From positions 357,616,001 through 357,680,000 of the forward strand of contig NW_027362762.1 in assembly GCF_046119375.1 (NCBI RefSeq): a stretch of DNA of 64,000 bases, in the 5' to 3' direction. The notes below the pieces were generated by a model. It saw only the letters and a program-made list of their open reading frames with translations. It did no database searches and was not told the DNA's origin. Positions 1 to 64,000 of this stretch are shown here, piece by piece; positions within the stretch are counted from its first letter, which is position 1; the number at the start of each line of letters is the position of its first letter. Origin of the DNA: Phyllobates terribilis. Its lineage: Eukaryota. A program made the translations under genes and the position numbers.

Positions 1-859
1 GCGGTGTTCGAGCCGTTCGGCGAACACGAACAATTTGAGAAAAATTCGGCTGTTCGAGGTTATGTTCGATAACTGTTCGTGCACCAAAATCATAACTGGA
101 TTTTTTCTCAGTAATGATGAAAATTAATGTTAATACGCAGTTTGAGTGTACAGCGGGGTGGGGGGAGGGGCAGGGGATGGATCTCTGCAGGAACAATGAA
201 GATCTCCATTTTTTTTTCTCTTTCCCGCATTTGCAGTGGGGAGGTGCAATCTGTCAGCCTATCAGCAGCGCACACACGGAGCGAAGTGCTTTTTTTCACA
301 GAAGCAAGGGCATGTGTCATTGGCAGTGTATGTCACATGTCCTTGCCCTATAAGACCAAGCCATTTTCCCCGTCGCCACCATTTTCTCACTGCTGCAGCT
401 GCGTGTTAGACGGCACCGCTGTTGCTGTGTGCGCTATACCTTGTTAATTTCAAGCCAATTTTCGCACAAATCTACAGATAGCTTGGGAGTAGGGAATAGT
501 TGTGATTGCAGTCCTTTTAAGGACTAGGTTACAGCATTTCCTACGACTTTTATCAGGCAGGTCTGTGCTCTTAAATAGATAGATTGTGGGAGTAAAGACT
601 AATTGTAATTGGAGTCCTTTTTAGGACTAGGTTACATCAGTTCCTATCAGTTTTTGCCAGGCAGGTCTGTGCCAGTGCTGTGCAAGTTTTTTTCACAGCA
701 TTTGGCTGAATCTAGCAAAGCTAATCCTTTTTGGCCTATTGCAGAGTGTGTTAGTCAGTGGAGTAGCCTATCTGTGTTGCAAGATATACCACCTGTGTAT
801 AGAATACCAATTTTTTTACTGCACCTAGTGAAGTAAAATCTTTTGGGCATAGCATCATT

Positions 860-2220
860 CTATTAGTCCATCTATACTGACCTCCATCAGGTTGCAAATT
901 GAATATAATTTTTTTCTGCATCTAGCTCTGAAAAAATATTGGGCTTCTAGCTGTGTGTGGGACTTGTTCTATTAATCCATCTATACAGACCTCCATCAGG
1001 TTGCAAACTGAATATATTTTTTTCTGCATCTACCTCTGAAAAAATATTGGGCTTCTAGCTGTGTGTGGGACTTGTTCTATTAATCCATCTATACAGACCT
1101 CCATCAGGTTGCAAACTGAATAAATTTTTTTCTGCATCTACCTCTGAAAAAATATTGGGCTTCTAGCTGTGTGTGGGACTTGTTGTATTAGTCCATCTAT
1201 ACTGACCTCCATCAGGTTGCAAACTGAATATATTTTTTTCTGCATCTACCTCTGAAAAAATATTGGGCTTCTAGCTGTGTGTGGGACTTGTTGTATTAGT
1301 CCATCTATACTGACCTCCATCAGGTTGCAAACTGAATATATTTTTTTCTGCATCTACCTCTGAAAAAATATTGGGCTTCTAGCTGTGTGTAGGACTTGTT
1401 CTATTAATCCATCTATACAGACCTCCATCAGGTTGCAAACTGAATATATTTTTTTCTGCATCTACCTCTGAAAAAATATTGGGCTTCCAGCTGTGTGTGG
1501 GACTTGTTCTATTAATCCATCTATACAGACCTCCATCAGGTTGCAAACTGAATATATTTTTTTCTGCATCTACCTCTGAAAAAATATTGGGCTTCTAGCT
1601 GTGTGTGGGACTTGTTCTATTAATCCATCTATACAGACCTCCATCAGGTTGCAAACTGAATATATTTTTTTCTGCATCTACCTCTGAAAAAATATTGGGC
1701 TTCTAGCTGTGTGTGGGACTTGTTCTATTAATCCATCTATACAGACCTCCATCAGGTTGCAAACTGAATATATTTTTTTCTGCATCTACCTCTGAAAAAA
1801 TATTGGGCTTCTAGCTGTGTGTGGGACTTGTTCTATTAATCCATCTATACAGACCTCCATCAGGTTGCAAACTGAATATATTTTTTTCTGCATCTACCTC
1901 TGAAAAAATATTGGGCTTCTAGCTGTGTGTGGGACTTGTTCTATTAATCCATCTATACAGACCTCCATCAGGTTGCAAACTGAATATATTTTTTTCTGCA
2001 TCTACCTCTGAAAAAATATTGGGCTTCTAGCTGTGTGTGGGACTTGTTGTATTAGTCCATCTATACTGACCTCCATCAGGTTGCAAACTGAATATATTTT
2101 TTTCTGCATCTACCTCTGAAAAAATATTGGGCTTCTAGCTGTGTGTGGGACTTGTTCTATTAATCCATCTATACAGACCTCCATCAGGTTGCAAATTGAA
2201 TATAATTTTTTTCTGCATCT
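860..2220 (+). repeat. 108-bp VNTR (~12.6 units) in the 5' region of hAT copy 1
   Basis: Unit CTATTA(A/G)TCCATCTATAC...GGGACTTGTT starts at 860, 969, 1077, 1185, 1293, 1401, 1509, 1617, 1725, 1833, 1941, 2049 and 2157 (last unit partial). Confidence 0.95.
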
Positions 2221-2337
2221 AACCCAGCCAATAGTTTTGGCCTAATACCACAGTTTGGCCACTCAGCTCTGCTCGGTTCCCATCCATTGTTTTTTTGTGC
2301 AAACAACTCCAGAGTTGTGAATTAGTTAACCACCAAA

Positions 2338-5300
2338 ATGAGTGGAAAAAGGCCTGCTGCTGGTGGAAAGGGGAATAGGCGTGTTGCGAAAGGGAAAAAA
2401 GGTTGTGTCCGTGGGGTAGGTGTTAAAGCAACAGTAACATCTGCAGAAGAAAGACCATCTTCCAGCCAAACTAAAATGTCTACTTCTTTTAGCGGACAGT
2501 GTGATAAGATCCCTTTCTTACGGCCACGCCAATCGCTACAAATTCCAGATGAGGCACAAAAACAGCAGGTGCTTCAACGGATATCAAGTGCTCCTTTAAG
2601 TGGGCTCTCCTCCACATCAACTTCAACATCACAAATACTCCAGTCCTCAAAGGTGTCACCCCAATCGCACTTGCTTCCTCACAGCTCCCAAATCTCCAGC
2701 TGCCCATCTGAGTATGAGGTAGAACAGATGGTTGAGTCTGCAGAGCTGTTTACTCATACTATAGCCTGGGAATCAGAGGTCGACTCCAGCGCTTCTGTGA
2801 ATCCAGACGAGGAAATGATCTGCACTGATGCCCAGAATCTTTATGAGTCGGATCCAGGACCAGACACAGAAGGTTCTGACCATAATGTAGACCCTCATTC
2901 CCAAACTGTAACTCCTGTTGGTGGAGACAATGAGGAAGATGATGATAAGACTCAAATACCTGATTGAAGCGACAACTTTAGTTTTTTGTCAGGGCAGGAA
3001 CAGGTTGGCTCTGAGGACGACGGGTGTGATAACGCACAGGGTGATGATGATGAGGTTGGAGATCCCACTTACTGTCAACCCACAGTCAGCCAAGAGATGA
3101 GGTCAGCAGAGGAGGTGGAGGAAAATGCTAGTGACGACGAGGTCAGGTTGCGCCTTCCTGGACAGAGACGTAGTACTGGAAGCACGTCAACAACTGCATC
3201 CTCAAACACAACTCTGCCTCTCACCACAAGTCGTGGTGGCTCTTCAGGTCGCATGGGTGCTAAGCCTTGCATAGCCTGGGCATTTTTTCAGATCGATAAA
3301 GATGACCCAACTCGTGTTATCTGTAACATTTGTCAGCAAAAGCTAAGTAGAGGCCAAAAAATACATAGTTTGAGTACTTCATGCATGAACCGGCACATGG
3401 ACATGAAGCATAAGTTGCAGTGGGAAGCTCAGTGTGCTACAATGCGGCCTAGCCGGCTGGGCCAACCACCGTCTGCCATATCTTGTGCATCCGCGGCCTC
3501 TTCATCCTCTGTGACTGGGGGGACAGCAGTCACACCTGTTTTGGGGCGCAGACCTGCCACCTCTTTACCCGCAACAGCCAGCGTGATTGGCAGGTCATCA
3601 TTTTCTTTGGAGGTGGTAACACCAGCTGGTGTTGAGCGCTGTCCAACATCGATAGCACCACCTTTGGATCAAGGCAACCTAACATGTCCGCCTGCATCTT
3701 CCTCACAGACCGGCAGTTTGCCGGGGACACCCTTATCAACCCCGTCTAAGCACAATAGCCAGCCCTCGGTCCCTCAGATGTGGACAAGTAAAAGACCATT
3801 TCCTCCTAACCATGAGAAAGCTAAGAGGTTGAATTTCACCATCTGCAAGCTCTTGGCTACAGAAATGCTGCCTTTCCGCCTGGTGGACACAGAGGATTTT
3901 CGAAACCTTATGTCCGTCGCAGTACCCCAGTACCAGATGCCCAGTCGGCACTACTTCTCAAAGAAAGGTGTGCCTGTGCTCCACCAGCATGTCGCACACA
4001 ACATCACCGCTTCTTTGAGAAACTCTGTGTGTGACAGGGTGCATTTCACCACAGACACTTGGACGAGTAGGCATGGACAGGGGCGTTACATGTCGCTGAC
4101 TGGGCACTGGGTAACTATGGTGACAGCAGGACAAGGGGCTGCTGTCCAAGTCTTGCCGTCCCCATGAGTTGTGCGTCAATCCTCTTTATGTCAAAGTTCC
4201 TCCACTGCTTCTGCCTCCTCAACCTCCTCTCGGTCTTCCACCTGCACCCAAAGCCTGTCTGGTCATGCCACAAGCTTTCTAACTGCGCAGAAGGGATCCT
4301 GCACACCTCCTTACTATGCTGGCAGTAGGGCTCAACGTCATCAGGCGGTTTTTACATTGAAATGTCTGGGAAATGTGAGTCACACAGCTGAGGAGTTGTG
4401 GTCAGCTCTGGAGAACCAATTTCATGAATGGTTGTCTCCACTGGACCTGAAACCAGGGAACGCCGTGTGCGACAATGCTGCAAACCTGGGTGCGGCCCTT
4501 CGCCGGGGCAATGTCACACACGTGCCTTGTATGGCTCACGTGTTGAACCTGGTTGTCCAGCAATTTTTAGCCCACTATCCCAGACTAGATGGCCTTCTGC
4601 AGAGGGCACGGTCGCTGTGTGCTCACTTCCGCCATTCGCATCCCGCAGCTCAGCGACTTACATCTCTACAGAAGTCGTTGGGCCTGCCACTTCACCGGCT
4701 AAAATGCGATGTGCCTACCCGGTGGAATTCAACTCTGCACATGTTGCAGCGACTGTGGCAGCACCGACAAGCCCTGGTGCAATACGTTCTGACGTATAGC
4801 CTGGGCCAACGAGATTCAGAGGTGGGGCAAATCACGCTGGAGGAGTGGTCTCAGATCAGGGACCTATGCACCCTTCTGCACAGTTTTGAAATGGAGACGA
4901 AGATGTTTAGTGCTGACGATGCCATTATCAGCATGACTATTCCGGTGATTTACATGCTGGAGCACATGTTAAACAGAATTCGGAGTCAGGTGGTGGCACA
5001 AGAGGAGGTGGAGGAAGTAGAGGAGGAGGAGTTGTACGCGGAAGGGCTAACATCTGCAAGGTCCAGACGGTCGGCAGCACCAAGGCGGCAGGCATGTGAG
5101 GGTGGGGGAGATGGTTTTACCAGGGCGCATGGTAGCAGCCAAACTAGTGAGGAAGGTGCAGGAGCCCAGGAAGAAGTGGAGGACGAACTGATGGAAGACT
5201 CATCAGATGAGGGAGACCTTGATCACATTTCTGTTGTGCGAGGTTGGGGGGAGAGGACAGAGGAAGGAAGCATGATTGTTACCTCGCCACCAACACAACA

Positions 5301-6039
5301 GGGTCTTGGTGCTCCTGGATGCGCAACACACATGAGTGCCTTCTTGCTGCACTACCTGCAACATGACCCTCGAATTGTGAGAATTAGAAATAATCCTGAC
5401 TACTGGGTTGCCACACTGTTAGATCCCCGGTACAAAAGTAAATTTGCAGAAATTATTCCTGCCATAGAAAGGGATGCACGCATGCAGGTGTATCAGCAGA
5501 GACTGTTGCAGAATCTTACATGTGCTTTTCCACAAAATACCAGTGGTGCACGTAGTGAATCTCACAGTTCCAACTTGCCAACCGTGGGACCGTCAAGTGT
5601 TCAGCACTCAAACCGTAACAGAACCACAGTATCTGCTGGTAACATCAATTTTGCGGAATCATTTCACCACTTTTTTAGCCCATCCTTTGCAAGGCCACAG
5701 GAGACAAGAAGTCTGACACATAGTCAACGCCTAGAGACGATGGTACAGGAGTATCTCCAAGTAAACATTGAAGCCACGACTGTGTCACTGGACCCTTGCT
5801 CTTTTTGGGCTTCCAATCTGGATAAATGGCCGGAGCTAGCCACTTACGCCTTGGAGATCTTGTCATGCCCCGCAGCCAGCGTTCTGTCTGAACGTGTGTT
5901 CAGCGCTGCTGGTGGTGTGCTGACAGATAAGCGCACGCGGCTCTCCACTGATAATGTAGACAGACTCACGTTCATAAAGATGAACAAATCATAGATCCGA
6001 AACGACTTTTCTACCCCTGTGTCATCCTGGGGAGAGTAA
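2338..6039 (+). pseudogene. hAT transposase (BED finger + DDE + C-terminal dimerisation domain), three in-frame stops
   Basis: Same frame as the copy 3 ORF, plus a 21-bp VKATVTS segment. Stops at 2965 (TGA, TGG in other copies), 4165 (TGA, CGA) and 5992 (TAG, TGG). Motifs ICNICQ..HMDMKH, FTTDTWTS, VCDNAAN, CMAHVLN, PTRWNS and SERVFSAAG are present. Confidence 0.95.
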
Positions 6040-6257
6040 AAGCTTGATGATTGGTTAAAATCACCCTACCAACCGTTTTAAGCTTTCAAAGTACTAATCA
6101 TGTTTATCTGTATCTTGGCTGGAAAATAATTTGGGCTTTGTAGCAGTGTGCAGCACTGATCCTATTAGGCCATCTATACTAAAGCTTCACCAGATTTAAA
6201 ATTAATAATAATTTTTAGCTGCATCTAGCCCGGAAAATAATTTTGGGTCTCCGAGAT

Positions 6258-6365
6258 GCGCAAGACACATAAGTGCCTTCATGCTGCATTACCTGCAGCA
6301 TGACCCTCATATTGTCAGAATTCGAAGTAATCATGACTACTGGGTTGCCACACTCTTAGATCCCC
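6258..6365 (+). pseudogene. Second, diverged hAT transposase remnant inside the element (continues at 7737..7805)
   Basis: 6258..6362 resembles 5321..5428 (FMLHYLQHDPHIVRIRSNHDYWVATLLDP vs FLLHYLQHDPRIVRIRNNPDYWVATLLDP); 7737..7805 resembles 5518..5588. Confidence 0.85.
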
Positions 6366-7735
6366 CAAACTTTTCGATCAACCTTTTCATTTTAATAAAG
6401 ACCAAAAAAATGGTCATTTTTGAAATTATAAGCATTAGCAGGTTGTTAGAAACTGAAATCAAACAGTTTTCAACTCAAAACTTTATTCTAGGTGATGTTA
6501 CATTTTCACATAGGACCCCTTGTTCGAAAGGAGCTTCTGAACTCTCTCGTCCATTGAATTTGTCAGGTTTTGGATGGTTTCTGCTTCAATTGTTTTGCAT
6601 GAGGACAGAATACCCTCCCAGAGCTGTTGCTTAGATGTGTACTGCCTCCCGCCATCATAGACACTCCTTTTAATGATGCTCCAAAGGTTCTGAATGGGGT
6701 ACAGGTCAGGGGAGCATGGGGGTCACACCATAAGTTTGTCCCCTTTTATGCCCATATCAGCCAGAGATGCAGATGTTTTATGTGCAGCATGAGATGGTGC
6801 ATTATCATGCAGAAAAATGATCTTGCTGTGAAATACACGGTTCTTCTTCTTGAACCATGGCAGGAAGTGCTGTTTGAGAAAATCCACATACATTATGGAG
6901 TTCATCTTTAGCGCCTTCAGGGATCCTAAAGGGGCCGACAATCTCTCTCCCCATGATTCCAGCCCAAAACATTACTCCACCTCCTCCTTGTTGGCGCTGT
7001 AGCCGTGTTTGCGTGGGGTGTCCATCAACCAGCCATCCTCCACTCCATCCATCTGGACCATCGAGCGCTGCACGGCACTCATCCGTGAACAAAACAGTTT
7101 TGAAATCAGTCTTCATGTAATGTTTGGCCCACTGGAGCCGTTTCTGCTTGTGTGAAGTGGATAGAGGAGGTCGACAGGATGGCGTATGCACAGCTGCAAA
7201 CCTCTGAAGGACCCTGCATCTTGTTGTTCGGGGGACGTTGGAGGCACAAGCAGCTTCAAAAACTTGTCTGCTGCTATGACAAGGCTTTTTTGCCGCTGCT
7301 CTTTCAACCTGACGTAATTGCCTGTAGGAAAGAGTCCTCAATTTGTCCTTATCAGCACGCACACGTGTGTACTGTGAATCAGCTACATACTTCTTGATTG
7401 CCAAGACACTTCATCCTGATCATCGCACAATGTTGATTGTAGTCATGCCTTGACCTAAACACTCCACAATTTGTTGCTTCTCAGCAGCCGACACATCCTT
7501 TTTCTTTCCCATTTTGGCAGAAAATGTAGGCTGCTTAATAATGTGAGACAGCCTTCTTAAGTAGTCTTGCCTTTCATTGGACACACCTGCCAAACTAATT
7601 AGCACAGGTGTCTGCAATTGCTTACAGTGATATAAAGAGCCCTGACACACATCACCATCAATGAGTTTAACTGACAAACAAATTCTTCCCTTATCACTCC
7701 TAAACACTTTTTGCATAATAATTTGGAACGCAGTG
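6366..7735 (-). mobile_element. Defective Tc1 cargo in hAT copy 1 (one TIR missing)
   Basis: TIR TTTGCATAATAATTTGGAACGCAGTG+TA at the right end. Transposase pieces MGKKKDVSAAEKQQIVECLG, VLFTDECR, FLHDNAPSHAA and PDLYPIQNLW (catalytic E replaced by Q), with stops and a frameshift. Confidence 0.9.
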
Positions 7736-7805
7736 TACATGTGCTTTTCCACAAAACACCAGTGGTTCACGTAGTGAATCTTACAGTTCTAACTTGCCAA
7801 CCGTG

Positions 7806-9630
7806 GTCTGTATGGAGTTGTTCAATAAAGGGCCCAAAATTAAGATAACATAGATGGGAGAGGTCTCTATGAATAGGAATTCCTAAGTATTTGATACCCT
7901 GTGAGGGCCAGGCAAAGGGAAAGTTGGACTGGATGGAATCCTATATGGATTTGGGGAGGGAGACATCGAGGGCCTCAGACTTCGCTGCATTGATTTTAAA
8001 ATTTGACCATGTAACAAAGTGATCTATTTCAGCCATAACAGCATGGATGGATATATTTAATTGAGTGATATATACTAGGACATCAGCAGCAAATAGAGAG
8101 CACTTGTACTCGGTGCCTCCCACCTCAATCCACCTAATATTGGGGTTATGCCGAATTGATGAGAGCAGGTGCTCCGTCACTAGGATGTATAAGAGAGGGG
8201 ACAGAGGACATCCCTGCCTTGTCCCATTGGTGATTGTGAAAGGTGATGAAAATGTTCTGATGCACCCCCTGGGCCTTGGGACACCCGGAGCCGGACCCTT
8301 TTTGGTGGATGCTGGTGGTTGTAGTCTTCGTGGCGGCGACCCGGTTCCGTGGCTCAGGGTGGTCAAACCAGTGGCGGAACTATTTATGTGGTTTTGATGT
8401 TTAAATGTCCGACTACGCCACCCGTGGATTGCAGTCAGAGTGAACCGCCGCTGCAGGGCAAACCGCTGAGGCTGGTGTTGTGGGTGCAGCAGAGCGTAGC
8501 ATAACTCCCCACGGGAGGAGTATAGCCTCAGGGCAGTGTATGCGGAGGATGGGGGTGATGGTGCAGGGCAGCAGCAGTAACGACACGGAGTCAGTGATGC
8601 AGTCCAGGGCCTTTACTCACAGTTCTTATTATCCAGACCACGTCTGCAGGTAACGGCTGCCCACGTCGTACTGTGCTCACCAGGTGAGGGGCTCAGACAA
8701 CTCCCAGATAACTTTGGAGCGCTTCACAGGACCCCCTTTGTGTGTCCTTTGTCTGGCCTTTCTTACCAACCCTTCTGTCCGGCTGCCTCGGGCCTCCTCT
8801 TGGTAAACTTGGCGCCAGTTTCCCTGACCCTATGTGGTGCCTTCCTAGCGGGTGTAGCGAGGGGCTGCGCCACATAAAATGTCACAGCCTCCGGTTTCTA
8901 GCTGAGGGTCGTTTCCTGCCTCCACTAGTTTCGGGGACCGGTCTCCCCCTTTGGCCTGACCCCTCCACGCAGGTGGATTCGGGCGTGCGGTGGTGACTCG
9001 CCCGTCCGCACCCCTGGGATCCCTTCATTCCTCGTTCCTGGAGCCTTCTCCGCTCCTCTTCCTTCCTTCTCCCTCTTCCAGGCCTGGGCCTCTGTTACTA
9101 GGCCCGCCTCCGGAGCAGAGCTCATGCAGAGCCCCTGCTTCCTGCCACTTCTGCTCAGACTTCTCTGTACTGAACTAAGATGGTGCCCACCTTTTATACT
9201 CCCTTCTCAATGCACCCAGGAACTGCTTCCTCCCTGCTCCTGCACTACAGGGTTCCCCTTCCTCAGTGTTCCCTCCCCCCACTCCAGCCAGGGACAGGGA
9301 CTGTCGTGCCCATCTCAGAGGCATATTGGTCGCCCTGCCCCACGGCAATGTGGTGTAATGCATGCAGGTGTCGGGTCCTGATCCACACTCCATCCTTACC
9401 TGAGAGTGAGATATCACACCTCTGGGTGAGGTGCAATACCTCTGTAGCAACCGAGCCCTCAGGGTGCTACAGTTCCATTTATCTTCAGCCTAGGTGACGT
9501 ATTGTGATACAGGGCCGTGATTTTGGCTATAAAAGGGTCCCCTAGACCCCTACCCGAAGCTTTTTAAGAGAATCATATATGGCGTGCCAGGAGACTCTAT
9601 GGAATGCTTTCTCAGCATCCAACGAGAGTA
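7806..9630 (-). mobile_element. L1-clade LINE reverse-transcriptase fragment, split by a solo LTR (hAT cargo)
   Basis: The minus strand reads LSLDAEKAFHRVSW..KINGT (9630..9472) and continues FSSPFTITNGTRQGCPLSPLL..CSLFA(A/D)DV (8257..7806). The frame rejoins exactly when the LTR and one GTTC are removed. Confidence 0.88.
8258..9471. mobile_element. Gypsy-type solo LTR inserted in the L1 fragment (hAT cargo)
   Basis: TG...CA ends with short inverted termini (GCACCC/GGGTGC) and a 4-bp TSD GTTC at 8254..8257 and 9472..9475. Confidence 0.85.
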
Positions 9631-9735
9631 TCTAATTACAAATTTTTAACTGCATCTAGCCCAGGAAATACTTTGTGCCTAGTAGCAGTGTCTGCTAGTC
9701 AGCGGATTATCCCGGCTGTTAAGCAAGCTACACCA

Positions 9736-10007
9736 CCTGTAGTTTAGACACTTAATTTTTTCAAAGGAAATGCTTCGGGACCATGGGATACTCAGTGAAG
9801 AGCATCAGGAGGCACCCCAAGGCATAGGGGCTGGGACTGGCAGTAGGATGCCTTGCGGTGGACAGCCGAGCTCGATCCTTATAAAAGCTTTTTAACTGCA
9901 GCAGCTTTAGTGGACGCTACTGGAGCTGGAATTACACGGCTGCTGGCATGAGACTTGCCCTCCAATAGATCCTTGTAAATGGATTTAAAGTGTATTCATT
10001 CAAATTA
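9736..10007 (-). pseudogene. Decayed 18S rRNA fragment (helix 18/530-loop region into V4) carried by hAT copy 1
   Basis: The reverse complement reads ...TGCCAGCAGCCGTGTAATTCCAGCTCCAGTAGCGTCCACTAAAGCTGCTGCAGTTAAAAAGC...GATGCTCTTCACTGAGTATCCC...TTTGAAAAAATTAAGTGTC, colinear with the universal 18S motifs GTGCCAGCAGCCGCGGTAATTCCAGCTCCAATAGCG, GCAGTTAAAAAGCTCG and TTTGAAAAAATTAGAGTGTTC (compared from memory, not by alignment software). Confidence 0.88.
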
Positions 10008-10488
10008 GAGAGACAATTTAAATTAAAAAGCTTAGAGCTGCCTCCACCACAGGGGGGCTCGCTCGACCCACCAGCGGACAGGCACCAGTATTGGGAGAGG
10101 GGGGCTGGCCATCAGGGTTCACCGCGGCTCTGGCACAAACCCGGTGACACGGAGGTGGCACGGGCAGGAGCGGACTGGCCGTGTCGGCTTCTCACTTTTT
10201 GGATTTTAGAAGGGCATGACATGCCTATATCTGTGTCTCCCCCTCCTTTTACTCCTCCACCTCTTTTATTTTCGCATGACTATATGTACTTGTCACTTTT
10301 CCATGTGTTAGTTATGTCTTCTGAGCAGTTTGTCAGCTTTTGGACACCTTTGAAGGTGTTTTCTATGTGTTTCTATGTGTTTTTGTTTGCCTGCCATTGG
10401 TTTTAACGGTGTTCGAACAGTTCGGCGAACACACGGGTGTTCGACGAACCGAACCGAACTCGAACACTACGGGGGTGGCTCAACACTA

Positions 10489-10887
10489 ATGCTGATATCA
10501 AAGCAACCTGGGCTTCCATAACACCTCAGCAGTGCCATAGGCAGATCGCCTCCATGCCACGCCACATTGATGCAGTAATTGATGCAAAAGGAGCCCCAAC
10601 CAAGTATTGAGTGCATTTACTGAACATACATTTCAGTAGGCCAACATTTCAGCTTTAAAAAAAAAAATTCAAGCTGTTGTTATATAGTATTCTAATTTAC
10701 TGAGATAATAACGTTTGTGTTTTCATTGGCTGTAAGCCATAATCACCAACAATAACAGAAATGAACACTTGAAATAGATCACTCTGTTTGTAATGACTCT
10801 ATATAATATATGAGTTTCACTTTTTGTATTGAAGTACTGAAATAAATTAACTTTTTGATGATATTCTAATTTAGTGAGATGCACCTG
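10489..10887 (+). mobile_element. 3' end of a Tc1 element interrupted by hAT copy 1
   Basis: Encodes IKATWASITPQQCHRQIASMPRHIDAVIDAKGAPTKY*, a typical Tc1 C-terminus, and ends ...GAGATGCACCTG+TA. Confidence 0.8.
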
Positions 10888-11361
10888 TACTTGCATTTGA
10901 CTTGATCAACTCTCTTTAGGGCTTAATTAGTCTTGGGTCACAACCAGCTTAGAAAACCTGAAAGTACCACCCCTTATCATCATATAACAGTAAGTAAGTA
11001 CAAATAAAGATAATAATCTTATGAAAATAAGCAAACCTAATATTAACAAACTAAATGTATTTAGAATTTCCTAATATTCACGTATTCCTAACATTAATGG
11101 GTTCAGATTCTAGAGAGACACCAGAGCATAACAAGAAACATTTGATTCACATTGAATTAACTTTGATGCAAGTCAAACTTCTTCACCAAATTCGACCGAA
11201 CTTTCATATGCAATTTTCTGCAGATTTGCTCATCACTATAATCTTACAAACTCATTAAACTGAAAAAATAAAATGTAAAAGTAAAAAGGCAATGTATCAT
11301 AAATTCTAAAAAGCTGTAATATACCTCAAATGTCAACAAAAAGTACAACTGACCAAGTTAA

Positions 11362-11726
11362 GCCCTTAGTGACCACGCTAAATTTTTTCAAATCTGACGT
11401 GTTACTTTATGTAGCAATGACTATGGAATTTTTCAACATATCTCAGTGATTTTGCCATTGTTTTTTGTGACACGTTATGTTTTATGACAGTGGTAAATTT
11501 AAGCTGATATGTTTTGTGTTTATAAAAATGTCAGAAATTTGACAAAAATTTCTAAAACTTAATTTTCAAAATTGTAATGATTATCCCTTTAATCTAGGTA
11601 GTCATATTAAACAAAATAGTTAATAAATAACATTTACCTCATGTCTACTTTACATGAGCACCATTTGTATAACGTTCTTTTATTTTGTTAGGATGTAAGA
11701 AACTTTAAAGTATTAACAGTAATTTC
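11362..11726 (+). mobile_element. Non-autonomous piggyBac-like remnant
   Basis: Begins TTAA-GCCCTTAGTGACC. Related interior sequence (ATTTCTCCTGAGTACG..) recurs at ~12560..12688 and 29950..31020. Confidence 0.45.
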
Positions 11727-12440
11727 TAGAGATCAGCGAATATGTTCGGGAAACAATCGCCAATATCAAATTCGGCACGAATATGGACCATTCGGATTCG
11801 TGTTCGGGTTACTGAGCTTTTTACGCAAAAATCGTCAAAAGTCAGATCCCCCAATCACTAACATCCCTGGTTTCCCATGCTGTCATCTGCTGTAAGATCG
11901 CTACCGCCGGTCACAGCGCTTCGGGATCATGCTGACAGGTGTCAGCATGATCCTGCAGCTGTGACAGTCACCCGCGGTAAAAAAGCTTACCACGATTGAC
12001 AGGCGCTGGCTAATGGGACTACTAGCCCCATCATCAGGCGCCTACTGTCACTGTACACAAGCTGCTCAATTGCCTCTGATGGGAGAAATAATCTCTCATC
12101 AGCGGCGCATGCGCACTGAAAGTGAAGGTAAAAAAAAAGTTAAAATAAATACTTATTTAAATAAAAATAATAAACACATTATTCTCACCTACCACTTACC
12201 TATACCTTGACCCCGATGTTCTCATCACCTGTAAAAAAAACAAACAAAACATATACTCACCTTACAGCTAATCCCCGATGCCTATGTCCCCTGCAATAAA
12301 GATAAAATAATAAACCAACCTCATCCTCACCTGTCCACCGTAGACCATATACCGAGTGTCCCACGTTGATGTCCCTGCTAGCACAGCCACATCCGGAGAT
12401 GTGACCGTCCTATCAGGCAGCCAGCGATACAAACGTGTGC
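11727..12440 (+). mobile_element. Left part of a non-autonomous hAT-like element
   Basis: Starts TAGAGATCAGCGAA, like the TAGAGATGAGCG TIR, followed by TTCG/CGAA subterminal motifs. Contains the hairpin GGATCATGCTGACA-GG-TGTCAGCATGATCC at 11924..11953. Right boundary uncertain. Confidence 0.5.
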
Positions 12441-12688
12441 ACACCTATTCTTAAAAGGTTACATGCAAATTTTATCGAGTACATTGGCAAGACAAAGATC
12501 AACACAAACGCAAAAAACATTAAATCAATTAAAAAATGTGAATGGACTAGAGGAGGTTGGATATAATAGTCCAATTAATACTCCATCAGGCAAGTCAGGT
12601 AGCAGGAAAAAATGGACCCCAAAATTTGTTCAATTTCTCCTGAGTACGCTGATACCGCATTTGTGGTGGGAAACTGCTGTTAGGACAC

Positions 12689-13061
12689 TGTCACGATTCC
12701 ACCTGGGGCGTGCTGAGCTGTCAGTGTCTTGAATGACAGTTTAGCCATTCAATCAGAATTAGGGTGTTGCCTGAGCTTCATCCATGTGTCTCCTGTTCAG
12801 ATAATTACCTGGCAATTTAGCCAGCTCTCTGCCTTAGACTAGTGCCAATTGTAGCTTCTTGTTCACTGATGTATGTTTGCCTTGTTTCTCTGTGTTCTGA
12901 TCTACTGCTGCCTGACCTAGGACCGTGCTCTGACCATCTGTCTGCTTTGACCCTTTGTTTGATCCACTATTGCGATATTCCACGTTACTTTTCCGCCCTT
13001 CTATAGGCATTGGCTTCTTGTTTCTTCTGTGCAGGTGCCTGCCCATAGAAGGGCGTAAACA
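12689..13061. mobile_element. Degenerate LTR-like segment
   Basis: TGTCACG...CGTAAACA ends and an LTR-like pyrimidine-rich body; no matching TSD found. Confidence 0.35.
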
Positions 13062-13361
13062 TAATGTGGAATATCGCAATTGCAGGGCGCAGGTGCGGGA
13101 CAACCACTAGACATCACAAGGCACTGTGATGCTGATGGGAGTCGACAGCTATGATAATGAAGACCGGAGGCAGAGTTTTCTTCCAGGCACCGCACGCCCA
13201 AGAGCCTGGGAGAATGCATTAACATAAAGATTAAAAGATGATTTCTGCACAACAAGACTGCAGATATGAGGCATACAGGTATGACTATTTTAAGTATTGT
13301 AGAACCTGTATGTCCATATTAATATGTTAGGCTCGTCCAAGGGGGTGACAGATTCCCTTTA

Positions 13362-14569
13362 ACTACAGGCTAAATTTTGTATAGACGATCAAAGTTAGGA
13401 TCATCTCGGGGAGGACAATGCGCATTATCATGAAAATGCAAAAATTTTTGGACTGCATCAAATCGAATCCTTGTCATGGCCATTCGGTAAATTGGTGTGC
13501 TGTATAGTATATCAGTATTCCAGTATTGCTGACGCTCTGTTTTTTTCACTATGCCCTTATGCACCATTGGATTTCTGATCTGCCCAAGAAATTCAGAATA
13601 AGAGGCTGATACTTTTAGGTGGGTGCATTCCATATGGGATCAATTGCTGAAGGGGTTTCCGCAGTTCTATGTCGTCTTGCTGGAGGTCCCTTCTCACTAG
13701 ATGAGGGGGAGCAGGAAGAAAAAAAGAGGAATGTGGGATCATTGTCACTGCCTGAATCTGTGTTCGAGACAAGGAAAGCGCATGCCTCCTCTGCTGAATA
13801 GTGTCTTCTTGACGAATGAGCCATTTTTATTTTATTCTTCTAAACAGTGAGGCTGTTTGTGTAAGTAGTGCTTTGACACGTATTGCGTGGTGCTTGTGTT
13901 AGGGGTGAAAAAAGTAAGAAGGAAACATTTAGAAGAAAAAAATAGCAGAGCTGGAACAGGGATTTGGAACTGCCGTGTTCACAGATGATGCACACAGTAC
14001 ACATCACAGCAGACAGCACGGAAGATCAGATCTCAGGAGATGCCAGAGGATTGCACTGGCCACCAATGAATTCTCTCTCAGATAGCACTCAGGGGGTCTA
14101 CACAACCGCTCTGCACCCCAGATCTAAGGGAAATATGGCGTGCAGAGCAGCGATCGTTATATTACATCAAACCTTTTGGCGACGATTGGTCAGTAACTAT
14201 TGATCAACTAATCGGTGCCAAAAGGGTTAATAAAGAGAGGTGACACTGCATTCACCCCATCCATTATGACTGCTTTGATTGGCGCTGTCTCAGAAAGCAC
14301 CAATCATAGCTTGCCCCATTGTTTTTCTTTTTTTTAACTTTATTGTCAAAACGCTGTGGTTGGCTGGTCAGAATTGACCCGCCAATCACGGCAATTGCTG
14401 ACGTGGGAGGGCAGTACAGCCCCCCATGACAGTGTGTAGGAGTCATACTGACTCGGTCACTGCGTGATTCAGCTCAGTGACCGGAACTTGTTGCTCCGTA
14501 CATGAATGGCAGTTTGCCGGAACGTAATTCCCGCAGCACCGTACATGTACAGCGGTTGTCGTGAAGGGG
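13362..14569 (-). mobile_element. Truncated piggyBac transposon (5' end plus N-terminal transposase fragment)
   Basis: Minus strand begins TTAA-CCCCTTCACGAC at 14573..14558. Peptides MAHSSRRHYSAEEA.. and GIVKK..YWNTDILYSTPIY..MTRIRFDAVQKFLHFHDN..DRLYKI are PGBD4-like. Confidence 0.8.
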
Positions 14570-14911
14570 TTAAACATTATATAACTTGAACAGTTGCCTT
14601 TGCACTTCCAGCAGTCCCTATTGAATAATTACAATAGGAAACTCCGGTTTTCACATAAGTTTCCCGTTCAGCTAAAATAAATGTGATTTACTGTGTATTG
14701 CTCTCCTAGATGATGTAGAAAAAATATTTTCCACTGCATTTAAAATCTGATGTTTAACCTGAAACACTTCTGAGAAAATGTAAAAACAATTTGCTTGTTA
14801 ATCATTTGCCCAGTGCAGCTCACTCCACATTCTCCTCCTATTTCTAAATGGCGCATTCAGGTGAATCACATTAAGCCCTCATCTAACAGAGGTAGATGGC
14901 CATTATATGTT

Positions 14912-16491
14912 CACTGCTCAAAAAATAAAGGGAACACTTAAACAACAGAATATAACTCCAAGTATATCAAACTTCTGTGAAATCAATCTGTCCACTTAGT
15001 AAGCAACACTCATTGACAATCAATTTCACATGCTGTTGTGCAAATGGAATAGACAATAGATGGAAATTATTGGCAATTATCAAGACACCCTCAGTAAAGC
15101 AGTGGTTCTGCAGGTGGGGACCACAGACCACATCTTAGTACCAATGCTTTCGGGCTGATGTTTTGGTCACTTTTGAATGTTGGTTGTGCTTTCACACTCG
15201 TGGTAGCATAAGACAGACTCTACAACCCACGGAAGTTGCTCAGGTAGTGCAGCTCATCCAGGATGGCACATTAATGCGAGCTGTGGCAAGAAGGTTTGCT
15301 GTGTCTGTCAGCGTAGTGTCCAGAGGCTGGAGGCACTACCAGGAGACAGGCCAGTAACACCAGGAGACGTGGAGGGGGCCGTAGGAGGGCAACAACCCAG
15401 CAGCAGGACCGCTACTTCTGCCTTTGTGCAAAAAGGAACAGGAGGAGCACTGCCAGAGCCCTGCAAAATGACCTCCAGCAGGCCACAAATGTGCATGTGT
15501 CTGCACAAACGGTCAGAAACCGACTCCATGAGGGTGGTATGAGGGCCCGACGTCCACAGATGGGGGTTGTGCTCACAGCCCAACACCGTGCAGGACACTT
15601 GGCATTTGCCACAGAACACCAGGATTTGCAAAGTCGCCACTGGCGCCCTGTGCTCTTCACAGATGAAAGCAGGTTCACACTGAGCACATGTGACAGACGT
15701 GACAGAGTCTAGAGAAGCTGTGGAGAGCAATCTGCTGCCTGCAACATCCTTCAGCATGACCGGTTTGGCAGTGGGTCAGTAATGGTGTGGGGTGGCATTT
15801 CATTCGAGGGCCGCACAGCCCTCCATGTGCTCGCCAGAGGTAGCCTGACTGCCATTAGGTACCGAGATGAGATCCTCAGACCCCTTGTGAGACCATATGC
15901 TGGTTGGCCCTGGGTTCCTCCAAATGCAGGACAATGCCAGACCTTATGTGTCTGGAGTGTGTCAGCAGTTCCTACAAGATGAAGGCATTGAAGCTATGGA
16001 CTGGCCCGCCCGTTCCCCAGACCTGAATCCGATTGAGTACATCTGGGACATCATGTCTCGCTCCATCCACCAACGTCACGTTGTACCACAGACTGTCCAA
16101 GAGTTGGCGGATGCTTTAGTCCAGGTCTGGGAGGAGATCCCACAGGAGACCATCCGCAACCTCATCAGGAGTATGCCCAGGCGTTTTAGGGAGGTCATAC
16201 AGGCTTGTGGAAGCCACACACAATACTGAGCCTCATTTTGACTTGTTTTAAGGACATTACATCAAAGTTGGATCAGCCTGTAGTGTGTTTTTCCACTCTA
16301 ATTTTGGGGGTGACTCCAAATCCAGGCCTCCATTTCTTAATAAATTTGATTTCCATTGATGATTTTTGTGTGATTTTGTTGTCAGCACATTCAACTTTGT
16401 ACAGAACAAAGTATTCAATGAGAATATTTCATTCACTCATTCAGATCTAGGATGTGTTATTCGAGTGTTCCCTTTATTTCTTTGAGCAGTG
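14912..16491 (+). mobile_element. Tc1 element, defective DD34E transposase (~15274..16229)
   Basis: TIRs CACTGCTCAAAAAAATAAAGGGAACACT / AGTGTTCCCTTTATTTCTTTGAGCAGTG. Motifs [15 protein letters not shown] and [11 protein letters not shown] are spread over frames with stops. Confidence 0.92.
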
Positions 16492-16516
16492 TGTGTGTGT
16501 GCCTGATAAATATATA

Positions 16517-18150
16517 CAGTACAAACCAAAAGTTTGGACACACCTTCTCATTTAAAGATTTTTCTGTATTTTCATGACTATAAAAATTGTAAATTCACAC
16601 TGAAGGCATCAAAACTATGAATTAACACATGTGGAATTATATACTTAACAAAAAAGTGTGAAACAACTGAAAATATGTCTTATATTCTAGGTTCTTCAAA
16701 GTAGCCACTTTTTGCTTTGATGACTGCTTTGCACACTCTTGGCATTCTCTTGATGAGCTTCTAGAGGTAGTCACCGGAAATGGTCATCCAACAATCTTGA
16801 AGGACTTCCCAGAGATGCTTACTTAGCACTTTTTGGCCCTTTTGCCTTCACTCTGCGGTTCAGCTCACCCCAAACCATCTCGATTGGGTTTAGGTCTGGT
16901 GATTGTGGAGGCCATGTCATCTGGTGTAGCACCCCATCACTCTCCTTCTTGGTCAAATAGCCCTTACACAGCCTGGAGGTGTGTTTGCGGTCATTGTCCT
17001 GTTGAAAAATAAATGATGGTCCAACTAAACGCAAACCGGATGGAATAGCATGCCGCTGCAAGATGCTGTGGTAGCCATGCTGGTTCAGTATGCCTTCAAT
17101 TTTGAATAAATCCCCAACAGTGTCACCAGCAAAGCCCCCCCACACCATCACACCTCCTCCTCTATGCTTCACGGTGGGAACCAGGCATGTAGAGTCCATC
17201 CGTTCACCTTTTCTGCATCGCACAAAGACACGGTGGTTGGAACCAAAGATCTCAAATTTGGACTCATCAGAGCAAAACACAGATTTCCACTGGTCTAATG
17301 TCCATTCCTTGTGTTCTTTAGCCCAAACAAGTCTCTTCTGCTTGTTGTCTGTCCTTAGCAGTAGTTTCCTAGCAGCTATTTTACCATGAAGGCCTGCTGC
17401 ACAAAGTCTCCTCTTAACAGTTGTTGTAGAGATGTGTCTGCTGCTAGAACTCTGTGTGGCATTGACCTGGTCTCTAATCTGAGCTGCTGTTAACCTGCGA
17501 TTTCTGAGGCTGGTGACTCGGATAAACTTATCCTCAGAAGCAGAGGTGACTCTTGGTCTTCCTTTCCTGGGGCGGTCCTCATGTGAGCCAGTTTCTTTGT
17601 AGCACTTGATGGTTTTTGCAACTGCACTTGGGGACACTTTCAAAGTTTGCCCAATATTTCAGACTGACTGACCTTCATTTCTTAAAGTAATGATGGCCAC
17701 TCGTTTTTCTTTACTTAGCTGCTTTTTTCTTGCCATAATACAAATTATAACAGTCTATTCAGTAGGACTATCAGCTGTGTATCCACCTGACTTCTGCACA
17801 ACACAACTGATGGTCCCAACCCCATTTATAAGGCAAGAAATCCCACCTATTAAACCTGACAGGGCACACCTGTGAAGTGAAAACCATTTCCGGTGACTAC
17901 CTCTTGAAGCTCATCAAGAGAATGCCAAGAGTGTGCAAAGCAGTCATCAAACCAAAAGGTGGCTACTTTGAAGAACCTAGAATATAAGACATATTTTCAG
18001 TTGTTTCACACTTTTTTGTTAAGTATATAATTCCACATGTGTTAATTCATAGTTTTAATGCCTTCAGTGTGAATGTACAATTTTCAAAGTCATGAAAATA
18101 CAGAAAAATCTTTAAATGAGAAGGTGTGTCCAAACTTTTGGTCTGTACTG
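16517..18150 (-). mobile_element. Tc1 element with ~270-bp inverted repeats and TA TSD; near-complete transposase with early stop
   Basis: CAGTACAAACCAAAAGTTTGGACAC / GTGTCCAAACTTTTGGTCTGTACTG flanked by TA; IR arms ~16517..16785 and ~17883..18150. ORF 16819..17643 contains FCSDESKFE, QQDNDRKH and SPDLNPIE. Confidence 0.93.
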
Positions 18151-18172
18151 TATATATATATATATATATATA

Positions 18173-19411
18173 CGATGGTCCAAAAGTAGGTGGACTGAAA
18201 GTGTAATAATGTTATGAAGGGGGAGATTTATCAAACATGGTGTAAAGTGAAACTAGATCAGTTGCCCTTAGCAACCAATCAGATTCCACTTTTCATTCCT
18301 CACAGACTCTTTGGAAAATGAAACATTTGGTACTCAAGCCCCAAAGAGACAAACCATTTACCGCGTTCGTGACAAATTCAATGCCACTGGCTCAATCCTT
18401 TATGCTCCAAAAACTGGTCGACCCAAAACAGTCTATACAGAAGATAATAAACAACTTGTTGCTGAAACATTTGTTCTGAGTCCAAAAACGTCCACCAGAA
18501 GAGCCTCTTTGGAATTGGGAATTTCACGAGCTTCTATCATGCGAATCCTGAAATCTGTAGGGTGCAAAGCTTATCGTCCACGTCTAATTCATGGTTTATT
18601 GGAGGATGATCCAGACAGGCGGCTGCAATTTAGTGAGATTATGCTTAACGAAATTGAAGAAAATCCAGTAATTTTAGATAACATTATGTGGAGTGATGAA
18701 GCTTCTTTCAAATTATCCGGCCATATTAACAGACATAATTGTATTTACTGGTATAATGAGAACATGCATTTAACATTTGAGCAACAACTAAATGAGCCTG
18801 GTGTCAATGTTTGGGGTGGTATTTCAGGTTTTGGTGTTTTAGGACCAATGTTTTTTGATGGAACAGTCACAGGAGATAACTATCTCAAAATTCTAATGAA
18901 TCAAGTTGTTCCCCAGTTACAGCAACAGCCTAATTCAAATGACCTTTATTTCCAACAAGATGGGGCCCCTCCACATTATTCAAGAGTAGTCCGCGAGTAT
19001 CTTGATGAAACATTTCCTAATTAATGGATTGGCCGAAGAGCCCCACTTGATTGGCCGGCACGTTCACCAGACTTGACCCCAATGGATTTTTTCTTTTGGG
19101 GAGTACTCAAGGACAAAGTTTATAGTCGAAAACCAAAAAGTGTCAGTGATTTGAAAAATTACATAAGAGATGCATTTCAAGAAATTAATACCCAAAGAGA
19201 CTTGCGCAAAAAAGTTTGTTGAAGCGTAAGAGGCAGACTTCAAAGCTGTGCAAATTGTAATGGAAAACAGTTTGAGCACCTGCGTTGATAAAATTTAAGG
19301 GCTTTTGTATTATTGTTCAGAATAAAATTTAATTGTCAATGTTATGCTTGTGTTAGTAAACATAATTTTATATATAAATCAAAATAAATGTTATTATTTT
19401 CTGGCCACCTA
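18173..19411 (+). mobile_element. DD41D (rosa/Visitor-type) Tc1/mariner element; right TIR runs into the assembly gap
   Basis: Frame 18311..19288 has WSDEA, QQDGAPPH and SPDLTPMDFFFWG with 41 residues between the second and third D; stops at 19022 and 19220. Left TIR CGATGGTCCAAAAGTAGGTGG follows TA; its complement starts CCACCTA immediately before the Ns. Confidence 0.88.
18217..18323 (+). mobile_element. MITE fragment replacing the 5' part of the DD41D element
   Basis: AAGGGGGAGATTTATCAAA...GTTGCCCTTAGCAACCAATCAGATTCCAC resembles a common anuran MITE end; superfamily not determined. Confidence 0.55.
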
Positions 19412-19553
19412 NNNNNNNNNNNNNNNNNNNNNNNNNNNNNNNNNNNNNNNNNNNNNNNNNNNNNNNNNNNNNNNNNNNNNNNNNNNNNNNNNNNNNNNNN
19501 NNNNNNNNNNNNNNNNNNNNNNNNNNNNNNNNNNNNNNNNNNNNNNNNNNNNN
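19412..19553. other. Assembly gap (142 N)
   Basis: Run of N characters. Confidence 1.
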
Positions 19554-19700
19554 TTCTAAACTCTTAGTATTCTACATGTTTTTCACCAACCTCTTAATCA
19601 TCTGATTAGGTTGCATCAGATTTATAGAGTAAATATCAAAAATGTACACATTTTATATTTGCTGGTGTATACTTATTTTCAGTGTATAATCTTTAATTTA

Positions 19701-19885
19701 GGCACGTTCAGTATTTGATCAGTATTTTACATCAGTATTTGTAAGGTAAAATCAGGAGTGTAATAGTCTGAGGAAAAGTATAATAGAAACACGTCACCAC
19801 TTCTGCATTTATCACCCACTCCTGGTTTTGGCTTAAAAATACTGATGTAAAATACTGACCAAATACTGAACGAGTGAACGTGGCC
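19701..19885. mobile_element. Palindromic Harbinger-like MITE
   Basis: TTA-GGC...GCC-TAA ends; arms GTTCAGTATTTGATCAGTATTTTACATCAGTATTT / AAATACTGATGTAAAATACTGACCAAATACTGAAC. Confidence 0.7.
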
Positions 19886-20703
19886 TAACAGTTTCTTTGT
19901 AGATACTCTTCAAAACGTGTAAACACATTACATATCTATTATCTTTTACTAATCTTGAAATTCATCTTTATTCACAGTTATATTGATTGCCTTTTGTAAA
20001 ACTTTACAAACCTATCAACCGACACATCTTTAATAACTTAGCTGAGGTCCCATAATACAGTAAAAACTAAATTTATTCTCATCAATGGACTAGAGCGTGA
20101 AGTGGGAGAGGAGCTTCCCGGTAAGATACAGATGTTGCAGATAGTATAAATATGCATGGTACTACCCTACAGAGCAGTAATTCATTGTGATGGCTACTAG
20201 TGTTGAGCCACCCCCGTAGTGTTCGAGTTCGGTTCGGTTCGTCGAACACCCGTGTGTTCGCCGAACTGTTCGTCGAACTGTTCGTCGAACACCTTCGAAC
20301 ACCGTTAAAACTAATGGCAGGCAAACAAAAACACATAGAAACACATAGAAAACACCTTCAAAGGTGTCCAAAAGCTGACAAACTGCTCAGAAGACACAAC
20401 TAACACATGGAAAAGTGACAAGTACATATAGTCATGCGAAAAGAAAAGAGGTGGAGGAGTAAAAGGAGGGGGAGACACAGATATAGGCATGTCATGCCCT
20501 TCTAAAATCCAAAAAGTGAGAAGCCGAGACGGCCAGTCCGCTCCTGCCCGTGCCACCTCCGTGTCGCCGGGTTTGTGCCAGAGCCGCGGTGAACCCTGAC
20601 GGCCAGCCCCCCTCTCCCAATACTGGTGCCTGTCCGCTGGTGGGTCGAGAGAGCCCCCCTGTGGTGGAGGCAGCTCTAAGCTTTTTAATTTAAATTGTCC
20701 CTC

Positions 20704-20877
20704 TAAAGCTGCTGCAGTTAAAAAGCTTTTATAAGGATCGAGCTCGGCTGTCCACCGCAAGGCATCCTAGTGCCAGTCCCAGCCCCTATGCCTTGGGGTG
20801 CCTCCTGATGCTCTTCACTGAGTATCCCGTGGTCCCGAAGCATTTCCTTTGAAAAAATTAAGTGTCCAAACTACAGG
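20704..20877 (+). pseudogene. 18S rRNA fragment in hAT copy 2, shortened by a 98-bp deletion
   Basis: TAAAGCTGCTGCAGTTAAAAAGC...GGATCGAGCTCGGCTGTCCACCGCAAGGC...TCCCAGCCCCT...TTTGAAAAAATTAAGTGTCC. The 530-loop part present in copies 1 and 3 is absent. Confidence 0.85.
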
Positions 20878-21141
20878 TGGTGTAGCTTGCTTAACAGCCG
20901 GGATAATCCGCTGACTAGCAGACACTGCTACTAGGCACAAAGTATTTCCTGGGCTAGATGCAGTTAAAAATTTGTAAGAAGATACTCTCGTTGGATGCTG
21001 AGAAAGCATTCCATAGAGTCTCCTGGCACGCCATATATGATTTTCTTAAAAAGCTTGGGGTAGGGGTCTAGGGGACCCTTTTATAGCCAAAATCACGGCC
21101 CTGTATCACAATACGTCACCTAGGCTGAAGATAAATGGAAC

Positions 21142-22352
21142 TGTAGCACCGAGGGCTCGGTTGCTACAGACGTATTGCACCTCACCCAGAGGTGTGATAT
21201 CTCACTCTCAGATAAGGATGGAGTGTGGATCAGGACCCGACACCTGCATGCATTACACCACATTGCCGTGGGGCAGGGCGACCAATATGCCCCTGAGATG
21301 GGCACGGCAGTCCCTGTCCCTGGCTGGAGTGGGGGGAGGGAACACTGAGGAAGGGGAACCCTGCAGTGCAGGAGCAGGGAGGAAGCAGTTCCTGGGTGCA
21401 TTGAGAAGGGAGTATAAAAGGTGGGCACCATCTTAGTTCAGTGCAGAGAAGTCTGAGCAGAAGTGGCAGGGAGCAGGGGCTCTGCATGAGCTCTGCTCCG
21501 GAGGCGGGCCTAGTAACAGAGGCCCAGGCCTGCAGGAGGGAGAAGGAAGGAAGAGGAGCGGAGAAGGCTCCAGGAACGCGGAATGAAGGGATCCCAGGGG
21601 TGCGGACGGGCGAGTCACCACCGCACGCCCGAATCCACCTGCGTGGAGGGGTCAGGCCAAAGGGGGAGACCGGTCCCCGAACTAGTGGAGGCAGGAAACG
21701 ACCCTCAGCTAGAAACCGGAGGCTCTGACATTTTATGTGGCGCAGCCCCTTGCTCCACCCGCTAGGAAGGCACCACATAGGGTCAGGGAAACTGGCGCCA
21801 AGTTTACCAAGAGGAGGCCCGAGGCAGCCGGACAGAAGTGTTGGTAAGAAAGGCCAGACAAAGGACACACAAAGGGGGTCCTGTGAAGCGCTCCAAAGTT
21901 ATCTGGGAGTTGTCTGAGCCCCTCACCTGGTGAGCACAGTACGACGTGGGCAGCCGTTACCCGCAGACGTGGTCTGGATAATAAGAACTGTGAGTAAAGG
22001 CCCTGAACTGCATCACTGACTCCGTGTCGTTACTGCTGCTGCCCTGCACCATCACCCCCATCCTCCGCATACACTGCCCTGAGGCTATACTCCTCCCGTG
22101 GGGAGTTATGCTACGCTCTGCTGCACCCACAACACCAGCCTTAGCGGTCTGCCCTGTAGCGGCGGTTCACTCTGACCGCAATCCACGGGTGGCGTAGTCG
22201 GACATTTAAACATCAAAACCACATAAATAGTTCCGCCACTGGTTTGACCGCCCTGAGCCACGGAACCGGATCGCCGCCACGAAGACTACAACCACCAGCA
22301 TCCACCAAAAAGGGTCCGGCTCCGGGTGTCCCAAGGCCCAGGGGGTGCGTCA
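21142..22352. mobile_element. Gypsy solo LTR within the L1 fragment (hAT copy 2 cargo)
   Basis: TGTAGCACC...GGTGCGTCA with TSD GAAC on both sides; L1 RT flanks at ~20985..21141 and 22353..22805. Confidence 0.85.
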
Positions 22353-22874
22353 GAACATTTTCATCACCTTTCACAATCACCAATGGGACAAGGCAGGGAT
22401 GTCCTCTGTCCCCTCTCTTATACATCCTAGTGACGGAGCACCTGCTCTCATCAATTCGCCATAACCCCAATATTAGGTGGATTGAGGTGGGAGGCACCGA
22501 GTACAAGTGCTCTCTATTTGCTGATGATGTCCTAGTATATATCACTCAATCACATATATCCATCCCTGCTGTTATGGCTGAAATAGATCACTTTGTTACA
22601 TGGTAAAATTTTAAAATCAATGCAGCGAAGTCTGAGGCCCTCGATGTCTCCCTCCCTAAATCCATATAGGATTCCATCCAGTCCAACTTTCCCTTTGCCT
22701 GGCCCTCACAGGGTATCAAATACTTAGGAATTCCTATTCATAGAGACCTCTCCCATCTATGTTATCTTAATTTTGGGCCCTTTATTGAACAATTCCATAC
22801 AGACCACGGTTGGCAAGTTAGAACTGTAAGATTCACTACGTGAACCACTGGTGTTTTGTGGAAAAGCACATGTA

Positions 22875-24246
22875 CACCGCGTTCCAAATTATTATGCAAA
22901 AAGTGTTTAGGAGTGATAAGGGAAGAATTTGTTTGTTTGTCAGTTAAACTCATTGATGGTGATGTGTGTCAGGGCTCTTTATATCACTGTAAGCAATTGC
23001 AGACACCTGTGCTAATTAGTTTGGCAGGTGTGTCCAATGAAAGGCAAGACTACTTAAGAAGGCTCTCTCACATTATTAAGCAGCCTACATTTTCTGCCAA
23101 AATGGGAAAGAAAAAGGATGTGTCGGCTGCTGAGAAGCAACAAATTGTGGAGTGTTTAGGTCAAGGCATGACTACAATCAACATTGTGCGATGATCAGGA
23201 TGAAGTGTCTTGGCAATCAAGAAGTATGTAGCTGATTCACAGTACACACGTGTGCGTGCTGATAAGGGCAAATTGAGGACTCTTTCCTACAGGCAATTAC
23301 GTCAGGTTGAAAGAGCAGCGGCAAAAAAGCCTTGTCATAGCAGCAGACAAGTTTTTGAAGCTGCTTGTGCCTCCAACGTCCCCCGAACAACAAGATGCAG
23401 GGTGCTTCAGAGGTTTGCAGCTGTGCATACGCCATCCTGTCGACCTCCTCTATCCACTTCACACAAGCAGAAACGGCTCCAGTGGGCCAAACATTACATG
23501 AAGACTGATTTCAAAACTGTTTTGTTCACGGATGAGTGCCGTGCAGCGCTCGATGGTCCAGATGAATGGAGTGGAGGATGGCTGGTTGATGGACACCCCA
23601 CGCAAACACGGCTACAGCGCCAACAAGGAGGAGGTGGAGTAATGTTTTGGGCTGGAATCATGGGGAGAGAGATTGTCGGCCCCTTTAGGATCCCTGAAGG
23701 CGCTAAAGATGAACTCCATAATGTATGTGGATTTTCTCAAACAGCACTTCCTGCCATGGTTCAAGAAGAAGAACCGTGTATTTCACAGCAAGATCATTTT
23801 TCTGCATGATAATGCACCATCTCATGCTGCACATAAAACATCTGCATCTCTGGCTGATATGGGCATAAAAGGGGACAAACTTATGGTGTGACCCCCATGC
23901 TCCCCTGACCTCTACCCCATTCAGAACCTTTGGAGCATCATTAAAAGGAGTGTCTATGATGGCGGGAGGCAGTTCACATCTAAGCAACAGCTCTGGGAGG
24001 GTATTCTGTCCTCATGCAAAACAATTGAAGCAGAAACCATCCAAAACCTGACAAATTCAATGGACGAGAGAGTTCAGAAGCTCCTTTCGAACAAGGGGTC
24101 CTATGTGAAAATGTAACATCACCTAGAATAAAGTTTTGAGTTGAAAACTGTTTGATTTCAGTTTCTAACAACCTGCTAATGCTTATAATTTCAAAAATGA
24201 CCATTTTTTGGTCTTTATTAAAATGAAAAGGTTGATCGAAAAGTTT
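22875..24246 (+). mobile_element. Defective Tc1 cargo in hAT copy 2
   Basis: TA+CACCGCGTTCCAAATTATTATGCAAAAAG TIR; transposase from ATG 23102 with a micro-inversion at 23183..23217, a frameshift and stops. Confidence 0.9.
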
Positions 24247-24572
24247 GGGGGATCTAAGAGTGTGGCAACCCAGTAGTCATGATTACTTCGAATTCTGACA
24301 ATATGAGGGTCATGCTGCAGGTAGTGCAGCAAGAAGGCACTTATGTGTCTTGCGCATCTCGGAGCCTCAAAATTATTTTCCGGGCTAGATGCAGCTAAAA
24401 ATTATTTTTAATTTTAAATCTGGTGAAGCTTATTATAGATGGCCTAATAGGATCAGTGCTGCACACTGCTACAAAGCCCAAATTATTTTCCAGTCAAGAT
24501 ACAGATAAACATGATTAGTAATTTGAAAGCTTAAAACGGTTGGTAGGGTGATTTTAACCAATCATCAAGCTT

Positions 24573-27500
24573 TTACTCTCCCCAGGATGACACAGGGGTA
24601 GAAAAGTCGTTTCGGATCCATGATTTGTTCATCTTTATGAACGTGAGTCTGTCTACATTATCAGTGGAGAGCCGCGTGCGCTTATCTGTCAGCACACCAC
24701 CAGCAGCGCTGAACACACGTTCAGACAGAACGCTGGCTGCGGGGCATGACAAGATCTCCAAGGCGTAAGTGGCTAGCTCCGGCCATTTATCCAGATTGGA
24801 AGCCCAAAAAGAGCAAGGGTCCAGTGACACAGTCGTGGCTTCAATGTTTACTTGGAGATACTCCTGTACCATCGTCTCTAGGCGTTGACTATGTGTCAGA
24901 CTTCTTGTCTCCTGTGGCCTTGCAAAGGATGGGCTAAAAAAGTGGTGAAATGATTCCGCAAAATTGATGTTACCAGCAGATACTGTGGTTCTGTTACGGT
25001 TTGAGTGCTGAACACTTGACGGTCCCACGGTTGGCAAGTTGGAACTGTGAGATTCACTACGTGCACCACTGGTATTTTGTGGAAAAGCACATGTAAGATT
25101 CTGCAACAGTCTCTGCTGATACTCCTGCATGCGTGCATCCCTTTCTATGGCAGGAATAATTTCTGCAAATTTACTTTTGTACCGGGGATCTAACAGTGTG
25201 GCAACCCAGTAGTCAGGATTATTTCTAATTCTCACAATTCGAGGGTCATGTTGCAGGTAGTGCAGCAAGAAGGCACTCATGTGTGTTGCGCATCCAGGAG
25301 CACCAAGTCCCTGTTGTGTTGGTGGCGAGGTAACAATCATGCTTCCTTCCTCTGTCCTCTCCCCCCAACCTCGCACAACAGAAATGTGATCAAGGTCTCC
25401 CTCATCTGATGAGTCTTCCATCAGTTCGTCCTCCACTTCTTCCTGGGCTCCTGCACCTTCCTCACTAGTTTGGCTGCTACCATGCGCCCTGGTAAAATCA
25501 TCTCCCCCACCCTCACATGCCTGCCGCCTTGGTGCTGCCGACCGTCTGGACCTTGCAGATGTTAGCCCTTCCGCATACAACTCCTCCTCCTCTACTTCCT
25601 CCACCTCCTCTTGTGCCACCACCTGACTCCGAATTCTGTTTAACATGTGCTCCAGCATGTAAATCACCGGAATAGTCATGCTGATAATGGCATCGTCAGC
25701 ACTAAACATCTTCGTCGCCATTTCAAAACTGTGCAGAAGGGTGCATAGGTCCCTGATCTGAGACCACTCCTCCAGCGTGATTTGCCCCACCTCTGAATCT
25801 CCTTGGCCCAGGCTATACGTCAGAACGTATTGCACCAGGGCTTGTCGGTGCTGCCACAGTCGCTGCAACATGTGCAGAGTTGAATTCCACTGGGTAGGCA
25901 CATCGCATTTTAGCCGGTGAAGTGGCAGGCCCAACGACTTCTGTAGAGATGTAAGTCGCTGAGCTGCGGGATGCGAACGGCGGAAGTGAGCACACAGCGA
26001 CCGTGCCCTCTGCAGAAGGCCATCTAGTCTGGGATAGTGGGCTAAAAATTGCTGGACAACCAGGTTCAACACGTGAGCCATACAAGGCACGTGTGTGACA
26101 TTGCCCCGGTGAAGGGCCGCACCCAGGTTTGCAGCATTGTCGCACACGGCCTTCCCTGGTTTCAGGTCCAGTGGAGACAAACATTCATGAAATTGGTTCT
26201 CCAGAGCTGACCACAACTCCTCAGCTGTGTGACTCACATTTCCCAGACATTTCAATGTAAAAACCGCCTGATGACGTTGAGCCCTACTGCCAGCATAGTA
26301 AGGAGGTGTGCAGGATCCCTTCTGCGCAGTTAGAAAGCTTGTGGCATGACCAGACAGGCTTTGGGTGCAGGTGGAAGACCGAGAGGAGGTTGAGGAGGCA
26401 GAAGCAGTGGAGGAACTTTGACATAAAGAGGATTGACGCACAACTCGTGGGGACGGCAAGACTTGGACAGCAGCCCCTTGTCCTGCTGTCACCATAGTTA
26501 CCCAGTGCCCAGTCAGCGACATGTAACGCCCCTGTCCATGTCTACTCGTCCAAGTGTCTGTAGTGAAATGCACCGTCACACACAGAGTTTCTCAAAGAAG
26601 CGGTGATGTTGTGTGCGACATGCTGGTGGAGCGCAGGCACACCTTTCTTTGAGAAGTAGTGCCGACTGGGCATCTGGTACTGGGGCACTGCGACGGACAT
26701 AAGGTCTCGAAAATCCTCTGTGTCCACCAGGCGGAAAGGCAGCATTTCTGTAGCCAAGAGCTTGCAGATGGTGAAATTCAACCTCTTAGCTTTCTCATGG
26801 CCAGGAGGAAATGGTCTTTTACTTGTCCACATCTGAGGGACCGAGGGCTGGCTATTGTGCTTAGACGGGGTTGATAAGGGTGTCCCCGGCAAACTGCCGG
26901 TCTGTGAGGAAGATGCAGGCGGACATGTTAGGTTGCCTTGATCCAAAGGTGGTGCTATCGATGTCGGACAGCGCTCAAGACCAGCTGGTGTTACCACCTC
27001 CAAAGAAAATGATGACCTGCCAATCACGCTGGCTGTTGCGGGTAAAGAGGTGGCAGGTCTGCGCCCCAAAACAGGTGTGACTGCTGTCCCCCCAGTCACA
27101 GAGGATGAAGAGGCCGCGGATGCACAAGATATGGCAGACGGTGGTTGGCCCGGCCGGCTAGGCCGCATTGTAGCACACTGAGCTTCCCACTGCAACTTAT
27201 GCTTCATGTCCATGTGCCGGTTCATGCATGAAGTACTCAAACTATGTATTTTTTGGCCTCTACTTAGCTTTTGCTGACAAATGTTACAGATAACACGAGT
27301 TGGGTCATCTTTATCGATCTGAAAAAATGCCCAGGCTATGCAAGGCTTAGCACCCATGCGACCTGAAGAGCCACCACGACTTGTGGTGAGAGGCAGAGTT
27401 GTGTTTGAGGATGCAGTTGTTGACGTGCTTCCAGTACTACGTCTCTGTCCAGGAAGGCGCAACCTGACCTCGTCGTCACTAGCATCTTCCTCCACCTCCT

Positions 27501-28251
27501 CTGCTGACCTCATCTCTTGGCTGACTGTGGGTTGACAGTAAGTGGGATCTCCGACCTCATCATCATCACCCTGTGCGTTATCACACCCGTCGTCCTCAGA
27601 GCCAACCTGTTCCTGCCCTGACAAAAAACTAAAGTTGTCGCTCCAATCAGGTATTTGAGTCTTATCATCGTCTTCCTCATTGTCTCCACCAACAGGAGTT
27701 ACAGTTTGGGAATGAGGGTCTACATTATGGTCAGAACCTTCTGCGTCTGGTCCTGGATCCGACTCATAAAGATTCTGGGCATCAGTGCAGATCATTTCCT
27801 CGTCTGGATTCACAGAAGCGCTGGAGTCGACCTCTGATTCCCAGGCTATAGTATGAGTAAACAGCTCTGCAGACTCAACCATCTGTTCTACCTCATACTC
27901 AGACGGGCAGCTGGAGATTTGGGAGCTGTGAGGAAGCAAGTGCGATTTGGGTGACACCTTTGAGGACTGGAGTATTTGTGATGTTGAAGTTGATGTGGAG
28001 GAGAGCCCACTTAAAGGAGCACTTGATATCCGTTGAAGCACCTGCTGTTTTTGTGCCTCATCTGGAATTTGTAGCGATTGGCGTGGCCGTAAGAAAGGGA
28101 TCTTATCACATTGTCCGCTAAAAGAAGTAGACATTTTAGTTTGGCTGGAAGATGGTCTTTCTTCTGCACCTACCCCACGGACACAACCTTTTTTCCCCTT
28201 CCCAACACGCCTATTCCCCTTTCCACCATCAGCAGGCCTTTTTCCACTCAT
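24573..28251 (-). pseudogene. hAT transposase, single 2-bp frameshift
   Basis: ORFs 26542..28251 and 24573..26579 overlap. TGTGAC-GGTGC versus TGTGACAGGGTGC in copies 1 and 3 shows loss of AG near 26575; total length is 2 bp less than the copy 3 CDS. Confidence 0.95.
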
Positions 28252-28368
28252 TTTGGTGGTTAACTAATTCACAACTCTGGAGTTGTTTGCACAAAAAAAC
28301 AATGGATGGTAACCGAGCAGAGCTGAGTGGCCAAACTGTGGTATTAGGCCAAAACTATTGGCTGGGTT

Positions 28369-28982
28369 AGATGCAGAAAAAAAATATTTTTAATTTGCAA
28401 CCTGATGGAGGTCAGTATAGATGGACTAATAGACCAAGTCCCACACACCGCTAGAAGCCCAAATATTTTTTCAGAGCTAGATGCAGAAAATTTTTTTATT
28501 CAATTTGCAACCTGATGGAGGTCAGTATAGATGGACTAATAGACCAAGTCCCACACACTGCTAGAAGCCCAAATATTTTTTCAGAGCTAGATGCAGAAAA
28601 AAATTATTTTTAATTTGCAACCTGATGGAGGTCAGTATAGATGGACTAATAGACCAAGTCCCACACACCGCTAGAAGCCCAAATATTTTTTCAGAGCTAG
28701 ATGCAGAAAAAAATTATATTCAATTTGCAACCTGCTGGAGGTCAGTATAGAAGGACTAATAGAACAAGTCCCACACACTGCTAGAAGCCCAAATATTTTT
28801 TCAGAGCTAAATGAAGAAAAAAATTATTTTTAATTTGCAAGCTGATGGAGGTCAGTATAGATGGACTAATAGACCAAGTCCCACACACTGCTAGAAGCCC
28901 AAATATTTTTTCAGAGCTAGATGCAGAAAAAAATTATATTCAGTTTGCAACCTGATGGAGGTCAGTATAGATGGACTAATAG
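28369..28982 (-). repeat. 110-bp VNTR (~5.6 units) in hAT copy 2
   Basis: ATAG(A)TGGACTAATAG-type unit ends at 28432, 28542, 28652, 28762, 28872 and 28982. Confidence 0.93.
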
Positions 28983-29949
28983 AATGATGCTATGCCCAAA
29001 AGATTTTACTTCACTAGGTGCAGTAAAAAAATTGGTATTCTATACACAGGTGGTATATCTTGCAACACAGATAGGCTACTCCACTGACTAACACACTCTG
29101 CAATAGGCCAAAAAGGATTAGCTTTGCTAGATTCAGCCAAATGCTGTGAAAAAAACTTGCACAGCACTGGCACAGACCTGCCTGGCAAAAACTGATAGGA
29201 ACTGATGTAACCTAGTCCTGAAAAGGACTCCAATTACAATTAGTCTTTACTCCCACAATCTATCTATTTAAGAGCACAGACCTGCTTGATAAAAGTCGTA
29301 GGAAATGCTGTAACCTAGTCCTTAAAAGGACTGCAATCACAACTATTCCCTACTCCCAAGCTATCTGTATATTTGTGCGAAAATTGGCTTGAAATTAACA
29401 AGGTATAGCGCACACAGCAACAGCGGTGCCGTCTAACACGCAGCTGCAGCAGTGAGAAAATGGTGGCGACGGGGAAAATGGCTTGGTCTTATAGGGCAAG
29501 GACATGTGACATACACTGCCAATCACACATGCCCTTGCTTGTGTGAAAAAAAGCACTTCGCTCCGTGTGTGCGCTGCTGATAGGCTGACAGATTGCACCT
29601 CCCCACTGCAAATGCGGGAAAGAGAAAAAAAAATGGAGATCTTCATTGTTCCTGCAGAGATCCATCCCCTGCCCCTCCCCCCGCCCCGCTGTACACTCAA
29701 ACTGCGTATTAACATTAATTTTCATCATTACTGAGAAAAAATCCAGTTATGATTTTGGTGCACGAACAGTTATCGAACATAACCTCGAACAGCCGAATTT
29801 TTCTCAAATTGTTCGTGTTCGCCGACCGGCTCGAACACCGCCCAAAACAGCTCGAATTTGAGATTGGCGAACAGTTCGAGTAGAACAACGCTCATCTCTA
29901 ATGGCTACACCACTACCTCTTACAGCACAAAAATATTAGCTTTTTATTT

Positions 29950-31020
29950 AGGGACCACAACACATTTGAAGTGACTTTGAGGGGCCTATATGACAGAAAA
30001 TACCCAAAAGTGACACCATTTTAAAAATTGAAACCCTGGAAGTGCTCAAAACCACATTCAAGAAGTTTAATAACCCTTCAGGTGCTTCACAGGAATTAAA
30101 GCAATGTGGAAGAAAAAAATGAACATTTTATTTTTCCCACAAAAATGTTGCTTTAGCACCAAATTTGGCATTTTTACAAAGGTAATAGGAGAAAATTGAC
30201 TTTTCTTGTGCAATTTCTCCTGAGTACGCGGATAGCATATATGTGGTGAAAAACTATGTTTGGGCACACAGCAGGGCCCAGAGCGGTAGGAGCACCATTT
30301 GAATTTGAAGTGCAAAATTGTCTGCAATCGATTGAGTATGCAATGGCCTGTTAGCAGAGCCCCTAATGTGCCTAAACAGTGAAACGCAAACAAGTGACCC
30401 CATTTTGGAAACTACATCCCTCAAGGAATTTATTTAGACCTGTGGTGAGCACCTTGAACACACAGGTGCTTCACAGAACTGTATAACGTTGAGCAGTAAA
30501 AATTAAAAAAAAATGTTGTTTCAGCCCCAAATTTTTCACTTTCACAAGAGTAACAGAGGAAATGGACCATACCATTTGTTGTGCAATTTCTCCTGAGTCT
30601 GAGTACAGCGATAATCCATATGTGGTGGAAAATTACTGTTTGGGTGCACGGCAAGGCTTGGAAGGGGAGGAGCGCCAATTGACTTTGGAGTGAAAAATTG
30701 ATTGGAATAGATAGCGAATGCCATGTTGCTTTTGCAGAGCCCCTGATGTGCTTAAACAATGGAAACCACCCCACACGTGACCTTACTTTGGAAACTACAC
30801 CCCTCAAGGAACTTACCTAGAGATGTGTTGAGCACTTTTAGCCCACAGGGGCTTGACTGAATTTTATCAGTATCAGTTTATTGGGCCATGAAAATGGGAA
30901 AAAAAATTTCCCCAAAAATATTGCTTCATTCCCAATATTTTTGCTGTCTGTGACTGCTCTGTGCCAGCAGAGATTAGCACTGGGCACTACAGGAGAGTAG
31001 GTAACAACTACCTGCCTGTT
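29950..31020 (+). mobile_element. Interior of a non-autonomous piggyBac-like repeat with ~380-bp internal duplications
   Basis: GGAAACTACA(T/C)CCCTCAAGGAA at ~30408 and ~30790; CAATTTCTCCTGAGT recurs. No TIR seen here, so the family assignment is recalled resemblance. Confidence 0.45.
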
Positions 31021-31059
31021 AGTTTTTTGGCCCATAGTAAAAAAAAAATAGTCCCGGAT

Positions 31060-32740
31060 AACCTCTTTAATTCTTCATGGTGGGTACCATACATGTAGAA
31101 ATTATCTGCTCACCTTTTCTGAGTCTCACAATGAAATGGTGGTTGTTACCATAATTGCCAAATTCAGACCACAGCGCAGATTTACACTAATCTAATGTGC
31201 AGTCCTTTCATTTCTTGAACCAAACAAGTCTCCTCTTGTTTTCTGTCCTCAGTAGTGTTTTCTTTGCAGAAATTTAACCATAAAAGCCTACTTCTCACAT
31301 TGTCCCGTGGACACTTGATGTTGAGATGTGTTTTCTACTTGATGCCTTCATGTCTGTGCATCACTTATGAGGGCTTTTGTCTGAGTTGCTGTCATCTTAC
31401 ATCTTCTGATTGTAACACCTGCACATGGAACTGTCAGATCAGCTACTGGTTTACTGGGACTTACAGACACTAAGAAGAGCTTTTCAGCTGCTGTTATACA
31501 GGGACCTACAGACATTAATCGTTTTTCCCCTGAGCTGCAGTGGACTACAATTCCCAGGGACCCTTGTTTCAGTCAGATGACACAGCCTGGAAGGATAGAA
31601 GGAGAGAGCGTGGATTGGAGGAGGAGGGACTTGGGGGAGGGAGCTGGGCAGGAAGTGAAAGTAAAAGTTCAGAGGAAAGAGAGCGTGACAGCTTGCTGTG
31701 AAAGACGGAGCACTGTGGATTTGTATTCCTCTACGCTGCAGAGTGTTGCCATCCCCGCTGATATACCCGCGCTGCTGGAAAGAGCGCGGCCTTGTCACCC
31801 TGTGAAGCAAGTGACATCAAGGACTCGGAGAGTTCTGCCGGCACTCCCACCATATAAAGGGCTGAATCCTGCCACCCCTAGCTGGTGTCCAGGGAAACAT
31901 ACGACCGTTTGAGACGCACCGTGAGTGCCCTTCTGAGACTTGTGGTTCTACCAGCGCTATTTACAGTGAGTACACTACAACCCAGACTATTGACATTAAT
32001 ATTCATCTAAGTGCACCAACGGTTCTAATTTGCGCGCCAACATCCGTGGCAACTGGGCCCCAACATTTGGACTGAGTTAATACAAAAAAGGGAAAACCTG
32101 CTACGTTATATTTGCAGGGTCGGGGTAGAATTAGATTGTGATATGTATATGACTTTTACAGAGCACCGTTACTTGTATTGTATGTTATTTCTTTAAATCC
32201 ACCTCATTTCTGCTGCATAGCAATAAACCTGTTAAACAGTTTTACTCCTGTTCCTGGTGAGTGTGTACTGAGCTGTGGCAGGGGCTTCCCAAATCAGTCC
32301 CTGGCAGAAGATAACAGTCCTTCTGCAGTCCCAGTGAGAGCTCCAATCAAGATTCAGGTGGAGGCACTGCGCCCTAGAGAGGTGAGACCCCCCCAATAAC
32401 ACCCAGCGTACCGTGATAGCCCTAAAGGGGTGTTACATGATACTGGTAACTCTGCAACAAAGGTAATTCTTAATCTTTGGTTCCTGGGGCAGTCCAGCGA
32501 GAGTCAGTTTTATCAAAACGATTGATGATGTTCTGACTGCACTTGAGGATATCTTCAAGGTTCTAGAAATTTTTAGTAGGGTGGTTCTTACCATATTCTG
32601 GCTTAGAACATATGTGAAATAGGGATCAGCACTGTATTAAATTGTTACCGACACCACCTTTTCAAAAAACACCTAATGGTCACAACATTTTCTGAAGGCC
32701 AGTGATTCAACAGATGAACTCTTGACGAGGCATTTGACTG
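31060..32740 (-). mobile_element. Heavily decayed Tc1 (related to 16517..18150) interrupted by a solo LTR
   Basis: Segments such as CCAAACAAGTCTCCTCTTG, GTTGAGATGTGT and ACTGCACTTGAGGATA match the 17320..17640 region. Confidence 0.55.
31411..32437. mobile_element. Gypsy-type solo LTR
   Basis: TGTAACACC...GGTGTTACA inverted termini with 4-bp TSD TGAT (31407..31410 and 32438..32441). Confidence 0.88.
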
Positions 32741-33820
32741 GTACTGTATATTTACCACTATCTCCGGATTAAGAATAATTGTGTCTGTCCTTGCTTATAA
32801 TAACCAAACCTACTTAATTTAGAAGCACCATATTATAATATAAAATATATTTTATCTTTAGTACTCTATACTTAAAAGAAGCTCCATTATAGAATAAGTA
32901 AACATGTACCAGTTCATAATTCTAATTTTTGATTGCTCTAATTTTCAGGTCATCCTCCTCTTTATTGAAACTTATACACAAGTGAAAAATTAATTCAATT
33001 GATAAATTCCAGTAATACAGCAGTAGAGCCTGGAATAGCTCCACTTGATTACCTGCTAGGCTTAAGGACTACTACTGAAACTTTCCAGCCCAGCAGGCAA
33101 TATGTTTTGGCAAAGAACACATCAGCCTCTTGTGTTCACATTAATAACACTTATACAATATGTTTTTAAGTTCTAGTATCCAAGGATAAAATTTGCTCAC
33201 CAAAATAATATATTAGATACTAAAACCAGACAAGCAGTGTTGTAGCTTAAATCAGCTTGTGTAAATGCAACCTAAATGCTTCTGTTTGATGGTGCAATAA
33301 GTTAGCATTTGAGTCCCCACATTTAACTTTTGTCCAAGGCCCCACTTTGTGTACAACCAGCTCTGGGTGTCTGGGAGCTAGATTTCATTGATGGTAACAT
33401 GAATTCACAGATGTACTGCTCTACATTGAAAGAGAAAGATGTTTCCATTACTCCATGACCTTGATAGACGTGCACTTTTCCAACATGACAATGATTCAAA
33501 ACACGCATCTGTTGAATTTCTGAGGAATAACTGGGTGAAAGTGATTCAGTGGCCAAGTATGTCTCATAATAGCCATGACTATATGGTGAATTGGGGTGCT
33601 GAACAAAATATCTATACTCCCATATTGCCAAATCTTTGGCTTCTTCACTATCCCTGTATGCAGCACAGGGTTTCAGAATGTTATTATGTAATAGGTGGAC
33701 ACCCAGACTGACCAATTTCTGAAGTACACAGATACTGTGGGCCCTTTCCTGAGTGTTAGTTCCTTTATTCCATTACCTATTATAGATCTCCATTCTGGAA
33801 AAATTGCAATGAATATAGTA

Positions 33821-34543
33821 CCTTGGGGTTATATTTGACACAGAACTTTCCTTTATTCCCTATATCTAATCGCTCACTCGCTCATGTCACCTGCATCTTA
33901 AAAACATCTCCAGAATCCGACCTTTTCTCACATTTGAAACTGCTAAAATTCCTACTGTCACTCTTATTCATTCTTGTCTCGACTACTTTGACTCTCTTCT
34001 GATCAGTCTCCTTCTAACCAAACTTTCTCCTCTCCAATCTGTTCTGAATGCGGCAGCCAGGGTCATATTTCTGTTCAGCCACTTCACCGATGCCTCCACC
34101 TTGTGCCAGTCATTGCACTGGTTGCCCATTCATTACAGGGTCCAATATAAACTCATCGCTCTCACCCACAAAGCTCTCTACAGTTCTGCACCACCTTATA
34201 TCTCCTCCATCATCTTTGTCTATCACTGTACACGTGCCCTCTGTTCTACAAATGACGTAAGACTAATATCCTCCATAATCCGAACCTCACACCTCCATCT
34301 CCAAGACTTCTCTCATGCTTCGCCAGTTCTCTGGAATGCACTACCCCAGACGATATCTGACTAACATCTAGCCCCCACGTTTTTTAAGTGTGCTTTAAAA
34401 AAAATCTCTTTAAACAAACCTATCATGTCAACTTACTGACCTAACTCTCCCCTGTTCCCTCCTTCTAAATATTATTCAGAATCTGTTCCCTACTATTCAT
34501 CTGTCTCCACACCCTCCATGCACATGATAACTGCACTTGCTAA
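33821..34543 (+). mobile_element. L2/CR1-type LINE 3' fragment (continues at 44017..44268 after hAT copy 3)
   Basis: LGVIFDTELSF..HLKNISRIRPFL..LHWLPIHYRVQYKL; the tail GTAAAGTGCTGCGGAATATGTTGGCGCTATATAAATAAAATTATTATT lies after the hAT insertion. Confidence 0.85.
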
Positions 34544-35461
34544 TAGAGATGAGCGTTGTTCTACTCGAACTGTTCGCCAATCTCAAATTCGAGCTGTTTT
34601 GGGCGGTGTTCGAGCCGGTCGGCGAACACGAACAATTTGAGAAAAATTCGGCTGTTCGAGGTTATGTTCGATAACTGTTCGTGCACCAAAATCATAACTG
34701 GATTTTTTCTCAGTAATGATGAAAATTAATGTTAATACGCAGTTTGAGTGTACAGCGGGGTGGGGGGAGGGGCAGGGGATGGATCTCTGCAGGAACAATG
34801 AAGATCTCCATTTTTTTTTCTCTTTCCCGCATTTACAGTGGGGAGGTGCAATCTGTCAGCCTATCAGCAGCGCACACACGGAGCGAAGTGCTTTTTTTCA
34901 CACAAGCAAGGGCATGTGTGATTGGCAGTGTATGTCACATGTCCTTGCCCTATAAGACCAAGCCATTTTCCCCGTCGCCACCATTTTCTCACTGCTGCAG
35001 CTGCGTGTTAGACGGCACCGCTGTTGCTGTGTGCGCTATACCTTGTTAATTTCAAGCCAATTTTCGCACAAATATACAGATAGCTTGGGAGTAGGGAATA
35101 GTTGTGATTGCAGTCCTTTTAAGGACTAGGTTACAGCATTTCCTACGACTTTTATCAGGCAGGTCTGTGCTCTTAAATAGATAGATTGTGGGAGTAAAGA
35201 CTAATTGTAATTGGAGTCCTTTTCAGGACTAGGTTACATCAGTTCCTATCAGTTTTTGCCAGGCAGGTCTGTGCCAGTGCTGTGCAAGTTTTTTTCACAG
35301 CATTTGGCTGAATCTAGCAAAGCTAATCCTTTTTGGCCTATTGCAGAGTGTGTTAGTCAGTGGAGTAGCCTATCTGTGTTGCAAGATATACCACCTGTGT
35401 ATAGAATACCAATTTTTTTACTGCACCTAGTGAAGTAAAATCTTTTGGGCATAGCATCATT

Positions 35462-35745
35462 CTATTAGTCCATCTATACTGACCTCCATCAGGTTGCAAA
35501 CTGAATATAATTTTTTTCTGCATCTAGCTCTGAAAAAATATTTGGGCTTCTAGCGGTGTGTGGGACTTGGTCTATTAGTCCATCTATACTGACCTCCATC
35601 AGGTTGCAAATTAAAAATAATTTTTTTCTTCATTTATCTCTGAAAAAATATTTGGGCTTCTAGCAGCGTGTGGGACTTGTTCTATTAGTCCATCTATACT
35701 GACCTCCATCAGGTTGCAAATTAAAAATATTTTTTTCTGCATCTA
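35462..35745 (+). repeat. 110-bp VNTR (~2.6 units) in hAT copy 3
   Basis: Units start at 35462, 35572 and 35682. Confidence 0.92.
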
Positions 35746-35861
35746 GCCCAGCCAATAGTTTTGGCCTAATACCACAGTTTGGCCACTCAGCTCTGCTCGG
35801 TTACCATCCATTGTTTTTTTGTGCAAACAACTCCAGAGTTGTGAATTAGTTAACCACCAAA

Positions 35862-38800
35862 ATGAGTGGAAAAAGGCCTGCTGCTGGTGGAAAGGGGAAT
35901 AGGCGTGTTGGGAAGGGGAAAAAAGGTTGTGTCCGTGGGGTAGGTGCAGAAGAAAGACCATCTTCCAGCCAAACTAAAATGTCTACTTCTTTTAGCGGAC
36001 AATGTGATAAGATCCCTTTCTTACGGCCACGCCAATCGCTACAAATTCCAGATGAGGCACAAAAACAGCAGGTGCTTCAACGGATATCAAGTGCTCCTTT
36101 AAGTGGGCTCTCCTCCACATCAACTTCAACATCACAAATACTCCAGTCCTCAAAGGTGTCACCCAAATCGCACTTGCTTCCTCACAGCTCCCAAATCTCC
36201 AGCTGCCCGTCTGAGTATGAGGTAGAACAGATGGTTGAGTCTGCAAAGCTGTTTACTCATACTATAGCCTGGGAATCAGAGGTCGACTCCAGCGCTTCTG
36301 TGAATCCAGACGAGGAAATGATCTGCACTGATGCCCAGAATCTTTATGAGTCGGATCCAGGACCAGACGCAGAAGGTTCTGACCATAATGTAGACCCTCA
36401 TTCCCAAACTGTAACTCCTGTTGGTGGAGACAATGAGGAAGACGATGATAAGACTCAAATACCTGATTGGAGCGACAACTTTAGTTTTTTGTCAGGGCAG
36501 GAACAGGTTGGCTCTGAGGACGACGGGTGTGATAACGCACAGGGTGATGATGATGAGGTCGGAGATCCCACTTACTGTCAACCCACAGTCAGCCAAGAGA
36601 TGAGGTCAGCAGAGGAGGTGGAGGAAGATGCTAGTGACGACGAGGTCAGGTTGCGCCTTCCTGGACAGAGACATAGTACTGGAAGCACGTCAACAACTGC
36701 ATCCTCAAACACAACTCTGCCTCTCACCACAAGTCGTGGTGGCTCTTCAGGTCGCATGGGTGCTAAGCCTTGCATAGCCTGGGCATTTTTTCAGATCGAT
36801 AAAGATGACCCAACTCGTGTTATCTGTAACATTTGTCAGCAAAAGCTAAGTAGAGGCCAAAAAATACATAGTTTGAGTACTTCATGCATGAACCGGCACA
36901 TGGACATGAAGCATAAGTTGCAGTGGGAAGCTCAGTGTGCTACAATGCGGCCTAGCCGGCCGGGCCAATCACCGTCTGCCATATCTTGTGCATCCGCGGC
37001 CTCTTCATCCTCTGTGACTGGGGGGACAGCAGTCACACCTGTTTTGGGGCGCAGACCTGCCACCTCTTTACCCGCAACAGCCAGCGTGATTGGCAGGTCA
37101 TCATTTTCTTTGGAGGTGGTAACACCAGCTGGTGTTGAGCGCTGTCCGACATCGATAGCACCACCTTTGGATCAAGGCAACCTAACATGTCCGCCTGCAT
37201 CTTCCTCACAGACCGGCAGTTTGCCGGGGACACCCTTATCAACCCCGTCTAAGCACAATATCCAGCCCTCGGTCCCTCAGATGTGGACAAGTAAAAGACC
37301 ATTTCCTCCTAGCCATGAGAAAGCTAAGAGGTTGAATTTCACCATCTGCAAGCTCTTGGCTACAGAAATGCTGCCTTTCCGCCTGGTGGACACAGAGGAT
37401 TTTCGAGACCTTATGTCCGTCGCAGTGCCCCAGTACCAGATGCCCAGTCGGCACTACTTCTCAAAGAAAGGTGTGCCTGCGCTCCACCAGCATGTCGCAC
37501 ACAACATCACCGCTTCTTTGAGAAACTCTGTGTGTGACAGGGTGCATTTCACCACAGACACTTGGACGAGTAGGCATGGACAGGGGCGTTACATGTCGCT
37601 GACTGGGCACTGGGTAACTATGGTGACAGCAGGACAAGGGGCTGCTGTCCAAGTCTTGCCGTCCCCACGAGTTGTGCGTCAATCCTCTTTATGTCAAAGT
37701 TCCTCCACTGCTTCTGCCTCCTCAACCTCCTCTCGGTCTTCCACCTGCACCCAAAGCCTGTCTGGTCATGCCACAAGCTTTCTAGCTGCGCAGAAGGGAT
37801 CCTGCACACCTCCTTACTATGCTGGCAGTAGGGCTCAACGTCATCAGGCGGTTTTTACATTGAAATGTCTGGGAAATGTGAGTCACACAGCTGAGGAGTT
37901 GTGGTCAGCTCTGGAGAACCAATTTCATGAATGGTTGTCTCCACTGGACCTGAAACCAGGGAAGGCCGTGTGCGACAATGCTGCAAACCTGGGTGTGGCC
38001 CTTCGCCGGGGCAATGTCACACACGTGCCTTGTATGGCTCACGTGTTGAACCTGGTTGTCCAGCAATTTTTAGCCCACTATCCCAGACTAGATGGCCTTC
38101 TGCAGAGGGCACGGTCGCTGTGTGCTCACTTCCGCCGTTCGCATCCCGCAGCTCAGCGACTTACATCTCTACAGAAGTCGTTGGGCCTGCCACTTCACCG
38201 GCTAAAATGCGATGTGCCTACCCAGTGGAATTCAACTCTGCACATGTTGCAGCGACTGTGGCAGCACCGACAAGCCCTGGTGCAATACGTTCTGACGTAT
38301 AGCCTGGGCCAACGAGATTCAGAGGTGGGGCAAATCACGCTGGAGGAGTGGTCTCAGATCAGGAACCTATGCACCCTTCTGCACAGTTTTGAAATGGCGA
38401 CGAAGATGTTTAGTGCTGACGATGCCATTATCAGCATGACTATTCCGGTGATTTACATGCTGGAGCACATGTTAAACAGAATTCGGAGTCAGGTGGTGGC
38501 ACAAGAGGAGGTGGAGGAAGTAGAGGAGGAGGAGTTGTATGCGGAAGGGCTAACATCTGCAAGGTCCAGACGGTCGGCAGCACCAAGGCGGCAGGCATGT
38601 GAGGGTGGGGGAGATGGTTTTACCAGGGCGCATGGTAGCAGCCAAACTAGTGAGGAAGGTGCAGGAGCCCAGGAAGAAGTGGAGGACGAACTGATGGAAG
38701 ACTCATCAGATGAGGGAGACCTTGATCACATTTCTGTTGTGCGAGGTTGGGGGGAGAGGACAGAGGAAGGAAGCATGATTGTTACCTCGCCACCAACACA

Positions 38801-39542
38801 ACAGGGACTTGGTGCTCCTGGATGCGCAACACACATGAGTGCCTTCTTGCTGCACTACCTGCAACATGACCCTCGAATTGTGAGAATTAGAAATAATCCT
38901 GACTACTGGGTTGCCACACTGTTAGATCCCCGGTACAAAAGTAAATTTGCAGAAATTATTCCTGCCATAGAAAGGGATGCACGCATGCAGGAGTATCAGC
39001 AGAGACTGTTGCAGAATCTTACATGTGCTTTTCCACAAAATACCAGTGGTGCACGTAGTGAATCTCACAATTCCAACTTGCCAACCGTGGGACCGTCAAG
39101 TGTTCAGCACTCAAACCGTAACAGAACCACAGTATCTGCTGGTAACATCAATTTTGCGGAATCATTTCACCACTTTTTTAGCCCATCCTTTGCAAGGCCA
39201 CAGGAGACAAGAAGTCTGACACATAGTCAACGCCTAGAGACGATGGTACAGGAGTATCTCCAAGTAAACATTGAAGCCACGACTGTGTCACTGGACCCTT
39301 GCTCTTTTTGGGCTTCCAATCTGGATAAATGGCCGGAGCTAGCCACTTACGCCTTGGAGATCTTGTCATGCCCCGCAGCCAGCGTTCTGTCTGAACGTGT
39401 GTTCAGCGCTGCTGGTGGTGTGCTGACAGATAAGCGCACGCGGCTCTCCACTGATAATGTAGACAGACTCACGTTCATAAAGATGAACAAATCATGGATC
39501 CGAAACGACTTTTCTACCCCTGTGTCATCCTGGGGAGAGTAA
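35862..39542 (+). CDS. hAT-superfamily transposase, 1226 aa (BED zinc finger, DDE core, C-terminal dimerisation domain)
   Basis: Uninterrupted ORF with AWAFF..CNIC..H..KH, TTDTW, CDNAAN, CMAH, PTQWNS, ATLLDPRYK and SERVFSAAG..KRTRLS; lies between hAT TIRs. Confidence 0.95.
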   Translation: MSGKRPAAGGKGNRRVGKGKKGCVRGVGAEERPSSSQTKMSTSFSGQCDKIPFLRPRQSLQIPDEAQKQQVLQRISSAPLSGLSSTSTSTSQILQSSKVSPKSHLLPHSSQISSCPSEYEVEQMVESAKLFTHTIAWESEVDSSASVNPDEEMICTDAQNLYESDPGPDAEGSDHNVDPHSQTVTPVGGDNEEDDDKTQIPDWSDNFSFLSGQEQVGSEDDGCDNAQGDDDEVGDPTYCQPTVSQEMRSAEEVEEDASDDEVRLRLPGQRHSTGSTSTTASSNTTLPLTTSRGGSSGRMGAKPCIAWAFFQIDKDDPTRVICNICQQKLSRGQKIHSLSTSCMNRHMDMKHKLQWEAQCATMRPSRPGQSPSAISCASAASSSSVTGGTAVTPVLGRRPATSLPATASVIGRSSFSLEVVTPAGVERCPTSIAPPLDQGNLTCPPASSSQTGSLPGTPLSTPSKHNIQPSVPQMWTSKRPFPPSHEKAKRLNFTICKLLATEMLPFRLVDTEDFRDLMSVAVPQYQMPSRHYFSKKGVPALHQHVAHNITASLRNSVCDRVHFTTDTWTSRHGQGRYMSLTGHWVTMVTAGQGAAVQVLPSPRVVRQSSLCQSSSTASASSTSSRSSTCTQSLSGHATSFLAAQKGSCTPPYYAGSRAQRHQAVFTLKCLGNVSHTAEELWSALENQFHEWLSPLDLKPGKAVCDNAANLGVALRRGNVTHVPCMAHVLNLVVQQFLAHYPRLDGLLQRARSLCAHFRRSHPAAQRLTSLQKSLGLPLHRLKCDVPTQWNSTLHMLQRLWQHRQALVQYVLTYSLGQRDSEVGQITLEEWSQIRNLCTLLHSFEMATKMFSADDAIISMTIPVIYMLEHMLNRIRSQVVAQEEVEEVEEEELYAEGLTSARSRRSAAPRRQACEGGGDGFTRAHGSSQTSEEGAGAQEEVEDELMEDSSDEGDLDHISVVRGWGERTEEGSMIVTSPPTQQGLGAPGCATHMSAFLLHYLQHDPRIVRIRNNPDYWVATLLDPRYKSKFAEIIPAIERDARMQEYQQRLLQNLTCAFPQNTSGARSESHNSNLPTVGPSSVQHSNRNRTTVSAGNINFAESFHHFFSPSFARPQETRSLTHSQRLETMVQEYLQVNIEATTVSLDPCSFWASNLDKWPELATYALEILSCPAASVLSERVFSAAGGVLTDKRTRLSTDNVDRLTFIKMNKSWIRNDFSTPVSSWGE

Positions 39543-39868
39543 AAGCTTGATGATTGGTTAAAATCACCCTACCAACCGTTTTAAGCTTTCAAATTACTAA
39601 TCATGTTTATCTGTATCTTGACTGGAAAATAATTTGGGCTTTGTAGCAGTGTGCAGCACTGATCCTATTAGGCCATCTATAATAAGCTTCACCAGATTTA
39701 AAATTAAAAATAATTTTTAGCTGCATCTTGCCCGGAAAATAATTTTGGGGCTCCGAGATGCGCAAGACACATAAGTGCCTTCTTGCTGCACTACCTGCAG
39801 CATGACCCTCATATTGTCAGAATTCGAAGTAATCATGACTACTGGGTTGCCACACTCTTAGATCCCCC

Positions 39869-41241
39869 AAACTTTTCGATCAACCTTTTCATTTTAATAA
39901 AGACCAAAAAAATGGTCATTTTTGAAATTATAAGCATTAGCAGGTTGTTAGAAACTGAAATCAAACAGTTTTCAACTCAAAACTTTATTCTAGGTGATGT
40001 TACATTTTCACATAGGACCCCTTGTTCGAAAGGAGCTTCTGAACTCTCTCGTCCATTGAATTTGTCAGGTTTTGGATGGTTTCTGCTTCAATTGTTTTGC
40101 ATGAGGACAGAATACCCTCCCAGAGCTGTTGCTTAGATGTGAACTGCCTCCCGCCATCATAGACACTCCTTTTAATGATGCTCCAAAGGTTCTGAATGGG
40201 GTACAGGTCAGGGGAGCATGGGGGTCACACCATAAGTTTGTCCCCTTTTATGCCCATATCAGCCAGAGATGCAGATGTTTTATGTGCAGCATGAGATGGT
40301 GCATTATCATGCAGAAAAATGATCTTGCTGTGAAATACACGGTTCTTCTTCTTGAACCATGGCAGGAAGTGCTGTTTGAGAAAATCCACATACATTATGG
40401 AGTTCATCTTTAGCGCCTTCAGGGATCCTAAAGGGGCCGACAATCTCTCTCCCCATGATTCCAGCCCAAAACATTACTCCACCTCCTCCTTGTTGGCGCT
40501 GTAGCCGTGTTTGCGTGGGGTGTCCATCAACCAGCCATCCTCCACTCCATTCATCTGGACCATCGAGCGCTGCACGGCACTCATCCGTGAACAAAACAGT
40601 TTTGAAATCAGTCTTCATGTAATGTTTGGCCCACTGGAGCCGTTTCTGCTTGTGTGAAGTGGATAGAGGAGGTCGACAGGATGGCGTATGCACAGCTGCA
40701 AACCTCTGAAGGACCCTGCATCTTGTTGTTCGGGGGACGTTGGAGGCACAAGCAGCTTCAAAAACTTGTCTGCTGCTATGACAAGGCTTTTTTGCCGCTG
40801 CTCTTTCAACCTGACGTAATTGCCTGTAGGAAAGAGTCCTCAATTTGCCCTTATCAGCACGCACACGTGTGTACTGTGAATCAGCTACATACTTCTTGAT
40901 TGCCAAGACACTTCATCCTGATCATCGCACAATGTTGATTGTAGTCATGCCTTGACCTAAACACTCCACAATTTGTTGCTTCTCAGCAGCCGACACATCC
41001 TTTTTCTTTCCCATTTTGGCAGAAAATGTAGGCTGCTTAATAATGTGAGAGAGCCTTCTTAAGTAGTCTTGCCTTTCATTGGACACACCTGCCAAACTAA
41101 TTAGCACAGGTGTCTGCAATTGCTTACAGTGATATAAAGAGCCCTGACACACATCACCATCAATGAGTTTAACTGACAAACAAACAAATTCTTCCCTTAT
41201 CACTCCTAAACACTTTTTGCATAATAATTTGGAACGCGGTG
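39869..41241 (-). mobile_element. Defective Tc1 cargo in hAT copy 3
   Basis: Same structure as 6366..7735, including the micro-inversion at 40899..40933. Confidence 0.9.
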
Positions 41242-41763
41242 TACATGTGCTTTTCCACAAAACACCAGTGGTTCACGTAGTGAATCTTACAGTTCTAACT
41301 TGCCAACCGTGGTCTGTATGGAATTGTTCAATAAAGGGCCCAAAATTAAGATAACATAGATGGGAGAGGTCTCTATGAATAGGAATTCCTAAGTATTTGA
41401 TACCCTGTGAGGGCCAGGCAAAGGGAAAGTTGGACTGGATGGAATCCTATATGGATTTAGGGAGGGAGACATCGAGGGCCTCAGACTTCGCTGCATTGAT
41501 TTTAAAATTTTACCATGTAACAAAGTGATCTATTTCAGCCATAACAGCAGGGATGGATATATGTGATTGAGTGATATATACTAGGACATCATCAGCAAAT
41601 AGAGAGCACTTGTACTCGGTGCCTCCCACCTCAATCCACCTAATATTGGGGTTATGGCGAATTGATGAGAGCAGGTGCTCCGTCACTAGGATGTATAAGA
41701 GAGGGGACAGAGGACATCCCTGCCTTGTCCCATTGGTGATTGTGAAAGGTGATGAAAATGTTC

Positions 41764-42974
41764 TGACGCACCCCCTGGGCCTTGGGACACCCGGAGCCGG
41801 ACACTTTTTGGTGGATGCTGGTGGTTGTAGTCTTCGTGGCGGCGATCCGGTTCCGTGGCTCAGGGCGGTCAAACCAGTGGCGGAACTATTTATGTGGTTT
41901 TGATGTTTAAATGTCCGACTACGCCACCCGTGGATTGCGGTCAGAGTGAACCGCCGCTACAGGGCAGACCGCTAAGGCTGGTGTTGTGGGTGCAGCAGAG
42001 CGTAGCATAACTCCCCACGGGAGGAGTATAGCCTCAGGGCAGTGTATGCGGAGGATGGGGGTGATGGTGCAGGGCAGCAGCAGTAACGACACGGAGTCAG
42101 TGATGCAGTTCAGGGCCTTTACTCACAGTTCTTATTATCCAGACCACGTCTGCAGGTAACGGCTGCCCACGTCGTACTGTGCTCACCAGGTGAGGGGCTC
42201 AGACAACTCCCAGATAACTTTGGAGCGCTTCACAGGACCCCCTTTGTGTGTCCTTTGTCTGGCCTTTCTTACCAACACTTCTGTCCGGCTGCCTCGGGCC
42301 TCCTCTTGGTAAACTTGGCGCCAGTTTCCCTGACCCTATGTGGTGCCTTCCTAGCGGGTGGAGCAAGGGGCTGCGCCACATAAAATGTCAGAGCCTCCGG
42401 TTTCTAGCTGAGGGTCGTTTCCTGCCTCCACTAGTTCGGGGACCGGTCTCCCCCTTTGGCCTGACCCCTCCACGCAGGTGGATTCGGGCGTGCGGTGGCG
42501 ACTCGCCCGTCCACACCCCTGGGATCCCTTCATTCCTCGTTCCTGGAGCCTTCTCCGCTCCTCTTCCTTCCTTCTCCCTCTTGCAGGCCTGGGCCTCTGT
42601 TACTAGGCCCGCCTCCGGAGCAGAGCTCATGCAGAGCCCCTGCTCCCTGCCACTTCTGCTCAGACTTCTCTGCACTGAACTAAGATGGTGCCCACCTTTT
42701 ATACTCCCTTCTCAATGCACCCAGGAACTGCTTCCTCCCTGCTCCTGCACTGCAGGGTTCCCCTTCCTCAGTGTTCCCTCCCCCCACTCCAGCCAGGGAC
42801 AGGGACTGTCGTGCCCATCTCAGGGGCATATTGGTCGCCCTGCCCCACGGCAATGTGGTGTAATGCATGCAGGTGTCGGGTCCTGATCCACACTCCATCC
42901 TTATCTGAGAGTGAGATATCACACCTCTGGGTGAGGTGCAATACATCTGTAGCAACCGAGCCCTCGGTGCTACA
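41764..42974. mobile_element. Gypsy solo LTR within the L1 fragment (hAT copy 3 cargo)
   Basis: TGACGCACC...GGTGCTACA with TSD GTTC; L1 RT flanks (FADD motif in ORF 41510..41872). Confidence 0.85.
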
Positions 42975-43238
42975 GTTCCATTTATCTTCAGCCTAGGTGA
43001 CGTATTGTGATACAGGGCCGTGATTTTGGCTATAAAAGGGTCCCCTAGACCCCTACCCCAAGCTTTTTAAGAGAATCATATATGGCGTGCCAGGAGACTC
43101 TATGGAATGCTTTCTCAGCATCCAACGAGAGTATCTACTTACAAATTTTTAACTGCATCTAGCCCAGGAAATACTTTGTGCCTAGTAGCAGTGTCTGCTA
43201 GTCAGCGGATTATCCCGGCTGTTAAGCAAGCTACACCA

Positions 43239-43511
43239 CCTGTAGTTTGGACACTTAATTTTTTCAAAGGAAATGCTTCGGGACCACGGGATACTTAGTG
43301 AAGAGCATCAGGAGGCACCCCAAGGCATAGGGGCTGGGACTGGCACTAGGATGCCTTGCGGTGGACAGCCGAGCTCGATCCTTATAAAAGCTTTTTAACT
43401 GCAGCAGCTTTAGTGGACGCTACTGGAGCTGGAATTACGCGGCTGCTGGCATGAGACTTGCCCTCCAATAGATCCTTGTAAATGGATTTAAAGTGTATTC
43501 ATTCAAATTAG
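43239..43511 (-). pseudogene. 18S rRNA fragment in hAT copy 3
   Basis: CTTTTTAACTGCAGCAGCTTTAGTGGACGCTACTGGAGCTGGAATTACGCGGCTGCTGGCATGAGACTTGCCCTCCAAT is the antisense of the 18S helix-18 region. Confidence 0.88.
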
Positions 43512-44429
43512 AGGGACAATTTAAATTAAAAAGCTTAGAGCTGCCTCCACCACAGGGGGGCTCTCTCGACCCACCAGCGGACAGGCACCAGTATTGGGAG
43601 AGGGGGGCTGGCCGTCAGGGTTCACCGCGGCTCTGGCACAAACCCGGCGACACGGAGGTGGCACGGGCAGGAGCGGACTGGCCGTCTCGGCTTCTCACTT
43701 TTTGGATTTTAGAAGGGCATGACATGCCTATATCTGTGTCTCCCCCTCCTTTTACTCCTCCACCTCTTTTCTTTTCGCATGACTATATGTACTTGTCACT
43801 TTTCCATGTGTTAGTTGTGTCTTCTGAGCAGTTTGTCAGCTTTTGGACACCTTTGAAGGTGTTTTCTATGTGTTTCTATGTGTTTTTGTTTGCCTGCCAT
43901 TGTTTTTAACGGTGTTCGAAGGTGTTCGACGAACAGTTCGACGAACAGTTCGGTGAACACACGGGTGTTCGACGAACCGAACCGAACTCGAACACTACGG
44001 GGGTGGCTCAACACTACTTGCTAATTGCACTTAAACATACGGGCTGATGCAGCTTTATATGAAAATCTCAATTATAATTGCTGGACCTGAAATAACAAGC
44101 ACTTTTCACCTACTGTGTCCCCCCTATTCCCTTGAGAGCAGGGACCTCACTCTTAATGTAACTTTTTAAACTGTCTTACCTTGTATTGAATTTATTGTCT
44201 GTACATGTCACCACTTAATTGTAAAGTGCTGCGGAATATGTTGGCGCTATATAAATAAAATTATTATTAATTAACCCTTTAGCAAAGTCCTCCATTGAGC
44301 AGTAGAATATCTTAGAAGTACTGGATTACACCTCCACCCATCCTGAAACAATACCTCTTCTAAAACAATTGCATTAGAACAGATAACATTTATGTTCATC
44401 TGTGTATCACCCACAAACTGATGGAGTAT

Positions 44430-45860
44430 ACATAATGCAGTAGATGCTGCCTGCAGTCCTATGTAACACCACAGATAACAGTGATCACCCTCTGTTTACA
44501 GATAATGTAGTAGATGTTATCTGCAGTCCCATTTAACATCGCAAATAACACACTGATAAATCTCTGAGTACAGATAATGTAAATTAATCCAAAAATCGTG
44601 GGAGGGACTATTAAATGCAATACTTCGGTATAAAGCAATCCAATGTAGATAAATGAAGTATAGATGCCAATAAAACCAACATTTTATTTCAATTCATTAA
44701 AACAATAAATGTAAAATGCAATGTAAAAATGGGTAGAAGTAAATAGAAGGATCCCACAGTCAGTTGGTGGAAAATTTCACAAAGGGTATAAACAAAGGTA
44801 GTGAGCAAGTATCAGCACATGCGATGACAATATAAAGGCACAGAAGGCCTATGAAAACAGTCAGAAAGAATCTACAAAGTGTCGCATGCAATAAATAATG
44901 AAAGGCAAAACTTAGTGATAGTGGAAACTCAAAATATAGAGTCAGACAAGTGCTAAAAAGTAGGCACAATGGTATTAGTCCATAGTTGACATACAGATGG
45001 GTTGACATGCCCATGAAATACAAGATGAAAAACAATGCTGTATATGGCAATGGGCTGAAAGAATGTGTAAACCTCGGATAAGGTAACACTTCCACAAGAA
45101 CCCTAAGGAAACCGGGAGTAATGACGGAACAACATATAAATAATCTGAAGAGATGCTGAATAAAAATACAGACTGGTATCAATCAGTTCAGCATAAAACA
45201 GTACATAAGAGGTCATAACAACACAAGTATGAAGGGAGTGGAGGCGGGAGGTAATACAACCTGGTTACTGTGAGGACTAGGACAACCCCTATGCACGTTT
45301 CGCGTTCCGCTTCTTCTTTTGAGTCTCCACTATCACTAAATTTTGCCTTTCATTATTTACTGCATGCGACACTTTATAGATTCTTTCTGACCGTTTTCAT
45401 ATGCCTTCTGTGTCTTTATATTATCATTGCATGTGCTGATACTTGCTCACTACCTTTGTTTATACCCTTTGTGAAATTTTCAACCAACTGACTGTGCGAT
45501 CCTTCTATTTACTTCTCCCCATTTTTACATTGCTTTTTACATTTATTGGTACAGATAATGTAGTAGATGTTACTTGCAGTCATATGTAACATCACAGATA
45601 AAACAGTGATAACTCTTGAGTACAGATAATGTAGTAAAAGTTATCTGCAGTCCCATGCAACACCGCAGATAACACAATGATAAATCTCTGAGTTGAGCTA
45701 ATGTAGTAGATATTACAAGCAGTTTTATGTAACACCACAGATAAGTCATAACTCTGAGTCCAGATAATGTAGTAGATGTTACTTGCAGTCCTATGTTATA
45801 CCACAGAAATTATAGTGATAATTTTGAGTACAGTTAACATAGATGTTACCTGCAGTCATT
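44430..45860 (+). repeat. ~70-bp minisatellite (CAGATAATGTAGTAGATGTTACCTGCAGTC...) interrupted at 44581..45549
   Basis: Unit recurs at ~44500, ~44570, 45551, 45622, ~45694 and 45761. Confidence 0.8.
44581..45549. mobile_element. Penelope-like pseudo-LTR remnant with a 230-bp inverted duplication
   Basis: Arms 44704..44934 and 45317..45547 are reverse complements. The minus strand at 45293..45316 reads GAAGAAGCGGAACGCGAAACGTGC, a hammerhead-core-like motif typical of Penelope pLTRs. Confidence 0.55.
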
Positions 45861-46322
45861 CATACCACAATAGTTTCCTGCTTAGTGGGGGCATGCATAG
45901 CAGACAGGAATAAAAGACACACTGCAGAATCTGCAACAAGACTTTTTATTATAGCTAGCAACATCCTGTACAGGAGCGAAGCACACTGGCAGTAGCATCA
46001 CATGTCAGCACAGCTGCTGATTGGCTGATTGTGCAGTGACATGTGGGACAGAAGGCCAGGCAGCTTTGCAGTACTGGTGCAGTAATGCTTGAGTACAGAT
46101 TCAGAACAATACACTTATGATCCAAGTGCCTGGTACACACCTTACATGAATATAATCGAGCACTTCACATTAATGCAAAACAGAAATGCTGGCATCATGA
46201 CAATAGTTGAGAAGGTTTAAAGCTGGGATTACATTGGGGTCTTATGATGGTCTTATGATGAGGTTTATTACAGGACCACCAAGCTATATGTTTTTGCTGG
46301 TCGGCAGTCGTTTATTAGCTAG

Positions 46323-46906
46323 TGTGAGGCAGTGACCGGGATCGTATACGAGGGACGTTATATATCCCCCAGAATGTGTACAGAGACCTATTAAATCCAT
46401 TGGAGTGCATTGCAGTCACAAACTCACCTGCGGCTGCAAAGCAGGAATGAAGGTGAGCATTGACCTGGCCAGGCGATCTGGCTAAGGCAGATTAAGCAAA
46501 ACCCGGCAGGGCCTTCATTTCTTGGGGGAGACTACAGGAAGGCAGTGGGGCGGCCTCCTCCATCCAACCTGTGTTTTCCAGTGGCTCTTGCCACAGGTCC
46601 TTTAAAAACCCTGCACTAAGGATTAGTGTTGTTCTATGTTGGAACCTGCTAGGAGCATAGCAGGAAAGCTCAGCAGGATTGAGTGTGGCTGAACCCATGC
46701 CTTGGAAGGCTCTGCACCTGTCAGGCTCTGAGCTTCCCGGCGCGGCCGTTGCCCATGGCAACCGTTGTTTATGGACTCATGTTAACCTGGCTGCGAACCG
46801 GAGGACTTTTCTGTTTACCCGTGAGTTGCTGAATAAAACTGTTTATGTTGGACTTGCTTGGGTCACTGCCTCAGTTACTGCATGGTGTGAACACCGCCGC
46901 CTTACA
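46323..46906 (+). mobile_element. 5' LTR of the Gmr1-type element
   Basis: TGTGAGGCAGTGACC...GGTCACTGCCTC...CCTTACA with AATAAA; followed directly by a PBS. Confidence 0.85.
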
Positions 46907-46909
46907 GCT

Positions 46910-46928
46910 TGGTGGAGAATACGGGCAT
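46910..46928 (+). promoter_or_regulatory. Primer binding site complementary to tRNA-Ala(AGC)
   Basis: TGGTGGAGAATACGGGCAT versus the reverse complement of the vertebrate tRNA-Ala(AGC) 3' end, TGGTGGAGAATGCGGGCAT (one mismatch; tRNA sequence recalled). Confidence 0.75.
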
Positions 46929-49900
46929 AGTGACTGAGGCATACCACACCGGCCGCTGCATGACCACAATCCGGCCGGCCACCTTTCAGCCCCACACCGT
47001 GGACAAAATGGAGGAGCTGTTAAAGCTGCTGGTACTCACCCAGCAGCAGCTGCTACAGTCTCAGTGGCAACAGCAGGAGCGGGAACAGCAGCATAATCAG
47101 CAGCAGCAGCTACTGTTCCAGCAGCAGCTAAAAACAAACGAACTGTTGCTGCAACAGATTGCTGCCCTGCAGGAGACGCCGACGGCACCAGCCCCGGAAT
47201 GTCGCGAGGCCCGAGACAAGGTTTGCTCAGCGTTGAGGAAGATGGGACCGGAGGACGATGTGGATGCCTTCCTGACCATTTATGAGCGCACAGCAGAGCG
47301 GGAAAACCTACTGGCCGGCCAGTGGGCAGAAGTGGTGCCTCCTTTTCTGGTCGGCGATGCCCAAAAGGCCTACTTCGACCTTAGTCGGGAGGATGCCCAG
47401 GACTACTAGAGGCTCAAAGGCGAGATCCTTGCCTGACTGGGGGTCAATACATACGTGAGGGCTCAGCGTGTATTTTCATGGGCCTATGTGGAGACCCAAT
47501 CCGCCCGGCCTCAGGCTTATGACCTCCTGCAGCTGGTAAAGAGGTGGCTCCAGCCTGAGACTTTGTCTCCAGCCCAGATGGTGGAGAGGGTGGTGGTTGA
47601 CCGGCTGGTGAGGACTCTGCCTGCCGCTATCCAAATTTGGGTGGGGCAAGGCGACCCCGGCACGCTCGACCAGGCGGTCAGCCTGATCGAGAGCTACTCT
47701 TTCACTCAGGACTTTATCCGGGACTCTGCCCCCTCACGGCTGTCACGCCGATTCCTGCTAACACAGGAACCGGGAAAGGGGTCACATCCCTCTACTGAGG
47801 ACAGTCAGCACCATACCTGTGCTGAAGGGGTACCCTGGAATGAGAGTGGCAGGAGACCGGTTCCCTCCCAAACAGACATAAGACCTAACAGTACCTCCAC
47901 CATTAGGTGCTGGCGGTGTCAAGGGCCGGGACATGTGGTTTCTAACTGCCCCCTGACTATGGAACCCATGGACTGCGGGTTTATCCACCGGGTCTCAATG
48001 TACGCCCAGACTGCACTGCAAGAGTCGACCTCACCGGACACGGAACCCCAACTGTGCCAGGTACTGGTTAATGGTACCCCATGAAGGCCCTCCTAGAATC
48101 GGGGAGCCTAGTGACTTTGGTACATGGATCACTGGTGGCAGGAGATAACCCCAGTGGATGGACAATCAGGGTTGTGTGTATCCATGGGGACCTCCGAGAG
48201 TACCCAACCGCTGAGGTAGTTTTGTCCACGCCATGTGGAGACATAAAACGTGGTGGGGGTGGTAAAAACTCTTCCCTATGGGACTGTGTTGGGAAGAGAC
48301 TTGCCCCTGTTCTGGACTCTGTGGAAAAACAAAATCCACTCTCCCTCGGTAAAATGCATTACAGGCGCTGTACCCAATGAACACGAGTCAGGGGTACCTG
48401 CCGTAGGGGTGTCCAACCTAGGGACAGAGTGTGACCCCGATAGGTTTCCCCTAGAGGTGCTGGCAGGAGAGGTCAAGGAGACCCCATCGATCCCCGAGCT
48501 GGAAGTGTACCGGGGCACATTTGGGACAGCTCAGCTACAGGATCCCACTCTGACTCGGGCGCGGGAAAGGGTGTTAGAGGTAAATGGCGTAGCTCAACAG
48601 CCCGGTACAGATACAGTATTTCCACGCATGATAGTCAACAGTGAGTTGCTCTATAGGGTAGACAAAATCAGGGACGAGGTTGTGGAACAGTTAGTGTTAC
48701 CTCAGTCGTACCGTCTGGCGGTTCTGGAGTTGGCACACACACACCTTCTGGGTGGACACTTTGGGGTTAAAAAGACGCAAGAGCGTATCTTGCAGTGGTT
48801 CTTTTGGCCGGGGATTTTCGCGGAGGTCCAAAAGTACTGCGAATCCTGCCCCGAAAGTCAGTTGACCATACCCACCGCAAGTTTCCGTAGCCTATTGGTA
48901 CCCCTGCCAGTGATAGAGGTACCTTTTGAATGGATTGCAATGGACTAGGTAGGGCCCATTGTAAAATCCGCTCGTGGCCACCAACATATACTGGTGGTCG
49001 TCGACTATGCCACCCGGTACCCAGAGGCTATACCGCTATGCCACACCTCGGCAAAACAGATTGCACGGGAGATATTTGCCATGTTCTGTCGCCTTGGACT
49101 ACCTAAGGAGATCCTGACGGATCAGGGGACCCCTTTTATGTCCAAAGTGATAAGGGAACTGTGCAAACTGCTAAAAATTAAACAATTGCGCACCTCGGTG
49201 TACCACCCTCAAACCGACGGGCTAGTAGAACGGTTCAATAAAACCCTCAAGTCCATGTTAAAAAAGGTGATTTCTAAGGACGGAAGGGATTGGGACATGT
49301 TGCTACCCTATTTGATGTTCGCCGTCCGTGAGGTACCCCAGGCTTCCACAGGGTTCTCTCCTTTTGAGTTATTGTACGGCAGACACCCTAGGGGTCTGTT
49401 GGATGTAGCCAAAGAGACATGGGAACAAGAGCCGTCTACACATAGGAGTATTATTGAACATGTGGCTAGTATGCAGGACCAGATCGCGGTGATCATGCCC
49501 ATCGTGAAAGAACATCTGTTAGATGCCCAAGCAGCCCAGAGGCGCACATATAATAAAAGAGCCAGAGTCAGGTCTTTTAACAAGGGCGATCGGGTGTTAG
49601 TACTGGTACCCACAGCCGACAGTAACCTCATGGCCAAATGGCAAGGGCCATATGAGGTTTGAGAATAGGTGGGGGAGGTAAATTACCGGGTGTATCAGCC
49701 CGGAAGGAGGAAACCTGAGCAGCTTTATCATGTAAACCTGCTAAAACCTTGGAAAGATCGAGAGTGTTTAGTTACAGACGTCACTCCGGGCATATCACCA
49801 GAGAGTTCTCTGCCTTCAGCCAGGGATGCGTCCGGGGGAGAGGTCAGGATAAGTGATGCTCTCACTAAACAGCAGCGACGGGAGGCTCGCTCACTGGTGC

Positions 49901-51382
49901 AGCAGAATACCGACGTGTTCTCAGAGCTACCGGGTAGGGTTATAGTTCTCCAACATGACATTGTCACCAAACCTGGGGTAAGGGTGCGAATGAGACCGTA
50001 CCGGGTACCCGAAGCCCGGAGGCAAGCCATCATGGCTGAGGTAAAACAGATGCTCCAGTTAGGCATCATCGAAGAATCACGGAGTGAGTGTGCTAGCCCC
50101 ATCGTACTGATTCCGAAACCAGACGGATTGTTACGCTTCTGTAACGATTTCCGAAAACTAAATGAAGTGTCGAAGTTTGACCTTTATCCGATGCCCAGGG
50201 TGGATGAGCTGATTGAGAGACTGGGGAAGGCCCAGTACTTTACCACACTCGATCTCACCAAGGGTTACTGGCAGGTACCTCTCACAAAATCAGCGAAGGA
50301 AAAGACCGCCTTCATAACTCCGGAGGTTCTATATCACTATGTGGTCTTACCTTTTGGGTTACATGGGACCCCAGCTACATTCCAGAGGTTGATGGACATA
50401 GTGATCAAGCATCATCAGGAGTATGCGTCCGCGTATCTAGATGATATTATCATCTTTAGCACCGACTGGCATACGCATCTATCCCAGGTACAAGCAGTGC
50501 TGGATTCTCTCAGAGCTTCGGGGTTAACGGCAAACCCCAAAAAATGTGCGATTGGGCTAGATGGAGCCCGATATTTGGGGTATGTGATTGGCCGAGGAGT
50601 TATCAAGCCCCAAATCAATAAAGTTGAGGCCATAAAAAATTGGCCTAAACTGTCAAGTACAAAGCAGATGAGGGTGTTCCTTGGCATCCTTGGGTATTAC
50701 CATCGGTTTATACCTAATTTTGCTGGGAGAACGGCGGCCCTGACCGATCTCTTGAAAGGAAAAAAATCGGTAATGGTTCGGTGGAACCCTGAGGCAGAAG
50801 AAGCCTTTCAGTCCATGAAGTTGGCCCTGTGTGGACAGCCGGTCCTCATCAGCCCCAACTTCAAGGAAACCTTCATTGTACAGACAGATGCCTCGAAGGT
50901 AGACCTAGCGGTATTGTCATAAAAAGTGAATGGTGAAGAGCACCCGGTCACCTACTTGAGTAGAAAATTTGTCCCGGCAGAGAAAAACTATAGCTTGGTA
51001 GAGAAAGAGTGTTTGGCTATTAAGTGGGCCTTGGAATCGCTACGTTATTATTTACTCGGTCGTCAGTTCCGCTTGGTGACGGACCACTCACCCTTGGTAT
51101 GGATGACAAATGCTTTTGTTTTTTTACACTGTTTATTGTGCTTTCAATTAATATGTTAGCTACTGGGGCGCAGTATAATTAATATAGCCAATGTAGTCAT
51201 TTATCTTTTTAAGTTTTACTATAATTTCACAAATTTGTTTTTGTCATCATACTTTGAAAGCCATAACTCTTTTGTGATGGCATACATGGTGACGATGGTT
51301 GGGCATCCATCTGCCGTGCCAATATTTCAGCATCACGGAGGGTGGTGATGGGCTGACGGAAAGAACCCCATCTTTCAAGCTA

Positions 51383-52942
51383 CACTGTGTGCAGAATTAT
51401 TAGGCAAGTTGTATTTTAGAGGATTATTTTTATTATTGATCAACAACTATGTTCTCAATAAACCCAAAAGACTCATAAATATCCAAGCTTAATATTTTTG
51501 GAAGTTGGAGTGGGGTTTTTTTAGACTTGGCTATCTTAGGAGGATATCTGTTTGTGCAGGTAACTATTACTGTGCCGAATTATTAGGCAACTTAATAGAA
51601 AACAAATATAATCCCATCTCACTTGCTTATTTTCACCAGGTAAACCAATATCAGTGCACAAAATTTAGAAAAAAACATTACTGACATGTAAAAAAAAAAA
51701 AAATAAATTAGTGATCAATATAGCCACCTTTCTTTATGATGACACTCAACAGCCTTCCATCCATAGATTCTCTCAATTGATTGATCTGTTTTCGATCAAC
51801 ATTGCGTGCAGCCGCCACCACAGCCTCCCAGACACTGTTCCGAGAGGTGTACTGTTTTCCCTCCCTGTGGAACTCACATTTTATGATGGACCACAGGTTC
51901 TCTATGGGGTTCAGATCAGGTGAACAAGGGGGCCATGTCATTATTTTTTCTTCTTTTAGACCTTTACTGGCCAGCCACACTGTGGAGTAGTTGGATGCAT
52001 GTGATGGAGCACTGCCCTGCATGAAAATCATGTTTTTCTTGAACGATACCGACTTCTTCCTGTACCACTGCTTGAAGAAGTTGTCTTCCAGAAACTGGCT
52101 GTAGGTCTGGGAGTTGAGCTTCACTCCATCCTCATCCTGAAAAGGTCCCACAAGTTCATCTTTGATGATACCAGCCCTTACCAGTACCCCACCTCCACCT
52201 TGCTGGCATCTGAGTCGGAGTGGAGCTCTCTGCCCTTAACAGATCCAGCCTCTGGCCCATCCTTCTGGCCCATCAAGAGTCACTCTCATTTTATCAGTCT
52301 ATAAAACCTTTGAAAAATCAGTCTTAAGATATTTCTTGGCCCATTCTTGACGTTTTATCTTATGTTTCTTGTTCAAAGGTGGTCGTTTTTCAGCCTTCCT
52401 TACCTTGACCATGTCCCTGAGTATCACACACCTTGTGCTTTTTGATACTCCAGTAACGTTTCAGCTCTGACATATGGCAAAACTCGTGGCGAATGGCATC
52501 TTGGCAGCTTCACGCTTGATTTTCCTCAATTCATGGGCTGTTATTTTGCGCCTTTTTTGGCCAACATGCTTCTTGCGACCCTGTTGGCTATTTGCCATGA
52601 AATGCTTGATTGTTCGGTGATCACGCTTCAAAAGTTTGGAAATTTCAAGACTGCTGCATCCCTCTGCAAGACATCTCACAATTTTGGACTTTTCAGAGCC
52701 CGTCAAAACTCTCTTCTGACCCATTTTGCCAAAGGAAAGTAAGTTGCCTAATAATTAAGCACACCTTATATAGGGTGTTGATGTCATTAGTCAACACCCC
52801 TCCTCATTACAGAGAAGCACATCACCAGATTTGCTTAATTGGTAGTTGACTCTCAAGCCTATGCAGCTTGGAGTAGGACAACATGTATAAAAGGTATCAT
52901 GTGATCAAAATACTCATTTGCCTAATAATTCGGCACACAGTG
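51383..52942 (-). mobile_element. Tc1 element with TA TSD, defective transposase (~52724..51708)
   Basis: TA+CACTGTGTGCAGAATTATTAGGCAA / TTTGCCTAATAATTCGGCACACAGTG+TA with inner repeats at ~51580 and ~52741; MGQKRVLTGSEKSKIV.., QGSAPSH (D lost) and [11 protein letters not shown]. Confidence 0.92.
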
Positions 52943-53180
52943 TAGATGCTGTGGTCACTAATACTCATGACATTCAAGGGGCTTTATTTCTTTTGCTTGC
53001 TTATGTAGTGCCAATATATTCCCTGCACTTTACACTCACTGTGTCCTCATTGGGGCTTACAACCTAAACTTTATATTAGTATGTCTATTGAAGAGTGAAG
53101 AATTTGAAATCAGAACTCCTTTACCCTCTATAGAGCAAGAATTAAATCCTACTCATTATAAATTTGTCAACTAACTTTAA

Positions 53181-53642
53181 AGGGGTTTTCTCATTATTGA
53201 TCTTCAGGAACACACTGCTCCCCTGCCTTTTGGTTTCCTGCTTGCTGGGGAGCAGTGTACTCCTGATGGTTGACATTTTGAGCTGTTGACATCACTGAGC
53301 CACCAGTGTGAACTGTGTGCTCTCCCATGCTACTAGCAGAGGCAGCTTTGTCTTTGCAGTATTAGAGGAGTGCAGTGACATTGAAGCTAGGCGGATCCGG
53401 TGATCAAGCATGATTAGTTTCAGTGCTTGCAAGTTCACACTTCTTACAAGGGAAACGGGCCATCTCTGAAATACAATAATAGTTATTTAAGGTGATATTG
53501 GCAGCGAGCTGTAAACTAGAAAATTGAAAATTCATTCATTTTTAAGAATGGAAAAGATTTTTAATAGCAAGCAAATTGCAAAGTTGTTTGGTTTTACATG
53601 CATTTTGCAATTTTAAACATTCAAAAAAAGGGGACAACCCCT
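53181..53642. mobile_element. Kolobok/T2-like MITE with TTAA TSD
   Basis: TTAA-AGGGGTT...AACCCCT-TTAA. Confidence 0.7.
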
Positions 53643-55789
53643 TTAAAAGGTTAACCGTGTTTGTGTGTTTTAGAGGAAACTGTAAAAACATATGGCTGGA
53701 GTTTCATGGCAGCCGATCCAATATTAATCTACCAGACTTTAGCTTCTTAGCATCTGGCAGCTAAAGGAAATATTGTAATGCTATAACACAGCAATCAAGA
53801 CTCAAGCGTGTTTAGTTTCCTGAAACCTAAGTAGATGCATCAAGAACTCCTTTCAGCCACCTTAGTGAAAATTTCCCATTTTATCCAGTTCACATAATGA
53901 TGATGATTAAGGAAAAGCCTAGAAAGTGTGAATGCCAACTGTGCCAAATGACATCAGATCTAATTATCTAAGAAAAATACTAGACTCAGAACTGATTAGC
54001 TTGAAATAAAACATCTTTCTTTACCAAGTCTCTTTGTTTTTGAAGAAAAAGAAAAGCCAAGGCAGACGTCGTTTCAAATAACAGTTAATGTATATTTTTA
54101 CTCTATTTTGTACAGCGCTGCTTTCCGGGGGATACACTTGTCTGTCTGTATTACAACCAGAATATAATTAATCCATGCAGATGATTTTTTTTTCTTTTGT
54201 TTGCTGGCAGGTTTAGAATATGTCAAGCCTTATTCAAAGTGGGATTATCACACCTCAATTTTCCTAATATCCCAACCTAATGACGTGACAATTATCTCAG
54301 CAAAGGGAGTGTTGTTTGAAGAACATCTATAGATATACATTGTACATTCTTATGTCATGTCACAGGGTTCAACATCTGCTCCTACTGAGAACTTCCATAG
54401 GCATTACTGTTTTATTGCATTTCTTCCCTCTGTTTATAATAGGTAGCCAAGAATATTAAATCATATTGAAATGTGAATGTAGAAGCATACATAAACTTGC
54501 TTCCTGTTTAAGTGCGTAAAGCATTATATGTTGTCCTATACATCACCTACAAGTACCAGAAACTTCCAAATGTAAACTCTGCTACAATGACTATTTCCTT
54601 ATCCGTCTTCTGTCTTGAATTATGGCTCTTTTTACCCTAAGAGTCAGACTTTGGTGTTCAGAGCTATGTTTTTACAGATCATAACATATTTGACAACCAG
54701 TAAAATTTTCTTAAATTTTCCAGTCTCCTACATTGTGTTAAAATAAGTTTGGCCAACTCCTTTCAACGATGTTAATTAATCTTTTGTATGCTTAGCTCTC
54801 TTGGTCCTTGGGCCTGTTCCAATGTCTCAAGGAGTTGGAATGTGGATTTTCATTATCCTTTCTAAAACCTTGATCTTTTATTTATCAGCAACGGGATTGC
54901 TTAGGATGATCATCCAATGACATAACCCAGTCTTGGACTAGCTTGTTAGAATTGTCCTCACATTTTTATCTGGCATACTTTGGTATAAATATGAATTCAT
55001 TCTGAATCTTTTACTTGAGAGTCATCCAAGTCTTGTGGCTGCAAAACAAGCCAAAATGATCACCTCTTCACCAACATACTTGACAGTTGATATAAGGTCC
55101 TTACCATCAAGCATGTTGTAAAACCATGTACAAATGTTGACTGTTAAATGATTATCATGATGTAGTATTTAGGTTGTCTGCAATGCTAGGATTGCATGAC
55201 ATTCTGGTTGTTGTCCACTTCACTCTAACAATGATGTTTCACTTTTAAGTGTGATAAAACGCTCCAAGTCTGATAGGTTGTATATTTATGACAAATACAC
55301 ATATGTGTCTTAACATCAGTTCTGAATTCTAGTGTGAAAGGCTTCGTTTCCACACATTGAACACTTGTAAAAATGCCATGAATTCCAATCTTTTTTCATA
55401 GCTTTTTTACAAGCATATTTGGTGGCATTGTTTTTGTGTCATGGACCGAGGCCCATGGCTGCTCCCTACTACAAATTTTGGTGCCTGCCATCTTTTTATT
55501 ATTGGTAAAATGTAGTTATCCAACATATTTACTAGAAATTTTTTAGGAAAATATTTGAAGACTAACCTAAAGATCCATTTAAAATTTCCAGATAATTTGT
55601 TAGCTGGACATAGCAGACCCATCTGCATGGAATCCTTATAGCAGCAAATAGAGGCCATATGGTGTTTTATGTACAGAGGTATATTAACTTAGAAGTACAG
55701 GTAGTCCCCAGTTACTAAATTGATAGATTCTAAATGTTTAATATTAAGTTGAATTTGTATGTAAGTTGAAACAGGTACAGTGCCGATGT

Positions 55790-57020
55790 CACATCCAGGC
55801 CAGTGCCCGTCACCTCTTTTTCCACTCTAGTTGCTGAGACGTTTGTTACTGGTCATACAGGGTGGCAGCACGGAGATCCTGTCTAATTTGTGTTCATGTT
55901 GGTGCTGCTTATTCAATAAGCTTTGGGGTTAATTCTTGATTCCTTTGTGAGGCCTCAGGGCTGTTATTTATTTAAACCCCCTTGGTCTCTGATTCTCACT
56001 GCAAGATAAGTTTCTTTTCACTAGTTCAGTATTGTGCTATCTGCTCAAACTTGATTGTTGTATTCCTCTTGTCTGCCCATTGTTTGTCTTCTGATTTTGT
56101 GCCTTGACTGCCCTCCTGATTATGTCCTCGCTACCTTGACTTCTCTTTCCTCTGGTTCGCTCCTCCGGCAAGCAGCCCTGTCATGGAAACAATGCAGTGG
56201 ACCTTTTTGTAATACCAGATCCATGTAAAGGGGTTAAAGGGTGAAGGCCAGGGAATCTTCCAGATGGAGTGGATTGCACCAAGTCTGTCTGAGGTAGACT
56301 TTTTCAGTCTGCAATCCATGACAGACATTACAGTTTAACTGGGCAATTAAACTTCATGCGGTGGTGGATCAAGTGCAACACCAGGCTATGGTTGCCAAGG
56401 ATCTTGTACAACAATTTCAACATCATGAAACTGCTCAGGCCCGAGCACCTGCAGCACCCCCTTTGACCATTTCAGCACCCAAAGATAAAACGCCTGACCA
56501 ATTTTCAATTGCTGTCCGGTTATGCTCTGGCACTTTTCAAGCTAAACAGCATCACAGTCCCAGTGTGCTGTCAGGTGTGCATCACATTCACTTGTAGGCC
56601 TCAGGCCTCCGCTGTGTCCAGGCCTCTATCTTCAGGACCAGGTGCACACAACTCAGGGGACACCAAGTTCATGGCAACAAGCAAACATTTACTGGACAGT
56701 TCAAGTTCATCAGGTTGTAACGTGGGCTAGGGCACAACACTTCGTATTCCTTACTTATTTAGTACAACGCATCTTCAGCCCTACCACTTGTTCATCCTGG
56801 ACTATCACTAAGCTCACTGACTCCATCAGCCTTAGGAATTTCCTGTCCACTTCAACAGTGCACCCAGGATCCATTATTTCTGTCTACACGGGTCCCTGTC
56901 AATCTTCCCCTGTGCACCAGAGAATACGATGTGACCGGCAGCCCATTTGCCAGACCTTGGGCTCCGTATGTGACAGGAGCATCAATTTGGGATTCCAGTA
57001 TTGTGTCCCACAGCCTTGAA
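55790..57020 (+). mobile_element. Decayed LTR plus gag remnant of a Gypsy-like element
   Basis: LTR-like TATTTAAACCCC segment followed by fragmented gag-like peptides (APKDKTPDQFS; VVTWARAQH). A ~70-bp piece is repeated at 58390..58455. Boundaries approximate. Confidence 0.4.
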
Positions 57021-58455
57021 CGACTGGTACATGCTGGCCCTAGCAGGCCACTGACCTGGAATTTGAACTTGTTACTCTACTTCCCTATCTGTGTTACTAC
57101 CAGGAAGTGAGTTACCCCTTTTTACTAACTCTAGTCCCCACCCACTATGGGATAGTTCTATACATTAACTATATCTTATACTTCTAACATTAACTACCAA
57201 CTATGTACACTAAACATCTTATCACTATCAATCTTATCTGTTTACCACTACCTTATGACCTATTCCAAATCTATGCCTAATCCTGTGCTTACGCTGCACT
57301 ATACACTACTAACATTGTATATGAACACTTTACATTACTTATACGTGGTACACTACCATAACGCAATATAATCGGCACACATCACTATTAACATCACTTA
57401 CTACACAATATATGTAAAACCGCTTGAAACTGTACACATGGCGTGATTGTTGTCTTCAGGGGCTGACAGTCCATCACTCTTACATACTGAGTATAATGGA
57501 AGTTAATGAGAAACTCAAGCATTTTTCCGGGAGACCCTAACAGGGGTGCTAGGAGGGCAGGAAAATCATTGAAATGGATGGAAACAGCACTCAGATGCAA
57601 TGGGAACAGTTTAGGGATGATGCCTGACCACATTTCTAACTCACAGGTCGCTGCTGGGAACAATGTTGTCAAAGTATTACCCCACTTTTACGGACTGACA
57701 GTAAAACATTCAATACCAAAGATAAAATGGATTATACAGAAAATAAAATGTTAGGGAACATTCTTTAGAGACTCAGGGCCTGAGGGCCAGAAACGCGTAA
57801 CCTGTGTTTCTTTCCTATGTGATTTTATGTGCACACTGCTTGGTGTTTTTTACTCTTGTACAATGAATTCAACAATAAATCTATGGATTTTATTGCAAGC
57901 CCTTCTGCTGGTCGATTTTTTTGGACTTAATTATGCTGGCTTTTGGACCGTGCAGTAAAACAGGTGAGCTGAAATACTAACTCTTTCTGCAACATTCTTT
58001 CCTGTATAATGACTTGTATATACAATAAAAAGAGAAAAAATACACTGCCTCATCCACCCCTTAATGGCCCGGCCATCTCTCACAGTATTTCCCCTTCGCC
58101 TATGATTACAGTAGATGACATAGTAGAGGGGGAAATAAAACTACACCCACCGGTAGTCATCAGTAAATGTCATATTAACATTTTACTACCTTATCTGGGC
58201 ATGTGGTGTGGTGACATGGTCAGACACTTCCTGTTTAATTTTTTGAAGGGGGGACTCTGAAATTCACAAAGCCTATGTGGACAATGCAAGAACTGCCAAA
58301 AATTAGAAGGAAGTGGGATTCTGATACATCCAGTATTAGACATAAAGGAAGGACTCATACACATTCTGTTAAAATTGTTAGGTAGTGGGACTTAGGCATT
58401 TCTTGTCCAAATCAGCAGTGCACCCGGGATCCATTACTTCTGTCTACACGGGTCC

Positions 58456-58700
58456 CAGTGCTGGGGTCCTGGGTTCAAATCCCACCAAGGGCAACATCTG
58501 CAAGGAGTTTGTATGTTCTCCCCGTGTTTGCGTGGGTTTCCTCTGGGTTCTCCGGTTTCCTTCCACACTCCAAAGACATACTGATAGGAAATGTGTATTG
58601 TGAGCCCCAATGGGGACAGTGCCCATACTGTCTGTACATTGTCTGAATTATAAAGCGCTGCAAAATATGTTGGTGCTATATAAATAAAAAGATTATTAAG
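58456..58700 (+). mobile_element. tRNA-derived SINE with L2-type tail (5' truncated)
   Basis: B-box GGTTCAAATCC at 58472, central GTTTGTATGTTCTCCCCGTGTTTGCGTGGGTTTCC core, tail AAAGCGCTGCAAAATATGTTGGTGCTATATAAATAAA. Confidence 0.85.
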
Positions 58701-58861
58701 ATTACGACTCCTAGACTTACAAATCATATGCACTGTGCAAGGACTGTCAAATACACCCTGCAAAACAGGTAGAGGTGTGCCACAGAAAACATTTTTGCAC
58801 ATTTTTAAGGAGTGGGACTCCTAGACTGCACTAGTATGCACTAAATGCATACACATCTTTT

Positions 58862-59040
58862 AAAAATTATTAAGAGGGCATCATACACACCCTGGAAAAA
58901 TTAAGCACGAGGGTCGCATGATGCCCCTCTAAGAATTATGAGCAAGGACCGCCTAATGACCCTCTAAAAATTATGAGCGAAGGCCGTCTGATCACTTTCT
59001 AAAAATTATGAGAATCGAATGATGACCCTCTAAAAATTTG
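58862..59040 (+). repeat. ~35-bp tandem repeat in the 3' region of the old hAT
   Basis: AA(A/G)AATT(A/T) recurs at 58862, 58896, 58931, 58966, 59001 and 59032. Confidence 0.7.
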
Positions 59041-59189
59041 GAGCTAGGTCTTCATGATGAGCCTGTTGATATGGTGGAGGAGGAGGAGGACAAGAAAAAT
59101 AAAAAAAACAATAATAATATACCTTTCTTTGGGTGGGATTGGGTGCATGGGAATACACCAGAAAAAAAGGAACATTTGAATTGGCTTTG

Positions 59190-61765
59190 TTCTGCTGCTG
59201 TCATCCAGTGGGGTTGAGAAGTCTGGGCCAATCCAGGACTTGTTCATTTTGATAAGAGTCAGCCTGTCAAGCATTTTCTGTTGACAGGCGGATGTGCCTA
59301 TCAGTTATTATTCCCCTGAAGGCACTAAAAATCTGCTCTGACAAAACTCTAGGGCAGTCCAGCACCTCCAAGAAGTAGAGGGACAGATCATGCCACGTGT
59401 CCAGCTTGGATACCCAACAGTTGTACGACACAGAATGATCATGAAGGACACTGGTATGGTCGGCTACGTACTCCTTCACCATGTTCCAAAACTTTATCTT
59501 ACTTGTCAGACCACCCCGCACATCAGCGCCAGGGCGCTGTGAGGGTCTAATGAAACTGTCCCAGACCTTTGATAGAGTTCCCCTGCCTCTGTTGGATCTG
59601 ATGTGTGTCTCCATTGTCTCTAATCCTTGGTTGCCCAAGGAGCTATGACCTCAGCAGCCAGCATTGTCAGATGTGAATTTTTGTACATAAAATCAGCCAT
59701 GTGTGCCAGATTTCCAACAGGCAAGACTTCTATATCCCCACCAGGAGGATAACTCTCCATCACCTCCTCTTCCCTCTCCATTTCTTCCTCCTCTGCAGCC
59801 CATGCACGCTGAACAGATGGGATTAAGCTGGTGTGGGTAGTACCCTCTGTAGCGCAGGCAACCATCTCCTGTTCCTCCTCCTCCTCAGCCTCCTCCTCAT
59901 TATCACCCAATCCACGCTGAGAAAATTAGATGAGGCTGGGCTGGGTAGTATCACCCTGTGTACTTTCCTCCTCCTTCTCCATCTGGTCCACATGCAAAGC
60001 TTCCTCTTTAATCGTAAGCAGCAAGTGTTTGAGTAGACACAAAAGCGGTATGGTTACGTTGATTATGGCTTCATCGCCACTCACCACCTTGGTTGATTCC
60101 TAAAAGTTTTGTAGAACCTCATAGATGTCAGATATCCATGCCCACTCGTCGATTGTTAAGTGCGGAGGCTGACCGGAATACTGACGGGCATGTTGTAGCT
60201 GGTATTCATCTACTGCCCTTTGCTGCTCACACAGACTTGCCAACATATGTATTGTGGAGTTCCAGTGCGTGGTCATGTCGCACACCAGTCAGTGAGCTGG
60301 CACTTGCCAGCGCTGCTGCAGCACTGCCAGTCCATGGCAGTTGTACCTGACTTGTGGAAATTAGCGCATATGAGGCATACTTCACAAGTAGCTTCGGCAT
60401 AGCTGTGTAGGTTTTCAGAAACCGCTGAACTATTAAGTTGAGCACGTGGGCCAAGCATGGAACTTGTGTGAGCTTGCCAAGCTTCAGAGCCACCACCAGA
60501 TTACGGCCATTATCACACATGACCATGCCTTGTTGTAGGTTCAGCAGAGAGAGCCACAGATCTGTCTTGTCTGTTATACCTTTCCAAAACTCTGTGGCGG
60601 TATGCCATTTGTTACCTAAACAAATTAGTTTCAGCAGAAACTGTTGTCGCTTCACCGAGGCAGTGCTGCAGAGCTTCCAGCTTGCGATTGATATGGACAA
60701 CATGCTCTGAGATGACAATTCGGAGATGAGGAGGAGAAGGGGGTGCAGGAACTGATATAAGAGGTGGCGGAAACCCTGATAGAACTAGGACCCGCAATCC
60801 TTTGCGTCGGTAGCATGTGTGCCGTACCAGGGTCCAACTCGGTCCCGGCCTCCACAAGGTTCACCCAGTGTACCATCAGGGAAAAGTAGCATCCTGGGTC
60901 ACAAGTACTTGTCAACGTGTCAGTCGTTAAGAGGACCTTCCCAATAACTGCGTTGGTCAGGGCATGGGTGATGTTATGGGAAACATGCTGGTGTAAGTCG
61001 GAGATGACACACCGGGAAAAATAGCAACTGCTGGGAACGGAGTATTGAGGGACAGTCACTGCCATGAAGTTGCGGACAGATTCAGTGTCCACAAGGTTAA
61101 ACAGCAACATTTCCAGGGCAAGCAGTCTGGAAATGTGCCTGTTTAGTGTTTGGGCCTGTGGGTGGCTGGGTATTTTCATTTGCATTCCAATGCCTTGCAT
61201 AGGGAGTGCTGAACCATGCACTGGGATAAAGAATTGGACATGGTTGCTGATGGTGCTTGTGAATGTGCAACGACAGGTACAGGGCTGGAGGCAACTGCTC
61301 TTGCATCGTGGAAAGGGGATTGGCAAGCACGTAGCATAGGGGAAGAGGCAGTAGTGTCACCCGCAGACACTGATTGTGGACCCAGGCATTCGGCCCACCT
61401 TGTCAGGTACTTTGATGACATTTGCTTAAGCATGATGGTGGTGATCAGGCTAATAGTGGTCAGGCCTCTGCTGATCTTGGTACAGCACAGGTTGCAAATG
61501 ACCATTCTTTTATCATCCGCACTTTCTTTAAAAAAGTGGCAGACTGGGGAACACCTAACCCTTGACTTCATGCATGTGGGTGCTCTTGGGAACAGTTTCC
61601 CGCTTTATCCATCTGGCCAACCCACTGCCTCTTCCTACCTGTTGCGGTGCTGCAAATCCCTTCCCCTCTGCACTGCTGTCCTCGCTCTTTATGGCACCTT
61701 CCCAGCTTGGGTCAGTGACTTCATCGTGTTCCACTTCTGCACTCTGGTTCTCCTGACGTGTTGAC
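59190..61765 (-). pseudogene. Older, heavily degraded hAT transposase of a related family
   Basis: Fragments VCHFFKESADDKRMVICNLCC (BED), LLALEMLLFNLVDTE, TTDTLTS, CDNGRNLV..PCLAHVLNL, THWNSTIHML, VLSEQIFSA..RLSTENA and DRLTLIKMNKSWI. Confidence 0.9.
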
Positions 61766-62120
61766 TAGTGATGAGCGAACGTGCTCGCCACTGCTCGGTA
61801 CTTGCACGAGCATCACTGTGCTCGACAAGCTCGGCGAGTATTTTCGGGTTGCTCGGCCAGGAACTCGGGTCCCCGCCCTGCATGTTTGGCGCTCTTTAGA
61901 GAGCCAATGAACATGCAGGGATTGCTTGCCATGCACTATAATGCCATAGCCATGTTGGTTGTGGGCATTGCAGTGATTGGCTGGCTGCACAGCATCATCA
62001 GGTCTATATAAGACCTGCCGCAGATATGCTCGCCACAGTTTACCGGATATAGGCAGAGTAGGGAGAGCTGCTGCTGAGTCAGGGAGAGATTTGCTTGTTT
62101 ATAACTAGTAAAAGTATTCC

Positions 62121-62125
<5 letters not shown>

Positions 62126-62192
<67 letters not shown>
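62126..62192. repeat. (AT)n microsatellite, split by the Tc1 insertion (resumes 63770..63810)
   Basis: Pure TA run on both sides of the element. Confidence 0.95.
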
Positions 62193-63769
<1,577 letters not shown>

Positions 63770-63773
63770 TATA

Positions 63774-63812
<39 letters not shown>

Positions 63813-64000
63813 ATCTGAACTAACAGTCCTTCTGAGGACTAATCCAGCTGCATATATTCAGTGGTGATAGCAGGAGTTTGCCACATACACTGCCTGCCTG
63901 ACTGCAGTGCGTATAGTGCAAGAGGGTCCATAGCACGTTCCTGCTGCTGCTGTTCTTACAGATATTTGTAGACCTAGCCCCAGGTATCAGGGGCCAGGGC

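Follow-up and report, generated by a model that had tools for sequence, protein, structure and literature searches.

The window, a stretch of 64,000 bp of Phyllobates terribilis DNA, contains three copies of one hAT DNA transposon. The bounds of the copies and the components of copy 3 are as follows:

<1-10488, + strand: hAT copy 1; 12.6 VNTR units; transposase frame with two stops
20198-29900, - strand: hAT copy 2; TSD ATGGCTAC; frameshift in the transposase; deletion of 98 bp in the 18S piece
34544-44016, + strand: hAT copy 3; TSD CTTGCTAA; host site, LINE 3' region
34544-35460, + strand: left end of copy 3; 11-bp imperfect TIR and ~103-bp duplication
35461-35747, + strand: VNTR of 108-110-bp units; 2.6 units in copy 3
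35862-39542, + strand: hAT transposase; single frame of 1226 aa
39584-39744, + strand: left boundary of the acquired block, consisting of degenerate VNTR units downstream of the stop codon
39745-39867, + strand: transposase remnant A; 89% to 38809-38931
39868-41241, - strand: dead Tc1; whole but broken transposase frame
41242-41312, + strand: transposase remnant B; 93% to 39020-39090
41313-41763, - strand: L1-type RT fragment, part 1 (RVT_1)
41764-42974, - strand: solo LTR of 1211 bp; TG..CA ends, GTTC target duplication
42975-43143, - strand: L1-type RT fragment, part 2
43389-43516, - strand: 18S rRNA fragment (Rfam; about model positions 500-620)
43517-44016, + strand: right end of copy 3; TIR, preceded by 11 GTTCG/CGAAC motifs within the final 103 bp

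The three copies are colinear and differ from one another by 1.48%, 1.25% and 0.46% in pairwise comparison, in agreement with the first-pass annotation, which had assigned them to one hAT; the identical architecture claimed there holds for the order of the parts and not for their extent, copy 2 being short of part of the 18S piece and the VNTR comprising 12.6, 5.6 and 2.6 units in copies 1, 2 and 3, respectively. The VNTR, of which about 50 units were found at another locus, is the chief contributor to length variation among copies and also serves as an insertion site for other copies. The different 8-bp TSDs annotated for the two complete copies (2 and 3) were recovered, and copy 1, the true start of which lies 59 bp upstream of the window, is directly preceded by ATGCTGAT, exactly the left TSD that had been predicted for it. 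Copy 1 was found to interrupt a Tc1 transposase gene, as proposed, with the Tc1 frame resuming past the TSD. Copy 3 does split the 3' region of a LINE with a short TAT-type tail at its end; the LINE is presumably an L2, a label that has no library match. The TIRs are short and imperfect (11 bp, 9/11 matching), and the same ends were found in lineages A, B and C, described below. Of 24 GTTCG/CGAAC motifs, 19 are confined to the outer 134 bp and 103 bp, 8 of these being within the first 134 bp of the left end, and the clusters are candidate BED-binding subterminal repeats, by analogy with Hermes (PMC10368747).

Among the three copies, only copy 3 retains the unbroken 1226-aa frame. Pfam search detected zf-BED at 310-356 and Dimer_Tnp_hAT, the dimerisation domain, at 1137-1211 (numbering of P0001, with 4 residues before Met), and in an alignment the key residues D570, D709, C728xxH731, W793 and E1182 (same numbering) were invariant or nearly so across 12 homologues. 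R792Q, located in the otherwise conserved RW motif, is common to copies 2 and 3; RW is present in most copies. The full transposase frame was found in 3/20 unselected copies, all taken from the start of one chromosome, and in 11/19 near-identical copies (14/39 together). The pN/pS was 0.40 for changes that B and C share relative to young copies (p=3e-4 against singletons) and 0.44 for LTR-less relative to young copies (p=0.06), with a value of 0.87 for singletons. These ratios indicate that the transposase is under purifying selection along the lineage and, together with the full frames carrying all catalytic motifs, that the lineage is in all appearance autonomous. In the sole raw RNA run, the source organism of which may not be the host, 1 read was found in 12.7 million records.

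A transposase composed of BED, DDE and dimerisation domains is likewise found in Ac-family hATs (Hermes, Ac, hobo and Tol2), and the match to Hermes had an E of 1e-18. Buster hATs have a central TA in their target; of the flanks examined here, 37/42 had T at position 2 together with A at position 7 and 0/42 had a central TA, and 13/20 further flanks fitted nTnnnnAn. The 8-bp nTnnnnAn TSD, the imperfect short TIRs and the subterminal repeats are also shared with Ac-family hATs as these are described in PMC10368747 and PMC8961557. The element is a probable Ac-type hAT, placed by its nTnnnnAn TSDs and similarity to Hermes, and the family was set against published descriptions. At 9.5-11 kb it exceeds the 2.5-5 kb quoted for hATs (PMC8961557), its transposase is twice the length of that of Hermes, and, in contrast to Ac-family hATs, it occurs in tens of thousands of near-full-length copies, short derivatives being nearly absent from the exact end pairs. 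The named homologues are all frog BED-hAT proteins ('ZBED4-like, ZBED6-like') with 33-45% identity, and the X. tropicalis homologue P0014 (33% in the alignment) is not labelled hAT-10. Anuran hAT-10 has a 1033-aa BED transposase, long non-coding parts and hundreds of amphibian copies (PMC9250109); compared by description only, its TIR is 14 bp as against the 11 bp imperfect TIR here, and the available part of that description mentions no comparable cargo or copy number.

Exact patterns, which fail to catch old copies, gave genome-wide counts of 47,805 left ends, 59,438 right ends, 62,906 18S junctions and 62,959 L1-right junctions (reversed-pattern controls, 0). The family therefore comprises about 50,000-60,000 recent copies, or roughly 0.45-0.7 Gb (4-7%) of the 10.6-Gb assembly, a scale (about 5% of the genome) that the first-pass annotation had underestimated. 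Pairing of 73 left and 100 right ends in the first 28.8 Mb of C1 yielded 61 pairs of <30 kb with a median spacing of 11,134 bp, of which 1/61 was <8 kb. The TSDs were identical over 8 bp in 24/28 elements with both ends seen (window, 3/3; further samples, 2/2, 12/14, 3/4 and 4/5) and inexact in 4/28. All 8 cargo junctions were present in 16/20 unselected loci, and the remaining 4 consisted of 2 belonging to lineage B and 2 broken up by nested insertions. The exact TSD pairs, the unrelated flanks and the about 63,000 cargo junctions bear out the earlier proposal that the whole moves as one unit by transposition. Elements of 15-17 kb were considered as a further amplified cargo stage and rejected, since 7/8 examined were A copies with ~5-kb inserts at differing positions; the eighth belonged to lineage B. 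The family was also detected in organisms B-E (about 0.8 of words), from which neither host range nor horizontal transfer was concluded, because so abundant a repeat could turn up through low-level contamination; RNA of organism C was almost free of family sequence.

The kinds of cargo named at first were all recovered: Tc1 by frame translation and Pfam HTH_Tnp_Tc3_2 (below cut-off), L1-type RT by RVT_1, the solo LTR by its ends and target duplication, and 18S by Rfam, which matched copies 1 and 3 only, copy 2 lacking 98 bp. The dead Tc1 retains one TIR and TA, its opposite end having been deleted along with remnant sequence, and the strand of the solo LTR was assigned solely by likeness to related LTRs. 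The cargo amounts to ~3.4 kb of 9.5 kb, about a third of each copy; four of the five items are nested TE fossils, one of them hAT sequence, and the ~130-bp 18S piece is the only non-TE item. Class I, class II and rDNA pieces are thus indeed ferried about, and as none has an intact coding frame, what is spread is debris as opposed to genes or functional elements of either class.

Three architectures were distinguished. Subfamily C (older, 89-92%; 6.7-9.1 kb; 1,663 candidates) carries the 18S piece and a ~810-bp DIRS/Ngaro-like RT scrap without Tc1, L1 or LTR, and had the full transposase frame in 0/12 copies. LTR-less A (93-96%) carries the 18S piece and the remnant-Tc1-L1 block without the DIRS scrap, and young A, the majority of copies, is the same architecture with the solo LTR added. 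This LTR-bearing lineage accounts for about 89 of the first 100 L1-right junctions, 11 having empty LTR sites, and is the youngest (0.31% from its own majority). Lineage B (3 loci) is a side lineage in which the common ends enclose an inverted dead transposase along with junk of other kinds. The tree has the shape of a ladder with the LTR-less copies at its base, its backbone support being mostly weak (81/75 for the LTR-less group), and a diverged run (organism F, ~96%) contains the C junction as well as the empty LTR site. The order of architectures was from subfamily C through LTR-less A to young A; the 18S piece is the oldest cargo, and the solo LTR, for which empty sites exist, the last added. 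The first-pass annotation had the cargo assembled first and then amplified; since each of the three architectures was amplified in its turn, with TSDs of its own, loading and bursts instead alternated. An apparent Tc1-less precursor (397 matches) was rejected, the 15 loci examined being 13 remnant x gene deletions and 2 transposase variants; an intermediate with the remnant or L1 and without Tc1 was found at 0/15 loci examined and an 18S-less precursor in 0/11 matches, so that two loading steps were unobserved.

The element is very probably an autonomous DNA transposon, a hAT of Ac type, which expanded by way of one master lineage after another. Judging from the biology of Ac and Hermes, the transposase would require both ends only, excising all that lies between them and reinserting it elsewhere, and copy number would grow by gap repair or by transposition during replication. 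Since only the ends would be needed, DNA that a master copy receives downstream of its stop codon would be harmless and could hitchhike. The cargo would then be neutral baggage, and its loss may be difficult, since the deletion that arises most often, by recombination of remnant B with the gene, removes the catalytic C-terminus, including its E, along with Tc1.

For the remnant-Tc1-L1 step alone, it is an even question whether the block was nested piece by piece or copied whole, in a single step, from a decayed sister copy; the latter would be a Pack-TIR-like capture in which gap repair switched template at homologous VNTR sequence. One-step capture would fit a block that is bounded by VNTR-like units and stands in place of the 320-bp spacer of C, Tc1 and L1 that are truncated already at first appearance, a remnant slightly closer to the B/C transposases (11-16/192 differences) than to those of A (11-18/192), and the absence of intermediates from the examined loci. 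The remnant distances, however, are only 1-4 sites apart, old intermediates would be invisible to exact patterns, and new private LTR and solo-LTR insertions into hAT copies are common now, so that sequential nesting is demonstrably available. That the cargo was selected, the solo LTR or other pieces aiding the element as promoter, enhancer, poly(A) signal, chromatin or end spacing and each more laden lineage thereby displacing its predecessor, is unlikely. The most laden lineage is both the commonest and the youngest, but the cargo is no more conserved than the transposase (pairwise divergence of 1.1-1.8% for cargo segments and 1.0% for transposase), subfamily C spread too with different junk, and a master-copy bottleneck accounts for fixation with no benefit. 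It is less probable still that the laden copies are non-autonomous passengers moved in trans by a shorter, cargo-free hAT, as might be supposed from R792Q in copies 2 and 3, the broken frames of copies 1 and 2 and the dispersal of lineage B with no usable gene; against this stand the 14/39 laden copies with a full frame and all catalytic motifs, the purifying selection on the lineage, the near absence of end pairs <8 kb and the lack of a full frame in the 12 C copies. Segmental duplication or assembly artefact has a negligible probability for the family as a whole, since TSDs vary by locus, similarity ends at the TIRs in nearly all loci, copy 1 has the left TSD that was predicted for it, and contigs from other runs cross the cargo junctions; the exceptions are 2 pairs with shared flanks among 19 near-identical loci, so that some counts represent duplications or haplotype copies.

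In Pack elements, internal host sequence replaces a working transposase. The name 'pack-hAT' first given to this element fits in that foreign cargo is carried, and does not fit in that full frames persist, the lineage appears autonomous and the cargo is mostly dead TE debris save the 18S piece. Pack-hAT-N8_XT of a frog is a TIR element with foreign sequence that underwent several transposition rounds with distinct TSDs (3 copies), and animal Pack-TIRs carry host gene fragments and were multicopy in only 4/281 reference-genome cases (PMC8277862). Amplification of foreign cargo with distinct TSDs after capture is common to both; unlike Pack-TIRs, the present element combines a predicted autonomous carrier with cargo consisting mostly of TE debris and about 60,000 copies.

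According to an anuran genome survey (PMC12822217), hATs enlarge genomes by many small insertions and the bulk derives from retrotransposons; in contrast, one cut-and-paste family of near-full-length ~10-kb copies yields roughly half a gigabase here. As about one third of each copy is debris, junk fixed in one master grew to the order of 0.2 Gb. In repeat annotation, ~60,000 'Tc1', 'L1', 'LTR' and '18S' matches will be mistaken for bursts of those families although they moved as hAT passengers, and repeat landscapes and rDNA counts are biased in consequence. The dated nested subfamilies make the master-lineage dynamics of a DNA transposon testable, and this natural hAT, which mobilises 10-16 kb as a matter of routine, is a candidate vector for large cargo.

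For the arrival of the 18S piece, the model of tailless retropseudogenes (PMC5322556) was weighed and rejected, as the direct repeat of young copies that would be its 8-bp TSD is missing in subfamily C, where the right edge of the piece is a local tandem duplication. At 6 loci, L1/Tx1-type LINEs are inserted at one nucleotide of the 18S piece, equal to 43434/43435 of copy 3; all loci in this sample were fetched around hAT copies. The fixed-site LINE, which we take to be Tx1-type, has two ORFs with an APE endonuclease, RT and a C-terminal zinc motif, the same in Tx1 and L1, and its homologues carry PF03372, PF00078 and PF13966. Tx1L targets Tx1D in Xenopus and Tx1-Mar targets Mariner-N4_AMi (PMC6719617, PMC4494074), likewise Tx1-clade LINEs with a fixed insertion site within a DNA transposon, whereas the site here lies inside an 18S rRNA fragment on a hAT. 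The Tx1 targets named in the available parts of these sources are Tx1D, U2, U5, 5S, microsatellites, Mariner and LTR elements, and 18S is absent there; a literature search of limited coverage returned neither this hAT family nor an 18S-targeting Tx1. The insertions hint at a possibly unreported 18S-targeting lineage, to which the 18S piece may have supplied tens of thousands of dispersed targets. It is conceivable, if rather doubtful, that the 18S scrap made the hAT a genome-wide niche (~63,000 mobile decoys vastly outnumbering rDNA) for an undescribed 18S-specific Tx1-type LINE and that the young hAT fixed an escape through the deletion of 1 bp at a distance of 4 bases from the insertion site, a three-way chase of rDNA, DNA transposon and LINE in a family building about 5% of a 10-Gb frog genome within a few million years. 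The LINE insertions were found in at least 2 hAT subfamilies, and the LINE subfamilies are 83-95% alike in protein.

Three colinear copies of the element were delimited in the window by self-comparison, with a divergence among them of 0.46-1.48%:

<1-10488, plus strand, copy 1
20198-29900, minus strand, copy 2
34544-44016, plus strand, copy 3 (reference)

The different 8-bp TSDs reported for copies 2 and 3 in the first-pass annotation were both perfect, and the left TSD forecast for copy 1, ATGCTGAT, was found directly before that copy in the retrieved upstream stretch, its true start lying 59 bp upstream of the window. The cargo described there (a transposase remnant, mapped here as pieces A and B, a dead Tc1, an L1-type RT fragment split by a solo LTR, and an 18S fragment) was upheld and its boundaries were mapped. 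The architecture, described as identical, was colinear with shared cargo, but the 18S piece of copy 2 had a 98-bp deletion, the VNTR comprised 12.6, 5.6, and 2.6 units in copies 1, 2, and 3, respectively, the transposase frame was unbroken in copy 3 only, and the TIRs matched at 9 of 11 positions. Alone among the sampled copies, copies 2 and 3 carried Q instead of R in the RW motif (window 38224 and the copy 2 equivalent), which would fit local hopping from a shared parental copy.

The copy 3 product (1226 aa) contained zf-BED and hAT dimerisation domains and was similar to Hermes (E 1e-18), and D570, D709, CxxH, W793, and E1182 were retained in the homologue alignment. The named homologues among 14 matches were all frog proteins (33-45% identity), which points to an anuran genome. 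Insertion flanks fitted nTnnnnAn in 37 of 42 cases and had a central TA in none; nTnnnnAn sites are an Ac-type signature (PMC8961557, PMC10368747). A 5-bp motif was concentrated at both element tips (19 of 24 occurrences), resembling the BED-binding subterminal repeats of Hermes, and is presumed to be bound. All hAT tests were positive and the element behaves like an Ac-type hAT; it may be a candidate member of the frog hAT-10 lineage. The finding is well supported and real, known mechanisms underlie the family, and Repbase/Dfam entries could already describe it. The label 'pack-hAT' suits its behaviour, which is like that of multicopy Pack-TIRs, but fails on non-autonomy and on host-gene sequence standing in place of a working transposase.

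The proposed amplification exceeded in scale what was visible from the window: exact pattern counts over the whole assembly gave 47,805 left ends, 59,438 right ends, 62,906 18S junctions, and 62,959 L1-right junctions, with 0 matches to reversed-pattern controls. One L1/LTR pattern, which spans a polymorphic site and fits just 6 of 22 sampled copies, gave 29,767. In the first 28.8 Mb of chromosome C1, a right end lay within 30 kb of 61 of 73 left ends (median span 11,134 bp; 40 at 9-12.5 kb; 1 below 8 kb); exact-end pairs occupied 2.7% of this region, where right ends were sparser (3.5 per Mb) than on average across the genome (5.6 per Mb). From the genome-wide counts and paired-end lengths, the family total was estimated at 0.45-0.70 Gb, or 4.3-6.6% of the 10.57-Gb genome, and haplotype duplicates may inflate the counts somewhat. 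Element and flank were shared within L012/L016 and within L019/L020, which are segmental duplicates or haplotype copies. In newt, hATs make up 15% of repeats, chiefly as MITEs (PMC11872487).

Of 20 right ends taken in order from the start of C1, 16 had all 8 cargo junctions, the others being lineage B (2) or broken by nested insertions (2), and TSDs were identical in 24 of the 28 elements for which both ends were visible. A full transposase frame was kept by 3 of 20 unselected copies and by 11 of 19 near-identical ones, which by rough extrapolation suggests thousands genome-wide.

The family has transposed as a unit through stepwise architectures with its gene under selection, and LTR elements and solo LTRs continue to nest privately in individual copies. 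Besides the LTR-bearing majority, three forms were recovered. The solo LTR was absent, with a visible empty site, in 11 of the first 100 L1 junctions; all 11 loci, when retrieved, were 93-96% identical to copy 3 with Tc1, remnant, and L1 present, 3 of the 4 complete copies had exact TSDs, and a full transposase frame was found in none of the 11. The other two were:

L108-L125, subfamily C, VNTRs either side of the gene and a DIRS/Ngaro-like RT scrap close to the right end
L060+L061 (G000:C1:14235036-14250616), L045, and L031, lineage B, ~50-unit VNTR and the family's hAT ends

Subfamily C, an older, cargo-poor form first met via L083, yielded 1,663 candidates, of which 40 were scored and 12 fetched. 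Its TIRs were those of the rest of the family, its transposase was 89-92% identical, its lengths were 6.7-9.1 kb, and TSDs were exact in 4 of 5; remnant, Tc1, L1, and LTR were all missing from the 12 fetched loci. The 18S piece, which fitted the Rfam 18S model better in subfamily C (92.6 versus 64 bits), was present wherever that region was unbroken. An ~810-bp insert had a translation similar to a DIRS/Ngaro RT. Among the three lineage B loci, the complete one was 15.6 kb with an exact TSD; inside its ends, lineage B has an inverted start-less transposase, a scrap of tyrosine recombinase, and a distinct solo LTR that is fixed in the lineage. Contigs from a diverged sequencing run (organism F) included the empty LTR site as well as the subfamily C junction.

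The transposase tree (48 rows) was ladder-like, with B followed by LTR-less and then older and younger LTR-bearing copies, and weak backbone support. Distances were 0.31% for young copies to their majority, 0.90% for unselected copies, and 3.0% pairwise for LTR-less copies, or ~1, 3, and 5 million years at a Xenopus rate borrowed from PMC9250109. Changes along the lineage were short of replacements (pN/pS 0.40 for changes shared by B and C versus young copies, p=3e-4 relative to singletons; 0.44, p=0.06, for LTR-less versus young) and private changes were near neutral (0.87), so laden master copies made their own functional transposase.

As established for hATs, mobility depends on ends and enzyme alone, and copies are gained via gap repair or replication timing. 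Since only these matter, DNA behind the transposase stop codon would ride free, and each master-copy bottleneck would fix the cargo then held. One route of purging, in which remnant B recombines with the gene, accounted for 13 of 15 examined among 397 Tc1-less loci and is self-defeating because it also removes the C-terminal catalytic region. The remnant-Tc1-L1 block could reflect either one-step capture from a dead sister copy or serial insertion; intermediates were found in none of 15 loci examined, and an 18S-less precursor in none of 11 matches. A retropseudogene origin of the 18S piece was rejected, the apparent direct repeat being missing in subfamily C. In run X17 (organism F), contig depth over the Tc1 segment (window 39945-41241) was ~tenfold above that of the transposase, so the family from which the Tc1 came is abundant there in its own right. 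Family copies were nested in other family copies at L045, L046, L030, L115, and L123, twice at an identical 8-bp VNTR site. L033 and L034 both ended at one position in a Tc1-like repeat, their right flanks differing slightly, and the TSDs of L033 were mismatched; a hotspot or inter-copy recombination may be involved.

In 6 separate loci the 18S piece was broken, at the equivalent of window 43434/43435, by L1/Tx1-type LINEs that had two ORFs and encoded APE and RT:

L073 (with L044), L079, L112, L114, L120, L049

Both junctions were seen in three, the 3' junction only in two, and the 5' only in one. The C-termini were 83-95% alike and the hosts came from at least 2 hAT subfamilies, so several insertions were independent. 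All 5 breaks among 62 18S left-flank matches (one locus counted twice), and 4 of 4 C-terminal LINE matches from loci sampled around hAT copies, were at this site; the LINEs possibly form an 18S-targeting lineage. Tx1L/Tx1D and Tx1-Mar offer a parallel (PMC6719617, PMC4494074). Young copies (19 of 19 near-identical and 13 of 15 unselected) lacked a single base, 4 nt away from the site, that was mostly retained in subfamily C, and the long form was kept in all 4 insertions whose 5' junction was visible. That this loss lets young copies escape the LINE is speculation, as age confounds the comparison.

Other features of the window were as follows:

16506-16784 and 17883-18161, 279-bp inverted repeat pair
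16819-17658, minus strand, and 18272-19024, plus strand, Tc1-like remnants within 16506-19024
44703-44934 and 45317-45548, 232-bp inverted repeat pair within a 70-71-bp tandem array at 44424-45857
46891-50922, plus strand, disrupted LTR retrotransposon encoding SCAN and zinc-knuckle domains, integrase upstream of RT
62507-63571, plus strand, open Tc1 frame of 354 codons with Sleeping Beauty-type HTH and DDE_3 domains

The integrase-before-RT order at 46891-50922 is Gmr1-like, and 44424-45857 probably represents a minisatellite into which a MITE has inserted.
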